A stretch of 64,000 nucleotides of DNA from an uncultured Spirochaetota bacterium (GCA_963835575.1 CAWIGG010000002.1:160001-224000); one strand, 5' to 3'. Shown: positions 1 to 64,000, counted from the first letter of the stretch. Translations and numbers: made by a program. The notes: generated by a model not told the origin, from the sequence alone.

Positions 1-776
1 CCGGCCATAAGAAGGACGATATCCGGGAAATCGCTTTTCAGGCGGCGGACAACTTCAACCAGAAAGTCGACGTTCTTTTCCTGGGCGACCCTTCCGACAA
101 AAAGAAGGGTTTTTTTGCCCTTGATATGCGGGTACTTTTCAAAAAGCCATGAAGAGGCTTTTTCCTTTTCCTTGGATAATCCGGCAAAATCGGCTTTATT
201 AATTCCGGTCGGGATAATAAGGATCGGTCTTTTAATACCGTAATCTTCCAGCACGGTTTTCATATTTGAAGAAGGGGAAATGATAATATCGGCTTCATTA
301 TATATATGCCTTGTATGCTGTCTGGCGTATCTCCGCGCCCATGTTTTCGGAAGGAAGGGGAGATAAAAATTGATATACTGCTCAAAATAAGTGTGGCATG
401 TCATGACTATGGGCACTTTTCTCGACCTGCAGTATTTCCGGCTGATAACTCCTGTTGTAAATTCAGTTTGAATATGGACAATATCCGGTTTTATCCTGTC
501 AAAACTCGCGTACATATGGTTCCGGACTGTCGGTAGAACAAGCCTGTCTTCCTTATCAAAGAAAAGGCCCATGGAAGTGAAGCGCATGACGCTGCCGGTT
601 TTAAAGGAGATAACGCTTTCGCTTTTCTTATGATTTCCGTTTTCCGCCGGATATTCCGGGGCGAAAACGTACATATTTACGCCGAGCTTCTCCAGTTCAT
701 TTTTAAAAGTGTCGATCGAAATTGTCACGCCGTTAATGCGTGGCCAATAAGTATCAGTTGTCATGACGATATTCAT
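1..776 (-). CDS. GT4 family glycosyltransferase (diacylglycerol glycosyltransferase-like), 3' end outside the window
   Basis: Minus strand from ATG 776 reads MNIVMTTDTYWPRINGVTISIDTFKNELEKLG, paralogous to the neighbouring GT4; AGGAGG RBS near 785-790; absent from the ORF track because it runs off the edge. Confidence 0.85.
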   Translation of the reverse strand, partial: MNIVMTTDTYWPRINGVTISIDTFKNELEKLGVNMYVFAPEYPAENGNHKKSESVISFKTGSVMRFTSMGLFFDKEDRLVLPTVRNHMYASFDRIKPDIVHIQTEFTTGVISRKYCRSRKVPIVMTCHTYFEQYINFYLPFLPKTWARRYARQHTRHIYNEADIIISPSSNMKTVLEDYGIKRPILIIPTGINKADFAGLSKEKEKASSWLFEKYPHIKGKKTLLFVGRVAQEKNVDFLVEVVRRLKSDFPDIVLLMA

Positions 777-809
777 AAAAACATCCTCCTTTAAAATACA
801 GGTCACGAA

Positions 810-1985
810 TTATTTTTTTGTTTTCATGGCGGATTTATAAACGTTTATAATCCGATCCGCTTCTATGTTTGACACCGGCCATTTCCGGGAACACTCTAAG
901 GCCTCTCTGGATTTCTTCGCGTAGAGTTTTTCATCCTGAAGTAAAAGTTTGACCTTTGCGGAGAATTCATCGGCGTTATCATTTACCAGAAAGCCGCCTT
1001 TTCCCCCTTTCATAATCTCGCTTGTGCCCATCCTGTCTATGGCGACAACAGGCGTTCCGCAAAGCATCGCTTCGGTTGTGACCAGTCCCTGGGTTTCCGT
1101 CATAGAGGGAAAAGTAAATACATCCGCCAGGGCGTAAACATGCTTGATTAGTTTCCTGTCAATATATCCCAGGAGGACCACATTCTGATTGAGACCTTCC
1201 TTTTTAATCTTTTTCCGGAGCCCGTTCATATAAGGTCCATCGCCGGCGTAGAGCAGAATAATGTCGGGGAAGTCTTTTTTCAGCCTTTTGACTACTTCCA
1301 GAAGAAAAGAAACATTCTTTTCCTGGCCGATCCTTCCCACAAAGAGCAGGAGCTTTTTACCTTTGATTTTCGGATACTCTTTATATAAAAATGAAGAGCT
1401 TTTCTCCTTTTCTTTTGAGACCCCTTTGAAATCCTCAGGCGCTATTCCGGTCGGTATGATTTCCATCGGTTTTTTAACGCCGTAACCGACAAGGACATCG
1501 CGCATCAGGCTTGTCGGGCAGATAATCCTGTCCACGGAATTGTAAACACGCATGGTTATTTTTCTCGCCAGAGCTCGCGCCCATTTTTTCGGAAGGAAAG
1601 GAAGATAATAATTGATGTACTGTTCAAAATAGGTATGGCAGGTCATGACGAGCGGGATTTTACGCATTCTGCAGTAATCCCTTGCCAGAAGGTATGTTGT
1701 GAATTCCGTTTGTATGTGAATGACATCCGGCTTGATTTCATCCAGCCTGCGGAACATTTCGGTTTTTGCCCAGGGGAGAGTCAGTCTGTCCTCAGGTGAA
1801 AAAAAGAGGCCCATGGCTTTTAGCCGGAAAATCCGCTTATCCGTTTCTTTATTTTTATTATACCTGGGCGCGAAAACATAAGCCTCGTTGCCCTTTTTCC
1901 AGAATTCTCTCTGAAAGGTATCGACGGAAACAGTAACGCCGTTAATTCTCGGCCAATATGTATCTGTCGTGATGGCGATCTTCAT
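810..1985 (-). CDS. GT4 family glycosyltransferase (diacylglycerol glycosyltransferase-like)
   Basis: TDTYWPRINGV, HIQTEF, CHT, VGRIGQEKN and ETQGLVTTEAM (EX7E) motifs; start moved to MKIAI, which has a GGAGGA RBS. Confidence 0.9.
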   Translation of the reverse strand: MKIAITTDTYWPRINGVTVSVDTFQREFWKKGNEAYVFAPRYNKNKETDKRIFRLKAMGLFFSPEDRLTLPWAKTEMFRRLDEIKPDVIHIQTEFTTYLLARDYCRMRKIPLVMTCHTYFEQYINYYLPFLPKKWARALARKITMRVYNSVDRIICPTSLMRDVLVGYGVKKPMEIIPTGIAPEDFKGVSKEKEKSSSFLYKEYPKIKGKKLLLFVGRIGQEKNVSFLLEVVKRLKKDFPDIILLYAGDGPYMNGLRKKIKKEGLNQNVVLLGYIDRKLIKHVYALADVFTFPSMTETQGLVTTEAMLCGTPVVAIDRMGTSEIMKGGKGGFLVNDNADEFSAKVKLLLQDEKLYAKKSREALECSRKWPVSNIEADRIINVYKSAMKTKK

Positions 1986-2109
1986 AAATATGTCCTCCGT
2001 GATCATGACGCATTATTGTTGGGAAATTATTATAGCATGGAGCGGAATTTAATTCTAATATGGGAGTGGATTTCCTGTTAAAAGTTCCGGCTTGTGAATG
2101 GCATAGATT

Positions 2110-2772
2110 TTATTCTTTCATACCTGATATAACCAATCCGAAAGGATTTTCACTGATATTGAATTTCTGCAGGCGGCTGTTGTTCAATATTTCTATTATT
2201 TCATTTTTCAGGTATGAAGACTGCAGGGATGAAATGAGCCCTCTTTTCATTACTTTCTGCTTTACCATCATTTTCATGATAAAAACCATGAATGGATTGC
2301 AATTCCGCTTCAGATCGCTGATAAAATACCGTCCGCCTTTCTTTAAAACCCTTTCTATCTCCTTAAAGACTTCAATCGGTTTTGACCATTCATGCATTGA
2401 ACCGTTTGTAAAAACGGCATCAAAAAAGCAGTCCTCAAACGGGAAATTTTTTGTCGCGTCCGACAGCGTTTGATGGACCCTGTTTTCCATACCGTATTCT
2501 TTTGCGTTCTTTCCGGCAATCTTCTGCATGTCTTTGCTGATTTCAAGCCAATAAAGGGTTGTGCCGCCGGTTTTTTTCAGCCATTCCAATCCCAGATAGC
2601 CGGGACCCGGGCCGATTTCAAGGGAAATCCCATCATTAATTCCCGATTGTATGACATTATCTGTTACGATCAATCCCCGGTCCCTCATCCCGCGCTGCAT
2701 CTGATCATAATCGGCAACATTCAGTTCTCCGGTTATTCCTTCGCCAGTCTCCGGAATTCTTTTTTTAGCCAT
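2110..2772 (-). CDS. Class I SAM-dependent methyltransferase
   Basis: LEIGPGPG motif I, FPFEDCFFDAV, RVLKKGG. Confidence 0.88.
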   Translation of the reverse strand: MAKKRIPETGEGITGELNVADYDQMQRGMRDRGLIVTDNVIQSGINDGISLEIGPGPGYLGLEWLKKTGGTTLYWLEISKDMQKIAGKNAKEYGMENRVHQTLSDATKNFPFEDCFFDAVFTNGSMHEWSKPIEVFKEIERVLKKGGRYFISDLKRNCNPFMVFIMKMMVKQKVMKRGLISSLQSSYLKNEIIEILNNSRLQKFNISENPFGLVISGMKE

Positions 2773-2804
2773 ATATGCCTCCTATAATATTAAAACTCAT
2801 ATAT

Positions 2805-4570
2805 GGCCCTGCTGAAAAAATTCAAACACAAGCATAGGGGATATTCCGGCAAATTTTCAACCGCACAAGGAAAAAGATTAAGAAATCAAAGGCCATGTCG
2901 GCGGCAGCCTTCGATTTATCAGCCAAATAGCCCCGATATCTCTTGAAATTAATCCCGATTCCCCTTAAAAGCATGCGGGTTTTGACTTTTACCAGACCAC
3001 GGAACAAAATCCTGCCGCTCAAATACTTTGGTTTCAATAAACTCATCAATCCTTCTACGGCAGGGCGTAGTCCCATCAGAAATTTTCCTGCATCCATACA
3101 TATCAATTCCAAAAATTCATCCATCCATTCCCTTTTGGCGTCTATTACCAGCCGACTTTGCTTCTTGCCGACACAGGCCAGACAATTTTCTTTCTTATCG
3201 CAGGCGGCACATTTTTTTACATCAAAATTCAATACCACGGAACCATCTTCATTTTCAATAATGCTATTCGGGATTTCTCCCGCCGGACACATCCCATATT
3301 TGCCGGTTTTTGGGTCTGTATACTCAGAAAGTTTCGCTTTGTTTTTTATCCCTTCCAGATCGACGCCGCGTATCGCGCTCATTACCAGTTGAACGTCTTC
3401 GCCGCTCTCATTCCGAAGGTCTTCAGAATTATAACCGCCATCGCTTATCGCTGTTTCAATATTCGTTTCCTTTTTTAAATTAGATAGTTGCCTGCGGAAT
3501 AAATCCCCATCGTCAGCATTATTCGATGCGGTTTCTATGCTGGTAATCACCTGCATCGGATTTTGAGGGTCACAGGTTTCAACCGCGTTCACCTTATACC
3601 CGACATACTGTTTTCCCCGCTTCTCCCGGTAGGTCGCGTCTTCGTCCACCGGCGACTGCATCGATGAGGCTTTGATTTCCCGCGGCAGCTTCAGCGTCAC
3701 CTTGCCTTCTTTTTCTATCCGGCATTGTTCCCGCAAAAGTCTCATTGCCTGCCGGAAACTCTTTTGTTTCCTGACTTTATTGTGAAACACGTTCTCTGTA
3801 ATCAGCCCGAATATTTCCTCGCCAATTTCCACCGTTTTCGATTCGTAATTCTCCTTTTTCAGTCGATAACTGAATCCGTCCTCATTTTGTTTTAGAAAAT
3901 CCTTACATCTTTCACTTAAGGAAAATCCAGCATTGGAAACATCTTCCGCCATATTGGACAACACTTTATGAAACAGCATAACCCGATTCAGCCGCTTGAT
4001 ATTGGCCCCAATCATTACAGAATCTGTCCTCTGCAGTCCGGTTTTGATCCCGACCTCTCCAATTAAAAGATCCCGAAACTCATCAAATATAACGTCAAAA
4101 AGCCCGTCCTGATTCTCCGCCACAGCGGCACGAAAATAGTATAACGTCCTGATCGACATCTGCTGCGCGTTGATGTCTTCCAATCCCAGCGCGTATCGAA
4201 ACGATAAATCATATCGATACCGCTCAAACAACTGTTCATCGGTCAGAGAGAATAGCTCTTTCATGATTTCCAGCCCGGCTAATATGTTGACCGGGAAATT
4301 ACTCCTACCAAGTTTTGGGTCATATAGTGGAGCAAACTTCCGCTCATTTATTTTTGAGAAAACTTTCTGGTAAAAAAGCCCGGCCCAGCTTTCATTTAAA
4401 CTTTCTCTCATTTCCTGGTTCATTTCATATCTTACCGGATATAAATCCTGTTCTATATGTCTCTGATTCAGCTTGAACATTTTGACCTCTCTCTGATTCA
4501 TGTGCATATATTATAACGAGTTATGCAACTTTTGTACATGAATCGGTAGGATTGTTTTTGCAGTAGGGCC
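2805..4570 (-). mobile_element. Insertion sequence, IS1182-like, about 1766 bp
   Basis: Imperfect terminal IRs GGCCCTGCTGAAAAAA (from 2805) and GGCCCTACTGCAAAAA (reverse complement, ending 4570); ATATAT on both flanks (2799-2804, 4571-4576); encloses one transposase. Confidence 0.85.
2822..4507 (-). CDS. DDE transposase (DUF772-like N-terminus, IS1182/IS5-like)
   Basis: GRSNFP...DLSFRYALG N-domain, TDS, DEDATY..K..YVGYK, DGGY, Cys-rich CPAG/CAAC insertion, RPAVEG; start may be 4480. Confidence 0.85.
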   Translation of the reverse strand: MHMNQREVKMFKLNQRHIEQDLYPVRYEMNQEMRESLNESWAGLFYQKVFSKINERKFAPLYDPKLGRSNFPVNILAGLEIMKELFSLTDEQLFERYRYDLSFRYALGLEDINAQQMSIRTLYYFRAAVAENQDGLFDVIFDEFRDLLIGEVGIKTGLQRTDSVMIGANIKRLNRVMLFHKVLSNMAEDVSNAGFSLSERCKDFLKQNEDGFSYRLKKENYESKTVEIGEEIFGLITENVFHNKVRKQKSFRQAMRLLREQCRIEKEGKVTLKLPREIKASSMQSPVDEDATYREKRGKQYVGYKVNAVETCDPQNPMQVITSIETASNNADDGDLFRRQLSNLKKETNIETAISDGGYNSEDLRNESGEDVQLVMSAIRGVDLEGIKNKAKLSEYTDPKTGKYGMCPAGEIPNSIIENEDGSVVLNFDVKKCAACDKKENCLACVGKKQSRLVIDAKREWMDEFLELICMDAGKFLMGLRPAVEGLMSLLKPKYLSGRILFRGLVKVKTRMLLRGIGINFKRYRGYLADKSKAAADMAFDFLIFFLVRLKICRNIPYACV

Positions 4571-4606
4571 ATATATACAATATTGAATATAAAGCCAAAA
4601 AAAATA

Positions 4607-5143
4607 TCAGGGTAAATTTCTGCCGGTAAATTCTTTCAGAATACTGTTCAGCCATTCCAGTTCCGCTTTGAGATGATATTCAGTATGGGAAAAGATCGCT
4701 TGAGCCGTTTTAGGAACTCCCGGCAGTGAAAGCTGCTGTTCCTTATGTGCACTCAAATATTTAAGAGATTCTTTCAATATCAATATGCGTTTTTGAATAT
4801 ACCCTATAATTTCTTCGTCAGGAAGTTCGCCTGGAAAAGCGAGAGCGACATCCAGGGGATAATATTCCCGTTCGATTTTCTGCCAGCATTCTTTCAATGA
4901 ACTGATAAACTCCTGTCTTCCTTTTTCAGTAATCTGGTAAATACTTCTGGACGGCCTGTTTCCGACTCTCTCCTCGATCTTTATTTCCACCAGGCCTTCC
5001 TCCTTCAATTTACCCAACGCAAAATAAATTGAGCCGAAAGCGATTGAAGTCCAATCCCCCATATGTTCCTCAATAATTTGTTTTAATTCATAGCCATGAA
5101 GGGGCTTTTCCCTTAATAATCCGAGGATAACCATTCGTGTCAT
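4607..5143 (-). CDS. PadR family transcriptional regulator
   Basis: ILGLL...HGYEL...GSIYFALGKL...YQITEKG; C-terminal AELEWL. Confidence 0.92.
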   Translation of the reverse strand: MTRMVILGLLREKPLHGYELKQIIEEHMGDWTSIAFGSIYFALGKLKEEGLVEIKIEERVGNRPSRSIYQITEKGRQEFISSLKECWQKIEREYYPLDVALAFPGELPDEEIIGYIQKRILILKESLKYLSAHKEQQLSLPGVPKTAQAIFSHTEYHLKAELEWLNSILKEFTGRNLP

Positions 5144-5159
5144 AATATACAACCTTTAT

Positions 5160-5203
5160 TATACAAGCTTGTATATATTAATACAAAAAAATGATCTTGT
5201 CAA
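5160..5203 (-). promoter_or_regulatory. Sigma70-type promoter of padR with palindromic operator
   Basis: Minus strand TTGACA (5203-5198), 17 bp, TAATAT (5180-5175), followed by the perfect palindrome TATACAAGCTTGTATA (5160-5175). Confidence 0.65.
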
Positions 5204-5352
5204 TAGTTAAGCTTTTTTTATAATATTTTAAATTGGTTCCCATTGAATATATTCCTTTCTGATACTGCCTTTAATAAAGAAAAATTAAGATAATATTGAT
5301 TCTTCGATTAATTTTCTTTATAATTTTCATCCATTATACAGGAAGGTATAAA

Positions 5353-6612
5353 ATGACGATAGAACCCGAGCTTGTCTCGCCGGCCGGAAGTTTCGAGAAA
5401 ATGCTTTTCGCTTTTGAATACGGCGCTGACGCCGTATACCTCGGCGCGAAATCGTTTTCGCTCCGCGAGGGCGCGGCCAATCTGACAATAGAAGAGCTGG
5501 AAAAAGCGGTGCTGAAGGCACATCAATCGGATAAAAAGGTTTACCTGACAGCCAATATATTTTATCATGACAGGCATTTTGAGGCCTTTAAAATATTTCT
5601 GGAGGAAATCAAACATATTCCCCTGGACGCACTGATTGTTTCAGACATCGGGGCTGTTTCATATATCAAGGAGAAATATCCGGATTACTCAATCCACATC
5701 AGTACGCAGGCCAATACGACAAACAGCTTTTCCGCCCGTTTTTATGAGAAGCTCGGGGTTAAGAGGATTATCCTCGCGCGGGAGCTCAGCTTTGAGGAAA
5801 TAAAAAAAATACGTGATACAGTCACAGTTAAACTCGAGGCCTTTGTTCACGGGGCCATGTGCATTTCCTATTCGGGCAGATGCCTTCTTTCAAACTACTT
5901 TACAAATCAGTCAATCTACAGGAATGGAGAGAAGCTGGGAGGTATGAGGCGCCCGAAGACGCGCGACGCCAATCTCGGCGACTGCGCTCAGAACTGCCGC
6001 TGGACATATTATCTTGTCGAGTCAACTCGGAAGAATGACTTTATCCCGGTTGAAGAGGAAGAATACGGAACTGCTGTTCTCAGCTCGAAGGACCTTAATT
6101 TATCCGGGCATATGAAGGAATTGATGGATGCCGGTATTGATGCCTTTAAAATAGAAGGAAGAATGAAGAGCGTTTATTATACGGCCAATGTCACACGCGT
6201 TTACCGTTATGCCGTCGATGCCGCATTGCGGAATGAAAAAACGGGCCCGGAAATTCTGAAAGAGCTGGAAAAAGTCAGCCACCGTGAATACACTACAGGG
6301 TTTTACTTCGGGGAAAACATGGCGCTCAATTCGACTGCCGGGACCGGCTATATCCGAGAATATACTTTTTTGGGACATGTTCTGAATAAAGCCGGTGAAA
6401 AAAAAGCCCTAGTCCGCGCCATGAATCAAATCAAGCATGGCGCTCCTGTCGAAATAATACGCCCGGACTGCAAAAACCTGATATTGAAACATTTCAGGCT
6501 CATGAAAGATGATAAGGCGGTTGACAAAGTCCAGCCCAATGATGAATTCATTCTGGAATGGGATGATGGTATTGAACTTAATAAATATGATATTTTGAGA
6601 AGGAAAAATTAA
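5353..6612 (+). CDS. U32 family protein (TrhP/YegQ-like tRNA hydroxylation protein)
   Basis: PELVSPAG, GADAVY, HISTQAN, HGAMCISYSGRC...GDCAQNCR (Fe-S Cys), KIEGRMKS; start MTIEP after GGAAGG. Confidence 0.88.
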   Translation: MTIEPELVSPAGSFEKMLFAFEYGADAVYLGAKSFSLREGAANLTIEELEKAVLKAHQSDKKVYLTANIFYHDRHFEAFKIFLEEIKHIPLDALIVSDIGAVSYIKEKYPDYSIHISTQANTTNSFSARFYEKLGVKRIILARELSFEEIKKIRDTVTVKLEAFVHGAMCISYSGRCLLSNYFTNQSIYRNGEKLGGMRRPKTRDANLGDCAQNCRWTYYLVESTRKNDFIPVEEEEYGTAVLSSKDLNLSGHMKELMDAGIDAFKIEGRMKSVYYTANVTRVYRYAVDAALRNEKTGPEILKELEKVSHREYTTGFYFGENMALNSTAGTGYIREYTFLGHVLNKAGEKKALVRAMNQIKHGAPVEIIRPDCKNLILKHFRLMKDDKAVDKVQPNDEFILEWDDGIELNKYDILRRKN

Positions 6613-6744
6613 AGAGCATGGAAGCGGCTATATTCATGGATTGTTTATTATGTTAATTAGAGTATCTATATAGCTTAGCGAAATCACATACTGGAAAACT
6701 GCTTATTTATCAGCTTTAATGTCTAGAAATTTAAATATTTATTG

Positions 6745-6849
6745 AAACCACAGATTACACAGATTTCACAGATAATTTCTGGCAAACCTATGCTACCGAA
6801 TCTATAAAACCAAAATTATAATCTGTGTTTTTTGTGAAATCTGTGGTTT
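6745..6849. repeat. Inverted pair of 9-mer (CACAGATT-type) repeats between convergent genes
   Basis: AACCACAGATTACACAGATTTCACAGAT facing ATCTGTGTTTTTTGTGAAATCTGTGGTT; related copy at 21285-21320. Confidence 0.65.
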
Positions 6850-6873
6850 AGATTTTTAAAAAATGAAATTGTA

Positions 6874-7461
6874 TTATAAATGATTGAGGCTGTCCGTCTG
6901 ATTTGAGATGCCTTGCAGGAATTCCTCCATTTCCCTTTTTCTGACTTTGCCGATCTCCCGGGCTTTTTCGGTATAGAGGTTTTCCGGAAGCTTTTCTGAA
7001 AATTCCTGAATGAGGGTGATGGCGCTTTTAACATCCGGCGTCCAGCTTTCCAGCCCGACAATGGAAAGGAACCGTGATATCCCGATATAACCCATAAAAT
7101 CAAGCGTGTCCGCGTCATGGAGAATAAGCGCCTCCTTTATTGAAGAAGGCGTGGAATAATACATATGCCCTTTGATGATTTCTTTTACCGCGGGAATTTT
7201 TTCTTTTGGAAAATCAATGGTTTTTAAGTATTCATCGGCAACTTCAGAGGACCTTTCCGCGTGGTCTACGCCGTCCTTTTTAAAGGGCTTGAACGAGCCG
7301 GCATCATGCATATAGGCGGCGGCGAACAGGAGTTCAATATCGATATTTTCTTTTTGCGGCACTAATATAAGAGAAAGATTATAGACGCGGTGCAGATGAG
7401 TGATGCCCCATGCCGGATGCTGAAACCGCCCGGCGAAGCCGAGAATTTTATCTTTCCACAT
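6874..7461 (-). CDS. HD domain metal-dependent phosphohydrolase
   Basis: HLHRV, AAYMHD, HAERS, GH, LHDADTLD; start MWKDK has an AAAGGA RBS. Confidence 0.85.
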   Translation of the reverse strand: MWKDKILGFAGRFQHPAWGITHLHRVYNLSLILVPQKENIDIELLFAAAYMHDAGSFKPFKKDGVDHAERSSEVADEYLKTIDFPKEKIPAVKEIIKGHMYYSTPSSIKEALILHDADTLDFMGYIGISRFLSIVGLESWTPDVKSAITLIQEFSEKLPENLYTEKAREIGKVRKREMEEFLQGISNQTDSLNHL

Positions 7462-7521
7462 AAAATGGTCCTTTATTAATTTCTTAACTCTATACCTTTT
7501 TTTTGAATAAATCAAGCTTTT

Positions 7522-8205
7522 TCAATTTCTCCGGCCGAAAAGGGCCCGTCCCAGTCTGACCATATTGGCCCCTTCTTCTATAGCCGTCTCGAAATCATCG
7601 CTCATGCCCATGGAAAGAATGGAAAAATCCGTCCCGGTCAGGACCGCGGAAAGTTTTTCACGAAGCCGGTATAGATTCCGGAAGGCCAGCCTTGTCTCGG
7701 CGGGAGGTTTCCCAAAGGGGCCTATTGTCATAAAACCGGAAACTTTTAAGGCTTTCAGTTCAATAAGCCGGGCGGCGAATTCTTCCGCCTGCTCCTCTCT
7801 GACGCCGGATTTTGTCTGTTCGAGAGAAGTATTGACTTCGATCAGGGCGGGCATGATTTTATTGAGTTCCAGGCATTTTTTATTGAGCTTTTGGGCCGTA
7901 TCAAAGCTGTCGAGAGACTGCACCATATCAAACAGCGATGCCGCTTTATTGGCCTTGTTTTCCTGAAGATGGCCGATCATGTGTTTTTTAAAAGAAAGGT
8001 CTTTCAGTTCTGAAAATTTAGTTTCGGCTTCCTGAACTCGGTTTTCACCGAAGTCTTTAATACCGGCCGAAAAAGCTTCCCGAATGATTGCTGAAGGAAG
8101 CGTCTTTGTAACGGCTATAATATTGATTGGATAGGAAATACCGAGAGAGGCTTTCTTTTTTTCTATGATGTTTCGTATTTTTTCAATATTCGCATGAATA
8201 TCCAT
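7522..8205 (-). CDS. yggS: PLP homeostasis protein YggS
   Basis: AVTKT, FGENRVQE, HMIGHLQENK, LSMGMSDD, GANMVRLGRALFG. Confidence 0.95.
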   Translation of the reverse strand: MDIHANIEKIRNIIEKKKASLGISYPINIIAVTKTLPSAIIREAFSAGIKDFGENRVQEAETKFSELKDLSFKKHMIGHLQENKANKAASLFDMVQSLDSFDTAQKLNKKCLELNKIMPALIEVNTSLEQTKSGVREEQAEEFAARLIELKALKVSGFMTIGPFGKPPAETRLAFRNLYRLREKLSAVLTGTDFSILSMGMSDDFETAIEEGANMVRLGRALFGRRN

Positions 8206-8285
8206 GGTACCCCACCAGTCATCAGCCGGCAGTTAAAAAAGCAGGAGTTTTTTACTTTCGGCCGTCGGGAAAATACTAAGAGATT

Positions 8286-9503
8286 TTATTTCAGACTGTT
8301 GACTGTCAACTGATTTATTACCCACTCTGTATCGAGCGCTATCATCAGTTCCTCGTTTGTCGGGACGACAAGGATCTTGATTTTAGAATCCGGCGCGCTG
8401 ATGTCAGCCAGCTTTGCTTTAGTAGCGCTGTTAGCTTCGTGATCCAGTTTGATGCCGAGTTCCTCCAGGCCGTCCATGCATTTTTCGCGGACATGCCATT
8501 CATTTTCCCCGATGCCGGCCGTAAAGATAATGGCGTCGGTTTTACCGAGCTCCGCCATGTAAGCGCCGATGTATCTCCTTATGGATTTAACCAGTACTTC
8601 AATGGCAAACTGGGCCCGTTTATTCCCTTTGGCGGCCGCATCGTTAATTTCCCGCAGGTCATTGGAAACGCCTGATATGCCGATAAGTCCGCTTTTTTTA
8701 TTCAGGATATCGTCTATCTGTTTGGCTGAAAGGTTCTCTTTCTGCATCAGCGTAAAGACAATGGCCGGATCGATGGAGCCGCAGCGCGTTCCCATGGGAA
8801 GCCCTTCAAGCGGGGTATAACCCATCGATGTGTCCAGGGATTTACCGTTTTGGACGGCCGTGATGCTGGAGCCGTTGCCGAGATGGCAGGTGATGCAGTT
8901 GAAATCATCCTTTTTTATTCCCAGAAACTCAGCCGCTTTCATTGAGACATAGCGGTGCGAAGTTCCATGGAAGCCGTAACGGCGTATTCTGTGCTTTTCA
9001 TAATACTCATAAGGAAGGGCATATATGTAGGAACTTTCCGGCATGGTCTGGTGAAAAGCCGTGTCAAAAACAGCCACCTGCTTAGTTTCCGGCAGGACCT
9101 CTTTGCAGGAAAGGATCCCCTGAAGGTTCGGCGGATTGTGGAGAGGCGCCAATTCGGAATATTTTTCAACAGAAGCAATAACATGGTCAGTTATCAAAGC
9201 GGATGTGTAGAATTCCTCGCCGCCATGGACAACCCTGTGTCCTATGGCGTCTATATCCTTTAAAGAAGCAATGAAGCCATTCTCCGGGCTTACCAGATTG
9301 TCAATGACAATCTGCATGGCCTCTGTATGGTTTTTGGCAGAAACGCTTTTTTTATTTTTTTCATTCTTTTTAGATGTAAAAGTATATTCTGAAGCGGACC
9401 CGATTTTTTCAATAATACCTTTTGTGATAACACCTTCATTCTCCGTTGTCATTAATTGATATTTAAGCGAAGAGCTTCCGCAGTTTATGACCAGTACTTT
9501 CAT
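8286..9503 (-). CDS. ackA: Acetate kinase
   Basis: VINCGSSSLKYQ, GHRVVHGG, APLHNP, RRYGFHGTSH, HLGNG, FTAGIGEN, TNEE. Confidence 0.97.
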   Translation of the reverse strand: MKVLVINCGSSSLKYQLMTTENEGVITKGIIEKIGSASEYTFTSKKNEKNKKSVSAKNHTEAMQIVIDNLVSPENGFIASLKDIDAIGHRVVHGGEEFYTSALITDHVIASVEKYSELAPLHNPPNLQGILSCKEVLPETKQVAVFDTAFHQTMPESSYIYALPYEYYEKHRIRRYGFHGTSHRYVSMKAAEFLGIKKDDFNCITCHLGNGSSITAVQNGKSLDTSMGYTPLEGLPMGTRCGSIDPAIVFTLMQKENLSAKQIDDILNKKSGLIGISGVSNDLREINDAAAKGNKRAQFAIEVLVKSIRRYIGAYMAELGKTDAIIFTAGIGENEWHVREKCMDGLEELGIKLDHEANSATKAKLADISAPDSKIKILVVPTNEELMIALDTEWVINQLTVNSLK

Positions 9504-9710
9504 AAAAAATTCTCCTTGAGCTTTCATTATAGAATGGAGCCGTTGAAAAGTCATTTTTTATCAAAATACTCATACGGAATTGTTTGAAAATTAAACTAAA
9601 AAAAAACAGCCGGGACCACATTATTTTGCCAGATATTGCAGCCGCTGCGTATGCTTAGCATACTTCACGCGGCAGCACCGTTTGAATTTACTTGAAGTTT
9701 ATGTTATAGC

Positions 9711-9745
9711 GGCAGTTCCAAAAACTTTGAGTTTTTGGAACTGCC
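9711..9745. repeat. Short palindromic element in the ackA-rpoN divergent region
   Basis: GGCAGTTCCAAAAACT-TTG-AGTTTTTGGAACTGCC, perfect 16-bp stem with no U tract. Confidence 0.55.
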
Positions 9746-9880
9746 CTAGATATTAAGGAACAGGGAAAAAGGCTGTGAATAACGGCAGACCCTTTCCCAT
9801 ATCCTTGACATTTTTAATAATTGGCTTAAAAATTAAGGGAAATAGAAATTTTTATTGTACAATATATGTGGAGTCAATTT

Positions 9881-11227
9881 ATGCGCATGGAAATAAGGCA
9901 GGAACAGCGGCAGATTATATCGCCTGTTATGATCCAGACGCTTGAGCTGGTTATGCTGCCGGGAATGGAGCTCAAAGAAAAGCTGGAAGAAGAAGCTAAA
10001 ATAAATCCGGTAATAAAATTGGATAGAAAAAAGCAGGATTATAAAAGAAGCCGTCAGCGCACAAAAAATTCGAATTTTGACAGCCAGGCATATCTGGAGA
10101 ATATTTCCGTTTATGATTTCAGCCTGTATAAATACATGATGGAACAGGTGAACCGGCTGTCAATAAGCGAAGAGGAAAAACATATCGCGCAGATTATTCT
10201 TTCCAGCATTAACGAAAACGGCCTGCTTCAAAAACCTGACGGCAAGAGCGTCATGAGGCCGATCCCGGTTTATGAACTGATAGAAAACAGCAATATTAAA
10301 ATGGAAGAACTGGAAAAAGTAAGAAAAATGATCCGGCATCTGGACCCTATCGGCATAGCCTCATATGATTCAAGGGAATATCTGGAAATACAGGCGCTTG
10401 AAAAATACGGGAAGGGAAGCCTGGAATACCGGGTTCTCCATGATTACTGCGAACTGCTGGAAAAAAAGCTTTTCACAAAATTGTCCAGGGAACTCGGCGT
10501 ATCATATGAAAAGATCCAGGATGCCATTCATCATATCAGCAAGCTTAATCTTGTGCCGGCGTCGAATTTTTCAAACGGTTATTCTCAATACATTGTTCCG
10601 GACGCTTATGTCAGTGTGGATGAAAACGGCATACACCTCGTTCTGAATGACGACTATATTCCGGATATCAAGCTGAATAAGCAGTATATTGACCTTTACA
10701 GTAATGAAGAATTCAAAGGCAGGAAAATCGTTCTTAATAAAAATGAAAAAGGTTTTTTGAAAGAAAATATCGATAGAGCTAAAATATTGATAGAGAATCT
10801 GCGCTCCAGGAAAGAGATTATATTTAAGGTTATATTAAAAATAATTGAAAAGCAGAAAGACTATTTTTTAAAGGGTTATCAGCATCAAATTCCTTTAAAA
10901 TTAAAGGATATTGCCGATGAATTAAGTATACACGAATCAACCGTCAGCAGGGTGGTCCGTGAAAAATATATTCAGACAAATAAAGGAATGATCGCTTTAA
11001 AAAGCTTTTTTTCCACTAATGTGGGGAATCAGGAAACTTCCTCAAAAAGCGTGAAAGAGATTTTAAAGACTTTTATTGAGGCTGAAGATAAAGACGATCC
11101 TTTGAGTGATGATAGAATTGTACAGATATTTAATAAAAAGGGTATTCAATTGTCCCGAAGAACTGTGGCGAAGTACAGGGCCGAACTGAATATACCGCCG
11201 GCTTTCATGAGGAGGAATCCAAAATAA
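9881..11227 (+). CDS. rpoN: RNA polymerase sigma-54 factor
   Basis: Q-rich region I, LDPIG, PLKLKDIADELSIHESTVSR HTH, RpoN box SRRTVAKYR. Confidence 0.96.
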   Translation: MRMEIRQEQRQIISPVMIQTLELVMLPGMELKEKLEEEAKINPVIKLDRKKQDYKRSRQRTKNSNFDSQAYLENISVYDFSLYKYMMEQVNRLSISEEEKHIAQIILSSINENGLLQKPDGKSVMRPIPVYELIENSNIKMEELEKVRKMIRHLDPIGIASYDSREYLEIQALEKYGKGSLEYRVLHDYCELLEKKLFTKLSRELGVSYEKIQDAIHHISKLNLVPASNFSNGYSQYIVPDAYVSVDENGIHLVLNDDYIPDIKLNKQYIDLYSNEEFKGRKIVLNKNEKGFLKENIDRAKILIENLRSRKEIIFKVILKIIEKQKDYFLKGYQHQIPLKLKDIADELSIHESTVSRVVREKYIQTNKGMIALKSFFSTNVGNQETSSKSVKEILKTFIEAEDKDDPLSDDRIVQIFNKKGIQLSRRTVAKYRAELNIPPAFMRRNPK

Positions 11228-11306
11228 GTTAGAAGCTGGAAGCTAAAAGCTAAAAGCGGGTAAAGGCGTTTTTTTATGTCTGGCTTTAAGCTTTGAGCTT
11301 TCCGCT
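11226..11306. repeat. Heptamer (AAGCTRR) tandem repeats with an inverted partner array
   Basis: AAGTTAG AAGCTGG AAGCTAA AAGCTAA AAGCGGG, then GCTTTAA GCTTTGA GCTTTCC GCT; same pattern at 17172-17251. Confidence 0.6.
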
Positions 11307-11323
11307 GAAAAGGAAGGTTTAGA

Positions 11324-13309
11324 ATGGATAGGTTAAAGGATTTGCTGGGGGAAGACCAGGAAAAGGATTTTTCCGCCGATACGGAAGGTTCTTCATCTGA
11401 AGACAGAGAACTTGAAGTATATGCTTTCTCTGCCGAAGAAGCGTTAAAAAGCGCAGCTCAGGAGCTTAAGACAAGTATTGTCAATCTTCAATACAGGATC
11501 CTTGAAAAGGGCAGTATGGGCGTTATGGGCATCGGCAGGAAGCCTAATAAATTCCTTGTTTTTGTTGAAGAAGGCGGTAAAGGTGCGGAAACTATTGCAT
11601 ATGAGGGATTAAAGAACGAATTAATGGTGCAAGAGGAGCAGGCGGCCCAGAATAAAGACGGTCAGTACAAAGTAATAGTAACGAAAGAAGGCATTTATAT
11701 TAAAATAGAACCCCCGCTTGGTAAAGGTAAAAAAGCGGACCTGGCTGATATTCAAAGGCATCTGCAGAACCGTGAAATTGTGAAGTATAACGAAGACGCG
11801 GTTAAAAAAGAAATTGACCATCCGAAAAAGAAATTAGTCAGAATAGGCGACTATATCCCTTCGCAGAATGACAGTCATTTCCAGGTCCAGATTTCCCCTG
11901 ATGAAATGAAAGCTTATATGACAATGACGAAACCTGAGAAGTTCGGCAGGATTGTGGATATTGATGAAATCATATCGGCTTTAAAATCAAAAAACGTTCA
12001 GTATGGAATAAAGAAAGATGCCATTGAAAATGCGGTTGAGAATGAGCTTTATAATATGCCGGTTATTGTGGCCGAAGGCGATATGCCGGCTGAGGGTAAA
12101 GATTCCCAGATAAAATATCATTTTAAAGTTGATTCGGATACGGTTAAGTTTGAAGTGGCTGATGACGGGAGTGTTGACTTTCATAAGCTGGATAATGTTC
12201 AGAGTGTTGTTGTCGGTCAGGTCCTGGCGACAAAAATGCCGCCGGAGAAAGGAAAAGCCGGAAAAACCATTACAGGAAGGATCATCCCGGCCAGGGACGG
12301 CAAGGATGTCAAAATTGCGTCAGGCGGCAATACCCATCTTTCGCCCGACGGATATCAAATAATATCTGATATTAACGGCCAGGTGATATTTAAAAATAAT
12401 AAAGTCCAGGTTGAGCCGGTATTGGAAGTCAGCGGCGATGTTGACCTGACGACAGGCGATATTAATTTCCCGGGCAATGTAATTATTTACGGTAATGTGA
12501 ATGATACTTTTAAAGTATATTCCGGCGCTAATATTGAAATAAAAGGGAATATCGGAAAAGCGGATGTTGTGGCGGAAGGCAATATTATCGTCCGTCAGGG
12601 CATTCAGGGTAAGGACACGGCAAAAATCATCTGCGCCGGCGATATTTACGCCAAATTCATAGAAAGGGCGAATGTAAAGGCGGAAGGTTATGTTGTGGTG
12701 ACGGAAGTGATACTGCACAGCAATGTTGAGTGCAAGCAGAAAGTAATCTGCCAGGGCGGAAAAAGGTCGCAGATTGCCGGAGGAAAAGTCCATGCTTTTC
12801 ATGAGATTAACGCGAAATACCTGGGGGCGGAAGCATATACAGAAACTGTTCTGGAGGCTGGAACTGATCAGGAAGTCGAAGATAAAATACTTGAGATCCA
12901 TAAAAGAAAGGAACAAATTCAAAAAGAATGGCCTGAAGTAACCCTACAGCTGACGAACCTGACCATGCTGCTGGCCAGCGGTCCATTGCCGCCCGATAAA
13001 CAGGACCAGTTTAATATTTTAACATTAAAAAACAGCGAATTTAAACAGGAAATGGCAACTCTGGATGATAAACTGAAACAGCTTGCCGAATATCTGGATT
13101 CGCTGGCTAAAAGCGCTAGAATATCCGCTTCGAAGACAGTCTATCCCGGCGTTAGAGTGAAAATTAGAAATGAAGCGCTGGTCATTAAAAACGAATATAA
13201 ATTTGTCACTTTCTTCAGGGAAGGCGGCCTTATAAAAATCACTCCTTTTGAAAAATCCAAAGAGATGGAAGAAAAGATCAAAGGTATGTCCAAGTCAAGA
13301 AATCTTTAG
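11324..13309 (+). CDS. FapA (DUF342) family protein with N-terminal Jag-like domain
   Basis: EEAL..A..EL...LEKGS.G..GIGRK Jag-N motif; DGSVDFH, GDVDLTTGDI.F.G, beta-helix repeats, VYPGV. Confidence 0.88.
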   Translation: MDRLKDLLGEDQEKDFSADTEGSSSEDRELEVYAFSAEEALKSAAQELKTSIVNLQYRILEKGSMGVMGIGRKPNKFLVFVEEGGKGAETIAYEGLKNELMVQEEQAAQNKDGQYKVIVTKEGIYIKIEPPLGKGKKADLADIQRHLQNREIVKYNEDAVKKEIDHPKKKLVRIGDYIPSQNDSHFQVQISPDEMKAYMTMTKPEKFGRIVDIDEIISALKSKNVQYGIKKDAIENAVENELYNMPVIVAEGDMPAEGKDSQIKYHFKVDSDTVKFEVADDGSVDFHKLDNVQSVVVGQVLATKMPPEKGKAGKTITGRIIPARDGKDVKIASGGNTHLSPDGYQIISDINGQVIFKNNKVQVEPVLEVSGDVDLTTGDINFPGNVIIYGNVNDTFKVYSGANIEIKGNIGKADVVAEGNIIVRQGIQGKDTAKIICAGDIYAKFIERANVKAEGYVVVTEVILHSNVECKQKVICQGGKRSQIAGGKVHAFHEINAKYLGAEAYTETVLEAGTDQEVEDKILEIHKRKEQIQKEWPEVTLQLTNLTMLLASGPLPPDKQDQFNILTLKNSEFKQEMATLDDKLKQLAEYLDSLAKSARISASKTVYPGVRVKIRNEALVIKNEYKFVTFFREGGLIKITPFEKSKEMEEKIKGMSKSRNL

Positions 13310-13484
13310 AGGAAAGAGAGCGGATTTTTCATAAATTTTCCCCGGATAATATGGATTTTTTATATTCCACATTGTATAATAATTTGAATATTGAATAATA
13401 GATTGTTCCTTTCCTTTTGATAAGAGGAAAGAAGATTTTTTTTATACTCCTGAGGGGGGGAGAATTAATATAAGGCGGGGAAAT

Positions 13485-14324
13485 ATGTATGAGAGGGCTT
13501 TGATAAATCAGGCAAAAGATTATATTGAAGCTAAACTGGCGCAGACTCAGAAGAAATTTGATGTCATCATTTCTACTACAGCCGATCCCAGGAAAAAGGA
13601 ATCCATTTTGAAAACGGTCAGTGAGATTGAAAGGGATATGCAGAAGCTGCAGAGCGGGAATTTTTCCGGTGATGAAATGGCCAAGTATGATATATCGTTT
13701 GAAGATTTAAGGAATCATATTGATAACATCAGAAAACCGAGGATGTTCAGTTATAAAATTTTAAGGAACATACCCGTTATAAAATTAAGTAATTTTTCCA
13801 ACAGCCAGGAAATTAACTCGATCTGGACTTATCTGAATTATTTCGGCAATGAATATCTGGGGCTCTTAAGCGAGCAGAATCTGCCTCTGGATTACGGTCA
13901 TGCTTACCAGCGCGATAAGTTCTTTAATCAGTATAATCAGAACATCCGGCTCCTGGAAGAATACGGCAATGTCTTGGAGCAGATTGAAGCGGCGGCCGAA
14001 AATAAAAACAAGGATTACAAGGACAGGCTTATAAAAGTTCAGGGCAAGGAATACCGTGATATCATTATTAAAACAGGGTATTTTCTGTATGCCATTAAAG
14101 ATTTTATAGAGGATATAGATAAAAGTGAAAAGGAAGGGGAAAAGGTTTTACAGGAACCGGAAAAGATTGTGGGGATAAAAGGCGTTAATTCAATGCTTGA
14201 AGGTATGGCGGCAAAGGAAGCGCTTAAAGATCTCTATGAATTCACGAAGGAATTTGTCGATTTCTTAAAGATTCCGGACCTGAGGAAAATTGATGAAAAG
14301 GAATCCCGATCTTTTCCCAATTAA
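13485..14324 (+). CDS. Hypothetical protein
   Basis: 279-aa ORF with RBS and native composition; no motif recognised. Confidence 0.7.
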   Translation: MYERALINQAKDYIEAKLAQTQKKFDVIISTTADPRKKESILKTVSEIERDMQKLQSGNFSGDEMAKYDISFEDLRNHIDNIRKPRMFSYKILRNIPVIKLSNFSNSQEINSIWTYLNYFGNEYLGLLSEQNLPLDYGHAYQRDKFFNQYNQNIRLLEEYGNVLEQIEAAAENKNKDYKDRLIKVQGKEYRDIIIKTGYFLYAIKDFIEDIDKSEKEGEKVLQEPEKIVGIKGVNSMLEGMAAKEALKDLYEFTKEFVDFLKIPDLRKIDEKESRSFPN

Positions 14325-14356
14325 AAGTAAACTTTAAAACTTACAGGAGAAATATC

Positions 14357-14740
14357 GTGGCTTTGAAAACTGAAATAACCAACAGCATCATCGGGGAAAA
14401 ATCCTATTTTGAAGGAAAATTCCTGATAAACGGCACCATACAAATTAACGGAAAATTTGAAGGAGCCGTATTGAAGGTCGATCAGATATTTATCGGCCCG
14501 GGAGGAAGAGTTAAAGCTGACCTGGAAGCTTCCTCGATCGTGATCGAAGGGGTCGTGATCGGTAATATTAAAGCGAATACAAGGGTCATGCTTATGCCTA
14601 CAGCCCGCGTCCTGGGCGATATCAAAACTCCGGAACTCATCATCCAGAACGGCGTCGTGCTGGAAGGAAGATGTTTGATCAGTAATAATCTCAATTCTCC
14701 GGCAAAGGAAACAATAGTTAAAATATACAATGAAAAATAA
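14357..14740 (+). CDS. Bactofilin (polymer-forming cytoskeletal protein)
   Basis: SIIG...FEG...I.I.G.FEG...IG..G.VKAD...V.G.I...GDI..PEL.I..G..LEG.C. Confidence 0.92.
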   Translation: MALKTEITNSIIGEKSYFEGKFLINGTIQINGKFEGAVLKVDQIFIGPGGRVKADLEASSIVIEGVVIGNIKANTRVMLMPTARVLGDIKTPELIIQNGVVLEGRCLISNNLNSPAKETIVKIYNEK

Positions 14741-15677
14741 AATGATAGCCCTGACTTTCGGTAATCCCAACGGAATTGGACCGGAGGTCGCCGCGAAAGC
14801 CGTTGAAAAAATCCCTCCCCGTTTACTGCAGGATTTTATTCTTATTGGCGATGAAGATTCATATAATCATTATTTCAAAAAAAAGCGGAATATTAATTTT
14901 CTTCCTGTCGATGTTAAATTTCCTTATAAAGGATGCCGTTTCTGCCCGGGCGAACAAAGCCCGGTTTCAGGGGCCCTTTCGTGGCTTTTTCTTCAAAAGG
15001 CTGTAGAGCTCGCTAAAAAAGGCGATGCCGCGGCTATTGTAACTGCCCCGATTTCCAAGGAATTGATTGTCAGATCCGGACAAAAAGGATTCATTGACCA
15101 CACGACTTTTTTTGCAAATGAATTTAAAGTTAAAAAATTCAATATGATGTTTTATTCAGAAGATTTAAAAGTCATCCTGGCGACCATCCATATTCCGTTA
15201 AAACGGGTCGCCGTCTGTCTTACGCGGGAATTGGTGAAAAACACGCTTAATAACGCCCTGCAGTTCGGCAGGAAGTTGGAAAATAAAAATTACAGGGTCG
15301 CTGTCTGCGGTTTGAATCCGCATGCGGGTGAAAACGGACTGATGGGTAATGAGGACAGGGAAATCATTCTTCCCGCCGTACGCAGTTTTCAGAAAAAAGG
15401 GTACGCTGTTGCCGGCCCGCTTCCCGCCGATACGGTCTTTTATAAAGCGTACCAAGGCGAGTATGATATTGTTGTCGCGATGTACCATGATCAGGGCCTT
15501 GCCCCTTTCAAACTGCTGCATTTTGAAAACGGTGTGAATGTTACTTTAGGCCTGCCGATTGTCAGGACTTCACCCGACCATGGCACTGCCTTCGACATAG
15601 CCGGGAAAGGGAAAGCAAGCAGCGGAAGCATGTTAAGCGCCATAAAACTGGCTTTAAGATTAACGGGAAGAGAATAA
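14730..15677 (+). CDS. pdxA: 4-hydroxythreonine-4-phosphate dehydrogenase
   Basis: GIGPEV, TAPISK, HT, GLNPHAGE, PADT, AMYHDQG, RTSPDHGTAFDIAGKG. Confidence 0.95.
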   Translation: MKNKMIALTFGNPNGIGPEVAAKAVEKIPPRLLQDFILIGDEDSYNHYFKKKRNINFLPVDVKFPYKGCRFCPGEQSPVSGALSWLFLQKAVELAKKGDAAAIVTAPISKELIVRSGQKGFIDHTTFFANEFKVKKFNMMFYSEDLKVILATIHIPLKRVAVCLTRELVKNTLNNALQFGRKLENKNYRVAVCGLNPHAGENGLMGNEDREIILPAVRSFQKKGYAVAGPLPADTVFYKAYQGEYDIVVAMYHDQGLAPFKLLHFENGVNVTLGLPIVRTSPDHGTAFDIAGKGKASSGSMLSAIKLALRLTGRE

Positions 15678-15965
15678 TAATCTGGTAAATCTTCGTTTTT
15701 ATATCAAATAATCCAATTTTCAATTCTTTATGATTTAAAACAAGCATTTATAATAATAGATTTAATGGATAACCACTGGTGTAAATACCAAGGAGAGGGG
15801 GCGGGGTTAGTTTTTGAGTATTTGAATTAATAACAGATTTAATGATTCAGCTTTGCGCCTTTGCGTGCATTTCTTTTTCACTCAAAGAATCAACTTACGC
15901 AATCGAAGTGTTGAGGGGAAACTCTGTGGCAAATAAATCAACAGACTTTTTCTGCGGCTCTTTTT

Positions 15966-17066
15966 TTAATGGAGCAATTTCTTTTGCGATGCCGCGAAAT
16001 CCAGCGAATAACAGAAGATTTTAGCCGGGCTGGAAAGGGGTATAAACACAGCTTTGGAATTATAATCTTTTGCAATTTTTAAAAAAGGCCTGTCGATTGA
16101 GCCTACAAATTTCGAATTGATATAATGCCCTGTTCTGCTGTCCATCAGAGTCAGATTCCCTTTCGAGTCGATAAAAGCTGTGATGGAAAGGGGTTGCGAC
16201 AGGATAAGCGGAGAATAAGATGCCGCTGAAGAAGAATTGAATGTAAAATCGGAAAAAAGATGATAATTAAGATCCTTGTTATCGGAATTCGTAAAAAGTG
16301 TTGTTCCGCTACTGTCAAATAAAAAAGCGGACGCGCCGGTATTCCAGTTCAGAATAGCGCTTTCAGAAGTCCATGCGAGCGTATTAAGTATTTTTGTCCC
16401 TTCTGATGTGGAAATATAAAGCCTGCTTTTATAATATGAGGCATTGCCTGAAAAATAACCATTAAATTGGTAATATCCTTTAATAAAACGGAAAGCGGGA
16501 TCGGTTTGATAAACTTTTGATTTATCGTCAATTAAATAGAATAAATCGCCGCCCCTTATAACAGCGGTTATGTTTTGTATATTAGGAGGAATAGAAAAGA
16601 GCTCTATCCTTTTCTCAATACTGTTTATCACAATGATCTTGTTGCTGGTATGAACAATAATCCCAAGCGGATCGGCTGTATAAGAGTCTTTTGTAATGAA
16701 AGGTATATTGGTTTCAAAACTGACTATTCCCTGCTCGAATGAATAGGTCCTGAGAAAAGATGAGGCGGCGTCCGGTTTGCAGGAAATTACAGACAATCCT
16801 GATTTGTCGGTAAAAAGCAATTGAACGTTTTCCCTGTTCAGTTTTCTTTTCCAGTTAATAAGACCTGAATCCATCCAGCAAGAATAAATATTTCCGGAAG
16901 CATCGGCGAAAAAGAGATTGTTATCATTTATTTCTATTCCGGCAACAGGTGGAGAAGGAAGATTTTTTTCCCATATCACGCCTTCACTTATATCCATGTT
17001 TTGAAGAGAACATGAAGTAAAAGAGATTATGAAATAAAAGAAAAAAACGGATAAGCATCTTTTCAT
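15966..17066 (-). CDS. Lipoprotein with PQQ-like beta-propeller repeats
   Basis: Lipobox FTSC; G..IWE, G.IY....SG...W, G.L..MD..TG repeats. Confidence 0.6.
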   Translation of the reverse strand: MKRCLSVFFFYFIISFTSCSLQNMDISEGVIWEKNLPSPPVAGIEINDNNLFFADASGNIYSCWMDSGLINWKRKLNRENVQLLFTDKSGLSVISCKPDAASSFLRTYSFEQGIVSFETNIPFITKDSYTADPLGIIVHTSNKIIVINSIEKRIELFSIPPNIQNITAVIRGGDLFYLIDDKSKVYQTDPAFRFIKGYYQFNGYFSGNASYYKSRLYISTSEGTKILNTLAWTSESAILNWNTGASAFLFDSSGTTLFTNSDNKDLNYHLFSDFTFNSSSAASYSPLILSQPLSITAFIDSKGNLTLMDSRTGHYINSKFVGSIDRPFLKIAKDYNSKAVFIPLSSPAKIFCYSLDFAASQKKLLH

Positions 17067-17171
17067 AAGAGAATGCAAGCCTTATTGATATTTCGGGATT
17101 TCATATTTATAATAATACATACTTATTGGGGTTTATGTCAAGTTTAAACGGTTACGATATAAGAAATTAAT

Positions 17172-17251
17172 AAGATAAAAGCTAAAAGCGGAAAGCGGTC
17201 ATATTACAGCTAATTTCTATAAATTAATACTTTAAGCTTTTAGGCTTTCCG
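17172..17251. repeat. Heptamer repeat pair, same family as 11226-11306
   Basis: AAGATAA AAGCTAA AAGCGGA AAGCGGT followed by the inverted ACTTTAA GCTTTTA GGCTTTCCG. Confidence 0.5.
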
Positions 17252-17412
17252 TATTAAGCCCGGATTTATATATAAGTTTATTGAACTGCCTGAAATTATC
17301 AGGTTTGCTTTTTTTAGTCAGAGAACTTATAATTTTAGTCTTTTAAATTAAAAAGGAATAAATATACCGGCTTGTAATTTTATAATAAATTTATACCAAA
17401 GGCAGAGAAAAC

Positions 17413-19008
17413 ATGAAAGAGTTATTATCGGGAAACGAAGCTATCGCAAGAGGCGCATATGAGGCGGACGTCTGGGTTGCCGCGGGTTATCCAGGAACGC
17501 CGAGTTCGGAAATAATCGAGACATTGAGTGAAAAATATCCTGAAATAAACTCCGAATGGAGCGTCAATGAAAAGGTGGCCCTTGAAATAGGGCTCGGCTC
17601 TTCTATAGCCGGGGTCAAATCGCTTGTCACAATGAAGCATGTCGGTTTAAATGTGGCCGCGGATCCGCTTTTGACAGCGGCATACACAGGAATTAATGAA
17701 GGGCTGGTCATAGTTGCGGCGGATGATCCCGGTATGCATTCCTCACAGAATGAACAGGATACGCGGAATTACGCCAAATTCGCCAAACTGCCGCTTTTTG
17801 AACCTGCGGACAGCCAGGAAGCGAAGGATTTTGTAAAAACAGCTTTTGATGTTTCAAAAGAATTCGATTCGGCTGTGATTCTCCGCCCTGTTACCCGCAT
17901 CTCTCATACTAAAGGGGTTGTTGAATTATCCGGAGGAGCAAGAAAAAAACCTTCCTATCAATATAAAAGGGATATTGCCAAATATGTCATGGTGCCGGCT
18001 AACGCCATACCGAGGCATGGGATCCTGCTTGAAAAGTATTCGCGGCTCTGCCGGTACTCCAATCAGTTTGAAGGCAACAGAATAGAGTATAACAGTAAAG
18101 ATATCGGGATCATAACCCATGGGCTTATTTATCAATATGTAAAAGAAGCGCTGCCGCATGCCAGTATTATGAAAATTGCAATGTATCCCCTGCCCATGGA
18201 AAAAATTAAAGAATTCGCCGCTTCAGTAAAAACTCTTTATGTAGTTGAAGAACTCGATCCGATTATAGAAGAAGAAGTCAGGGCAAACGGCATACCGGTT
18301 ATCGGCAAGCAGATTATTCCCATGACAGGCGAGCTTTCGGTTGATATTATCAGGCGCGCTTTTGATAAAAAGGAAAATAAGACAAAGAGAGAAGATCAAA
18401 AACTTCCCGCCCGCCCTCCGGTCCTCTGCAAAGGCTGCGGCCATATACCCGTTTTTGAGGTATTAAGGGACATGAAGGCTGTTGTGCTGGGCGATATCGG
18501 CTGTTATACGCTGGGCGCGCTGCCTCCTTATCAGGCCATGGACACGACGGTCTGCATGGGCGCGAGTGTCGGCAATGAAATCGGGTTTAAAAAAGCCGCG
18601 CGGCTTACCGGACAGAAGATCATTTCGGCGGGAGTGATCGGTGATTCGACTTTTTATCATTCCGGTATGACAAGCCTGCTTAATGCTGTTTATAACAGAA
18701 CGCCGATTACCCTGATCATTCTGGATAATCATATCACCGCCATGACCGGGCATCAGCCTAACATAGGGACATCCCTTGACAATAAATTTCAGGAGACGAT
18801 GGAAATCGATCTGGAAAACCTTGTGAAAGGTCTCGGCGTTAAAAGAGTGAGGAAGGTGAATGCTTATAAAAAAGAGGAATTGAAAAAAGTGATACAGGAA
18901 GAAATTAACGCGGAAGAAGTTTCTGTTATTATTGTTGATGAGATCTGCGTTATCGGTGAGGCCCGGATTAGAAAAATCCATAATTTAAAAAAAGAGGGGG
19001 CTAAATGA
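17413..19008 (+). CDS. iorA: Indolepyruvate:ferredoxin oxidoreductase alpha subunit
   Basis: GNEAIARG, YPGTPS, NEKVALE, MKHVGLNVAAD, SSQNEQD, RPPVLC.GC, DIGCY, GDSTF; no C-terminal ferredoxin domain. Confidence 0.95.
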   Translation: MKELLSGNEAIARGAYEADVWVAAGYPGTPSSEIIETLSEKYPEINSEWSVNEKVALEIGLGSSIAGVKSLVTMKHVGLNVAADPLLTAAYTGINEGLVIVAADDPGMHSSQNEQDTRNYAKFAKLPLFEPADSQEAKDFVKTAFDVSKEFDSAVILRPVTRISHTKGVVELSGGARKKPSYQYKRDIAKYVMVPANAIPRHGILLEKYSRLCRYSNQFEGNRIEYNSKDIGIITHGLIYQYVKEALPHASIMKIAMYPLPMEKIKEFAASVKTLYVVEELDPIIEEEVRANGIPVIGKQIIPMTGELSVDIIRRAFDKKENKTKREDQKLPARPPVLCKGCGHIPVFEVLRDMKAVVLGDIGCYTLGALPPYQAMDTTVCMGASVGNEIGFKKAARLTGQKIISAGVIGDSTFYHSGMTSLLNAVYNRTPITLIILDNHITAMTGHQPNIGTSLDNKFQETMEIDLENLVKGLGVKRVRKVNAYKKEELKKVIQEEINAEEVSVIIVDEICVIGEARIRKIHNLKKEGAK

Positions 19009-20528
19009 CAGTCGGCTTAATCTCATATGTAATCAGCATCAGCTTCTGTCTTTTTCTCATAGTTCAATCTTTAATTTATTACTTTTTTTTATCAGGAAAT
19101 TCCGAATTAAAACAGTCAAGAAATGACCTGCCTTTTATCATACTCATTGCCATATCAGTTTTTACCTGCCTTATAATGGGCGTATTCAGCTATCTCTATC
19201 CCGGTATGGCAGCGCTTTTTGATAAACTGGAAGTCATATCCGGTATTGTCGCGCTCTTTTTCTATGTCATGCTTCTCCGTTTTATTTCTGTCGCCATCAA
19301 GGATATGACCTTTGTGGAAACAGACGGGTATAAAAAGAAAAACAGGATTTATCTTATTCTTTTTTTCATTCTATGCTTACTCTCCATACTGTCAGTCGTC
19401 ATTTTTTATTTCAATAAAAATATCAGCGGCTATTATATAGGATTTCAGTTTTTCTTTATACTGATACTTATTATAATAGGCATCATAGAACAGACTGAAT
19501 TTAATAAAATACTTAAAAAAGAAATAGGCAAGATGAGCACGATGCATTCACTCCGCTATAAAACGATGCTCTGGACAGGCGGCGCAGTTCTTATAACCGG
19601 AATTGCCGAAATGTTTTTATACATTATGAATATGAGGGAATTTTATGTCATCTACGGTTCGCCTATGGCCTATGGGGTCTGTATCATGATGATAGGCTTA
19701 AGCCTGAATTTTGTATATGAATATATGGACGCGATGAAAAGAGCCAATGAGACGAATAAAAAACTGACGGAGTTGAACCGCCAGATGATGGATGACGTTC
19801 GGACCGCCCAATCGCTGCAGATATCTCTTTTACCGCTTGACAAGCAGAAATTCATACAGAACTTTATCGATATGGAAATATCCTACATGCCGATGCAGAG
19901 CGTGGGCGGCGATTACTATGATTTTTATAAACTGGATGAAAACAATCTGCTTATTTTTTTAGGCGATGCTTCCGGTCATGGCGTGTATGCCGCCATGATA
20001 TGGGCCATCCTCAAAGTGGAAGTGGAAGAGTTGATAGAGAATAAATATTTCAATAACCTTGCGCAGGCTTTTACTTTGCTCAATCAGCGCATCACCCGCA
20101 TTCTGGAGAACACCTATTCATACGCCACATTATTTGCCTGTTCCATTAATCTGGAATCCAGGACCATCAATTTTATTTCCGCCGGGCATACCGACCAGCT
20201 GTATTTTTCAAAAGTTGACAAAGTCGTTAAAAGAGTGAGAAATAAAAACCCGATAATCGGGACTTTTAAAAACGCCAAATTTACCGCCGATTCGATCACA
20301 TGCAAAAGCGGGGATGTCCTTTTACTTTTCAGCGACGGGATAGTTGAGGGGATCAATCCGGACGGCAAACAGCTCGGGAAAGAAAGGCTTGAAAAGATAT
20401 TTCTTGAAGTAGCCAAACAGGGCGGCTCCGCTTCGGATATGATCAGCGCGCTTCTTCTGCACCTTGAGGATTTTTTTGAAGGGACTTTACAGAAGGATGA
20501 TAGAACGATAATGATCATTAAATTATAA
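19005..20528 (+). CDS. Membrane-bound PP2C/SpoIIE-family serine phosphatase
   Basis: About 7 TM helices, coiled coil, VGGDYYD, GDASGHG, SAGH, SDG..E, DDRT. Confidence 0.9.
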   Translation: MTVGLISYVISISFCLFLIVQSLIYYFFLSGNSELKQSRNDLPFIILIAISVFTCLIMGVFSYLYPGMAALFDKLEVISGIVALFFYVMLLRFISVAIKDMTFVETDGYKKKNRIYLILFFILCLLSILSVVIFYFNKNISGYYIGFQFFFILILIIIGIIEQTEFNKILKKEIGKMSTMHSLRYKTMLWTGGAVLITGIAEMFLYIMNMREFYVIYGSPMAYGVCIMMIGLSLNFVYEYMDAMKRANETNKKLTELNRQMMDDVRTAQSLQISLLPLDKQKFIQNFIDMEISYMPMQSVGGDYYDFYKLDENNLLIFLGDASGHGVYAAMIWAILKVEVEELIENKYFNNLAQAFTLLNQRITRILENTYSYATLFACSINLESRTINFISAGHTDQLYFSKVDKVVKRVRNKNPIIGTFKNAKFTADSITCKSGDVLLLFSDGIVEGINPDGKQLGKERLEKIFLEVAKQGGSASDMISALLLHLEDFFEGTLQKDDRTIMIIKL

Positions 20529-20562
20529 AAGTAGAGACGCACGATTGTACGTCTCTACTTTT
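20527..20562. repeat. GTAG-family REP-like hairpin
   Basis: AAAAGTAGAGACG-CACGATTGTA-CGTCTCTACTTTT. Confidence 0.6.
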
Positions 20563-20600
20563 ATTTACAAATTACCTAATTCAAGGAAAAGGTTAATATT

Positions 20601-21179
20601 ATGCAGACAAAAAGTATAGTAATGTGCGGAGTAGGCGGACAGGGGATTGTCCTTGCATCGGATGTACTGTCGGGAGCCCTTTTTAAAACAGGATATGATG
20701 TTAAAAAAAATGAAATCCATGGGATGAGCCAGAGAGAAGGAGCTGTTTCAAGCTTTATCAGGTATGGGGATAAGGTCTATTCTCCCGTTGTCTCTCCGGG
20801 TGAGGCGGACTTTCTTATCGGTTTTGAAAAGCTGGAGGCCTTGAGGAACAAATTTTATTTAATACAGGACGGTTACGCCGTGATAAACAGCTTTGAAATC
20901 CCGCCGACCCCTGTTATTATGGGAACGGCTGAATACCCGAAGGAAATCGAAAAAAACTTTTCTGATGTTACTAAAAATGTGAAGATGGTAAACGCCCTTG
21001 AGGCGGTCAGGCCGCTTGGCAATGTGAAGGCGGTCAATACTCTGATCTTAGGGGTTATTTCAAAAGAGATTCCTGAGATAAGCCTGGATTGCTGGAAGAA
21101 AGCCATAGAAAGCTTTGTCAAACCGAATTTCGTAGAATTGAATTGGAAGGCATTTGAACTTGGAAGAAATCTGGAATAA
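20601..21179 (+). CDS. iorB: Indolepyruvate oxidoreductase beta subunit
   Basis: GVGGQG, EIHGMSQREG, ADFLIGFE.LEALR, N.KAF..G. Confidence 0.95.
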   Translation: MQTKSIVMCGVGGQGIVLASDVLSGALFKTGYDVKKNEIHGMSQREGAVSSFIRYGDKVYSPVVSPGEADFLIGFEKLEALRNKFYLIQDGYAVINSFEIPPTPVIMGTAEYPKEIEKNFSDVTKNVKMVNALEAVRPLGNVKAVNTLILGVISKEIPEISLDCWKKAIESFVKPNFVELNWKAFELGRNLE

Positions 21180-21567
21180 CAAATAACAAAGCCTGAGCTT
21201 GGATTAAACCTTTCGACTGTGTTCCAGGCAGGCTCTTCCGATAGCAGTTCTGCGGCTATTAATGAAGAAGGAATAATAGATCGCAACCGCAGATTTCACA
21301 GAAAACACAAATTATAATTTTAGAAGTGTTCGTAAAATCATATTATAATTATGAATATGAAATAGACAAGGAACAATCTGAGAATATGAAATTATTGGCG
21401 TGGCAGGTCATTTCAAATAATTATTTTTGTAAAAAAAAGAAAATATAATATTTTTACTAAAATTCAATATGGATGGATTCGACTGTGCTCACCACAGGTT
21501 TCACGGAAAAATCCATAAAATCGGTGAAATCTGTGTAATGGTTCGACAAGCTTGGTTGGTGAGCCTG

Positions 21568-21666
21568 CAGACTGTGTGAAAACTATTTTTCGCCACGTAT
21601 TTATTGAAGTTACGGAACGAAAAATATAGAATTACGATGCAAAACACCGACTTTTCACACAGTCTG
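21568..21666. mobile_element. 99-bp MITE, copy 1
   Basis: 15-bp terminal IR CAGACTGTGTGAAAA/TTTTCACACAGTCTG; 3-bp direct repeat CTG on both flanks; identical to 23602-23700. Confidence 0.85.
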
Positions 21667-21758
21667 CTGCAGAACCACACCACGGCGTCTGTGGTTTCAT
21701 CTCGTAAGATTGAAATGGTGTAATAAATAAAAGTTATTATAAATGCCTGGGGGGCACC

Positions 21759-22214
21759 ATGCATACGGTCTATATCTCAATCGGTTCCAACCTCGGTAAT
21801 AGAAAACAGAATATCCGCAAAGCCCTTGAGAAATTATCCTCTTCCGGAATTATAAAAAAATGTTCCAGGCCGTACCGGACGCTGCCTTACGGGCCTGTCA
21901 AACAGCCGGATTTTATCAACATGGCGGTGCAATTCGAAACCGCTCTTCAACCGCAGGCCCTATTAATAAAACTTCAGGAAATTGAAAAAGAGCTGGGAAG
22001 AGTAAAGACCGTACGCTGGGGAGAAAGAACGATAGACCTTGACATCATTTTTTTTGATGAAGCTGTAATAGAGGAAAAAACCCTGATCATTCCCCACCCC
22101 GATATGCACCGGCGTCTGTTTGTTCTGCGGCCCCTGATGGATATCTGCCCGGATTTTATCCACCCTGTCCTGAAAAAAGATATTAGAACACTCTATCGTG
22201 TATTGAAACAATAA
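21759..22214 (+). CDS. folK: 2-amino-4-hydroxy-6-hydroxymethyldihydropteridine diphosphokinase
   Basis: IGSNLG, QPDFIN, IE..LGR...RWGERTIDLDI, IPHP. Confidence 0.96.
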   Translation: MHTVYISIGSNLGNRKQNIRKALEKLSSSGIIKKCSRPYRTLPYGPVKQPDFINMAVQFETALQPQALLIKLQEIEKELGRVKTVRWGERTIDLDIIFFDEAVIEEKTLIIPHPDMHRRLFVLRPLMDICPDFIHPVLKKDIRTLYRVLKQ

Positions 22215-22221
22215 AACCCAT

Positions 22222-23376
22222 CTATGCTTTTTTCTCCGCGGGTTTTGCCTTTTTCCGCAGGAGCCCCATCACCACCAGAGTTGTCATGACTGCCAGAAGT
22301 ATGACAAGGGCTATGATGTTATAAAATATGACGGCCAGCAGAATGGTGATAAAGGAAAGGACCAGGCTGACGACAAGGGTGACTATGGCCGCAAGACCTC
22401 TCCCTACTTGAGCGAGTAGCGGGATAAAATTTAAAAGAGAGGAAAGCGGCTGGAAGAGAGCCGTCAGTCCGAACCACATCATGAGAAATCCGACAATCCT
22501 GATGATCCAGCGGAGGAGTTTGTCGGACTGTGTCCAGGCATAAATCGCGAAGTCGCGGTCGCCTTCCCAGACATGATAGATCATCTGTTTACCCTTATAA
22601 AGGAAAGGCTGGAGTTTTTTGTCCGCCATTTTTCCGAAACCGGTAACAAGAATGTTTTTCGGTACGCCGCTGAAGCTGATCCGCATATCTCCGACCAGCG
22701 GGTCTTTAAGCGATCCTTTACCGATAAAAACATATTTTTCAGTTGTTTCAATATGGAAACCGGGTTTTTTATTCAGCGTCTTGAGAAACTCTTTTTTTAA
22801 AACAATATCACCGCTTGACGGAAGATGGATCTTCTGCGGGTCAATCGGATAGATGCCTATTTGAGCTGTTTTCACCATAAAAGAGGAGTTTTCCACGTCT
22901 TTTGAAGGATTGTTATGCCCCGCGGATTTCTTAAAGCTGGAGGAGTTTTCCGGACGGGAGTCCCATTCCTTAGAGTAGGAATATGTGGTTGTGGTTTCTT
23001 CCGTACCGCCCATCTTTTCCTTTTTTTCCGTTTTTTTATGTTCAACCCAGGCGAACATTTCCGTATGACGGTACAGGGCTATGTAATTTCCGCCTTTAAA
23101 AAACAGAGGGTCTTCAGCTTTTTCATTCGATTTCAACATACCTGTCAATGAGACCAGTTTTCCGTTAAATTTGGCCTGATTGATGGGTTTGCCGGCATCG
23201 GTGACGGCAATACTTTGTTCTTTGACTACCTTTGATAGATCGGTCCGGCCTTCATTCAGCCAGAGAACGGCAAAAGAACATAAAAACAACAAAATACCAA
23301 TGATTATTCCGCCGATGGATTCTGTTAACCGCTGGAAATAATTCTTGCTTGTGACTTCGACAACCTGATCTTCCAT
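22222..23376 (-). CDS. TMEM43 (DUF1625) family membrane protein
   Basis: LWLNEGR, L.R..EMFAW.E, Y...W, P..GD.RISF, W..R..GF..M..G, C-terminal TMs. Confidence 0.85.
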   Translation of the reverse strand: MEDQVVEVTSKNYFQRLTESIGGIIIGILLFLCSFAVLWLNEGRTDLSKVVKEQSIAVTDAGKPINQAKFNGKLVSLTGMLKSNEKAEDPLFFKGGNYIALYRHTEMFAWVEHKKTEKKEKMGGTEETTTTYSYSKEWDSRPENSSSFKKSAGHNNPSKDVENSSFMVKTAQIGIYPIDPQKIHLPSSGDIVLKKEFLKTLNKKPGFHIETTEKYVFIGKGSLKDPLVGDMRISFSGVPKNILVTGFGKMADKKLQPFLYKGKQMIYHVWEGDRDFAIYAWTQSDKLLRWIIRIVGFLMMWFGLTALFQPLSSLLNFIPLLAQVGRGLAAIVTLVVSLVLSFITILLAVIFYNIIALVILLAVMTTLVVMGLLRKKAKPAEKKA

Positions 23377-23601
23377 AACAGCCTCCTATAAATATTTATT
23401 AAGGGTGATTCCAGGAAATTCCGCTATAATAATCTTAGAATTTCCGGATACGTCTTAAATATTAATATTAAGGACAAAGATGTTCTTGATTTTCAAGAAT
23501 TTCTTTTTTTTATAAGAGTCCTTAACTTAAAGTTTTATATTACCGTGCGGTTCCAAAACTTGTGATGTGGTCCGGCAGGCCAGATCCCTGCGGTTCGGTA
23601 A

Positions 23602-23700
23602 CAGACTGTGTGAAAACTATTTTTCGCCACGTATTTATTGAAGTTACGGAACGAAAAATATAGAATTACGATGCAAAACACCGACTTTTCACACAGTCTG
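23602..23700. mobile_element. 99-bp MITE, copy 2
   Basis: Identical to copy 1; 3-bp direct repeat TAA on both flanks. Confidence 0.85.
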
Positions 23701-23931
23701 TAAGCTCGGTTCCCGAACAGCTCCGATGGATACCAGCCAAGTTTGTTGAACCAGCTCAAATTTTCAGCGCTGCCATTAAATTATAACTGGTAATAGATTA
23801 AGAATCAATACCTAAAATAAAAAAAGCTTAGAGCTGGAGCGTTCAGATCCTGATTTTTTTGTTGAGAATTCCTGATCTGAAACAAAGGTCTATTCTTTCC
23901 ATTTCATTGGTAAAAATTTCAGTACACCGTA

Positions 23932-25110
23932 TTAATTCAGCATTTTGTAAACGGATAACCGGACAAGCCCATAATTGTCTGAGAAAAAATTTCTATTGTC
24001 CCTTATAACAAAAATAAGATAATCATCTTTATCCAGATTAAACTTGATGGAATTTCCCAGGGCCAATTTTTCCGCCTCCTTCGCTGTGGAAAAGGGAGTA
24101 TCGTATCCTATTATATAATCCCATCCGGCCGGGTTGTCACTAACATTCCAGACAATGCTTTTATTCTGATAAATCAATACGTCGGTCCTATACTTCCCCG
24201 CGTTTACTGCCGCAGTATAAGCGCCTCCAGTTATGACAAACTGATAGCTGCCGGCGGTTTTTGCCGTATACCTGGTGCCGTTATTGTCAGAGCTCCGGAC
24301 TTCAATTTCATCGATCAGGTATTTATCGATTGTGATATTTGTAGACTTGCCCGGTTTTAAAAGCACATCGGCATTGAAAATATTTTTATTATTATCGATA
24401 TTCCTGACGCTGACAGTATAATCGGCATCCGCCAATATTTTCAAGCTGAGAGAAAAAGCTGTTTCGGGCAATTTTGCGACTGGCCTGTTATTGATTGTGA
24501 GTTCCAGGTTTTCACCCGCTATTTTCAAAATATTGATATTGATATGCGCCAGCTTCATTTCTTCATTGAGGATGGTTTTTGTGATTTGAGCGCTCATTTT
24601 ATCGACGGCGTCGAATAAATTGCTATCTGTAGGCGTAGTCAGGCTGTTTGTCAAGACGGTATGAGATATTTTACTCCATATTCTCAGATTGACATAGGTA
24701 GCGGGGCTTTCTTTATTCCCTTTTAATTCGTAATCGCCGAATACAATAAATTCGCATTGATATTGATCGGCAATATCAGTCAGATTTTCATTGGATATGA
24801 CTATATTTGTTAAAATTGATTTATCCGGAAGATCTATTGCCGGTATAAAGGAGAAAAAGCTGTAAAAAGAAGTGAAGATAATTGTTTTTATGAGATTATT
24901 ATTCGGGAATTCTTCTTGTCCGGTCCTATATTCAAAGGGAACAATTAGAATTTTATGGATTTTCTTTTCTTTTTCGGAAGAGACGGCAGTTTTTAAATAA
25001 TAATCTTTTTCCCCGCTGCCTTTGACAGGCAATTTTGATCCGCAGGAGAAAAGGAAGAAAACTATTGTCAACAATAGAACCGGCGCTAATATTCGATGAA
25101 CATATCTCAT
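23932..25110 (-). CDS. Lipoprotein of unknown function (TolB-N/CsgG-like N-domain, beta-rich C-domain)
   Basis: Lipobox LFSC; ILIVPFE...FIVFGDY pattern; RBS GGAGG. Confidence 0.6.
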   Translation of the reverse strand: MRYVHRILAPVLLLTIVFFLFSCGSKLPVKGSGEKDYYLKTAVSSEKEKKIHKILIVPFEYRTGQEEFPNNNLIKTIIFTSFYSFFSFIPAIDLPDKSILTNIVISNENLTDIADQYQCEFIVFGDYELKGNKESPATYVNLRIWSKISHTVLTNSLTTPTDSNLFDAVDKMSAQITKTILNEEMKLAHININILKIAGENLELTINNRPVAKLPETAFSLSLKILADADYTVSVRNIDNNKNIFNADVLLKPGKSTNITIDKYLIDEIEVRSSDNNGTRYTAKTAGSYQFVITGGAYTAAVNAGKYRTDVLIYQNKSIVWNVSDNPAGWDYIIGYDTPFSTAKEAEKLALGNSIKFNLDKDDYLIFVIRDNRNFFSDNYGLVRLSVYKMLN

Positions 25111-25449
25111 AAAACCTCCAATAGTTTTACTAAATTAAATTATAATAGGCGATAATTTAAGAATCAATCCTGAAATAGTAATAAATTTTGATGGCAAAAT
25201 ACATAAAAAGATATGTTGATGCGGATCCGGAAAATGTTTCAATAGGGTATTCAGTGCCTGCTGTAAATGATGATCAGTATCAATTTATATTAAAATATGA
25301 TGTGAAGTGAAAGCGGAATTTAATAATAACCCGAATTATTTTTTCCACTGTCATTGAAAAATACTTGGCAGAAAACCTATCAGTAATTTAAATCAATTCA
25401 AATTATTATAACCTCTCACCTGAAATTTTGAACTATTATCAGTTATGAC

Positions 25450-25530
25450 TATTGATACAATATTTTATCAATATTACTTGAAATGAATTTATAAATATGT
25501 TAATATATTAATGCAAATGAATCTCAATAG
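25450..25530 (+). promoter_or_regulatory. feoB promoter with candidate metal-regulator operators
   Basis: TTGAAA (25478), 17 bp, TAATAT (25501); IR TATTGATA-N8-TATCAATA (25450-25473); weak Fur-box-like AATGCAAATGAATCTCAAT near 25510. Confidence 0.45.
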
Positions 25531-25546
25531 CAATAAAAGAGGGATT

Positions 25547-27487
25547 ATGAACTACGATGATAAAATAAACGCCATGCTGATCGGTAATGTCAATACCGGT
25601 AAAACCACGCTGTTCAACTGGCTGACAGGTAAAAACAGGAAAGAAATTTCAGACAGGAATTTTGCAGTTAGTTATCAAATGGCGAATTTAAAAGGATCCA
25701 ACGGTATCATTTATGATATTCCCGGCATATCAGGCCTTATGATTCAGAATGAGGAAGAAAAACTTGCCATGGATATTATTATGAATAAGGATATCAATAC
25801 AATCATACAGGTCCTGGATGCTAAAAATATCAGGCGCAGCCTTGTCCTTGCGCTGCAAATGGCTGAATTTGAAATACCGTTGATCTTCAATATAAATATG
25901 GTTGATGAAGCTCAATCAAGAGGAATAAAAATCGACAGCCGCAAATTGGGAAATAAATTGGGAATAAAAGTAAATGAGACAATAGCGAATGAACGGGAGG
26001 GAATCGGTAAATTGTTTTCCATGATAAATGAGGGGAAAGTCATCAGGACTCCGGTGAGTTTTAATGACCGGATCGAAGATGCTATCCGGCGCATAGAATC
26101 ATTACTGGAACATTCCGTTTTTTCCAGGAGGGCGCTGGCAATATTACTCATATATAAGAATAATTATATTGAAGAGTATATACAAAAAAAATTCGGCGGC
26201 GGCGTAATGGAAAAATGCCTGAAAATTGTCTCCGATCTGGAAAGAACGAATCATAAGCCGCCCGGGTTGATTATGTCGGAATATTATTTTTCCTATGCGA
26301 ACCGCCTCGCGGATTTGATATCAAACAAGGTTGAAATACAAAAAACGCCCCTCCGTTCGGCAATCAGCCGGTATACAACCGGATTAATTCCCGGAATTCC
26401 AATTGCCGTCATTATCGGCATCGCTATGTTTTTTTTCGTGGGAAAATTCGGGGCCCAGGTCTTAGTTGATCTTCTGGATGGAAAATTATTTAAAGGGTTT
26501 ATTATTCCCTCTGCCGTAAATATTTTAAAGCCGTTGAATAACAGCCTGATCACTGATTTTTTCTGCGGAGAATTCGGAATTATCAGCGTCGGTCTTGCGC
26601 TCTCATTCGGCGTTGTGTTTCCCGTTCTTTTGACTTTCTATATCTTCTTCGGGTTTCTCGAGGATTCGGGATACATGCCGAGGTTTTCCATCCTCCTGGA
26701 TAAGGTTTTCAGACGGATAGGATTGAATGGGAAGGGGGTTCTGCCGATCATGATGGGTTTCAGTTGCATCACAATGGCAATCCTGACGACAAGAATGCTT
26801 GATACAAAAAAAGAAAAGATTATTATTACCATGATTTTAATACTGGGAATTCCCTGCGCACCGCTGCTTTCGGTTATGTTCGTTCTTTTCGGAAAACTGC
26901 GATGGACTGCTGTTCTTGTGGTATTCGGTGTTATCCTGTTTCAGATATTGCTGGTGGGTTTTATTCTGAACCTGGTATTACCTGGAAAGCGGGGTGATTT
27001 TATTATGGAGGTGCCGGACATACGAATGCCGCTGCTGCTGCCGATATTTAAAAAGGCTATGCTGCGCATAAAAAGCTTTTTGATCGAGGCTGTGCCTATT
27101 TTCTTGATAACTTCTGTTATTCTGTTTATCTTTGATAAACTTGGTGGGCTGAATTTATTACGTATCGTTTTCAAACCAATTGTGCAGAGTATCTTCGGGC
27201 TGCCGGGAGAAAGTGTCGAAGTATTAGTTATGACGATTATCAGAAGGGAAGCCGGGGCGGCTTTATTAAATAAATATTTCGAAAGCGGTATATACAATGG
27301 ATTACAAACCGTCGTCATGATGATCATTATGACTATATTAATTCCGTGCATCAATTCAATCATTATCATGTTTAAAGAATACGGCCTGAAAACCGTGCTG
27401 GCCGCTGTTGGTTTTGCCCTTCCTTATTCGTTTCTTATCGGTGCGGTTGTAAACTTTGTACTGACTGTTTTGAAAATTAAATTTTAG
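25547..27487 (+). CDS. feoB: Ferrous iron transporter B
   Basis: G1 GNVNTGKT, G3 DIPG, G4 NMVD, LEDSGYMPR, GFSC, IPC, FIMEVP gate motifs. Confidence 0.92.
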   Translation: MNYDDKINAMLIGNVNTGKTTLFNWLTGKNRKEISDRNFAVSYQMANLKGSNGIIYDIPGISGLMIQNEEEKLAMDIIMNKDINTIIQVLDAKNIRRSLVLALQMAEFEIPLIFNINMVDEAQSRGIKIDSRKLGNKLGIKVNETIANEREGIGKLFSMINEGKVIRTPVSFNDRIEDAIRRIESLLEHSVFSRRALAILLIYKNNYIEEYIQKKFGGGVMEKCLKIVSDLERTNHKPPGLIMSEYYFSYANRLADLISNKVEIQKTPLRSAISRYTTGLIPGIPIAVIIGIAMFFFVGKFGAQVLVDLLDGKLFKGFIIPSAVNILKPLNNSLITDFFCGEFGIISVGLALSFGVVFPVLLTFYIFFGFLEDSGYMPRFSILLDKVFRRIGLNGKGVLPIMMGFSCITMAILTTRMLDTKKEKIIITMILILGIPCAPLLSVMFVLFGKLRWTAVLVVFGVILFQILLVGFILNLVLPGKRGDFIMEVPDIRMPLLLPIFKKAMLRIKSFLIEAVPIFLITSVILFIFDKLGGLNLLRIVFKPIVQSIFGLPGESVEVLVMTIIRREAGAALLNKYFESGIYNGLQTVVMMIIMTILIPCINSIIIMFKEYGLKTVLAAVGFALPYSFLIGAVVNFVLTVLKIKF

Positions 27488-27496
27488 AGGTATCGT

Positions 27497-28192
27497 GTGG
27501 AAATTATTAAAGAAGAGATACTGGAAGCGATTATGAATGCTGAAGAAGAGGGTAGGCATGCTCTTGACGGCATTGAGGTCGGTCTTTCCAGGGAAAAAGC
27601 CGGAAGAGATGAACTTAATTCAATGGAAGAAGACGGCTTGATCCGGTTGAAAGGGGAAGATGTTTTAATGACAGAAAAGGGCAGGAATGCCGCAATCCGG
27701 GTGATCCGCCGGCATCGGCTGGCAGAATGCCTGATGGGCTATGTTTTAAATATTTCGCCTGAGACAATGGAAAAAGTGGCCTGTGAAATGGAGCACACTC
27801 TTCTGCCGGAGGTTGAAGAATCAATATGCACCCTGTTAGGGCATCCGGATAAAGCACCGGACGGGAAGCCGGTCCCGCCGGGGAAATGCTGTCTTCAGAA
27901 GAGTAGAAAGATTGAGAAGACCCTCATCAGTGTTTCCGAGCTTAAAACGGGCGACAGAGGCAAAATTGCATACATTCGTCCGCAGAGTCATTCAAGGCTT
28001 CAAAAACTGACCGCTTTCGGCCTCATTCCCGGCCAGCATATACGGCTTCTGCAGAAATCTCCGGCTTTTATTATTTCAGTCGAACAGACCGAGCTTGCAA
28101 TAGAAAAGGAGATAGCTGAAGAAATTTATGTATGGAAGATTGAGGAGGATAGAGATGAGTATTCAGCAGGAACAATTAAAGGAATACATTAA
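27497..28192 (+). CDS. DtxR/MntR-family metal-dependent regulator with C-terminal FeoA domain
   Basis: EEILE, RRHRLAE, ACEMEH, LGHP..PDGKPVP; C-terminal KL..FGLIPG..I..LQKSP. Confidence 0.9.
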   Translation: MEIIKEEILEAIMNAEEEGRHALDGIEVGLSREKAGRDELNSMEEDGLIRLKGEDVLMTEKGRNAAIRVIRRHRLAECLMGYVLNISPETMEKVACEMEHTLLPEVEESICTLLGHPDKAPDGKPVPPGKCCLQKSRKIEKTLISVSELKTGDRGKIAYIRPQSHSRLQKLTAFGLIPGQHIRLLQKSPAFIISVEQTELAIEKEIAEEIYVWKIEEDRDEYSAGTIKGIH

Positions 28193-28589
28193 AAAAAACG
28201 GCGGGAGAATAACGCCTTCGAGAATGATCATTCTGAAAGAAATTTACAGAAGGCATGACCATTTTGATGCCGAGGATATTTATTTAGAGCTGAAAAAAGC
28301 GGGTCAGAACATCTCGCGCGCTTCCATATACCGGACTATTCCTCTCCTGCTGGATTCAGGCCTGGTCCGTGAATTGAAATCAGTCGATAAGCAAAAACGT
28401 TATGAGCATATACTGGGTCACAAGCATCATGAACATATGATCTGCGAAAAATGCGGCGCGCTCATTGAGTTTGACGATGTTATGCTGGAAGAAGATATCA
28501 ATAAACTCTGTTACGCCGAGGAATTTAAACCTGTTTCTCATCAAATCATCATAACCGGTATTTGTAAGCAATGTAATAAAGACTTCTGA
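28155..28589 (+). CDS. fur: Fur family transcriptional regulator
   Basis: RIT..R..IL, HFDAE.I, SRASIYRT, HHEHMIC..CG, C..C; RBS GAGGAGG before MSIQQ. Confidence 0.9.
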   Translation: MSIQQEQLKEYIKKNGGRITPSRMIILKEIYRRHDHFDAEDIYLELKKAGQNISRASIYRTIPLLLDSGLVRELKSVDKQKRYEHILGHKHHEHMICEKCGALIEFDDVMLEEDINKLCYAEEFKPVSHQIIITGICKQCNKDF

Positions 28590-28593
28590 ACGG

Positions 28594-28863
28594 TCAAAAT
28601 TCCCTTGTCGCCAGGACTTCATTCGCTATGACAAGAACGATCGTTCCGAGAATGACGACAAGAAATGTGGCGATGGCGCGCCAGATGGCGTCTGATTTTG
28701 TAAAGTCCCAGATGGCCAGGATGGACAGGGTGACGCTGAAAATCGTGCTGATGACAATGATGAAAAAAGCGATGATCCTTAAAATAACCGGATTGATAAT
28801 ACCGCGCCTTCCGTTTAACAGTTTCCTGCCGGCCGGGTTCTGACCGGCTGTATTAGTTTCCAT
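28594..28863 (-). CDS. Small two-TM membrane protein
   Basis: Two hydrophobic helices; GGAGG RBS. Confidence 0.65.
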   Translation of the reverse strand: METNTAGQNPAGRKLLNGRRGIINPVILRIIAFFIIVISTIFSVTLSILAIWDFTKSDAIWRAIATFLVVILGTIVLVIANEVLATREF

Positions 28864-29325
28864 TTAAGCCTCCCGGTTGTTTTTATTGAAAGTTCATTAT
28901 AATGCATCCGGATCAATTTGACAATAGTTGATGGAAATGCTGATAGAAATGATAAAACAGATTGGATTATTAAAAAGTAAGGGAATTCAAGATAATACTT
29001 AAGAACTTATTGAAAAGAAAAAAAAGGCTGAAGAACTGTGGAATCTATATTTTAAAATAATCTCGATTCATGAAAGGAAAAATCATTCCCTGCAGAGGGG
29101 CCATATGCCCTGCCGTTACTGGAAGCATATTCTGGAAGTTAAGTAAATATTTTGAAATAAAAGTTGACTATTTTGTCCGGGCACACTAAATATATAAGGT
29201 CTTAAATTGAGTGATTTTTTATGCAAAAGTTTAAAATATGTACGCTGTTGAAAAATATAAAAGAACGTTCGATTAAGGTAATTGTTTTTAAAAATAATAA
29301 AAATTATTTAGAGGAGGATATAAAC

Positions 29326-29928
29326 ATGAAAAAAGGTATGCTGTATCTGCTGATCGCTTTATCTGCGGCGGCGCTGTTAATGTTTGTTTCATGCGCGTCA
29401 AAAAGCACAAAGGCCGAAACAAAGTCTTATGTGAATATTGCCGCAGACAGCGGTTTTGACACGACCAAGGAAATTATGGCGCATGAAGTTTACAATGAGG
29501 TTTCCGCTAAAGTCATTGATGAGGTGAAGGGAAAATGGCATTATATTCTGAATCTGGGCGCAAAAGCCGCTCTTACTGTTGAGGGCGGCGTCCTTCATAT
29601 TAAAATAGACGCACCTGGCACGGATTACTGGGCGATCCAGCTGCTTCAATTCCCTTTAAAGATTGAAAATGGGAAAACTTACAAGGTTTCATTTGATGCG
29701 AAAGCGGCCCAGCCGAGGCCTATAGTGACCAAAGTCGGCAGGGTCGGCGGAGACTGGAAAGCTTATTCCGGTTTAAAAACAATTGATATTGATACTGAAA
29801 TGAAGAATTATTCATACAGTTTTAAAATGAATTCAGAGACAGATGAAGCTTCAAGAATGGAAGTGAATTTCGGAAATTCGCCAGTTGAATCCTGGATTGA
29901 TAATATCAAACTTGAAATAATTGAATAA
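29326..29928 (+). CDS. Lipoprotein consisting of a single CBM4-like carbohydrate-binding module
   Basis: Lipobox FVSC; W.IQL.Q, GKTYKVSFDAKA..PR.I, Y.YSF.M, R.E.NFG, WIDNIKL; RBS GAGGAGG. Confidence 0.82.
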   Translation: MKKGMLYLLIALSAAALLMFVSCASKSTKAETKSYVNIAADSGFDTTKEIMAHEVYNEVSAKVIDEVKGKWHYILNLGAKAALTVEGGVLHIKIDAPGTDYWAIQLLQFPLKIENGKTYKVSFDAKAAQPRPIVTKVGRVGGDWKAYSGLKTIDIDTEMKNYSYSFKMNSETDEASRMEVNFGNSPVESWIDNIKLEIIE

Positions 29929-29942
29929 TATCAAATAATATT

Positions 29943-29974
29943 CTAATAAACCGGGGGGAAACCCCGGTTTATTA
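29943..29974 (+). terminator. Intrinsic terminator hairpin
   Basis: CTAATAAACCGGGG-GGAAA-CCCCGGTTTATTAG. Confidence 0.7.
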
Positions 29975-30154
29975 GAAATCAAATCTAAAAATCAGACATA
30001 TTTAAAAATGCATATTTATTGAAATATTTTCTATCTTGATACATACTTTCTATTCATAAACAAATACTCATGAGAATTAAAATGCTACAGGGGGCAAGGA
30101 TACGTCCGATTTAAAAAAAATGTTTGAGGGGTTTAAAAGTTAGGAGTTGAGGTA

Positions 30155-32662
30155 ATGGTGAGGGAAAGGGTTTCCTCAGTAATAAAGAAAACAACGGAGT
30201 CCCGCGTCACGCTGGGTTTGTTGATTGATTGGCTGGGAACTCCCTACCATTCTAAAGTGCTGTCAGGAATTTCCGATTTTGCCCGGGAAAAGAATGTCAA
30301 TCTGCTCGCATTTGTCACAGGCCGTCTGCATTCCAATTATGAATGGGAAAAATGCAGGAATTTGCTCTTTAGTTTTGTTGATGAGAATAATGTAGACGGT
30401 TTGCTTGTCATGGCGCCTTCTATAGGGAATATTGTAGGCCTTGAAAGTGTAGGCGACCTGCTTAAACAGTATACAAATATTCCAATAGTAACAATCGGCG
30501 AAAAATACCAGAAGTATCCATGTGTTTCCATTGATAATGAAAGCGGGATGCAGACTCTTCTTAAGCATTTAATTGAAAATCATGGTTTTAAAAGAATAGC
30601 CTATATTTTAGGACCGCGCGGTAATACAGAAGCTGATGCCCGGTTCAGGGCCTATACTGAAGTGCTTAAAAAGTATAATATACCGCTGGATTGGGATCTG
30701 GTCATTCAGGGTGATTTTCTTATCTTTTCCGGAAGGAATGCGGTTAAAACTTTAATGGACGAAAGAAAAGTCAAATTTGATGTGATTGTCGCTTCCAATG
30801 ATACAATGGCCCTGGGAGTTATGGAAGAGCTCAGGCAGAGGAAAATCCAGGTCCCGGAAGATATACCTGTTGTCGGCTTTGATGATATCGAGATCAGCCA
30901 GTATGCTAAATTGTCAACGGTCAAACAGCCATTTTACGCGCAGGGCAAGGAAGCGGCGGATGTATTATACCATCATATTCAGGGCAAACAGGTCCCTCCT
31001 ATCACTTTACTTCCGACTGAACTTATCATCCGTGATTCATGCGGGTGCTATTTTGTTAACCCTCAGATACCGATCATAGAAACACTCCAGATAGCAGATA
31101 ATGATTTTGTGTCGGTAATACTGCAGAATAAAAATCAGGTCTTTAATGAAATTAAGAAATTGAAAGGAATTGAAGGCCAGGTCAAGGGATCCGTTTTGAG
31201 CTGGGCCGAGAAAATATTAGAAGCGTTTCTCGAAGAAGTAAATGGAAAAAAAAGAAATGTTTTTCTGCAGATATGGAATAAGGTCATTTTCCTGGCCATT
31301 GCGGAAAAAGTCAATCTGGTCCTTATCAGAGACATTTTTTCAATCATAAAGAAAAATATACTGTCCCTGTCAGCCGGGCAGAAGATGCTGCTTTTTATTG
31401 AGTCTTTATTCCAGCAGGCGGAAGGAATGATTGAAGAAGCTGTCCAGAGGACAGAAGCATTTCATAGAATTCTGTTTGATTATGAGCTTGAGGAAATAAA
31501 TGATATCGGCGAAAAGCTGATGGCCAATCTGGAACTGGAAGACGAGATAAAAGTTGCTTATCAGGAGTTTCCAGGTTTCGGAATCAAACAATGCTATCTT
31601 TCGCTGTATGAAGATCCCGAAAAACCGCTTAAGTATTCAAAGTTGGTTCTCGGCTATAATGAAAAAGGCATCCTGCCGATTCAGAAAGGCGGGATCCGTT
31701 TTCCGACAAAAAATCTTTTACCGCCGGATTTATTCCCGTCCTCGAGCCGTTTCAGTATGCTGGTGGAAGATTTATTCCAGGGTTATGAACAGATCGGCTT
31801 TGTTTTATTTGATATGGGGGCCAGGGAGCTTCAAACCTACGAAATCCTCAGGCATAAAATGAGCATCGCGCTGAAAGGTTCCATGCTGATAGGCAGGATT
31901 AAAAACCAGGCTGAATATCTGGAAGAAGAAGTAAAGGAGAGGACGGCCGACCTCCTTGAAACCAATAAAAGACTGGAAAAGGAAATTCAGGACAGAAAAA
32001 AAGCCGAGGAAAACCTGAGAAACAGCGAAGAGCGTTTCAGGGAAATTGCCCTGCTTCTTCCCACTATCGTTATTGAGACTGATATAAATCTTGGAATTAC
32101 ATTTATTAATAAAGCGGGATATGAAGCCCTGGATCTTTCTGACAGCGAATTGAAAATGGATTTTTCACTTCTGGATTTTGTTTATACAGATGATAGAAAG
32201 CGGTTTGAGGAATATTGCGAGAGAGTCGTTCAGGGGTCTTCCCCTAATTTCAGGGAATTCCGTATGTTTAAAAAGAGCGGCGCCATTATTACTTTAATGA
32301 CTAAAGCCTCTCCGATTTACAAGAACGGCGCGATTGAAGGCATCCGCTGGAACGCGATTGATATAAAGCCTCTTATGTCCTCTGTCATTATGCCCGAAGA
32401 CTCATTCTTTAAGGAACATAAATTCAGCCCCAGGGAAAAAGAGGTTTTGCTTCTCATGCTTCAGGGGCATAAAATTAAGGATATTGCGAAAAAGCTTTTT
32501 ATCACTGAAAGTACTATTAAAGGCCATATCGGCGCGATCTATACGGAAATTGGAGTTAAAAACAGATCGGAATTTTTTCAACTTCTCGAAGAATACCAGA
32601 TCAATCATTTCGGTTATCAATCATTCATCTTTTCCATGATCAGCAAATTGGTTAAAGATTAA
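30155..32662 (+). CDS. One-component regulator: LacI-type sugar-binding domain, PAS domain and LuxR HTH
   Basis: IDNESG, RIAYI.GP, ASND.MALG, VPEDIPVVGFDD, LSTVKQP, LIIRDSCG; SEERFR PAS entry; C-terminal SPREKEVL...IKDIAKKLFITESTIKGH; no N-terminal LacI HTH. Confidence 0.9.
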   Translation: MVRERVSSVIKKTTESRVTLGLLIDWLGTPYHSKVLSGISDFAREKNVNLLAFVTGRLHSNYEWEKCRNLLFSFVDENNVDGLLVMAPSIGNIVGLESVGDLLKQYTNIPIVTIGEKYQKYPCVSIDNESGMQTLLKHLIENHGFKRIAYILGPRGNTEADARFRAYTEVLKKYNIPLDWDLVIQGDFLIFSGRNAVKTLMDERKVKFDVIVASNDTMALGVMEELRQRKIQVPEDIPVVGFDDIEISQYAKLSTVKQPFYAQGKEAADVLYHHIQGKQVPPITLLPTELIIRDSCGCYFVNPQIPIIETLQIADNDFVSVILQNKNQVFNEIKKLKGIEGQVKGSVLSWAEKILEAFLEEVNGKKRNVFLQIWNKVIFLAIAEKVNLVLIRDIFSIIKKNILSLSAGQKMLLFIESLFQQAEGMIEEAVQRTEAFHRILFDYELEEINDIGEKLMANLELEDEIKVAYQEFPGFGIKQCYLSLYEDPEKPLKYSKLVLGYNEKGILPIQKGGIRFPTKNLLPPDLFPSSSRFSMLVEDLFQGYEQIGFVLFDMGARELQTYEILRHKMSIALKGSMLIGRIKNQAEYLEEEVKERTADLLETNKRLEKEIQDRKKAEENLRNSEERFREIALLLPTIVIETDINLGITFINKAGYEALDLSDSELKMDFSLLDFVYTDDRKRFEEYCERVVQGSSPNFREFRMFKKSGAIITLMTKASPIYKNGAIEGIRWNAIDIKPLMSSVIMPEDSFFKEHKFSPREKEVLLLMLQGHKIKDIAKKLFITESTIKGHIGAIYTEIGVKNRSEFFQLLEEYQINHFGYQSFIFSMISKLVKD

Positions 32663-32867
32663 AATGTTGACTGAAAACAGTCAGAAACGATGCAGTGAGC
32701 CGTTGTGCTGAGCCGCTGAACTGAGCTTTTGTCTAAGCATTGCCGAACTGCCGAAAGTTAACAGTAAAATTAACGGTTTATGCGGAAATTTATCTATCGA
32801 ATATTCGTTAAAACTTATTTTTGCAGCATTTTGTGATGTATAAAAAAATTCTCGTCATTCCAATATC

Positions 32868-32955
32868 CTACCACTGGTCGTATTAAATCCATACTCAAGG
32901 TATTGTTAAATCAATACTATGAGTCTGTATTGGTTTTATCAGAAGCTTTTATAAT
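32868..32955 (+). promoter_or_regulatory. Cellulase promoter 1: three boxes at 23-bp period plus TATAAT
   Basis: CTACCACTGGTCG (32868), ATACTCAAGGTAT (32891), ATACTATGAGTCT (32914), TATAAT (32950). Confidence 0.75.
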
Positions 32956-33019
32956 AAATATCATCAATAATAGAAAGGGATAAATCCATTTCATAATAAA
33001 CTTTTAGAGGAGGAAAATT

Positions 33020-35677
33020 ATGAAGAAAATCTTCGGTTTAAAGAGATTAATCGCTCTTTTGACCATTGTAACGGCGGGCATTGTTCTGTCTTTACTGATC
33101 GTTTCATGCTCGACGACGTTAAGTTCTGGCGGTAATAATGGTTTTACAAGCCAGAATACAGAAACAAAGGCTGGAGGCTATAACTACGGCGAAGCCATCC
33201 AGAAAGCCATTATGTTCTACGAGTTTCAGCGCTCCGGAAAAATTGCCGCGGCTGATACAAACGGCCGTATGAACTGGCGCGGAAGTAGCGATATCAATGA
33301 CGGCTCTGATAACGGCATTGACCTGACCGGAGGCTGGCATGACGCGGGAGACCATGTCAAGTTTAACCTGCCCATGGCTTATTCGATATCCATGCTCTCC
33401 TGGGCTATTTATGAATACGGTGCGGCCCTTCAGTCCAGCGGCCAGTACGGCTACCTGACAAACAACATCAAGTGGGCTACGGATTATCTATTGAAATGCA
33501 GCGCCGGGTCCTCATATTATTATCAGGTCGGCAGCGGCGGCAATGATCATTCATGGTGGGGCCCCTGCGAAGTAAACCCGACCGTCAGGCCTTCCTACGC
33601 TGTAACCAGCGGCGGTTCGGCTGTAGCCGGTGAAACCGCGGCAGCTTTAGCCGCTGCAGCATGGGTTTTCCAGAACGGCGGTAATACTTCCTATGCTTCC
33701 ACGCTTCTCAGCACCGCCGAATCCCTTTATACCAAAGCCGCTTCCTGGGCCAGCGATTCCGCTTACAACAGCGGAGCGGCCAGCGGTTTTTACACATCTT
33801 CCAGCTGGGCCGACGACCTTTCCTGGGCAGCCATCTGGATCTATCTGGCCGGCGGCGGCAGCAGCTATCTGACAGCCGCGCAATCATGGACCAACCAATG
33901 GCCTGTCGTTACCGGATCATCCACATGGGATTACAGATGGACACAGTGCTGGGATGACGTTCACTACGGCGCTGAACTTATGCTGGCTAAATTAACAGGC
34001 CTTGACGTTTACAGGACCGCTATCGAACAGAGCCTGCAGTTCTGGACAACCGGTTATAACGGATTAAAAGTTACCTATACACCGGGCGGACTGGCATGGC
34101 TTTCAGAATGGGGTTGTCTGCGGTATGCCGTGAGCGAATCGTTTCTCGCATTTGTTTACACCGATTGGACAAACGCCGCGACGAGTAATCTGAGCGCTTA
34201 CAAGAGCTTTGCGGAAAACCAGGTTAACTATGTTCTGGGATCCACGGGAAAAAGCTATGAAATCGGTTTCGGAAGCAGTTATCCCCAGCATCCTCATCAC
34301 AGGACTGCTGAAAGCTCCTGGGCCAATGATATGAACACGCCGTCTTACGCAAGGCATACGATTTACGGAGCGCTTGTCGGCGGTCCGGACGCAAGCGATA
34401 ATTTTACAGATGCAGTCGGTTCGTATCAATACACAGAACCGGCCTGCGATTATAACGCGGGTTTTATCGCCTCACTTTCCAGAATGTACAAAGTTTACGG
34501 CGGTACGCCGATTGCGAACTTTACAAGCGCCATAGAAGTTCCTTCCAATACCGAGTTTTTCGTGTCGACGCAGCCTAACAGCACCGGCGCCAACTATTTT
34601 GAGGTGGCTGCCTGGCTGAACAACATGTCCGGCTGGCCGGCAAGACCGGGTACGAATCTTTCGTTCCGGTATTTTATCAATACTTCTGAATTTGCGGCAA
34701 ACGGCTACAGCGATACCAATGTTGCCATCACAGTCAATTACAACCAGGGCAACGCAACGGTATCGCCCAATCTGGTAGCATGGGACGCCGCAAATCATAT
34801 CTACTATGTCAATGTAAGTTTCAACAATACGAATATCTATCCCGGCGGACAGGGCATTTACCAGATGCAGATCCAGTTCAGGGTAGCGGGTCCGCAGAAC
34901 ACCAGCTTCTGGAGCAACCAGAACAACTGGTCCTATCAGGGCGGCATGACTACCAACAGTCCCAACCAGAATGTGCCTGTGTATATGTCCGGTGTTAAGA
35001 TATACGGTAATGAACCCGGAACATCCACTTCATCTTCTTCTGTTGCATCTTCAGTTGCAGTAAGTTCAAGCCTGGCCGCATCCAGCGTAGCGTCTTCTGT
35101 TGCGGTCAGTTCGAGCAGATCGAGTGTTGCGTCTTCGACAGCAGTAAGTTCAAGCCTGGCCGCATCCAGCGTAGCGTCTTCTGTTGCAGTTAGTTCGAGC
35201 AGATCGAGCGTAGCATCTTCAGTTGCGGTAAGCTCCAGCCGGTCGAGCGTAGCTTCTTCAGCAGCAGTCAGCTCGAGCCGGGCTGCATCCAGTGTTGCAG
35301 CTTCTAGCGTGGCTTCCAGCGTCGCAGTGTCCAGTGCGGCTTCAAGTACAGCCGGCGGATATGCTGTGAATTATACAGTCAATAATGACTGGGGTGCGGG
35401 CGCTACATGCACGGTGACCATAAAGAACAATTCCGCTACAGCCCTCAGTAGCTGGTCTCTTGTCTGGACTTTTGCAGGCAACCAGGCTATAACCCAGATA
35501 TGGAGCGCCAGTCAGACTACCAGCGGTGAAACAGTGACAGCCGTGAATTTAAGCTACAACGGTACGATCGGCGCGAATGGCGGAACGCAGAGCTTCGGCT
35601 TCAATTTGAGCTACAGCGGGTCCAATGCAAAACCGACTTCGTTCACTCTGAACGGAACGGCATGTACAACATATTAA
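33020..35677 (+). CDS. Lipoprotein endoglucanase GH9-CBM3c-linker-CBM2
   Basis: Lipobox IVSC; FYEFQRSG, DLTGGWHDAGD, HPHHR, TEPACDYNA; CBM3c SGWPAR..LSFRYF; CBM2 NDWGAG...W.L.W...QIW...SFGF. Confidence 0.95.
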   Translation: MKKIFGLKRLIALLTIVTAGIVLSLLIVSCSTTLSSGGNNGFTSQNTETKAGGYNYGEAIQKAIMFYEFQRSGKIAAADTNGRMNWRGSSDINDGSDNGIDLTGGWHDAGDHVKFNLPMAYSISMLSWAIYEYGAALQSSGQYGYLTNNIKWATDYLLKCSAGSSYYYQVGSGGNDHSWWGPCEVNPTVRPSYAVTSGGSAVAGETAAALAAAAWVFQNGGNTSYASTLLSTAESLYTKAASWASDSAYNSGAASGFYTSSSWADDLSWAAIWIYLAGGGSSYLTAAQSWTNQWPVVTGSSTWDYRWTQCWDDVHYGAELMLAKLTGLDVYRTAIEQSLQFWTTGYNGLKVTYTPGGLAWLSEWGCLRYAVSESFLAFVYTDWTNAATSNLSAYKSFAENQVNYVLGSTGKSYEIGFGSSYPQHPHHRTAESSWANDMNTPSYARHTIYGALVGGPDASDNFTDAVGSYQYTEPACDYNAGFIASLSRMYKVYGGTPIANFTSAIEVPSNTEFFVSTQPNSTGANYFEVAAWLNNMSGWPARPGTNLSFRYFINTSEFAANGYSDTNVAITVNYNQGNATVSPNLVAWDAANHIYYVNVSFNNTNIYPGGQGIYQMQIQFRVAGPQNTSFWSNQNNWSYQGGMTTNSPNQNVPVYMSGVKIYGNEPGTSTSSSSVASSVAVSSSLAASSVASSVAVSSSRSSVASSTAVSSSLAASSVASSVAVSSSRSSVASSVAVSSSRSSVASSAAVSSSRAASSVAASSVASSVAVSSAASSTAGGYAVNYTVNNDWGAGATCTVTIKNNSATALSSWSLVWTFAGNQAITQIWSASQTTSGETVTAVNLSYNGTIGANGGTQSFGFNLSYSGSNAKPTSFTLNGTACTTY

Positions 35678-35830
35678 GTGAAATTCCCGGAAATGTTTCC
35701 GGTCTCATTAGGGGATAGATAAATCTCTATAGTGAGGAAAAGTTATTAATAGATATGTCATTCAGCCCTGTCCGGACGGATGCCGCATCCCCCCGACCGC
35801 GGTATTCGGTTCCGAACAGGGCGATTTTTA
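34946..35830 (+). repeat. 885-bp direct repeat, copy 1 (linker, CBM2 and 3' UTR hairpin)
   Basis: Appears identical to 38006-38890 at an offset of 3060. Confidence 0.85.
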
Positions 35831-35916
35831 TGTAAACATTTATCTGTCGAATATTTGTTAAAACTTATTTTTGCAATATTTTGTGATGTATAAATAAATC
35901 CTCTCATTCCCATGTC

Positions 35917-36004
35917 CTGCCATTGGTCGGAAAAAATCCATACTTAAGGTATTGGTAAATCAATACTATGAGTCTTTATAGATTTTATAAAATGCTCTTA
36001 TAAT
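35917..36004 (+). promoter_or_regulatory. Cellulase promoter 2
   Basis: CTGCCATTGGTCG (35917), ATACTTAAGGTAT (35940), ATACTATGAGTCT (35963), TATAAT (35999). Confidence 0.75.
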
Positions 36005-36070
36005 AATCATCATAAATAGTTGATAGAAAGAAATTCATTTCAATAATAAACTTTTAAAGGAGGATATTTT

Positions 36071-38737
36071 ATGAAGAAAATCTTCGGTTTAAAGAGGTTA
36101 ATCGCTCTTTTGACCATTGTAACAGCGGGTATTGTTCTCGCAGCTTTTATCGTATCCTGTTCGCTGGTTTCCCATGAGAATTCCGGCCAGGGCTTCGATT
36201 CGAACCCTAATACTATGAAATCCGCGACGACATCAGGCGGCGGATATAACTACGGCGAAGCCATCCAGAAAGCCATTATGTTCTACGAGTTTCAGCGTTC
36301 AGGCAAGATCAACTCCGCTGATACTAACGGCCGTATGAACTGGCGCGGAGACAGCGATCTTAATGACGGCTCCGACAACGGTATAGACCTGACCGGCGGC
36401 TGGCATGACGCCGGCGATAATGTCAAGTTCAACCTGCCCATGTCCTACTCCGTATCCATGCTCTCCTGGGCCATCTACGAATACGGGGCCGCGATTCAAT
36501 CAAGCGGCCAGTACGGCTATCTGACGAACAATATCAAGTGGGCGACCGATTATCTATTGAAATGCAGCGCCGGGTCCTCATATTATTACCAGGTCGGCAG
36601 CGGCGCCAACGACCATTCATGGTGGGGACCTTGCGAAGTTAACCCAACGGTAAGGCCTTCATACTCATTGAGTAGCGGCGGTTCGGCAGTGGCCGGTGAA
36701 ACCGCGGCCGCTTTAGCCGCCGCAGCATGGGTTTTCCAGAACGGCGGAAATACTTCTTATGCTTCCACTCTGCTCACGCGCGCTGAATCCTTATATGCTT
36801 CAGCCGCTTCCTGGGCAAGCGATTCCGCATATAACTCCGGCGCCGCAAACGGTTATTATGGTTCCTCATGCTGGGCCGACGACCTTTCCTGGGCCGCAAT
36901 CTGGATCTACATTGCGGGCGGCGGAAGTTCTTACCTGACAGCCGCACAAACATGGACTAACCAATGGCCTGTCGTTACCGGATCATCCACATGGGATTAC
37001 AGGTGGACACAGTGCTGGGATGACGTTCACTACGGCGCTGAACTTATGCTGGCTAAATTAACAGGCCTTGACGTTTATAGGACCGCTATCGAACAGAGCC
37101 TGCAGTTCTGGACAACCGGTTATAACGGATTAAAAGTTACCTATACACCGGGCGGACTGGCATGGCTTTCACAATGGGGCTGTCTGCGGTATGCCATGAG
37201 CGAAGCGTTTCTCGCATTTGTCTACTGCGATTGGACAAACGCCGCAACGAGCAATCTGAGCGCTTACAAGAGCTTTGCTGAATCCCAGGTCAACTATGTT
37301 CTGGGCGCCACGGGCAGGAGCTTTGAAATCGGTTTCGGAACAAATTATCCCCTGCATCCGCACCACAGGACCGCGCAGGGTTCCTGGGCCGGCGATATGA
37401 ACATCCCGTCCTACTCAAGACATGTCCTTTACGGAGCGCTTAGCGGTGGTCCCGACTCAAGCGATGCTTTTACAGATGCTGTCGGTTCATATCAATGCAC
37501 CGAACCTGCCTGCGATTACAACGCGGGTTTTATCGCCTCACTTTCCAGAATGTACAAAGTTTACGGCGGTACGCCGATTGCGAACTTTACAAGCGCCATA
37601 GAAGTTCCTTCCAATACCGAGATTTTTGCATCCTCAATGTCGTACTATATGGGAACCGGCACTTATCAGGTAGTGGCGTTTATGAATAATATGTCGGGCT
37701 GGCCGGCAAGACCGGGCACCAATCTCTCTTTCAGGTGGTTTATCAATACATCATCGCTTGTCTCAGCCGGTTATTCCGATACGAATGTCACCGTACAGGT
37801 GAACGGAGGTGCGGGAAAGGTATCGCCGAATTTGATTGCATGGAACGCGGCCAGTCATATTTACTATGTTAATGTCGACTTCAGCGGCACAAACATCTGT
37901 CCTGCCGGGAATAATGTTTATCAGCTTCAGGCCAGCTTCCAGCTGAACGGCCCTTCAGGATCTACAGCATATAATTACAGCAATGACTGGTCTTACCTGG
38001 GAGGTATGACTACCAACAGTCCCAACCAGAATGTGCCTGTGTATATGTCCGGTGTTAAGATATACGGTAATGAACCCGGAACATCCACTTCATCTTCTTC
38101 TGTTGCATCTTCAGTTGCAGTAAGTTCAAGCCTGGCCGCATCCAGCGTAGCGTCTTCTGTTGCGGTCAGTTCGAGCAGATCGAGTGTTGCGTCTTCGACA
38201 GCAGTAAGTTCAAGCCTGGCCGCATCCAGCGTAGCGTCTTCTGTTGCAGTTAGTTCGAGCAGATCGAGCGTAGCATCTTCAGTTGCGGTAAGCTCCAGCC
38301 GGTCGAGCGTAGCTTCTTCAGCAGCAGTCAGCTCGAGCCGGGCTGCATCCAGTGTTGCAGCTTCTAGCGTGGCTTCCAGCGTCGCAGTGTCCAGTGCGGC
38401 TTCAAGTACAGCCGGCGGATATGCTGTGAATTATACAGTCAATAATGACTGGGGTGCGGGCGCTACATGCACGGTGACCATAAAGAACAATTCCGCTACA
38501 GCCCTCAGTAGCTGGTCTCTTGTCTGGACTTTTGCAGGCAACCAGGCTATAACCCAGATATGGAGCGCCAGTCAGACTACCAGCGGTGAAACAGTGACAG
38601 CCGTGAATTTAAGCTACAACGGTACGATCGGCGCGAATGGCGGAACGCAGAGCTTCGGCTTCAATTTGAGCTACAGCGGGTCCAATGCAAAACCGACTTC
38701 GTTCACTCTGAACGGAACGGCATGTACAACATATTAA
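36071..38737 (+). CDS. Lipoprotein endoglucanase GH9-CBM3c-linker-CBM2, close paralog of 33020
   Basis: Same motifs; DAGD and TEPACDYNA catalytic residues intact. Confidence 0.95.
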   Translation: MKKIFGLKRLIALLTIVTAGIVLAAFIVSCSLVSHENSGQGFDSNPNTMKSATTSGGGYNYGEAIQKAIMFYEFQRSGKINSADTNGRMNWRGDSDLNDGSDNGIDLTGGWHDAGDNVKFNLPMSYSVSMLSWAIYEYGAAIQSSGQYGYLTNNIKWATDYLLKCSAGSSYYYQVGSGANDHSWWGPCEVNPTVRPSYSLSSGGSAVAGETAAALAAAAWVFQNGGNTSYASTLLTRAESLYASAASWASDSAYNSGAANGYYGSSCWADDLSWAAIWIYIAGGGSSYLTAAQTWTNQWPVVTGSSTWDYRWTQCWDDVHYGAELMLAKLTGLDVYRTAIEQSLQFWTTGYNGLKVTYTPGGLAWLSQWGCLRYAMSEAFLAFVYCDWTNAATSNLSAYKSFAESQVNYVLGATGRSFEIGFGTNYPLHPHHRTAQGSWAGDMNIPSYSRHVLYGALSGGPDSSDAFTDAVGSYQCTEPACDYNAGFIASLSRMYKVYGGTPIANFTSAIEVPSNTEIFASSMSYYMGTGTYQVVAFMNNMSGWPARPGTNLSFRWFINTSSLVSAGYSDTNVTVQVNGGAGKVSPNLIAWNAASHIYYVNVDFSGTNICPAGNNVYQLQASFQLNGPSGSTAYNYSNDWSYLGGMTTNSPNQNVPVYMSGVKIYGNEPGTSTSSSSVASSVAVSSSLAASSVASSVAVSSSRSSVASSTAVSSSLAASSVASSVAVSSSRSSVASSVAVSSSRSSVASSAAVSSSRAASSVAASSVASSVAVSSAASSTAGGYAVNYTVNNDWGAGATCTVTIKNNSATALSSWSLVWTFAGNQAITQIWSASQTTSGETVTAVNLSYNGTIGANGGTQSFGFNLSYSGSNAKPTSFTLNGTACTTY

Positions 38738-38890
38738 GTGAAATTCCCGGAAATGTTTCCGGTCTCATTAGGGGATAGATAAATCTCTATAGTGAGGAAA
38801 AGTTATTAATAGATATGTCATTCAGCCCTGTCCGGACGGATGCCGCATCCCCCCGACCGCGGTATTCGGTTCCGAACAGGGCGATTTTTA
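38006..38890 (+). repeat. 885-bp direct repeat, copy 2
   Basis: Appears identical to 34946-35830. Confidence 0.85.
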
Positions 38891-39114
38891 ATGGATCCAT
38901 AAACGAAATTCAGTTCAGATCATTCATTCGTCTTTTCCATGATCAGCGAATTGGTTAAAGATTAAAAAAGTTAATATTTTAAAAACAGCAGCCGGCATTC
39001 GGCGGTATATGGCGTAAATGCCGTTTATCTGCCGATAACTCGTATAAAATTCTTCCATTTCTTTAATTGAGTAAAATTCTTGAATTTTCCAGAGTTTTTA
39101 ATCATTTCAATGTC

Positions 39115-39202
39115 CTACCGTAAGTCGGATTAAAACCATACTTAAGGTATTGTCAAATCAATACTATGAGTCTGCATAGATTTTATTGGAAGATTTTATA
39201 AT
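39115..39202 (+). promoter_or_regulatory. Cellulase promoter 3
   Basis: CTACCGTAAGTCG (39115), ATACTTAAGGTAT (39138), ATACTATGAGTCT (39161), TATAAT (39197). Confidence 0.75.
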
Positions 39203-39263
39203 ATTTATTATCAAAAGTTTAAGAAGAAAATTCATTTCATAAAAAACTGTAAGGAGGAAAATT

Positions 39264-41783
39264 ATGAAGAAAATCTTTGGTTTAAAGAGAATAATCGCTC
39301 TTTTAACCTTGATGACGGCGGGCATCGTTATTTCTTTGTTTATCGCTTCATGCTCTACGTCGATTAATTCTGGCGGTAATAATGGTTTTACAGACCAGAA
39401 TTCTCAAACTAAGGCAGGAGGCTATAACTACGGTGAAGCCCTCCAGAAGGCCATTATGTTCTACGAGTTCCAGAGGTCTGGAACAATCCCTTCAGATCAG
39501 AGAGACAACTGGAGAGGGAACTCCGGTATGAGCGACGCAGTCCTCGGCGGTTACTATGACGCCGGCGACCATGTCAAATTCAACCTTCCCATGGCCTTTT
39601 CAGCCAGTATGATGGCCTGGTCTCTCTATGAAAACGCTTCGGCTTATACGGCCACTGGTCAGACCGCTTATATTCAGAAAGCGATCCAGTGGGTTTGCGA
39701 CTACCTTGTCGGATGCCAGAGCGGAAACATCTATCAGATCGGCGACGGCAGTCTGGACCATGCCTGGTGGGGTCCCTGCGAAGTCATGCAGATGTCAAGA
39801 CCTGCGGCATCATCGGCTCAATGTTCTGCCGTATGGGGAGAAAGCGCCGCCGCTCTTGCCGCCGCTTCCAAAGTGCTCGGCAATTCTTCCTACCTGTCGG
39901 CTGCGAAGACCTATTTCAGCAAGGCTGAAAGTGCTATGAGCGATTCCGGTTATACCGCCGCTAACGGTTATTACAATTCCTGGAGCGGTTTCTATGATGA
40001 ACTGGTCTGGGCGGCAGTATGGCTCTATATTGCCTCCGGTGACAGCACATATTTAACGAAAGCTCAAACCTATTTTGGAAATATCGGGATGGAAGGACAG
40101 TCTTCCAACGTTGCTTACAAATGGACACAATCTTGGGACGACAAGCATTACGGCGCAGAGCTTTTGCTTGCCAAGTTAACAGGCGGCGCCCAATATAAAA
40201 CAGCCATTGAAAACAACCTGGACTACTGGACCACAGGCGGTCCTGACGGCTCCAAGATTACTTATACTCCCAAGGGTCTGGCCCATCTGGATAACTGGGG
40301 ATGTATCAGGTACGCTATGGGCGCTTCAACTCTAGCTTTTTGCTATGCCAACTGGTCCGGCGCGAATGCCACAAAAGCCGCCACTTACAAGTCTTTTGCT
40401 GAAACGCAGGTCAATTATGCTCTCGGCAGCACAGGCAGAAGCTATATAATCGGTTTCGGAAGCAATTATCCCCAGCATCCGCACCACAGAACGGCTGAAA
40501 GCTCATGGGCAGACAGCCAGACAGTACCGCCCTATTGCCGTCATACACTTATCGGCGCATTGGTCGGCGGTCCTGACGCAAGCGACAATTTTACCGACGA
40601 TGACAGCCAGTATCAATACACTGAACCGGCCTGCGACTATAACGCATGCTTGATCGGCGCACTGGCATATATGTATAATTCCTACGGCGGTACACCGGTA
40701 GCCAACTTGACGGCTAATGAAACTCCTTCCAACCTGGAATATTTTGTTCAGACTGCGCAAAATGCCACAGGAAATAACTTCTTTGAAGTCAAGTTTGATT
40801 TGTTCAACGAGTCAGGGTGGCCGGCAAGGGCGCTTTCAAACTCTGTGTCATTCCGCTACTTTTTTGATATTTCCGAACTTGTTGCAAAAGGGCATACCGC
40901 TAGTGATATTACCCTTACCGTCAATTACAATCAGGACAGCGCGGGTGTAGCCACACTGAAGCAGTGGAGCGGGAATATCTATTATATCAATGTCAACTGG
41001 ACCGGATTGATCTATCCCGGCGGACAGTCGATGTACAAGAAAGAAATTCAGGTCAGGTTTACTTATCCGACAGACGTGACAAACGATAACTCCAATGACT
41101 GGTCCTACCAGTATTTTAACAATGTAGTTACAACCGGAACAACAAATAACCCCAATGTGCCTGTATACATCAATGGGACGAAAGTTTATGGTAATGAACC
41201 CGGCGCAGCTTCTTCTTCAGCTGCTTCATCTGTAGCCGCGAGTTCACGTCCAGCATCCTCAGTAGCAGCATCCTCAATAGCAGCAAGCTCAGTGGCAGCA
41301 TCTTCATCATTGGCCGCATCATCCATAGCTGCTAGTTCACGGTCGAGCGTAGCATCCTCAGTAGCAGTCAGCTCGAGCCGGTCCAGTGTTGCGTCTTCAG
41401 TAGCAGTTTCCAGCGTTGCATCTTCAGTTGCTGTTTCCAGCGCAGCTTCTTCAGTCAGCGGCGGATATGCGGTTAATTACACCGTCAATAATGACTGGGG
41501 CGCGGGCGCTACATGCACGGTGACCATTAAGAACAATTCCGCTACAGCCCTCAGCAGCTGGTCTCTTGTCTGGACTTTTGCAGGCAACCAGGCGATCACG
41601 CAGATCTGGAGCGCAACGCAGACTTCCAGCGGTGAAACGGTGACTGTCAATAACCTGAGCTACAATAATGTCATCGGCGCGAACGGCGGAACGCAGAGCT
41701 TCGGCTTCAATTTGAGCTACAGCGGATCCAATGCAAAACCGACTTCGTTCACTTTGAACGGAACGGCATGTACACTTTACTAA
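39264..41783 (+). CDS. Lipoprotein endoglucanase GH9-CBM3c-linker-CBM2
   Basis: Lipobox IASC; GGYYDAGDHVKF, HPHHR, TEPACDYNA, ESGWPAR, C-terminal CBM2. Confidence 0.95.
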   Translation: MKKIFGLKRIIALLTLMTAGIVISLFIASCSTSINSGGNNGFTDQNSQTKAGGYNYGEALQKAIMFYEFQRSGTIPSDQRDNWRGNSGMSDAVLGGYYDAGDHVKFNLPMAFSASMMAWSLYENASAYTATGQTAYIQKAIQWVCDYLVGCQSGNIYQIGDGSLDHAWWGPCEVMQMSRPAASSAQCSAVWGESAAALAAASKVLGNSSYLSAAKTYFSKAESAMSDSGYTAANGYYNSWSGFYDELVWAAVWLYIASGDSTYLTKAQTYFGNIGMEGQSSNVAYKWTQSWDDKHYGAELLLAKLTGGAQYKTAIENNLDYWTTGGPDGSKITYTPKGLAHLDNWGCIRYAMGASTLAFCYANWSGANATKAATYKSFAETQVNYALGSTGRSYIIGFGSNYPQHPHHRTAESSWADSQTVPPYCRHTLIGALVGGPDASDNFTDDDSQYQYTEPACDYNACLIGALAYMYNSYGGTPVANLTANETPSNLEYFVQTAQNATGNNFFEVKFDLFNESGWPARALSNSVSFRYFFDISELVAKGHTASDITLTVNYNQDSAGVATLKQWSGNIYYINVNWTGLIYPGGQSMYKKEIQVRFTYPTDVTNDNSNDWSYQYFNNVVTTGTTNNPNVPVYINGTKVYGNEPGAASSSAASSVAASSRPASSVAASSIAASSVAASSSLAASSIAASSRSSVASSVAVSSSRSSVASSVAVSSVASSVAVSSAASSVSGGYAVNYTVNNDWGAGATCTVTIKNNSATALSSWSLVWTFAGNQAITQIWSATQTSSGETVTVNNLSYNNVIGANGGTQSFGFNLSYSGSNAKPTSFTLNGTACTLY

Positions 41784-41894
41784 GCAGAGTTAATTTTGAG
41801 TAACTAAATAAAAGCAGAGGTTGGGGCATGCCCCGGCCTTTGCTTCTTAAATAGGAAAGAATTCTAATATCATCCTGAAAAAAGGAGGAGAAAA

Positions 41895-43736
41895 ATGATA
41901 AAGAGAAACAAAGTGAAACTAATTTTATTAGGTTTAGGTGCAATGTTTTTTGTTCTCCAGTTTTCTACCTGCTCATTACAGTCTAATCAGGAAACTGGAC
42001 AGCAAAACAATACGACGGCTGTCAATACACAGAAAGCCACGGTTTCCAGCGTCGGGCGTCTGACAGGCGTCAACTGGTTCGGATTTGAAACCGGAAACTT
42101 CTGTCCCCATGGTCTCTGGTCCAGAGACTATAAATCCATGTTGAAGCAGATCAAAGACCTCGGTTTTAACTGTATTCGTATGCCCTGGTGCAACGATATG
42201 CTGTCGGCAACTCCCAACAGCATACAGATCAACGCTTCAGGCGTGGACGCGTACACAGGTCAGACCGGCCTGAACATGGACCTGGCCGGACTTTCTTCAA
42301 TCCAGGTAATGGACAAGGTAATCGATGAGGCAACCAGGGTCGACGGTATAAAGATCATCCTGGACAACCATTCAAAGACACATGACAACTATAATAATGA
42401 AACATTATGGTACACATCATCCTGTTCGGAAAGCCAGGGTATTTCGGATTGGCTTACTCTAATCAACCGTTATAAGAATAACGCGTATGTTTGCGGGGCC
42501 GATCTGAAGAACAAGCCTCATGGCAATATGACTACAGGTATGAGACCGCCTGCGACCTGGGGTTATGATGAACCCGGTCAGGGAACGACAGACTGGAAAG
42601 CGGCCGCCGAAAGGATCGGTACCGCCATCCTTAACGCCAATCCCAATATGATCATCATCGTGGAAGGCGTGGAATGCTATTACAATTATCCTACGGATAC
42701 TGTTACCAACTTCTTCTGGTGGGGCGGCGAATTATCAGGTGTTGCAGACCATCCTATCACTGCTATTCCTTCTGCCCAGCTGATGTATTCTGTTCATGAG
42801 TACGGTCCCGAAGTCTATAATCAGTCCTGGTTCCAGGATTCCACATTCCCGAACAATATGCCTGCCATCTGGGACAAACATTACTATTTTATTAAAAAGA
42901 ATGGCATAGGCTCTCTGTTCTTCGGTGAATTCGGCATAACGGAATCCGCAGTAGAAGCCGGCGGAGTGGCAGCCACATGGTATAAGAACTTTATGGCATA
43001 TATCGGAACCGCCAACAGCTGGACATTCTGGTGCATCAACCCGGATTCCGGCGACACCGGCGGTATATTACAGAACAACTGGGTTACTGTAGAGCCGTCT
43101 AAATACGCGGTTTTGAAACCCTATCTGGCCGCTCAATTCTCGCCTCTCGGCGGAGCAAGTTCATCTTCATCCTCTACTGTATCTTCAGTTGCTGCGAGTT
43201 CGAGCCGGGCAGCATCCTCAGTGGCAGTCAGTTCGAGCAGATCGAGCGCAGCTTCTTCAGTCGCTGCAAGCTCCAGCCGGGCCGCATCCAGCGTTGCTTC
43301 ATCTATAGCCGCTAGTTCACGGTCCAGTGTTGCTTCTTCTGCAGCGGTTAGTTCGAGCCGGTCGAGCGCCGCATCCAGCGCCGCGGCTTCCAGTACTGCC
43401 GCTTCATCAGGCGGCGGATATGCTGTTAATTATACGGTTAATAATGACTGGGGCGCAGGCGCCACATGCACGGTGACCGTTAAGAACAACAGCGCTACGG
43501 CTGTAAATGGATGGTCCTTAGTATGGACTTACGCTGGCAATCAGACGCTGACGCAGATTTGGAACGCCACATATACCGCAAGCGGAGAGACCATTACCGT
43601 CACAAACGCAAGCTTTAACAATGTCATAAGCGTAAACGGCGGGACGCAGAGCTTCGGCTTCAATCTGAGCTACAGCGGGTCCAATGCAAAACCGGCTTCG
43701 TTCACTTTGAACGGAACGGCTTGCACAACATACTAA
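41895..43736 (+). CDS. Lipoprotein GH5 (GH5_1-like endoglucanase fold)-linker-CBM2; acid/base Glu replaced by Lys
   Basis: GVNWFGFET, HGLW, LDNH, DLKNKPH (canonical NEPH), WWGG, VHEYG, GEFG, NPDSGDTGG. Confidence 0.9.
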   Translation: MIKRNKVKLILLGLGAMFFVLQFSTCSLQSNQETGQQNNTTAVNTQKATVSSVGRLTGVNWFGFETGNFCPHGLWSRDYKSMLKQIKDLGFNCIRMPWCNDMLSATPNSIQINASGVDAYTGQTGLNMDLAGLSSIQVMDKVIDEATRVDGIKIILDNHSKTHDNYNNETLWYTSSCSESQGISDWLTLINRYKNNAYVCGADLKNKPHGNMTTGMRPPATWGYDEPGQGTTDWKAAAERIGTAILNANPNMIIIVEGVECYYNYPTDTVTNFFWWGGELSGVADHPITAIPSAQLMYSVHEYGPEVYNQSWFQDSTFPNNMPAIWDKHYYFIKKNGIGSLFFGEFGITESAVEAGGVAATWYKNFMAYIGTANSWTFWCINPDSGDTGGILQNNWVTVEPSKYAVLKPYLAAQFSPLGGASSSSSSTVSSVAASSSRAASSVAVSSSRSSAASSVAASSSRAASSVASSIAASSRSSVASSAAVSSSRSSAASSAAASSTAASSGGGYAVNYTVNNDWGAGATCTVTVKNNSATAVNGWSLVWTYAGNQTLTQIWNATYTASGETITVTNASFNNVISVNGGTQSFGFNLSYSGSNAKPASFTLNGTACTTY

Positions 43737-43809
43737 GGCGAATAAATAGCGAGATATTTTAAGAAGCTCTCAATTAGGGAGTGGAACCATAAAAACCAAT
43801 CTCCATGTT

Positions 43810-43848
43810 ATATCCCCCCTCCCTTATCAGGGTGGGGGGATATTTTTT
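43810..43848 (+). terminator. Intrinsic terminator
   Basis: ATATCCCCCC...GGGGGGATAT followed by a T tract. Confidence 0.75.
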
Positions 43849-44169
43849 ACAGAGAAAGCGTTTTAAAAAATAAAGGAGGATAAAAACCTGACTAAGGTTT
43901 TAAGTAATAACAGAAAAATAAGGTTTATGATAAAAAATTATATTTTATAAAAAAGAAAGGGTTTTGAATCAAGAAAGGATATAATAAAAATATTTTATGG
44001 TATTGAAAGCATATCTTTTTTCACTCAGTCCTTTCCTTTAAGGCTTTATTACCCTTTTATTATTAATCTTTAACGATAAGAACGGGATGCGTTATTATGT
44101 TTTTATAATATTTTTTTAGTAAAATAATGGTATTGAGGTTAAAGTAGTACAAATATTTTAAAAAGGAGT

Positions 44170-45990
44170 GTGAAAGTTATGAAGAGAATTCTTTCGGCAG
44201 TTATTTTACTCATTGCCGCCGTATCCTGTTCGGTTTTGGATAACGGCAGTAATTCAGTAAATAGCGGGCAGAATCAGACTGGAAATACTGTAAAAGCGGC
44301 GCCGGCCGGGTTTGTTTACGCGCAGGGCACGCAGTTCATGATCGACGGAAAGCCTTTCTATTTCGCCGGCTGTAACGCCTACAGCATCTTTACCGTCGGA
44401 GAGGACTGGATGACCAATTCAACCAACGATATTGAAAACTACGCGATCGGCAAGACAAACATTGATACCTTTATGAGCAACATGGCGGTCATCGGCGTCA
44501 AGGTCTTGAGGACCTGGGGCTTCGATCACCAGGCCTGGATGGGATATGAACCCGCGAATGGTGTATATAATGAAGCGCAGTTCATGAAATTCGACTATAT
44601 CCTGCAGTCAGCCCAGAAATACGGCATCAAGGTGATCATTGTACTGGAGAATTATTGGGCGGATTATGGCGGTATAGATGCGGTACTGCAATGGTTTGGC
44701 CTTCCTTCAGGGGATTATGCGTCCAGGGTAGCATTTTTTACAAATGCGAGCTGCATTCAGTCTTATAAAAATTATGTCCAGCACTGGTTAACCAGGCTCA
44801 ACCATTACACATTGAAGACTTACAGCGCCGATCCCGCAATATTTTCCTGGGAATTGATGAACAAACCGAGAGGCCCGAATGGGGATAGTACCGGTACCAT
44901 ATTGAGGGCCTGGGTTGATCAAATGGGTTCGTATATCAAGAGCCTGGATCCGAACCATATGGTCAGCGCCGGTTTAGAGGGTCATGGAACAAAATACGGC
45001 TTCGGAGGCGATGAAGGCAACCCGTTTGTTTACATACATCAATCGCCTTATATTGATTTCTGCACGGCCCATCCTTATCCCGATGAAAGCTGGGCAAACC
45101 TTACTACAAACCAGGCTGCGGCATTGGTCGATGCATGGATTGCCGACGCGCATGGCGTCGTCGGAAAGCCTTTTGTAATGGAGGAGTTTAATACTCATAA
45201 CAATAAACAAGCCTACTGGACGGCCATGTATACGGAAATTGAAAATAAAAACGCCGCAGGGGACTGCTTCTGGAATTTTAATCTTTCTTCGACAAGCGAT
45301 TTCGATATGCTTCCCGGGGATGCAGTTTTGACAGGTGTATTTATGCCCCATGCCGCTAAAATGGCCTCCAAAAGCGGACCAGTCGGTTCTTCCAGCAGCG
45401 CGGTATCCTCAGTTGCTGTGAGTTCCAGCCGCTCCAGTACTGTTTCATCAGCTGCGGTAAGTTCGAGCCTGTCGAGCGCAGCTTCATCAACGGCAGTCAG
45501 TTCGAGCAGATCAAGCGCGGCTTCATCAACAGCGGCAAGCTCCAGCAGATCGAGCGCAGCATCCTCTGTAGCAGTCAGCTCGAGCCGATCCAGTGTTGCG
45601 TCTTCAGTAGCAGTTTCCAGTGTTGCATCTTCAGTTGCTGTTTCCAGCGCAGCTTCTTCAGTCAGCGGCGGATATGCGGTTAATTACACCGTCAATAATG
45701 ACTGGGGCGCGGGCGCTACATGCACGGTGACCATTAAGAACAATTCCGCTACAGCCCTCAGCAGCTGGTCTCTTGTCTGGACTTTTGCAGGCAACCAGGC
45801 TATAACCCAGATATGGAGCGCCAGTCAGACTACCAGCGGTGAAATAGTGACTGCCGTGAATTTAAGCTACAATGGCACGATCGGCGCGAACGGCGGGACG
45901 CAGAGCTTCGGTTTTAATCTGAGCTACAGCGGTTCGAACGCAAAACCAACGTCGTTCACTTTGAATGGAACGGCATGCACACTTTATTAA
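44170..45990 (+). CDS. Lipoprotein GH5 (mannanase-like, GH5_7-related)-linker-CBM2; acid/base Glu replaced by Lys
   Basis: G.QF.IDGKPFYFAG.NAY, LRTWGF, NYW.DYGG, WELMNKPR (canonical NEPR), G.EG, HPYP, MEEF. Confidence 0.88.
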   Translation: MKVMKRILSAVILLIAAVSCSVLDNGSNSVNSGQNQTGNTVKAAPAGFVYAQGTQFMIDGKPFYFAGCNAYSIFTVGEDWMTNSTNDIENYAIGKTNIDTFMSNMAVIGVKVLRTWGFDHQAWMGYEPANGVYNEAQFMKFDYILQSAQKYGIKVIIVLENYWADYGGIDAVLQWFGLPSGDYASRVAFFTNASCIQSYKNYVQHWLTRLNHYTLKTYSADPAIFSWELMNKPRGPNGDSTGTILRAWVDQMGSYIKSLDPNHMVSAGLEGHGTKYGFGGDEGNPFVYIHQSPYIDFCTAHPYPDESWANLTTNQAAALVDAWIADAHGVVGKPFVMEEFNTHNNKQAYWTAMYTEIENKNAAGDCFWNFNLSSTSDFDMLPGDAVLTGVFMPHAAKMASKSGPVGSSSSAVSSVAVSSSRSSTVSSAAVSSSLSSAASSTAVSSSRSSAASSTAASSSRSSAASSVAVSSSRSSVASSVAVSSVASSVAVSSAASSVSGGYAVNYTVNNDWGAGATCTVTIKNNSATALSSWSLVWTFAGNQAITQIWSASQTTSGEIVTAVNLSYNGTIGANGGTQSFGFNLSYSGSNAKPTSFTLNGTACTLY

Positions 45991-46104
45991 AAAATGTTGA
46001 GAGCGGCCCTGATATTTAGGAATGAATAAGATAGTTAAAAATCCTCCCTCATTTATTTGAGGGAGGAACGCTTTTATCTTAAGAAAATTTTTGAGGAGAG
46101 TTTT

Positions 46105-48921
46105 ATGAAGAAGGTCTTTGCAATGGTTTTAGTGATAATGGCATACCTGATTATAACAGCTTGTCAGGTAATGGTTTTCAATCATGATGAGACTATTCAT
46201 GATAGAATAGGGAGCAAGGCCCTCCTTTCCAACGGAATTCCAACCGTGGCATGGGTTAAGGATATTAATGCGGGAGGCTATATCGACGGCGCGTCCATCG
46301 GCGGTTTCGGCGCGGGCACGATCACTCTTCGCTTTGATGGAAATTTTTACAGAGGAAGGCTGAATATCAGCGAGAGTAATATGACTGTCGATACAAGCTG
46401 TAACTTTTATATATACCAGAAGCCGTCCGGGCAGAGCGCCGTATTTAAAAAGCTTAACGCTGCGACTCTTGGTTCGGGCCAGGCAAATTATTATTCTCTC
46501 TTTCCGGTTTCCTGGGTTGATTATTATGGAAGCGCATTCACGGCCAAAGTCAAAGTTAAGCAGTTCAGTCCGATCATTCCCGGCGACTACCAGAGAACAA
46601 GCTATCCGGTGGGCATTTATGTCTGGTCTATCTCGAATCCGACCAGTTCTCCATGCGATGTGGCCATCATGCTGACCTGGAACAATAATTTCAGCGGCAG
46701 TACGGCTGCGGCTTTTGTTTCTAATAATAATAAAGGCATCATTTTACAGAGGAGCGGCACTTCGGCCGCCGCTGAAAAGAACCAGGGAGAGTTTACCCTG
46801 GCCTCCCAGGAACAAACCGGAGTTTCCGTCACATATGAATCGGCGACAGCGGTCTCAACCCTGGAAAATGATTTCTCGACAAACGGCACTCTCAAAAATT
46901 CAACGGGCAGCCATACCAACGGCGCTGTTGCTTTCAAAGTAACGCTTGCTGCCGGTCAGTCCATAAATATTCCCATCGTCCTGGCATGGGATATTCCGAT
47001 TGTCCAGCTGGGGAACAAGTGGTACAGGGAATACACCAGGTATTTCAGCCGTTCAGGACTGAATTCCTCCGCGATTGCGAATGAGGCTCTCAATAATTAT
47101 ACGGCCTGGCAGTCGTCTGTGGACAGCTGGCAGAATAACATCATCAACAGTTCGGTATACCCGGATTGGCTGAAGACAACGCTCTTCAACGAACTCTATT
47201 ATTATTTTGTAGGCGGGACAATCTGGGAGGCCGGAGCCGCTTCGGGCCAGGCTGATAACGCAAGCGAGGATATGTTCAGTCACATGGAATGCTACGATTA
47301 CGCTTTTTACGGCACATCGGACGTCCGGTTCTACGGTTCGTGGCCTCTGGCATTGCTCTGGCCTAACCTGGATAAACAGGCCGTGAAGCAGTTCAGCGAC
47401 AGCATCTATAATAATAGAAGCGACCGCCCGGCGGCGCTGGGCACATGCGCGCATGATTTCGGGACAACAAACAATGTCTTTACAATATGGAACGCTTATA
47501 CATACAGGGATTCCACAACCTGGAAGGATCTTAATTCCAAGTTTGTCCTGATGGTTTACAGGGATTATGTCCTGACGGGCAAAAGCGACACGACATTCCT
47601 GAATTACTGCTGGACGTCCGTCAAAACGGCGATGACCAAGGTCAAGGGACAGGATACGGATTCCGACGGCCTTCCAAATTCCACTGGAATCGATCAGACT
47701 TATGATGATATGAGCCTCTCCGGCAATACGGCCTACTGCGGAAGCCTCTTCCTTGCGGCATGTCTTGCCGCCAAGCAGATCGCGCTGGCAATGGGAGATT
47801 CTTCAACCGCAAGCACCTACCAGTCCTGGTATGACCAGGGCAAGGCCAGCTTTGAATCCAAGCTCTGGAACGGTTCCTACTATAATATAGATACCGGCAG
47901 TTCGGCGACAAACAGGATCATGAGCGATCAGCTTTGCGGTGAGTGGTACGCAAAAGCGCTTGGTCTGGGTAATATTCTGGACAGTTCTCATATTTCGAGC
48001 GCTTTCACCGTGATCTATCAGAACAACTTTAAAAAATTCGACAGCGGTACGCATGGTGTGGTCAATGTCATGACAAGCAGCGGTTCGATTGACAGCACAA
48101 GCTCCCAGACACGGGAGATGTGGGTCGGGACTGCCTGGGGCGTTACGGCGGGAATGATCCAGGAGGGATTGACATCGCAGGCGTCCGAGATCGGGAACAG
48201 CCTTTACAGTACGATCTATTTGAACAATCAGCTCTATTTCAGGACGCCGGAAGCCTGGCAGTCGGGGGTCTCATCTATAAGGGCTTATTATTATATGAGA
48301 GCCAATGCCGTTTGGGCTGTCAAATACGCTTATGATAACGCCGGAACACCGGCCAGCTCATCCTCATCAATCAGTTCGAGCGTTATATCGAGTGCGGCAT
48401 CATCAACAGCTGTCAGTTCAAGTCTGTCTAGCGCTGCTTCATCAACAGCAGTAAGCTCGAGCCGCTCAAGCGTTGCATCGTCAGTTGCGGTCAGTTCGAG
48501 CAGATCGAGCGTTGCATCGTCAGTTGCAGTCAGTTCGAGCCGGGCCGCATCCAGTGCGGCTGCGAGCGTTGCTTCCAGTACAGCCGCTTCATCAGGCGGC
48601 GGTTATGCTGTTAATTATACCGTCAATAACGATTGGGGCGCGGGCGCTACATGCACAGTTACTGTAAAGAACAATAGCGCAACAGCAGTAAACGGCTGGA
48701 CCTTAGTATGGACATTCGCAGGTAATCAAACTCTGACACAGATATGGAACGCTGCATATACCGCAAGCGGAGAGACCATTACCGTCACAAACGCAAGCTT
48801 TAACAATGTCATAGGCGCGAACGGCGGGACGCAGAGCTTTGGTTTCAATTTGAGCTACAGCGGATCCAATGCAAAACCGGCTTCGTTCACTTTGAACGGA
48901 ACGGCCTGCTCAGTTTATTAA
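46105..48921 (+). CDS. Lipoprotein GH116 beta-glucosidase-like-linker-CBM2
   Basis: GGFGAGTI, QFSPIIP..Y...SYPV, LFNELYY, ECYDY, T.DV.FY, HDFG, WKDLNSKFVL, DQTYD, DQL.G, RTPEA, YMR; start MKKVF after GAGGAG. Confidence 0.92.
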   Translation: MKKVFAMVLVIMAYLIITACQVMVFNHDETIHDRIGSKALLSNGIPTVAWVKDINAGGYIDGASIGGFGAGTITLRFDGNFYRGRLNISESNMTVDTSCNFYIYQKPSGQSAVFKKLNAATLGSGQANYYSLFPVSWVDYYGSAFTAKVKVKQFSPIIPGDYQRTSYPVGIYVWSISNPTSSPCDVAIMLTWNNNFSGSTAAAFVSNNNKGIILQRSGTSAAAEKNQGEFTLASQEQTGVSVTYESATAVSTLENDFSTNGTLKNSTGSHTNGAVAFKVTLAAGQSINIPIVLAWDIPIVQLGNKWYREYTRYFSRSGLNSSAIANEALNNYTAWQSSVDSWQNNIINSSVYPDWLKTTLFNELYYYFVGGTIWEAGAASGQADNASEDMFSHMECYDYAFYGTSDVRFYGSWPLALLWPNLDKQAVKQFSDSIYNNRSDRPAALGTCAHDFGTTNNVFTIWNAYTYRDSTTWKDLNSKFVLMVYRDYVLTGKSDTTFLNYCWTSVKTAMTKVKGQDTDSDGLPNSTGIDQTYDDMSLSGNTAYCGSLFLAACLAAKQIALAMGDSSTASTYQSWYDQGKASFESKLWNGSYYNIDTGSSATNRIMSDQLCGEWYAKALGLGNILDSSHISSAFTVIYQNNFKKFDSGTHGVVNVMTSSGSIDSTSSQTREMWVGTAWGVTAGMIQEGLTSQASEIGNSLYSTIYLNNQLYFRTPEAWQSGVSSIRAYYYMRANAVWAVKYAYDNAGTPASSSSSISSSVISSAASSTAVSSSLSSAASSTAVSSSRSSVASSVAVSSSRSSVASSVAVSSSRAASSAAASVASSTAASSGGGYAVNYTVNNDWGAGATCTVTVKNNSATAVNGWTLVWTFAGNQTLTQIWNAAYTASGETITVTNASFNNVIGANGGTQSFGFNLSYSGSNAKPASFTLNGTACSVY

Positions 48922-49034
48922 TCTTAAAAGCGGCTGAATTTACGGCAGCCGCTGAGCCTGAAGATACTTTTTATGAAAAAGAGTTTGGCTAGGGAAATTT
49001 CTTAGGTTAAAAAATTTTTATAGGAGGCAGATAT

Positions 49035-50312
49035 ATGAGACTATTTAGTAAGTTTTTTGCGGTAGCAGCAGTTTTTACTTTAATGCTTGGTTGCTCGGTC
49101 GCTCCTTCTTCGAATGAAAATCCGGTGGGAGCAATCGGCAGTACTCCGGTGAACAAAGCGACTGTCACGCTTTCGGCGCAGTATGACATTTGTTGGATCG
49201 CTTCAACGACGTCAAATTACTGTGTACAGCAGGACGTCTGGAACCCGATCAGCGGATGGGTGCAGACCATGACGGTAGATAACCAGACTGGAGACTTTAC
49301 AGTCGCATCGTGCAACGCGAACTATACAGGCGGATCGCCCATGTCTTACCCGTCTATTTACAAAGGGAACCATTACGGTACGATAACCAGAAGCAGTGGT
49401 ATGCCTATGGCGGTAAGCGCGTTAAGCAGTTTGAACTGCACATGGACAGCCACTACTATCAGTTCAGGCATCTGGGATGCCGCTTATGATGTATGGTTCG
49501 AAAACGGTACTTACTCAAGCGGTAATTACAACGGGGCCGAGCTGATGATCTGGGTTGCCCATCTTGGAGGAACCCAGCCTGTCGGTTCGCAGGTAGCGTC
49601 ATCGGTATCACTCGGCGGATCAACCTGGAATGTATGGTTTGGAAACTCAGGCTGGAATGTAATATCTTATGTGAGAACAGCTAATGGATCATCAGGCAGT
49701 TTTGATGTAAAAGCCTTTATCAATGACGCTGTAAGCAGAGGTTATATCCAGAATAGCTGGAACCTGGAAGCTGTTGAGGCGGGTTTCGAAATCTGGTCGG
49801 GCGGAGTCGGTCTGAAATCCTCCGGTTTTACAGTTTCGGTTAACGGCGGCGGCGGCACATCATCCACGCCGGCTGCCAGTTCGAGCCGTTCAAGCGCAGC
49901 TTCGAGTGTTGCATCCTCAGCTGCGGTGAGCTCCAGCCGCTCGAGTGTTGCTTCCAGCGCAGCGGCTTCCAGTACAGCTGCTTCATCAGGCGGATATGCG
50001 GTTAATTACACCGTCAACAATGACTGGGGCGCGGGCGCTACATGCACAGTTACTGTAAAGAACAATAGCGCAACAGCAGTAAACGGCTGGACCTTAGTAT
50101 GGACATTCGCGGGCAATCAGACGCTTACGCAGATCTGGAACGCTACATATACCGCAAGCGGCGCTACAGTTACCGTCAAAAACGCAAGTTATAACAATGT
50201 TATCGGCGCGAACGGTGGAACGCAGGCTTTCGGCTTCAATCTGAGCTATAGCGGTTCAAACGCCAAGCCGACAGCGTTCACTTTGAACGGTACGGCATGC
50301 TCACTTTATTAG
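49035..50312 (+). CDS. Lipoprotein GH12 endoglucanase-linker-CBM2
   Basis: SYPSIY.G.HYG, W.AAYDVW, ELMIW, QPVGS, EAGFEIW. Confidence 0.93.
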   Translation: MRLFSKFFAVAAVFTLMLGCSVAPSSNENPVGAIGSTPVNKATVTLSAQYDICWIASTTSNYCVQQDVWNPISGWVQTMTVDNQTGDFTVASCNANYTGGSPMSYPSIYKGNHYGTITRSSGMPMAVSALSSLNCTWTATTISSGIWDAAYDVWFENGTYSSGNYNGAELMIWVAHLGGTQPVGSQVASSVSLGGSTWNVWFGNSGWNVISYVRTANGSSGSFDVKAFINDAVSRGYIQNSWNLEAVEAGFEIWSGGVGLKSSGFTVSVNGGGGTSSTPAASSSRSSAASSVASSAAVSSSRSSVASSAAASSTAASSGGYAVNYTVNNDWGAGATCTVTVKNNSATAVNGWTLVWTFAGNQTLTQIWNATYTASGATVTVKNASYNNVIGANGGTQAFGFNLSYSGSNAKPTAFTLNGTACSLY

Positions 50313-50385
50313 AAATTGAAGAACGGCAGTGCAATAGCCGGTTCGTTAAAGCAGAACATTGACACTGCAAAAAAATGACTGAATC

Positions 50386-50417
50386 AACCTCCCTCTAAAT
50401 CAGAGGGAGGTTTTTTT
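50386..50417 (+). terminator. Intrinsic terminator (CCTCCCTC family)
   Basis: AACCTCCCTCT...AGAGGGAGGTT followed by a T tract. Confidence 0.8.
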
Positions 50418-50447
50418 ATGATAATTTTATAAAGTAAGAGAAAATCC

Positions 50448-50513
50448 ATACTCAAGGTACTGTTAAATCCATACTCAAGGTTTGCCATATTTTAAAAAGT
50501 ATTTGTTTATAAT
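50448..50513 (+). promoter_or_regulatory. Cellulase promoter 4
   Basis: ATACTCAAGGTAC (50448), ATACTCAAGGTTT (50471), TATAAT (50508). Confidence 0.75.
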
Positions 50514-50563
50514 ATAAATTCGTTAGTAATGTCATGGAATAATATAAATAAAGGAGGAAAAGC

Positions 50564-53161
50564 ATGAAAAGTATTTTTAAGAACAGTTTATCATTATTAT
50601 CTTTATTTGCTCTCCTATTCTTCTTTTTATTTTTTGCTTCCTGTTCTCTCAATTTTAATAATGGTAAAAACTCCGAAGGTTTTTCAGGATTGAATCATGC
50701 GGCAACAAAAGCGACATCATTCAATTACGCCGATGCGTTCGCCAAGTCGATTCTTATGTATGATGTGAACTGGTGCGGACCGGATGCCGGTTCGAACCGC
50801 CTTCCATGGAGGGGTCCATGCCACACAAGCGACGGCGCCGATGTGGGACTGGACCTGTCCGGCGGTTTTCATGACTGCGGCGATCATGTCAAGTTCGGCC
50901 AGACGCAGTGTTACTCCGCCGCTACCCTTGGGTGGGCATATTATGAGTTCAAGGATGTTTTCGTTGCCAAAGGTCAGGATGCTTATCTGCTGAAAGTTCT
51001 CAAGCATTTTACGGATTATTTTCTGAAATGCTTCCCGAACGCTAACACATTCTATTATCAGTGCGGAGACGGGGCGACCGACCATCCCTACTGGGGTCCG
51101 CCTGAACTGCAGACCCTGTCCATCAGCACCAGACCGACTCTCTACTCGGCCACTCCGACAGCGCCGGGTTCCGATGTCTGCGGCGATGCAGCCGCGGCCC
51201 TGGCTCTCATGTACCTGGATTACAAAGATAAGGATTCGGCTTACGCCTCAAAATGTCTGACGGCGGCTCAGGGTATTTATACGCTTGGGAAAACCTATCC
51301 AGGCCTCTCCCAGAGCGGCGGGTTTTACGGGGCGAGCATTTACCTTGATGATCTCAGCTGGGGCGCCTTATGGCTTTATATGGCAACGAGCAACAGCACC
51401 TATATGACTGATATCAGCAACTATTTGGTCAGTGCGGGCATCTCTGAAGCGAACCAGTACGCCAACAGCTGGACTTACTGCTGGGATAACGTATGGGCCG
51501 GCGTGTTTGTCAAATTGGCCCAGATCACGAATAGGGGACTTTATAAATACTGCGCGGATTATAATATGAATTACTGGGTTTCCAATATCTCCAGAACCCC
51601 CGGCGGTTTCTGCTTCCTCAATTCCTGGGGAAACTGCAGATATGTCTCGGCCCAGTGCATGCTGGCAATGGTATATAATAAAACCGTATCCAACCAGGCC
51701 TATGTTGATTTCACAAAATCACAGATAGATTATATACTGGGTAATAATCCGCTGAGCCTTTCGTATGAATGCGGTTTTGGAACGAACTATCCTCATTTCC
51801 CGCATAACCGCGCGGCAAGCGGACGGTTTGAATATCCGCCTGCCAATGAACATAAGACCGATCCGGAAAGGCATCTGCCTTATGGATTTCTGGTTGGCGG
51901 CCCGGATGCCAACGATAATTTCAGCGATGATCCCAATAACTTTGTATTCACTGAGGGCGGTATCGATTACAATGCCGGGTTTGTCGGAGCTCTCGCGGGC
52001 ATGACCGCAATTTACGGCATGTCTCAGACTCCGGAAGCGACGCCCGGGATAGAGTCCACGAACTCACCTTACTATATCAGCGCCTATGTCGCTTCAGAGA
52101 ACAATCAGGGGTCGACCATTTATGCCTATTTGAATAATATATCGGTTCTTCCCCCGCATTATGAGACAAACTTGTCATTCAGGTACTTTGTGAATTTGAG
52201 CGAATACTTTTCCACGAATTCGAACGTGACCAGCGCCGTGACATGCTCCGTCTATTACGGACCTACCAATGCGGTTGTGTCGGTATTACAGCCATGGGAT
52301 GCGGCAAACGGGATTTATTACATCGAAGCCAGTGCTCCGAATTCGCTGTTATACGGAAAAGTTCCCTTTGAGTTTTCCCTTCATGCCTATGACTACACAT
52401 GCTGGAATCCGTCTAACGATTTCTCCAGAACAGGACTGACAACCGCCACGAACGATGTCATGACAGTCTATATTCCGGTGTACCGGAACGGGGTGCTGAT
52501 ATACGGCAATGAACCTCCGAAAGGCGGTTCATCCAGCAGTACGGCGTCTTCAACAGCAGTCAGCTCAAGCCGGGCCGCATCCTCAATAGCAGCAAGCTCG
52601 AGCCTGGCCGCGTCCAGCGTCGCTTCTTCTGCGGCAGTCAGTTCGAGCCGCTCCAGCGCGGCATCTTCAGCGGCGGTCAGTTCCAGCAGATCGAGCGCTG
52701 CATCTTCAACAGCAGTCAGCTCAAGCCGGGCATCAAGTGTTACAAGCAGTGCCGCGTCATCGGCTGCCGTGAGTTCGAGCCGGGCTGTGTCCAGTGCGGC
52801 TTCAAGTGTCGCGGTTTCCAGCACAGCAGCCTCGTCAGGCGGATATGCAGTTAATTATGCCGTCAATAACGATTGGGGCGCAGGCGCCACTGTGACCGTG
52901 ACGATTAAGAATAATAGCACGACAGCGGTCAATGGATGGACACTGGTCTGGACTTACGCCGGCAATCAGGCAATCACGCAAATATGGAACGCCACGCAGA
53001 CATCTAGCGGCGAAACGATTACTGTAAATAGCTTAAGCTATAGTGGAACAATCGGCGCGAACGGCGGGACTCAAAGTTTCGGTTTTAATCTGAGCTACAG
53101 CGGAACAAACGCCAAGCCGGCTGCGTTTACTTTGAACGGGACTGCCTGTTCACTATATTAA
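50564..53161 (+). CDS. Lipoprotein GH9-CBM3-linker-CBM2 (second GH9 subtype)
   Basis: Lipobox FASC; GGFHDCGDHVKF, TEGGIDYNA, NLSFRYF, C-terminal CBM2. Confidence 0.94.
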   Translation: MKSIFKNSLSLLSLFALLFFFLFFASCSLNFNNGKNSEGFSGLNHAATKATSFNYADAFAKSILMYDVNWCGPDAGSNRLPWRGPCHTSDGADVGLDLSGGFHDCGDHVKFGQTQCYSAATLGWAYYEFKDVFVAKGQDAYLLKVLKHFTDYFLKCFPNANTFYYQCGDGATDHPYWGPPELQTLSISTRPTLYSATPTAPGSDVCGDAAAALALMYLDYKDKDSAYASKCLTAAQGIYTLGKTYPGLSQSGGFYGASIYLDDLSWGALWLYMATSNSTYMTDISNYLVSAGISEANQYANSWTYCWDNVWAGVFVKLAQITNRGLYKYCADYNMNYWVSNISRTPGGFCFLNSWGNCRYVSAQCMLAMVYNKTVSNQAYVDFTKSQIDYILGNNPLSLSYECGFGTNYPHFPHNRAASGRFEYPPANEHKTDPERHLPYGFLVGGPDANDNFSDDPNNFVFTEGGIDYNAGFVGALAGMTAIYGMSQTPEATPGIESTNSPYYISAYVASENNQGSTIYAYLNNISVLPPHYETNLSFRYFVNLSEYFSTNSNVTSAVTCSVYYGPTNAVVSVLQPWDAANGIYYIEASAPNSLLYGKVPFEFSLHAYDYTCWNPSNDFSRTGLTTATNDVMTVYIPVYRNGVLIYGNEPPKGGSSSSTASSTAVSSSRAASSIAASSSLAASSVASSAAVSSSRSSAASSAAVSSSRSSAASSTAVSSSRASSVTSSAASSAAVSSSRAVSSAASSVAVSSTAASSGGYAVNYAVNNDWGAGATVTVTIKNNSTTAVNGWTLVWTYAGNQAITQIWNATQTSSGETITVNSLSYSGTIGANGGTQSFGFNLSYSGTNAKPAAFTLNGTACSLY

Positions 53162-53207
53162 TGATTGGAATATTGGACTTATGTAAAAATTAATAAAGTT
53201 ATAGGAC

Positions 53208-53248
53208 AGCCGGGTTGGTTCTTACCAACCTGGCTTCTGTTTTTTTTT
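53208..53248 (+). terminator. Hairpin with T tract between two GH9 genes
   Basis: AGCCGGGTTGGT-TCTT-ACCAACCTGGCT followed by a T run. Confidence 0.65.
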
Positions 53249-53404
53249 AAATAAGTAAAATATATTATTAAAGAAGAGGAAGGCCTGTATTGAGGATAAA
53301 TTAATAAGAGTCTAAGTTAAGGTTTTGTTATCTCGGAAAAACGGGGATTTTCGAAAGTTTAAACTGAGCCTGAAAATTTAAAATTTTAGATTAGGAGGAT
53401 AAAT

Positions 53405-55966
53405 ATGAAAAAAGCTGTTATGCTTTTTCTGGTTCTTTCAATTTTTGCATTTTTTTGGATGTTTTCATGCAGTGTTATGCCTGGAGGTAAAGGCAATAAT
53501 GTAATCAGTCATGGTACAGATTCCAGGGCAACCAGCTTCAATTATGCCGATGCCTTCTCCAAAGCCATCATGTTTTATGAGGCGAGCTGGTGCGGGCCTG
53601 ACGCGGGATCCAACCGGCTGCCTTGGAGGGCGGCATGCCACACGAGCGACGGCGCGGATGTCGGGCTGGATTTGACCGGCGGTTTTCATGACTGCGGCGA
53701 CCATGTCAAGTTCGGTCTGACACAGGTCTACTCGGCCGCGACACTGGGCTGGGCTTATTATGAATACAAGGATGTTTTCACGGCTAAAGGCCAGGACGGC
53801 TATCTGTTGAGGATATTAAAGCATTTTACGGATTATTTCCTGAAGTGCTACCCGAATGCAACGACCTTTTACTACCAGTGCGGCGAAGGAAATTCAGACC
53901 ATATCTACTGGGGCCCGCCGGAACTGCAGACTACCGCTATTACGCCGAGGCCCACTCAATATGTTGCCAATACTTCTACACCAGCGTCGGATGTCACGGC
54001 TACCGCTGCGGCAGCCCTGGCTCTGATGTATATGAACTATCTGGATAAAGACTCGGCTTATGCCAATAAATGCCTGACTGCGGCTAAAAGCCTCTATACT
54101 TTTGCTAAAACCTATCTGGGCTTAAGCCAGAGCGGCGGATTTTATACTTCCAGCGGCTACTGGGACGATCTCTGCTGGGGGGCTGTCTGGCTTTATACGG
54201 CAACAACAAACAGCAGTTATCTGAATGATGTGAATACTTTCCTCTCCAATAAAAATATCACCGATTCGAGCCCCTACAATAATCACTGGACCCACTGCTG
54301 GGACGATCAATGGGGAGGGGTATTTTTAAAACTGTCCCAGATAACCAACAGGCCTCTGTTCAAATTCATAGTCGAGGATAACCTGAGCTACTGGATGACC
54401 AATGTGGCCAGAACACCTGCCGGTTTTTGCTATTTTAATTCATGGGGAAACTGCAGATATGTGGCCGCGGAATGCATGCTGGCGCTTGTCTATTATAAAT
54501 CCACAACAAATCAGGCGTATCTTGATTTTGCCAAATCGCAGATAGATTATATTCTGGGCAATAATCCGAATGGCTTTTCATGCGAAGTGGGCTTTGGGAA
54601 CAACTATCCGCACTTTCCTCACCACCGTGCGGCCAGCGGACGGTTTGAGTATCCGCCTGCAAATGAATCCTCGAAAGATCCGGAAAGGCACCTGCTTTAC
54701 GGAGCGCTTCCAGGCGGCCCCTCAGACGGCAGCGATAACTATGTGGATGATATAAGCCAGTACGCGAGCACCGAGGTCGGTATTGATTATAACGCCGGAT
54801 TTGTGGGAGCTCTGGCCGGGATAGTCCAGCTTTACGGCATGTCGCAGACCCCGGAAGCCACACCCGGCATAGAAACCAATGCACAGTATTATGTTACTGC
54901 CTATATATCGGAGGAGAATAATACGCATTCAACGGTCATGGCCTATCTGAATAATATTTCAGTCCTTCCGCCGCATTATGAGACAAATCTTTCTTTCAGA
55001 TATTTTGTGAATTTAAGCGAGTACACCAATCCGACCAGCGCCGTGACCGCTTCTCTCTGGTGGGCGCCGTCGAACGCTGTCATCTCGGCACTGCAGCCAT
55101 GGGATACTGCGAACAGTGTTTATTATGTGGAACTCAAAGCCACGGGCATGCCGATGTACGGCCCAATTCCTTTTGAATTTGCGGTGAATGCGTATTCCTA
55201 TTCCTGCTGGAACCCTTCCAATGATTATTCTAGGACAGGACTGACCACTTCCACCAACAGCGTCATTACCACTTATATCCCGGTATACAGGAACGGGGTT
55301 CTGATATTCGGTAATGAACCTCCGAAAGGCGGTTCATCCAGCAGTACGGCGTCTTCAACTGCTGTCAGCTCGAGCCGGGCCGCATCCTCAATAGCAGCAA
55401 GCTCGAGCCTGGCTGCGTCCAGCGTAGCTTCTTCCGCGGCAGTAAGCTCCAGCCGGTCCAGTGCGGCATCTTCAACGGCGGTCAGTTCGAGCAGATCGAG
55501 CGTTGCATCTTCAACTGCCGTCAGCTCGAGCCGGGCCGCATCCAGTGCGGCTTCAAGTGTTGCCTCCTCGGTTGCTGTGAGTTCCAGCCGGGCCGCAAGT
55601 GTCGCTTCCAGCGTCGCGGCTTCCAGTTCGGCAGCCTCATCAGGCGGTTACGCTGTTAATTATACGGTTAATAACGACTGGGGCGCCGGAGCCACAGTTA
55701 CGGTAACAATGAAGAACAATTCCGCTTCGGCCCTTTCGAGCTGGTCTCTTGTTTGGACATATGCAGGCAATCAACAGATCACCCAGATCTGGAGCGCCAC
55801 GCAGACAACCAGCGGCGAGACAGTTACGGCCGTCAATCTCAGCTATAACGGCACGATCGGGGCAAACGGAGGGACACAGTCCTTCGGCTTTAACATGAGC
55901 TACAGCGGATCGAATGCCAAACCGACGGCTTTTACGCTGAACGGGACGGCATGTACGACCTATTAG
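53405..55966 (+). CDS. Lipoprotein GH9-CBM3-linker-CBM2 (second GH9 subtype)
   Basis: Lipobox MFSC; DCGDHVKF, PHHR, TEVGIDYNA, C-terminal CBM2. Confidence 0.94.
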   Translation: MKKAVMLFLVLSIFAFFWMFSCSVMPGGKGNNVISHGTDSRATSFNYADAFSKAIMFYEASWCGPDAGSNRLPWRAACHTSDGADVGLDLTGGFHDCGDHVKFGLTQVYSAATLGWAYYEYKDVFTAKGQDGYLLRILKHFTDYFLKCYPNATTFYYQCGEGNSDHIYWGPPELQTTAITPRPTQYVANTSTPASDVTATAAAALALMYMNYLDKDSAYANKCLTAAKSLYTFAKTYLGLSQSGGFYTSSGYWDDLCWGAVWLYTATTNSSYLNDVNTFLSNKNITDSSPYNNHWTHCWDDQWGGVFLKLSQITNRPLFKFIVEDNLSYWMTNVARTPAGFCYFNSWGNCRYVAAECMLALVYYKSTTNQAYLDFAKSQIDYILGNNPNGFSCEVGFGNNYPHFPHHRAASGRFEYPPANESSKDPERHLLYGALPGGPSDGSDNYVDDISQYASTEVGIDYNAGFVGALAGIVQLYGMSQTPEATPGIETNAQYYVTAYISEENNTHSTVMAYLNNISVLPPHYETNLSFRYFVNLSEYTNPTSAVTASLWWAPSNAVISALQPWDTANSVYYVELKATGMPMYGPIPFEFAVNAYSYSCWNPSNDYSRTGLTTSTNSVITTYIPVYRNGVLIFGNEPPKGGSSSSTASSTAVSSSRAASSIAASSSLAASSVASSAAVSSSRSSAASSTAVSSSRSSVASSTAVSSSRAASSAASSVASSVAVSSSRAASVASSVAASSSAASSGGYAVNYTVNNDWGAGATVTVTMKNNSASALSSWSLVWTYAGNQQITQIWSATQTTSGETVTAVNLSYNGTIGANGGTQSFGFNMSYSGSNAKPTAFTLNGTACTTY

Positions 55967-56014
55967 GTGATCGGTCAGAAATGAAATATAAGAAATAATT
56001 TCAAAGGAGGATTT

Positions 56015-57985
56015 GTGAAAAATTCAAAATTCGCTTTGCTTTCAGGATTGATGCTATTGGTACTTCCATTATGTTTGACATGCAGCCTGAATATGTCAGG
56101 TAACAATGACAAAGGCGCCATTTCTGAAACAAGCGTGAAAAAAGCGACCACAGGTTTCTCCATCAGCGGCAGGAATCTGATTGACGCCAATGGCAATCAG
56201 TTCATTTTAAGAGGTATTGCCCATGCGCATGTCTGGTATGAGAGCCAGATTACCAATGCTTTGAGCGGCATCAAAAGCGTGGGTGCCAACTGCGTCAGGA
56301 TTGTCCTGGGCTGCGGAGTCCAGTGGGGCCCGAATACAGCCGCCGATGTGTCCAATGTGATCGCATTATGCAAGGCAAACAGGCTGATCGGAATACTCGA
56401 AGTGCATGATACCACCGGTTACGGGGATGCCTCAGCGGCATGCAGCCTGGCCACGGCGGTGACATACTGGCAGTCGATCAAGAGCGTCCTGGACGGACAG
56501 GAAAAATACATCATTATCAATATCGGGAATGAGCCGTACGGCAACAACAATGTCGCCAACTGGGTCGCTGATACGGAGAACGCTATTAAATCGATGAGAA
56601 GCGCCGGGTTCCAGCATACGCTGATGGTAGATGCTCCAAATTGGGGGCAGGATTACTCTTTTATGATGCTGACCAATGCCACAGCGGTGTTTAATTCCGA
56701 TGTGAACAAGAATACGATTCTCTCGGTACATATGTATGAAGTTTATCAAACCATCACACCCATTACAAATTATATAACTCAATTTATGGCCTTGAATCTT
56801 CCCCTTGTGATCGGCGAGTTTGGATGTTCAAATAACGGGCAATATGTGGATGCGGCCGATGTCATGGCGACAGCACAGTCGCAGGGAATCGGCTACATGG
56901 CCTGGTCCTGGTGTGGGAACAGCTCCCCAGTTCTGGATATGGTCGTTAATTGGGATGCCAGCCAGTTGACGAGCTGGGGAAATATGGCGATTAACGGTGC
57001 CAACGGCATTAAAGCCACTGCTAAAGAATGCACGGTATTCAGCGGTGTATCATCCAGTTCGGTTTCCAGTATTTCGTCCGCCGTGAGCTCCAGCCGCTCG
57101 AGTGTCGCATCTTCAGTGGCTGTGAGTTCGAGCCTGTCCAGTATTGCTTCTTCAGTTGCTGTCAGCTCCAGCCAGGCGAGCAGTATAGCCAGTTCCGCTT
57201 CATCCTCAGTCCAGTATCAGAATATTACTCTTCCGTTCAGCTTTGACGGCGCGGGAGAATTATACTGGCAGACAAGCGGTACGATCACCAGCATGAATTC
57301 CTGGAATCTTGATGCGCTGGATGTGAATGGGACAAGCTTTAAAAATGTGTATGTCGCCGGAAGCAGCCTGCCCGCGAAACAGAATGGATACTACTACATT
57401 CACTATAAGGGGTCATATTCCTATAGTCATGTTGAAATTGCCGGCACATCAGGATCGGTGAGCAGCAGTTCGATAGCTGTCAGTTCCAGCCCGGCAAGCA
57501 GTGTCGCTTCTTCAATAGCGGCAAGCTCCAGCCGTGCAGCCTCTTCAATAGCAGCTAGCTCTAGCAGATCGAGTATTGCATCTTCAGTAGCAGTCAGCTC
57601 AAGCCTGGCCGCATCCAGTGTCGCTTCCAGTGCGGCATCGAGCACGGCTTCCAGCACAAGCGGCGGGTATGCAGTGAATTATACCGTCAATAATGACTGG
57701 GGCGCGGGCGCCACAGTCACGGTAACCATAAAGAACAATTCCGCAACGGCCCTTTCGAGCTGGTCTCTTGTCTGGACATTTGCGGGCAATCAGCAGATCA
57801 CTCAGATCTGGAGCGCCACGCAGACAACCAGCGGCGCGACCGTTACTGCGAATAGTTTAACTTATAACGGCGCGATCGGCGCGAACGGCGGGACGCAGAG
57901 TTTCGGCTTCAATTTGAACTACAGCGGCTCGAACGCCAAACCGACGTCGTTTACTCTAAACGGGACGGCATGTACGCTCTATTAG
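56015..57985 (+). CDS. Lipoprotein GH5_8-like endo-mannanase-linker-CBM64-linker-CBM2
   Basis: H.H.WY, EVHDTTG, NIGNEPYG (intact), DAPNWGQD, SVHMY, IGEFG, AWSW.GN; internal LPFSFDGAGELYW...NSWNLD...YYIHYKG...HVEI. Confidence 0.92.
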   Translation: MKNSKFALLSGLMLLVLPLCLTCSLNMSGNNDKGAISETSVKKATTGFSISGRNLIDANGNQFILRGIAHAHVWYESQITNALSGIKSVGANCVRIVLGCGVQWGPNTAADVSNVIALCKANRLIGILEVHDTTGYGDASAACSLATAVTYWQSIKSVLDGQEKYIIINIGNEPYGNNNVANWVADTENAIKSMRSAGFQHTLMVDAPNWGQDYSFMMLTNATAVFNSDVNKNTILSVHMYEVYQTITPITNYITQFMALNLPLVIGEFGCSNNGQYVDAADVMATAQSQGIGYMAWSWCGNSSPVLDMVVNWDASQLTSWGNMAINGANGIKATAKECTVFSGVSSSSVSSISSAVSSSRSSVASSVAVSSSLSSIASSVAVSSSQASSIASSASSSVQYQNITLPFSFDGAGELYWQTSGTITSMNSWNLDALDVNGTSFKNVYVAGSSLPAKQNGYYYIHYKGSYSYSHVEIAGTSGSVSSSSIAVSSSPASSVASSIAASSSRAASSIAASSSRSSIASSVAVSSSLAASSVASSAASSTASSTSGGYAVNYTVNNDWGAGATVTVTIKNNSATALSSWSLVWTFAGNQQITQIWSATQTTSGATVTANSLTYNGAIGANGGTQSFGFNLNYSGSNAKPTSFTLNGTACTLY

Positions 57986-58045
57986 GAATAGGAATGCGTC
58001 AGCATGATCGCCAAAAATTTTGATGCGGTAAAATAATATTGAATC

Positions 58046-58079
58046 ATCCTCCCTCCGGATTTCGGAGGGAGGATTTTTT
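58046..58079 (+). terminator. Intrinsic terminator (CCTCCCTC family)
   Basis: ATCCTCCCTCCG...CGGAGGGAGGAT followed by a T tract. Confidence 0.8.
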
Positions 58080-58206
58080 ATTTTAATAATCTTCATGATT
58101 TTATAGAAATGTATCCCTGGTATCTGCGTCTTTTCATGTTATTATTATTTTTTTAAATATTGCATTTTTTTTAAACAGGTATATAATTAAGTAACTGGGG
58201 GTTCGT

Positions 58207-61200
58207 TTGGAAACTAAACAAAATCCCGGTAAAAAGGCGCTTCCCATATTGTTTACATTAGCGGGTTGTCTAATCCCTGTTTTTATTATTTTGATAGTCT
58301 ATTCTATATACCGCATTCCGGAAAAAGATAAATCCAGCATAATTCAATTGACCGGTGTCTGGAAAATTCAGGAAGGTTTAAACCCGGATTGGACCAGGCC
58401 GGGCCTGGATGATTCAGGCTGGAAAGAAATCAAATTACCCGGAAGCTTTTATAACCAGGGCTTTCATGAAAAGTACCTGACATTAAGAAAAGATTTTACT
58501 TTAAATACAAATATGGAAAACCAGGACCTGTTTTTATTCATCGGCGGCACCGGCGGTTCAATGGGTATGGTTTATATGAACGGATTTAAAATCGGCGAAA
58601 TCGGAATGATTGTGAACGGCAGAAAGACACAGGGGGCCGATGAAAAATTCGGGTTTTATATTAATAAACATAATATCTTAAACGGGGCGGCCGATGTTAA
58701 AAATACAATCAGCATTGAATTTGATACTATAACGCCGAGCTATGACGGTGTGCAGGACCCAAGGATCCTTCTGGGTACCTACAATAGTTTAAGATCATAT
58801 TATGAGAAAAATATTTCGGCAAGTTTGTTTTTTCAATACGGGATCATATTTACCGGCATATTTGCCCTGATCATTTTATTTTTACTTTTGATGACTGAAT
58901 GGGGATCACCCAACCGCAATAAATATGTTTCTACCATATTCTTTGTGTTTTCGGCAATTTTATATAATTTATTTTTTACGAATGTTTTTGTCAGATATGT
59001 TTTTGATACAATATTACTATCCAAATTATTAATTTTATCGATTGTTTTTTTATGCCCGGCAACCCTGGATTATGTCCAGTATTTCTTTACCAATAAGACG
59101 AATATATTGTCAAAAATAAACAGAGTGGTTTGTTTGCTTGTTGTTGTAATGGTTTTTGCCATTCAGGATTTTGTCATAGTCAAATTGATCCATGGCTATT
59201 TTATCATGTACTTTTTTGTTGTAATTGTATATATATGTGCCTTTTGTGTGGCCCATACTCTTAAAGCCCGGGAAAAGTACAATGCCGTTGTTATTACTGT
59301 TTCGATTATAATCGGCGCGGTTTCAGGTATTTCCGACCTGTTGACCAACTTGGGATTGATTCATATGCCGCTTTTATTCAGCATTACCATTTCCATTTTT
59401 ATTGTGATGAGCGCCATGGTGATTATCGCTGATTTTATAAAGATCAGCGATTATAATAAAACACTTTCTCTGGAATTGAGCCAGTTGAACGTGAACCTTG
59501 AAGCCAAGGTTTCTGAAAGGACAAAGGAATTGAGCCAGGCCAATGAAAAACTGAAGAAGCTGGATACTGTTAAAAACGATTTTATTGCCAATATTACCCA
59601 CGATTTCCGGTCTCCTCTCACAGTCATACTGAATACGGCGGATTTAAACTTAAAAGAACACAAAGACAATCCTTATAAAAGTGAATTTGAAATGATACTG
59701 TCTTCTTCCTACCGCATGAAAAATTATATTGACCGGCTTCTGGATTTAGCGAAGATGGATGCGGGGGCCATAAAACTAAAAATCAGAAAAACAGATATTG
59801 TACAATTTTTAGAAACAATCGCAAGTTATTATCAATCGGCGATAATAAATACCAACATCAAAATTATAACCAGTTTTCCTGAAATTCCGGTGGAAAATTT
59901 TTATACTGACGAGGAAAAATTGGATGAGGTAATCAGCAATATCCTGTCCAATGCGATCAAATATGTCAGTATTGAAAACGGGATTATAGAAATTGAGGTG
60001 AGAGATGAACCGGATACGGTCCTGATTATTATATCAGACAATGGCATAGGAATACCTGAAGATAAACTGGAATTTATTTTTGAGAGGTTTGAACAGCTGG
60101 AAAGCGGGAGAAATACAAAATTCAGCGGGAGCGGGATCGGTCTTGCTTTTGCAAAACAGCTGGTGGAATTTATGAAAGGAAAAATATGGGCGGAATCGGG
60201 AGGTGAAAATAAGGGCTCCAGATTTATGATCAGGCTGCCGAGAGGCAAAGCCGCTTTTGATGATCAAGAAATTTCAACCGAATCAATGAAAGCGACATCC
60301 TTATCCCGTTTCAAGAAATTGGTAGAGTATGATATCGGTAGAAAAATTCAAAAAGAAGAACTGGAATTTTATATCAAGGAAAGAAATAAAGAAAACGAAT
60401 TTGTCCTCAAAAAAAGCGTGATATTAATAATTGACGATGAAAAATCAATCGCCGGAATCGTGATGAACTATCTTCTAATCAATGGATTTGAAAACTTTAT
60501 TATCGCTAATAACGGTAAAACCGGCCTGAAAGCCGTGTATCAATACACGCCGGATGTCATATTGTGCGATTATAACATGCCCGGGGCTCACGGGCAGTGA
60601 AGTTCATGACGCGATAGTTGATAACCCGAAATACAATCAAATTCCATTTATATTTTTGTCCGCTGTGGCGGATAGAAATTTAATTATTGAACGCAGGGAA
60701 AAAGGGGCAAATGCTTATTTAAAGAAACCGATAGATGAAAATGATCTTGTGCTGACGGTAAATCTTCATCTGAAAAAATATTTTGAATATTTAAAAACCC
60801 TGGAGCTTGCGGCCATAGATGAACTAACAGGATTATACAACAGGCGGGAAATCATCAAGCGGCTGCATGAAGAGCTGGCTGTCAGAAAATTTATGGAATT
60901 ATCGCTTATATTTTTTGATGTAGACCATTTTAAAGAAATAAACGACCGGTACGGCCATCCCATCGGCGATCGGGTTTTAAGAACTATAGGAAGAATCATA
61001 AAAGGAAACCTCAGGCCCTATGATATATCGGCAAGATATGGAGGAGATGAGTTTCTGATAATCCTGCCTCAAACAAATTCGGAAAATGCCGTTCGGGTAG
61101 CGGAAATATTAAAAAAGAGTTTCGCCGAAGAAAAAATCCTTCAAAGTGAGAATGTTCTTGCTATTACCTGCAGTTTCGGTATTTCATCACTGATCGGCAA

Positions 61201-61501
61201 CCAGAAAGACCTTGAAAAAGAACTGCATTTGAAGGATTTAAAAAAGATTTATGAGATAAAAGATTCCGCGAAAGCAGATTGGAAAATGATTCGGGAGACA
61301 AAAGAAAAGATTGCCGAAGTTCTAATAAGTTTTGCCGACAAAGCGCTTTATCAATCAAAAAAAACGGTGTGCGAAGACTGCGGATATTATTCTGAAAAAG
61401 AAGAAGATTTTCATAATAACAAATGCCCGAAATGCGGAAGTAAAAAACTGTCCGGCAGGAATAAAGTCAGTCTGTATTCGCATGATGAAAGCGCTGGTTA
61501 A
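58207..61501 (+). pseudogene. Hybrid sensor (extracytoplasmic sugar-binding-like domain, multi-TM, HisKA, HATPase, REC, GGDEF) split by a +1 frameshift; may be a sequencing error
   Basis: L.G.WK...DDSGW..I.LP, THDFRSPL, N/G1/F/G2 boxes, IIDDE, DYNMP; deleting one G of GGGG (60583-60586) gives MPGLTGSEVHD and joins the 60554-61501 ORF with IPFIFLSA, KKP, DELTGLYNRR, GGDEF. Confidence 0.85.
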
Positions 61502-61584
61502 AATGTAATATAAGCGACTTTTGATAAAAGAACAAATCAAAACGGACGTTCGATTTTCAAACAGCATACATAGGAAGTTGAATC

Positions 61585-61619
61585 ATCCTCCCTCCGTAAT
61601 CCGGAGGGGGGATTTTTTT
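61585..61619 (+). terminator. Intrinsic terminator; target of the group IIC intron
   Basis: ATCCTCCCTCCG...CGGAGGGGGGAT followed by T7. Confidence 0.8.
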
Positions 61620-61622
61620 GTT

Positions 61623-62500
61623 GTGCGCCCGGCAGGGCGCACGTTCTTGCGGGTGAAAGTCCCGTATGCACCCGGTAAGGGGAATCCCTCACCAGTTTGT
61701 GAACTTCTCCGGGCAGCCGGACAAACTGGTGAGGGACAGACGGCAAGGGTGTCCGCCGTGAGGCGGAATCTGAAGGAAGCTGCAGGCAAAGCACTGGTCT
61801 GACGAACAGAAACCGCATAGAGGCGGCACTGCTGGGTGAGACGGCAATTATCGTTAAAGCCCGATACTTACACAGAAAGCAATGGCGTAGATGCGGCAGA
61901 CATAAGTGTGAAGGAACGAGCGCATTACCCGGGGAGGTCTGACAGCCTGCCACATATTGGCTATTGTCATCGAAAGGTGATAAGAGGGGTTTTCAGAAGT
62001 CAGCAGAAGCCATAGTAACCTCTTGACCGGAGGCGAAGGGCAGAACCAAACTATAGGAGTACCGCTATGAATCCTGACACGGTAACTTACGCAGAAGCGG
62101 AAGGAAACTTTCCGGCTTTGACAAAGGATAGGGACGGAATTCCGAAGAATAGCCAAAGCGCGTGTATCCGTGCAGAGAGTCAAAGAAGGAGTACACCGGA
62201 TGAAACAAATTTAATAGAGCGTCTGGTCAAACGCGAGAACATGCTGGAAGCTTATCACAGGGTGGTAAGCAATAAGGGGGCGGCGGGAGTTGACGGAGTC
62301 ACTGTAAAACAGCTAAAAGGCTTCATCAACAAACATATGAACATCGCCTTTCCTAAGAAATTATTCGACAGTATGGGACTCGTATCGATGCTGAACAAGA
62401 TTTGTATTTATCAGAAATTATATTTTGGAACCGCCGTATACGGAACCGTACGTACGGTGGTGTGAGAGGTCGGCGGGTGTAAACCCGCCTCCTACTCAAT
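61623..62500 (+). mobile_element. Group II intron, class C, with internally deleted RT ORF (878 nt)
   Basis: 5' GTGCGCCCGGCA; GGGTGAAAGTCCC in domain I; domain V GAACCGCCGTATACGGAACCGTACGTACGGTGGTGTGAGAGG; domain VI ending CTACTCAAT; inserted just after a terminator. Confidence 0.92.
62067..62465 (+). pseudogene. Remnant of group II intron reverse transcriptase/maturase
   Basis: RT0 segment ENMLEAYHRVVSNKGAAGVDG joined directly to a maturase-like C-terminus MNIAFPKKLFDSMGLVS; no YADD. Confidence 0.85.
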
Positions 62501-62584
62501 TATTTTTTCTACAGGAAGATAAGAATGCTCCGGATGTCTTTTCATGTAATCTATCTTAAAAAATTTCTGTTAAGCAAAAAAACC

Positions 62585-62650
62585 ATACCCAAAGTACTGT
62601 CAAATCCATACTCAAGGTTTGCCCTGTTTTAAAAAGCGGTTATTTATAAT
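62585..62650 (+). promoter_or_regulatory. Cellulase promoter 5
   Basis: ATACCCAAAGTAC (62585), ATACTCAAGGTTT (62608), TATAAT (62645). Confidence 0.75.
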
Positions 62651-62694
62651 ATTAACCTATATATAATGTGGAATAATATAAATTAGGAGGAAAT

Positions 62695-64000
62695 ATGAAA
62701 ACTATGAAGAGAAGTTTGCCATTATTATCATTACTGGTAGTTGTGTTCTTCTTTTTAATTTCGGCTTCCTGCTCCTTGTCATTTAAAAATGATAATAATT
62801 CAGGCGGTTCTTCCGGATTGAACTCCAATCCGTTAAAAGCTACATCTTTTAATTATACCGACGCTTTCGCCAAATCAATCCTGTTTTATGAGGCCAACTG
62901 GTGCGGGCCTGACGCCGGTTCAAACCGCCTTCCATGGAGAGGTCCCTGCCACACGAGCGACGGCGCGGATGTCGGGCTTGATCTCACAGGCGGTTTTCAT
63001 GACTGCGGCGACCACGTCAAGTTCGGCCAGACCCAGGCTTACGCCGCGTCCACGCTGGGCTGGGCATATTATGAATTCAAGGATGTGTTCGTTTCCAAGG
63101 GCCAGGACGTTTATATGCTTAAGATCCTGAAGCATTTTACGGACTATTTCCTTAAGAGCTTTCCGAACGCGAACACGTTTTATTATGAGTGCGGAGACGG
63201 AACGACAGACCACGCTTACTGGGGCCCGCCCGAATTACAAACGACTGCTATTACAACGCGTCCCACTCTTTATGTCGCTAATCCGACAACGCCGGGTTCC
63301 GATGTCTGCGGCGATACGGCTGCCGCTCTCGCTTTGATGTACTTGAACTATCTGGACAAAGATTCGTCTTACGCGAACAAATGCCTCACTGCCGCGAAAA
63401 GCCTTTACACGCTGGGCAAAACCTATTTAGGCCTCAGCCAGGCCGGCGGATTTTACGCCCCAAGCGGCTACTGGGATGAACTGAGCTGGGGAGCCGTCTG
63501 GCTCTATCTGGCGACAACAAACACCAGTTATTTGAACGATGTGTTGACTTTCATGTCAAATAAGAATATTACCGATTCCAATCCCTATAACAATCATTGG
63601 ACGCATTGCTGGGACGATGTCTGGGGAGGAGTATTCGTTAAAATGGCGCAGATCACAAACAGGCCGCTCTTTAAATCAGTTGCGGAAGAAAATTTGAGCT
63701 ACTGGATGACCGGCCTTACCAGAACGCCCGGCGGGCTCTGCTACCTGAACTCCTGGGGCAACTGCCGGTATGTCGCGGCCGAATGTATGCTGGCCCTTGT
63801 TTATAACAAAACGGCAACCAACCAGGCATACGCCGATTTCGCTAAATCACAGATCGACTATATTCTGGGCAATAACCCGCATAGTTATTCCTATGAAATC
63901 GGGTTCGGGACAAGCTATCCGAAGTTTCCTCACCACCGCGCGGCCAGCGGGCGTTTTGAGCATCAGCCTGCCAATGAGTCCAAGGATGATCCGGAAAGGC
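62695..64000 (+). CDS. Lipoprotein GH9 (second subtype), 3' end outside the window
   Basis: AGGAGG then MKTMKRSLPLL...ISASCSL...PLKATSFNYTDAFAKSILFYEANWCG...GGFHDCGDHVKF...PHHR; paralog of 50564 and 53405. Confidence 0.92.
   Translation, partial: MKTMKRSLPLLSLLVVVFFFLISASCSLSFKNDNNSGGSSGLNSNPLKATSFNYTDAFAKSILFYEANWCGPDAGSNRLPWRGPCHTSDGADVGLDLTGGFHDCGDHVKFGQTQAYAASTLGWAYYEFKDVFVSKGQDVYMLKILKHFTDYFLKSFPNANTFYYECGDGTTDHAYWGPPELQTTAITTRPTLYVANPTTPGSDVCGDTAAALALMYLNYLDKDSSYANKCLTAAKSLYTLGKTYLGLSQAGGFYAPSGYWDELSWGAVWLYLATTNTSYLNDVLTFMSNKNITDSNPYNNHWTHCWDDVWGGVFVKMAQITNRPLFKSVAEENLSYWMTGLTRTPGGLCYLNSWGNCRYVAAECMLALVYNKTATNQAYADFAKSQIDYILGNNPHSYSYEIGFGTSYPKFPHHRAASGRFEHQPANESKDDPER

Follow-up and report, generated by a model that had tools for sequence, protein, structure and literature searches.

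A run of lipobox- and CBM2-bearing glycoside hydrolases in a spirochaete genome, with a candidate release site between tether and catalytic domain

Glycoside hydrolases (GHs) with a lipobox at one end and a cellulose-binding module (CBM) at the other raise a question of location: do they stay on the cell or are they released onto the fibre? Here, we address this question for a locus in an uncultured bacterial genome (G000). A first-pass annotation of the window (the whole 64-kb stretch of DNA analysed) had described 11 co-oriented GH genes (six GH9, three GH5, one GH116, and one GH12), and all were found at the places described. The features are as follows (positions past the window are counted on from it; the G000:C2 coordinate is the position plus 160000).

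30155..32662, + strand: regulator with LacI-type sugar-sensor, PAS, and LuxR-HTH domains (Pfam, NCBIfam), upstream of the array
32843..32993, 35892-36042, and 39090-39240, + strand: upstream element of ~150 nt (repeat family D11, 74-79% identity)
33020..35677, + strand: GH9a; lipobox C30, tether, K50-A (nt 33167), GH9-CBM3, Ser/Ala/Val/Arg linker, CBM2
36071..38737, + strand: GH9b; lipobox C30, K50-S-A (nt 36218), GH9, linker, CBM2
39264..41783, + strand: GH9c; lipobox C30, K50-A (nt 39411), GH9-CBM3-linker-CBM2
41895..43736, + strand: GH5a, endoglucanase-type GH5; lipobox C26, K47-A (nt 42033), linker, CBM2
44170..45990, + strand: GH5b, mannanase-type GH5; lipobox C20, K42-A (nt 44293), linker, CBM2
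46057..48921, + strand: GH116, with the gene start probably at ATG 46105; lipobox, K-A (nt 46216), GH116, linker, CBM2
49035..50312, + strand: GH12; lipobox C20, K41-A (nt 49155), linker, CBM2
50564..53161, + strand: GH9d; lipobox C27, K49-A (nt 50708), GH9-CBM3-linker-CBM2
53405..55966, + strand: GH9e; lipobox C22, R41-A (nt 53525), GH9-CBM3-linker-CBM2
56015..57985, + strand: GH5c, mannanase-type; lipobox C23, K43-A (nt 56141), GH5, linker, internal CBM64 (aa 401-475), linker, CBM2
58207..61501, + strand: 7TM sensor kinase-REC and REC-GGDEF (Pfam), seemingly a single gene, broken near 60580 by a 1-nt frameshift
61752..62500, + strand: group II intron remnant (Rfam: D1-D4 and 3' domains)
62695..64000, on to 65322, + strand: GH9f; lipobox C26, K48-A (nt 62836), GH9-CBM3-linker-CBM2
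65365-83351, + strand: eight further CBM2-ending genes, beyond the window
84091-85869, - strand: GT39 O-mannosyltransferase, beyond the window, 739 nt past the last GH
85866-87443, - strand: GT87-like glycosyltransferase, beyond the window, next to GT39

The array continues past the window to a total of 19 co-oriented hydrolase genes in 50 kb, each with one catalytic domain and every one ending in CBM2; genome-wide, there are 25 CBM2-tailed hydrolases. The eight genes beyond the window encode three GH5s, a GH5-like protein with CBM64, two GH10s, an unassigned GH with CBM6, and a GH8. Pfam confirmed the catalytic domains of 9 of the 10 genes complete in the window; GH5b had no catalytic Pfam match and matched GH5 mannanase structures (E 4e-47). 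GH9f, cut by the window end, was scanned for domains at full length. The array is interrupted at 58207-62500 by the sensor-kinase/GGDEF gene and then the intron remnant, which holds only a 132-aa open reading frame without a Pfam match. The D11 element precedes each of GH9a, GH9b, and GH9c and is probably their shared promoter region; the regulator belongs to a genome-wide family of over 20 paralogues, and we infer its tie to the array from position alone. A chassis common to all of the enzymes was borne out. The label of a cellulolytic system is too narrow for the whole, which also has enzymes of mannanase, xylanase, galactosidase, and glucosidase type.

All 10 complete window genes end, as described, in a CBM2 with a terminal C-[TS]-[TLV]-Y, which is an ordinary CBM2 trait found also in PDB 3ndy and in non-lipoprotein homologues. 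"Near-identical" was too strong for this tail: across the 25 copies, protein identity is 69-100% (median, 81%) and third-codon identity has a median of 52%, and this divergence under a conserved protein marks old copies under selection. CBM2a modules are recognized by a planar aromatic triad and a Gly following the first Trp. W11, W48, and D-W-G-[AT]-G occur in 25/25 copies, which places them in CBM2a (crystalline cellulose); the third aromatic is Tyr or Phe, aligned with a Tyr of 3ndy and a Trp of 1exg. The linkers are 44-60% Ser, with Ala/Val/Arg repeats. CBM64 (structures 5e9p/5e9o were among the matches) is internal in three G000 genes, where CBM2 is terminal, and is itself terminal in the kin genomes G001, G007, G010, and G011.

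Lipoboxes were called by pattern (a hydrophobic signal ending in Cys). By this signal pattern, every hydrolase in the window begins with a lipobox Cys (11/11), as had been claimed, and the lipobox was called in 23 of the 25 chassis enzymes; a 24th has it in another frame, through a frameshift, and the sole non-lipoprotein is a GH48. The C-S-[LVI] start is conserved (S in 20/24). After the lipid-Cys comes a tether of 17-27 residues that is not conserved (cross-family identity, 11.0% versus 10.2% for shuffled sequences; 212 pairs); it ends in Lys or Arg, and the small residue that follows is where the folded domain begins. Counted from the lipid-Cys, K/R-A falls within +14..+34 in 21/23 chassis lipoproteins versus 25/202 other predicted lipoproteins (Fisher p 7e-15, which overstates the enrichment because the 23 proteins are partly paralogues) and, at +18..+28, in 21/23 versus 15/202; shuffled tethers gave a mean of 2.1 and a maximum of 8/23 in 5000 shuffles. 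The two exceptions have K-S-A and R-M-A, and K/R stands at +18..+28 in 24/24 tabulated chassis proteins (P1 is Arg 13 times and Lys 11 times; P2 is Thr in 11/24). The pair is kept across nine enzyme classes with unrelated folds and in three CBM3 enzymes that do not belong to the CBM2 set. It occurs in 0/8 GH lipoproteins without a cellulose-type CBM, and K-S lies near the same place in 2/3 CBM-less GH8 lipoproteins. In the GH9d model, pLDDT stays under 50 over residues 29-49, and the confidently modelled part begins straight after K49; a cut there would match the start of signal-peptidase-I-matured Bacillota homologues (A-T-S-[FY]-N-Y).

Judged from sequence, the conserved K/R-A looks like a protease release site. 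Further K/R residues lie within 12/24 tethers, and 13/25 linkers hold R-A and most of the rest R-S, so that a simple trypsin-like cut would sever the CBM too unless the linkers were protected. The GH48 signal peptide likewise ends T-R-A, so signal peptidase I might be the enzyme that recognizes the pair. In G001, the nearest of the relatives that carry a CBM2 enzyme, two lipoprotein cellulases lack K/R-A: one reads R-N, and the other has no counterpart. Among GH5 lipoprotein calls outside G000, exact K/R-A was present in 4/16 CBM-bearing versus 4/33 CBM-less proteins (p 0.41) and the relaxed form (K/R plus A/S/G/V) in 10/16 versus 9/33 (p 0.03); in the GH9 set, 2/4 lipoprotein homologues carry K/R-A.

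Four FlaA matches indicate that the host is a spirochaete, as had been proposed, and its order is probably Brevinematales. The non-cellulosomal character stands: in the 94%-complete genome, cohesin (PF00963; positive control matched in 2/14), dockerin (PF00404), SLH (PF00395), and SusD (PF07980; positive controls matched for these three) each gave 0 matches. Two TonB-dependent receptors are both far from the array. GH48 is lacking in the window, as had been reported, and present in the genome, in which the sole GH48, a GH48-CBM2 protein without a lipobox (G000:C2:770883-773384), lies about 530 kb from the array within the only secretin cluster. This cluster comprises secretin, one GspE/PilB ATPase, GspF/PilC, pseudopilins, and prepilin peptidase, with no PilT or second ATPase at E 1e-8, and its NCBIfam scores fall below the curated cut-offs of the type II secretion system (T2SS) and type IV pilus models alike. 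Kin with TKA/AKA/NKA-tether lipoprotein cellulases gave no secretin match (0/3 genus-g4 genomes and 0/4 other same-genus genomes). The genome encodes three clostripain-family C11 lipoproteins with His/Cys motifs and has two trypsin-fold matches; gingipain (C25) was not matched in G000, with the positive control silent too. C11 occurs in 9/12 family genomes regardless of cellulases (the G001 match is weak). The GT39 beside the array (PMT plus PMT_4TMC, Bacillota-like) is the second such gene in the genome; among the 12 family genomes, only G000 has a pair of PMT_4TMC genes, the additional one being that beside the array.

We lean, by a modest degree, towards a reading in which export proceeds by way of lipidation, a cut then frees the CBM2 enzymes, and the Ser/Arg linkers are guarded by O-glycans. 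The enzymes would be carried over the outer membrane on the path of spirochaetal surface lipoproteins, which is independent of a secretin, and a surface Lys/Arg-specific protease would cut K/R|A, releasing catalytic domain, linker, and CBM2 onto the fibre and probably leaving a mixture of anchored and free enzyme. The best candidates for this protease are the three C11 lipoproteins: C11 proteases favour Arg/Lys at P1 and, in the cited passages, cut after TR/TK (PMC11169675). GT39 could O-glycosylate the Ser-rich linkers and so shield their Arg sites; in Caldicellulosiruptor bescii, the locus GT39 shields its cellulases from cleavage (PMC6151902, PMC7142884), and a second GT39 deletion in that species had no dramatic effect, according to one review. 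Soluble GH48 may exit by the T2SS-like system and add exo-activity to the GH9-CBM3 endoglucanases, with products imported and then split by phosphorolysis (four GH94 matches). Duplication may have enlarged the array, together with exchange of CBMs via the repetitive linker, CBM2 being added to, or substituted for, the CBM64 tail used by kin.

The first-pass annotation had instead proposed that each enzyme could link the cell membrane to the fibre, giving a surface carpet. As a permanent arrangement, this would keep the enzymes lipid-anchored in the outer membrane, with the CBM2 at the far end fastening the cell to cellulose. This reading is only partly supported, and we hold it to be possible though doubtful. 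The lipobox (24/25 chassis genes), the conserved start, and the CBM2 are there, and long linkers hold the CBM2 well away from the anchor; CAZymes with lipid anchors have been proposed as a Gram-negative stand-in for the cellulosome (PMC2386152, PMC2699552). On this view, K/R-A would guide sorting or folding, or be a leftover by descent. Its absence from both G001 enzymes and 2/4 GH9 lipoprotein homologues is in favour of the carpet, as is the fact that Borrelia tethers hold localisation information without sequence conservation. Bridging is challenged, though not refuted, by the conserved pair at the tether/catalytic-domain boundary, which the first-pass annotation had not noted and where K/R plus a small residue in unrelated folds has no obvious role for a permanent anchor; the pair is missing from 177/202 other lipoproteins and 8/8 CBM-less GH lipoproteins checked, and the GH48 partner, predicted soluble, would work on the fibre away from the cell.

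An unlikely variant keeps the enzymes anchored without single surface exposure, delivered in outer-membrane vesicles or facing the periplasm, with K/R-A recognized by a dedicated lipoprotein exporter, or for a modification, rather than cut. Kin that have these enzymes without a secretin match are in its favour. CBM2, CBM3, and CBM64 bind insoluble cellulose, which cannot enter the periplasm, and the equal use of Lys and Arg speaks against amide linkage or lysine modification. We regard it as very improbable that the array owes its form in part to misassembly or to duplicates in decay, with no particular mechanism behind it. Such a reading could draw on about 885 identical nt shared by GH9a and GH9b around the 3' end (GH9 domains, 89% identical), on Lys at the acid/base Glu position of GH5a and GH5b (N-K-P instead of N-E-P; nt 42513-42515 and 44863-44865), and on a frameshifted GH10, a GH5-CBM3 gene elsewhere with an in-frame TGA, and one deleted relic copy. 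Out of 10 proteins queried, 7 were found in the collection, all 7 in this assembly only. Catalytic motifs are unbroken in most members, CBM2 third codons have diverged over a conserved protein, and the lipobox-tether-GH-Ser linker-CBM design recurs in independent genomes, all of which speak against this reading.

Among known systems, cellulosomes have a cohesin scaffoldin, dockerin enzymes, and SLH anchoring, none of which was matched in G000, and Bacteroidota polysaccharide utilization loci carry a SusC/SusD pair that the array lacks. Angelov et al. in 2011 reportedly described a non-cellulosomal system with C-terminal CBM64 in Spirochaeta thermophila, a spirochaete said to join several GH families to one conserved C-terminal cellulose-binding module; CBM64 is shared by three G000 genes and is the terminal module in kin, whereas G000 probably belongs to another order and has terminal CBM2, arrayed genes, and GH48.

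Lipid-anchored CAZymes have precedents: Saccharophagus degradans and Teredinibacter turnerae, also Gram-negative and non-cellulosomal, have lipobox CAZymes with Ser-rich linkers between GH and CBM (PMC2386152, PMC2699552). According to the portions of those papers drawn on here, lipoproteins are about 15% of carbohydrate ORFs in S. degradans, compared with 24/25 chassis enzymes here, in an arrayed system; polyserine linkers are about 80% (80-83%) Ser, compared with 44-60%; and no candidate release site is described for the lipoprotein carbohydrases. Released lipoprotein precursors are known: Porphyromonas gingivalis Mfa pilins (freed by RgpA/B; PMC5789003), substrates of the Bacteroidales C11 proteases fragipain/DpnB (cut after TR/TK; PMC11169675), and Caulobacter ElpS (freed by cleavage; PMC2996285). 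They share a lipid-Cys and a short N-terminal extension with Arg/Lys at its end, after which cleavage in the spirochaete would be analogous; they are pilins, antibacterial pore formers, and a phosphate-scavenging protein, whereas the candidates here are a cellulase arsenal.

In the glucan degradation locus of Caldicellulosiruptor, modular GH genes likewise follow one another in one orientation, their cellulose-binding modules are repeated, and the locus grew by duplication and recombination; it has GH9-CBM3 and GH48 chemistry, no scaffoldin, and low-complexity linkers (PMC6151902, PMC7142884). A GT39 with an N-terminal CBM-like loop (Cbes_1864) lies at that locus, as a GT39 of apparently similar make does here. 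That locus has multicatalytic GH-CBM3-GH enzymes, CBM3 repeats, Thr/Pro linkers, and an internal GH48, whereas the spirochaete array has 19 single-catalytic enzymes, CBM2, Ser/Ala/Val/Arg linkers, and a GH48 that lies outside it in the secretin cluster about 530 kb off, in a diderm host whose enzymes have lipoprotein signals and a K/R-A tether. On the reading we favour, a free-living spirochaete uses this glucan-degradation-locus-like array to break down cellulose, mannan, and xylan and has no cellulosome.

The studied genome (4.39 Mb, seven contigs, 94% complete) carries the 11 glycoside hydrolase (GH) genes that the first-pass annotation had reported, each where it had been placed in the window. 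Pfam matches assigned six to GH9 (starting at 33020, 36071, 39264, 50564, 53405, and 62695), two to GH5 (41895 and 56015), and one each to GH116 (46057) and GH12 (49035), and the product of the gene at 44170 matched GH5 mannanase structures. A CBM3 match was found in five of the six GH9 enzymes, the claimed terminal CBM2 in all 10 complete genes, and an additional internal CBM64, previously overlooked, in the product of 56015. Two elements that had also been overlooked interrupt the array at 58207 to 62500, a sensor-kinase/GGDEF gene and the remnant of a group II intron. A genome-wide search detected 25 full CBM2 copies and one 20-residue relic. Nineteen of the 25 genes form one co-oriented run from window position 33020 to 83351 (counting on past the window end), comprising six GH9, seven GH5-type, two GH10, GH8, GH12, GH116, and one unassigned GH with a CBM6; two further GH9 genes lie about 19 kb beyond the run, and CBM2-tailed GH48, GH5, GH27, and GH30-type xylanase genes are sited elsewhere. 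The layout of these genes (lipobox signal, tether, GH, Ser-rich linker, terminal CBM2) is here called the chassis. Mannanases are the nearest matches of three GH5-type enzymes; the target is therefore the plant cell wall and not cellulose alone.

The CBM2 copies had been described as near-identical, but their protein identity ranges from 69 to 100% (median, 81%), third codon positions are only 52% identical (median), and mosaic blocks are visible by eye. Because the protein is conserved and third codon positions have diverged, the copies appear to be old and maintained under selection and recombination, rather than a collapsed repeat; GH9a and GH9b (33020 and 36071), with about 885 identical nucleotides in common, are the exception. 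That the array is an artefact or a product of decay is very improbable. The terminal C-[TS]-[TLV]-Y was rejected as a special C-terminal signal, being the normal end of CBM2 and occurring also in 3ndy and in Bacillota enzymes with signal peptidase I (SPI)-type signals. A promoter/terminator scan yielded nothing of use beyond a few hairpins, and terminators were as frequent as expected (20 versus 20).

Two genes upstream of the array lies a small CBM4 lipoprotein without a catalytic domain (window 29221-29928), and at 30155-32662 a LacI-sensor/PAS/LuxR hybrid regulator, which belongs to a set of more than 20 paralogues, some of them encoded near GH genes. A homologue of this regulator adjoins the two enzymes of a kin genome (G001); this synteny was set aside as evidence because the arrangement is opposite and the paralogues are so many. 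The interrupting gene (58207-61501) encodes a 7TM sensor kinase-REC-GGDEF protein, is AT-rich in its 5' part, and is split by an apparent 1-nucleotide frameshift near 60580. Group II intron remnants, both without an intact reverse transcriptase, sit just upstream of two chassis GH9 genes, GH9f (remnant at window 61752-62500) and GH9h (L003:6329-7077, in the locus of the GH9g/h pair beyond the array). Adjoining that pair is a LamG-containing lipoprotein (L003:9989-13345), one of two of about 1,100 aa with near-identical N termini (the other at G000:C3:281977-285291). A relic chassis gene (L008; G000:C2:328250-328760, minus strand) retains a lipobox signal and the beginning of GH5, which a deletion has joined to the final 20 residues of CBM2.

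Two adjacent GH5 genes, GH5a (41895) and GH5b (44170), read N-K-P in place of N-E-P, a lesion missed by the first-pass annotation. Lys replaces the acid/base Glu at window 42513-42515 and 44863-44865, each fitting a single G-to-A change, and for each gene an intact paralogue follows further along the array. Among 120 homologue rows for 41895, Glu was present in 109 and Lys in one (the query), with 10 rows lacking a pattern match. A systematic G-to-A assembly error was unsupported: some 3,800 columns aligned around rpoBC (four antisense ORFs included) held 25 changes specific to this genome, none of them E-to-K, and the k-mer context showed no depletion. The seven of 10 queried proteins found in a collection search occurred only in this assembly, and the lesions may be sequencing error or real inactivation.

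Four matches to FlaA, which none of 14 controls showed, corroborated the suspected spirochaete host. The closest CBM64 sequences among named records are from Brevinematales (L074-L076 at 65 to 74%; also L078, L082-L085, and L089), and placement in that order, based on best hits rather than a tree, is probable. CBM2 was found in one of 40 relatives, as a single gene. GH9 occurs in eight of 11 other family genomes versus none of 29 other genomes of the order and class, and GH48 in none of the 11. Four kin genomes (G001, G007, G010, and G011) encode the same design of lipobox, tether, GH, Ser-rich linker, and terminal CBM, in which the CBM is CBM64, and the genes are single or paired in the loci examined. 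In the studied genome CBM64 is internal in three genes and followed by CBM2; we infer that CBM2 arrived by addition or exchange and spread afterwards. The CBM64 system of S. thermophila provides a comparison. A metagenome scan for similar arrays returned nine loci, and those with recognisable enzyme genes were SPI-type by eye. Tandem arrays of secreted enzymes all ending in CBM64, a single-tail layout like that of the present array, were found in Chloroflexi records (L096, L104, L107, L113, L115, and L117), with no lipobox among the matches listed.

Cohesin, dockerin, SLH, and SusD, already reported as not visible in the window, gave no match in the genome, and the positive controls were detected. 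GH6 and the C25 protease also gave none, but their controls were silent and absence is not established by the search. GH48 was correctly said to be missing from the window, but a GH48-CBM2 is encoded elsewhere in the genome:

C2:770883-773384, GH48-linker-CBM2, 833 aa (Pfam E 2e-181; GH48 structures to E 7e-165)

Its acid and base motifs are intact, and its signal peptide lacks a lipobox. The gene is inserted among genes for a secretin, GspE/PilB, GspF/PilC, PilN/PilO-like proteins, three pilin-like proteins, and a prepilin peptidase. This secretin and GspE/PilB ATPase are the only ones in the genome, no PilT paralogue was found at E 1e-8, and the cluster falls below the NCBIfam cut-offs for both type II secretion system (T2SS) and type IV pilus models. 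The cluster (L054; G000:C2:750822-776348) is preceded by an Ig-repeat protein of 2,824 aa and has GH48 in its middle. No secretin was found in four other same-genus and three genus-g4 genomes, all incomplete. As these include all four kin with lipoprotein cellulases, such cellulases show no dependence on a secretin in this family, as far as incomplete genomes allow. Four GH94 matches would give a route for degradation products.

Of 3,766 ORFs, a pattern-based caller marked 225 as candidate lipoproteins; 23 of the 25 chassis genes are among them, and only GH48 and a GH10 with its lipobox in another frame are not. A feature missed by the first-pass annotation is Lys or Arg followed by Ala (K/R-A) at the junction of tether and folded domain. 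Counted from the Cys, it lies at +14 to +34 in 21 of the 23 chassis lipoproteins versus 25 of 202 other candidates (p 7e-15), and at +18 to +28 in 21 of 23 versus 15 of 202; shuffled tethers gave a mean of 2.1 and a maximum of 8 (5000 shuffles). These counts are inflated by paralogy, yet enzymes of nine classes, with different folds, have the site, and cross-family tether identity (11.0%, 212 pairs) is close to that of shuffled tethers (10.2%). The remaining two chassis lipoproteins have K-S-A and R-M-A instead. Across 24 tabulated proteins (the 23 chassis lipoproteins and one GH5-CBM3), position P1 holds Arg (13) or Lys (11), P1' holds Ala in 22, and P2 holds Thr in 11. CBM3-bearing enzymes account for three of the 25 hits outside the chassis, and none of eight GH lipoproteins without a cellulose-type CBM (from 21 large lipoproteins hand-picked from the 202 and searched with Pfam) has the site, two GH8 among them having K-S. 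In an AlphaFold model of GH9d (50564; 54 sequences, mean pLDDT 87), residues 29 to 49 have pLDDT below 50 and confidence rises directly after K49. A cut there would leave A-T-S-F-N-Y, which appears to be the start that Bacillota homologues obtain from signal peptidase I. A role in domain packing was rejected because the site precedes unrelated folds. Elsewhere, a lipoprotein GH5-linker-CBM3 with a K-A tether (L193:2842-4605; G000:C2:1805842-1807605) has an in-frame TGA and a GT-C/PMT-like gene just upstream.

Outside this genome the site is looser. Family tethers read TKA, TKA, AKA, and NKA, but also TKG, PKV, PRV, and TKP, and of the two G001 enzymes one has R-N and the other no site. Four of 117 GH9 homologues were lipoproteins by eye, two of them with K/R-A at the same place. 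Among GH5 homologues called as lipoproteins automatically, exact K/R-A occurred in 4 of 16 CBM-bearing versus 4 of 33 CBM-less proteins (p 0.41), and a basic plus a small residue in 10 of 16 versus 9 of 33 (p 0.03). These calls include SPI-like proteins with a stray Cys (6 of 16 and 2 of 33, respectively), and after their removal by eye the relaxed counts were 10 of 10 versus 8 of 31. A basic residue near the junction is thus widespread in CBM-bearing lipoprotein enzymes, and strict K/R-A is a trait of the studied genome and its family.

Candidate proteases are encoded in the genome. Three clostripain-family (C11) lipoproteins carry the His-Gly and Asp-Ala-Cys motifs, and two of their genes lie 5 to 14 kb before the window start; C11 occurs in nine of 12 family genomes and so is not cellulase-specific. 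C11 proteases are reported to cleave after TR/TK (PMC11169675) and to prefer Arg/Lys (PMC10315481). The region just before the window (L124; G000:C2:141000-160000) holds about 10 co-oriented lipoprotein genes, including the two C11 proteases, a CBM4-subtilase, and several Gly/Ser-tethered, beta-helical-looking paralogues. A papain-family protease fused to CBM3 (L240; G000:C2:1906591-1908234), which has an atypical lipobox and reads T-R-A where the propeptide joins the protease, is a putative protease aimed at cellulose. A thiol-activated cytolysin domain is found in another lipoprotein (L138; G000:C5:379612-381144), which may resemble the antibacterial CDCL proteins of Bacteroidota. A candidate protector of the linkers lies at the array end, adjoined by a GT87-like gene:

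C2:244091-245869, minus strand, GT39 O-mannosyltransferase, 739 nt past the last array gene

PMT_4TMC is present in all 12 family genomes, as two genes only in the studied genome and one elsewhere, versus none of 29 other genomes of the order and class. The array GT39 shares 24% identity with the family-wide copy. Among named homologues, the nearest are for the most part GT39 proteins of Bacillota (43 to 46%), and a plasmid search gave distant matches only (24 to 30% in the best 10 of 12 records).

We lean, with modest confidence, towards a mechanism in which the enzymes would be exported as lipoproteins to the spirochaetal surface, cleavage at K/R-A would free the catalytic domain-linker-CBM2 onto the fibre, O-glycans would protect the linkers from cleavage, and soluble GH48 would leave through a T2SS-like system. 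Counting against simple proteolysis are further Lys or Arg residues in 12 of 24 tethers and linkers of 44 to 60% Ser with R-S or R-A repeats (R-A in 13 of 25). A permanent surface carpet of anchored enzymes is rather unlikely, and would still be an extreme case, with 24 of 25 CBM2 enzymes predicted to be lipidated. Release would likewise follow if signal peptidase I cut after the Ala of K/R-A; the T-R-A ending the GH48 signal suggests this variant, but K-S-A, R-M-A, PKV, and PRV fit it badly by the -3/-1 rule. Descent of the site from an SPI cleavage site of the donors is unlikely: of 112 GH9 homologues with SPI-type signals, only eight carry K/R-A within the 10 residues that precede the domain. 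Delivery in vesicles or to the periplasm, for which K/R-A would act as a recognition tag, is improbable. Borrelia lipoproteins reportedly reach the surface by default. Borrelia tethers steer surface localisation without conserved sequence (PMC2987989).

More tentatively, the surface-lipoprotein pathway could serve a spirochaete lineage as secretin-free secretion of a whole free-cellulase arsenal. Every cellulose-binding enzyme would then carry a lipid export ticket, a linker bearing O-mannose, and a standard K/R-A site at which a C11 protease on the surface would tear it off. In that reading release could be tunable, with a possible switch between tethered carpet and shed cloud, and the studied genome would have added a 19-gene amplification, a Bacillota-type GT39, and GH48 through a separate secretin.

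Gram-negative anaerobes without cellulosomes, PULs, or conventional secretion must bring cellulases onto insoluble fibre by some other means, and to the open question of how they do so this locus offers a specific, testable answer: lipoprotein export, then a cut at one conserved basic residue, with predicted cut sites, candidate proteases, and a candidate glycosyltransferase all named. The GH9 distribution suggests that an overlooked family of spirochaetes degrades plant fibre. In the open-access literature we found no report of cellulolysis in Brevinematales or of protease release of lipoprotein cellulases, and the accessible portion of a phylum-wide preprint (10.1101/2025.07.04.663154) does not cover the topic; if our reading is true, no crystalline-cellulose degrader would have been described in this order before, within the literature searched. 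Each part has precedent; none was found for the combination and its scale. Lipoprotein precursors are freed by cleavage in Mfa pilins (after Arg; PMC5789003) and ElpS (PMC2996285). Serine linkers on lipoprotein carbohydrate-active enzymes are already known from S. degradans, where 31 of 34 lipobox genes are reported as carbohydrases (15% of such ORFs; PMC2386152), and from T. turnerae (23; PMC2699552).

In its working the system resembles the Caldicellulosiruptor glucan degradation locus (GDL), which also combines an array, repeated CBMs, and a GT39. The GDL is reported to have grown by duplication and recombination (PMC7142884); deletion of its GT39 abolished glycosylation and increased CelA cleavage (PMC6151902), and a second GT39 deletion had a milder effect (PMC7142884). 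The array described here is not a GDL member, because its GH48 lies outside the locus, its enzymes are single-catalytic, and its signals are lipoboxes; the two show convergence on an array-plus-GT39 design.
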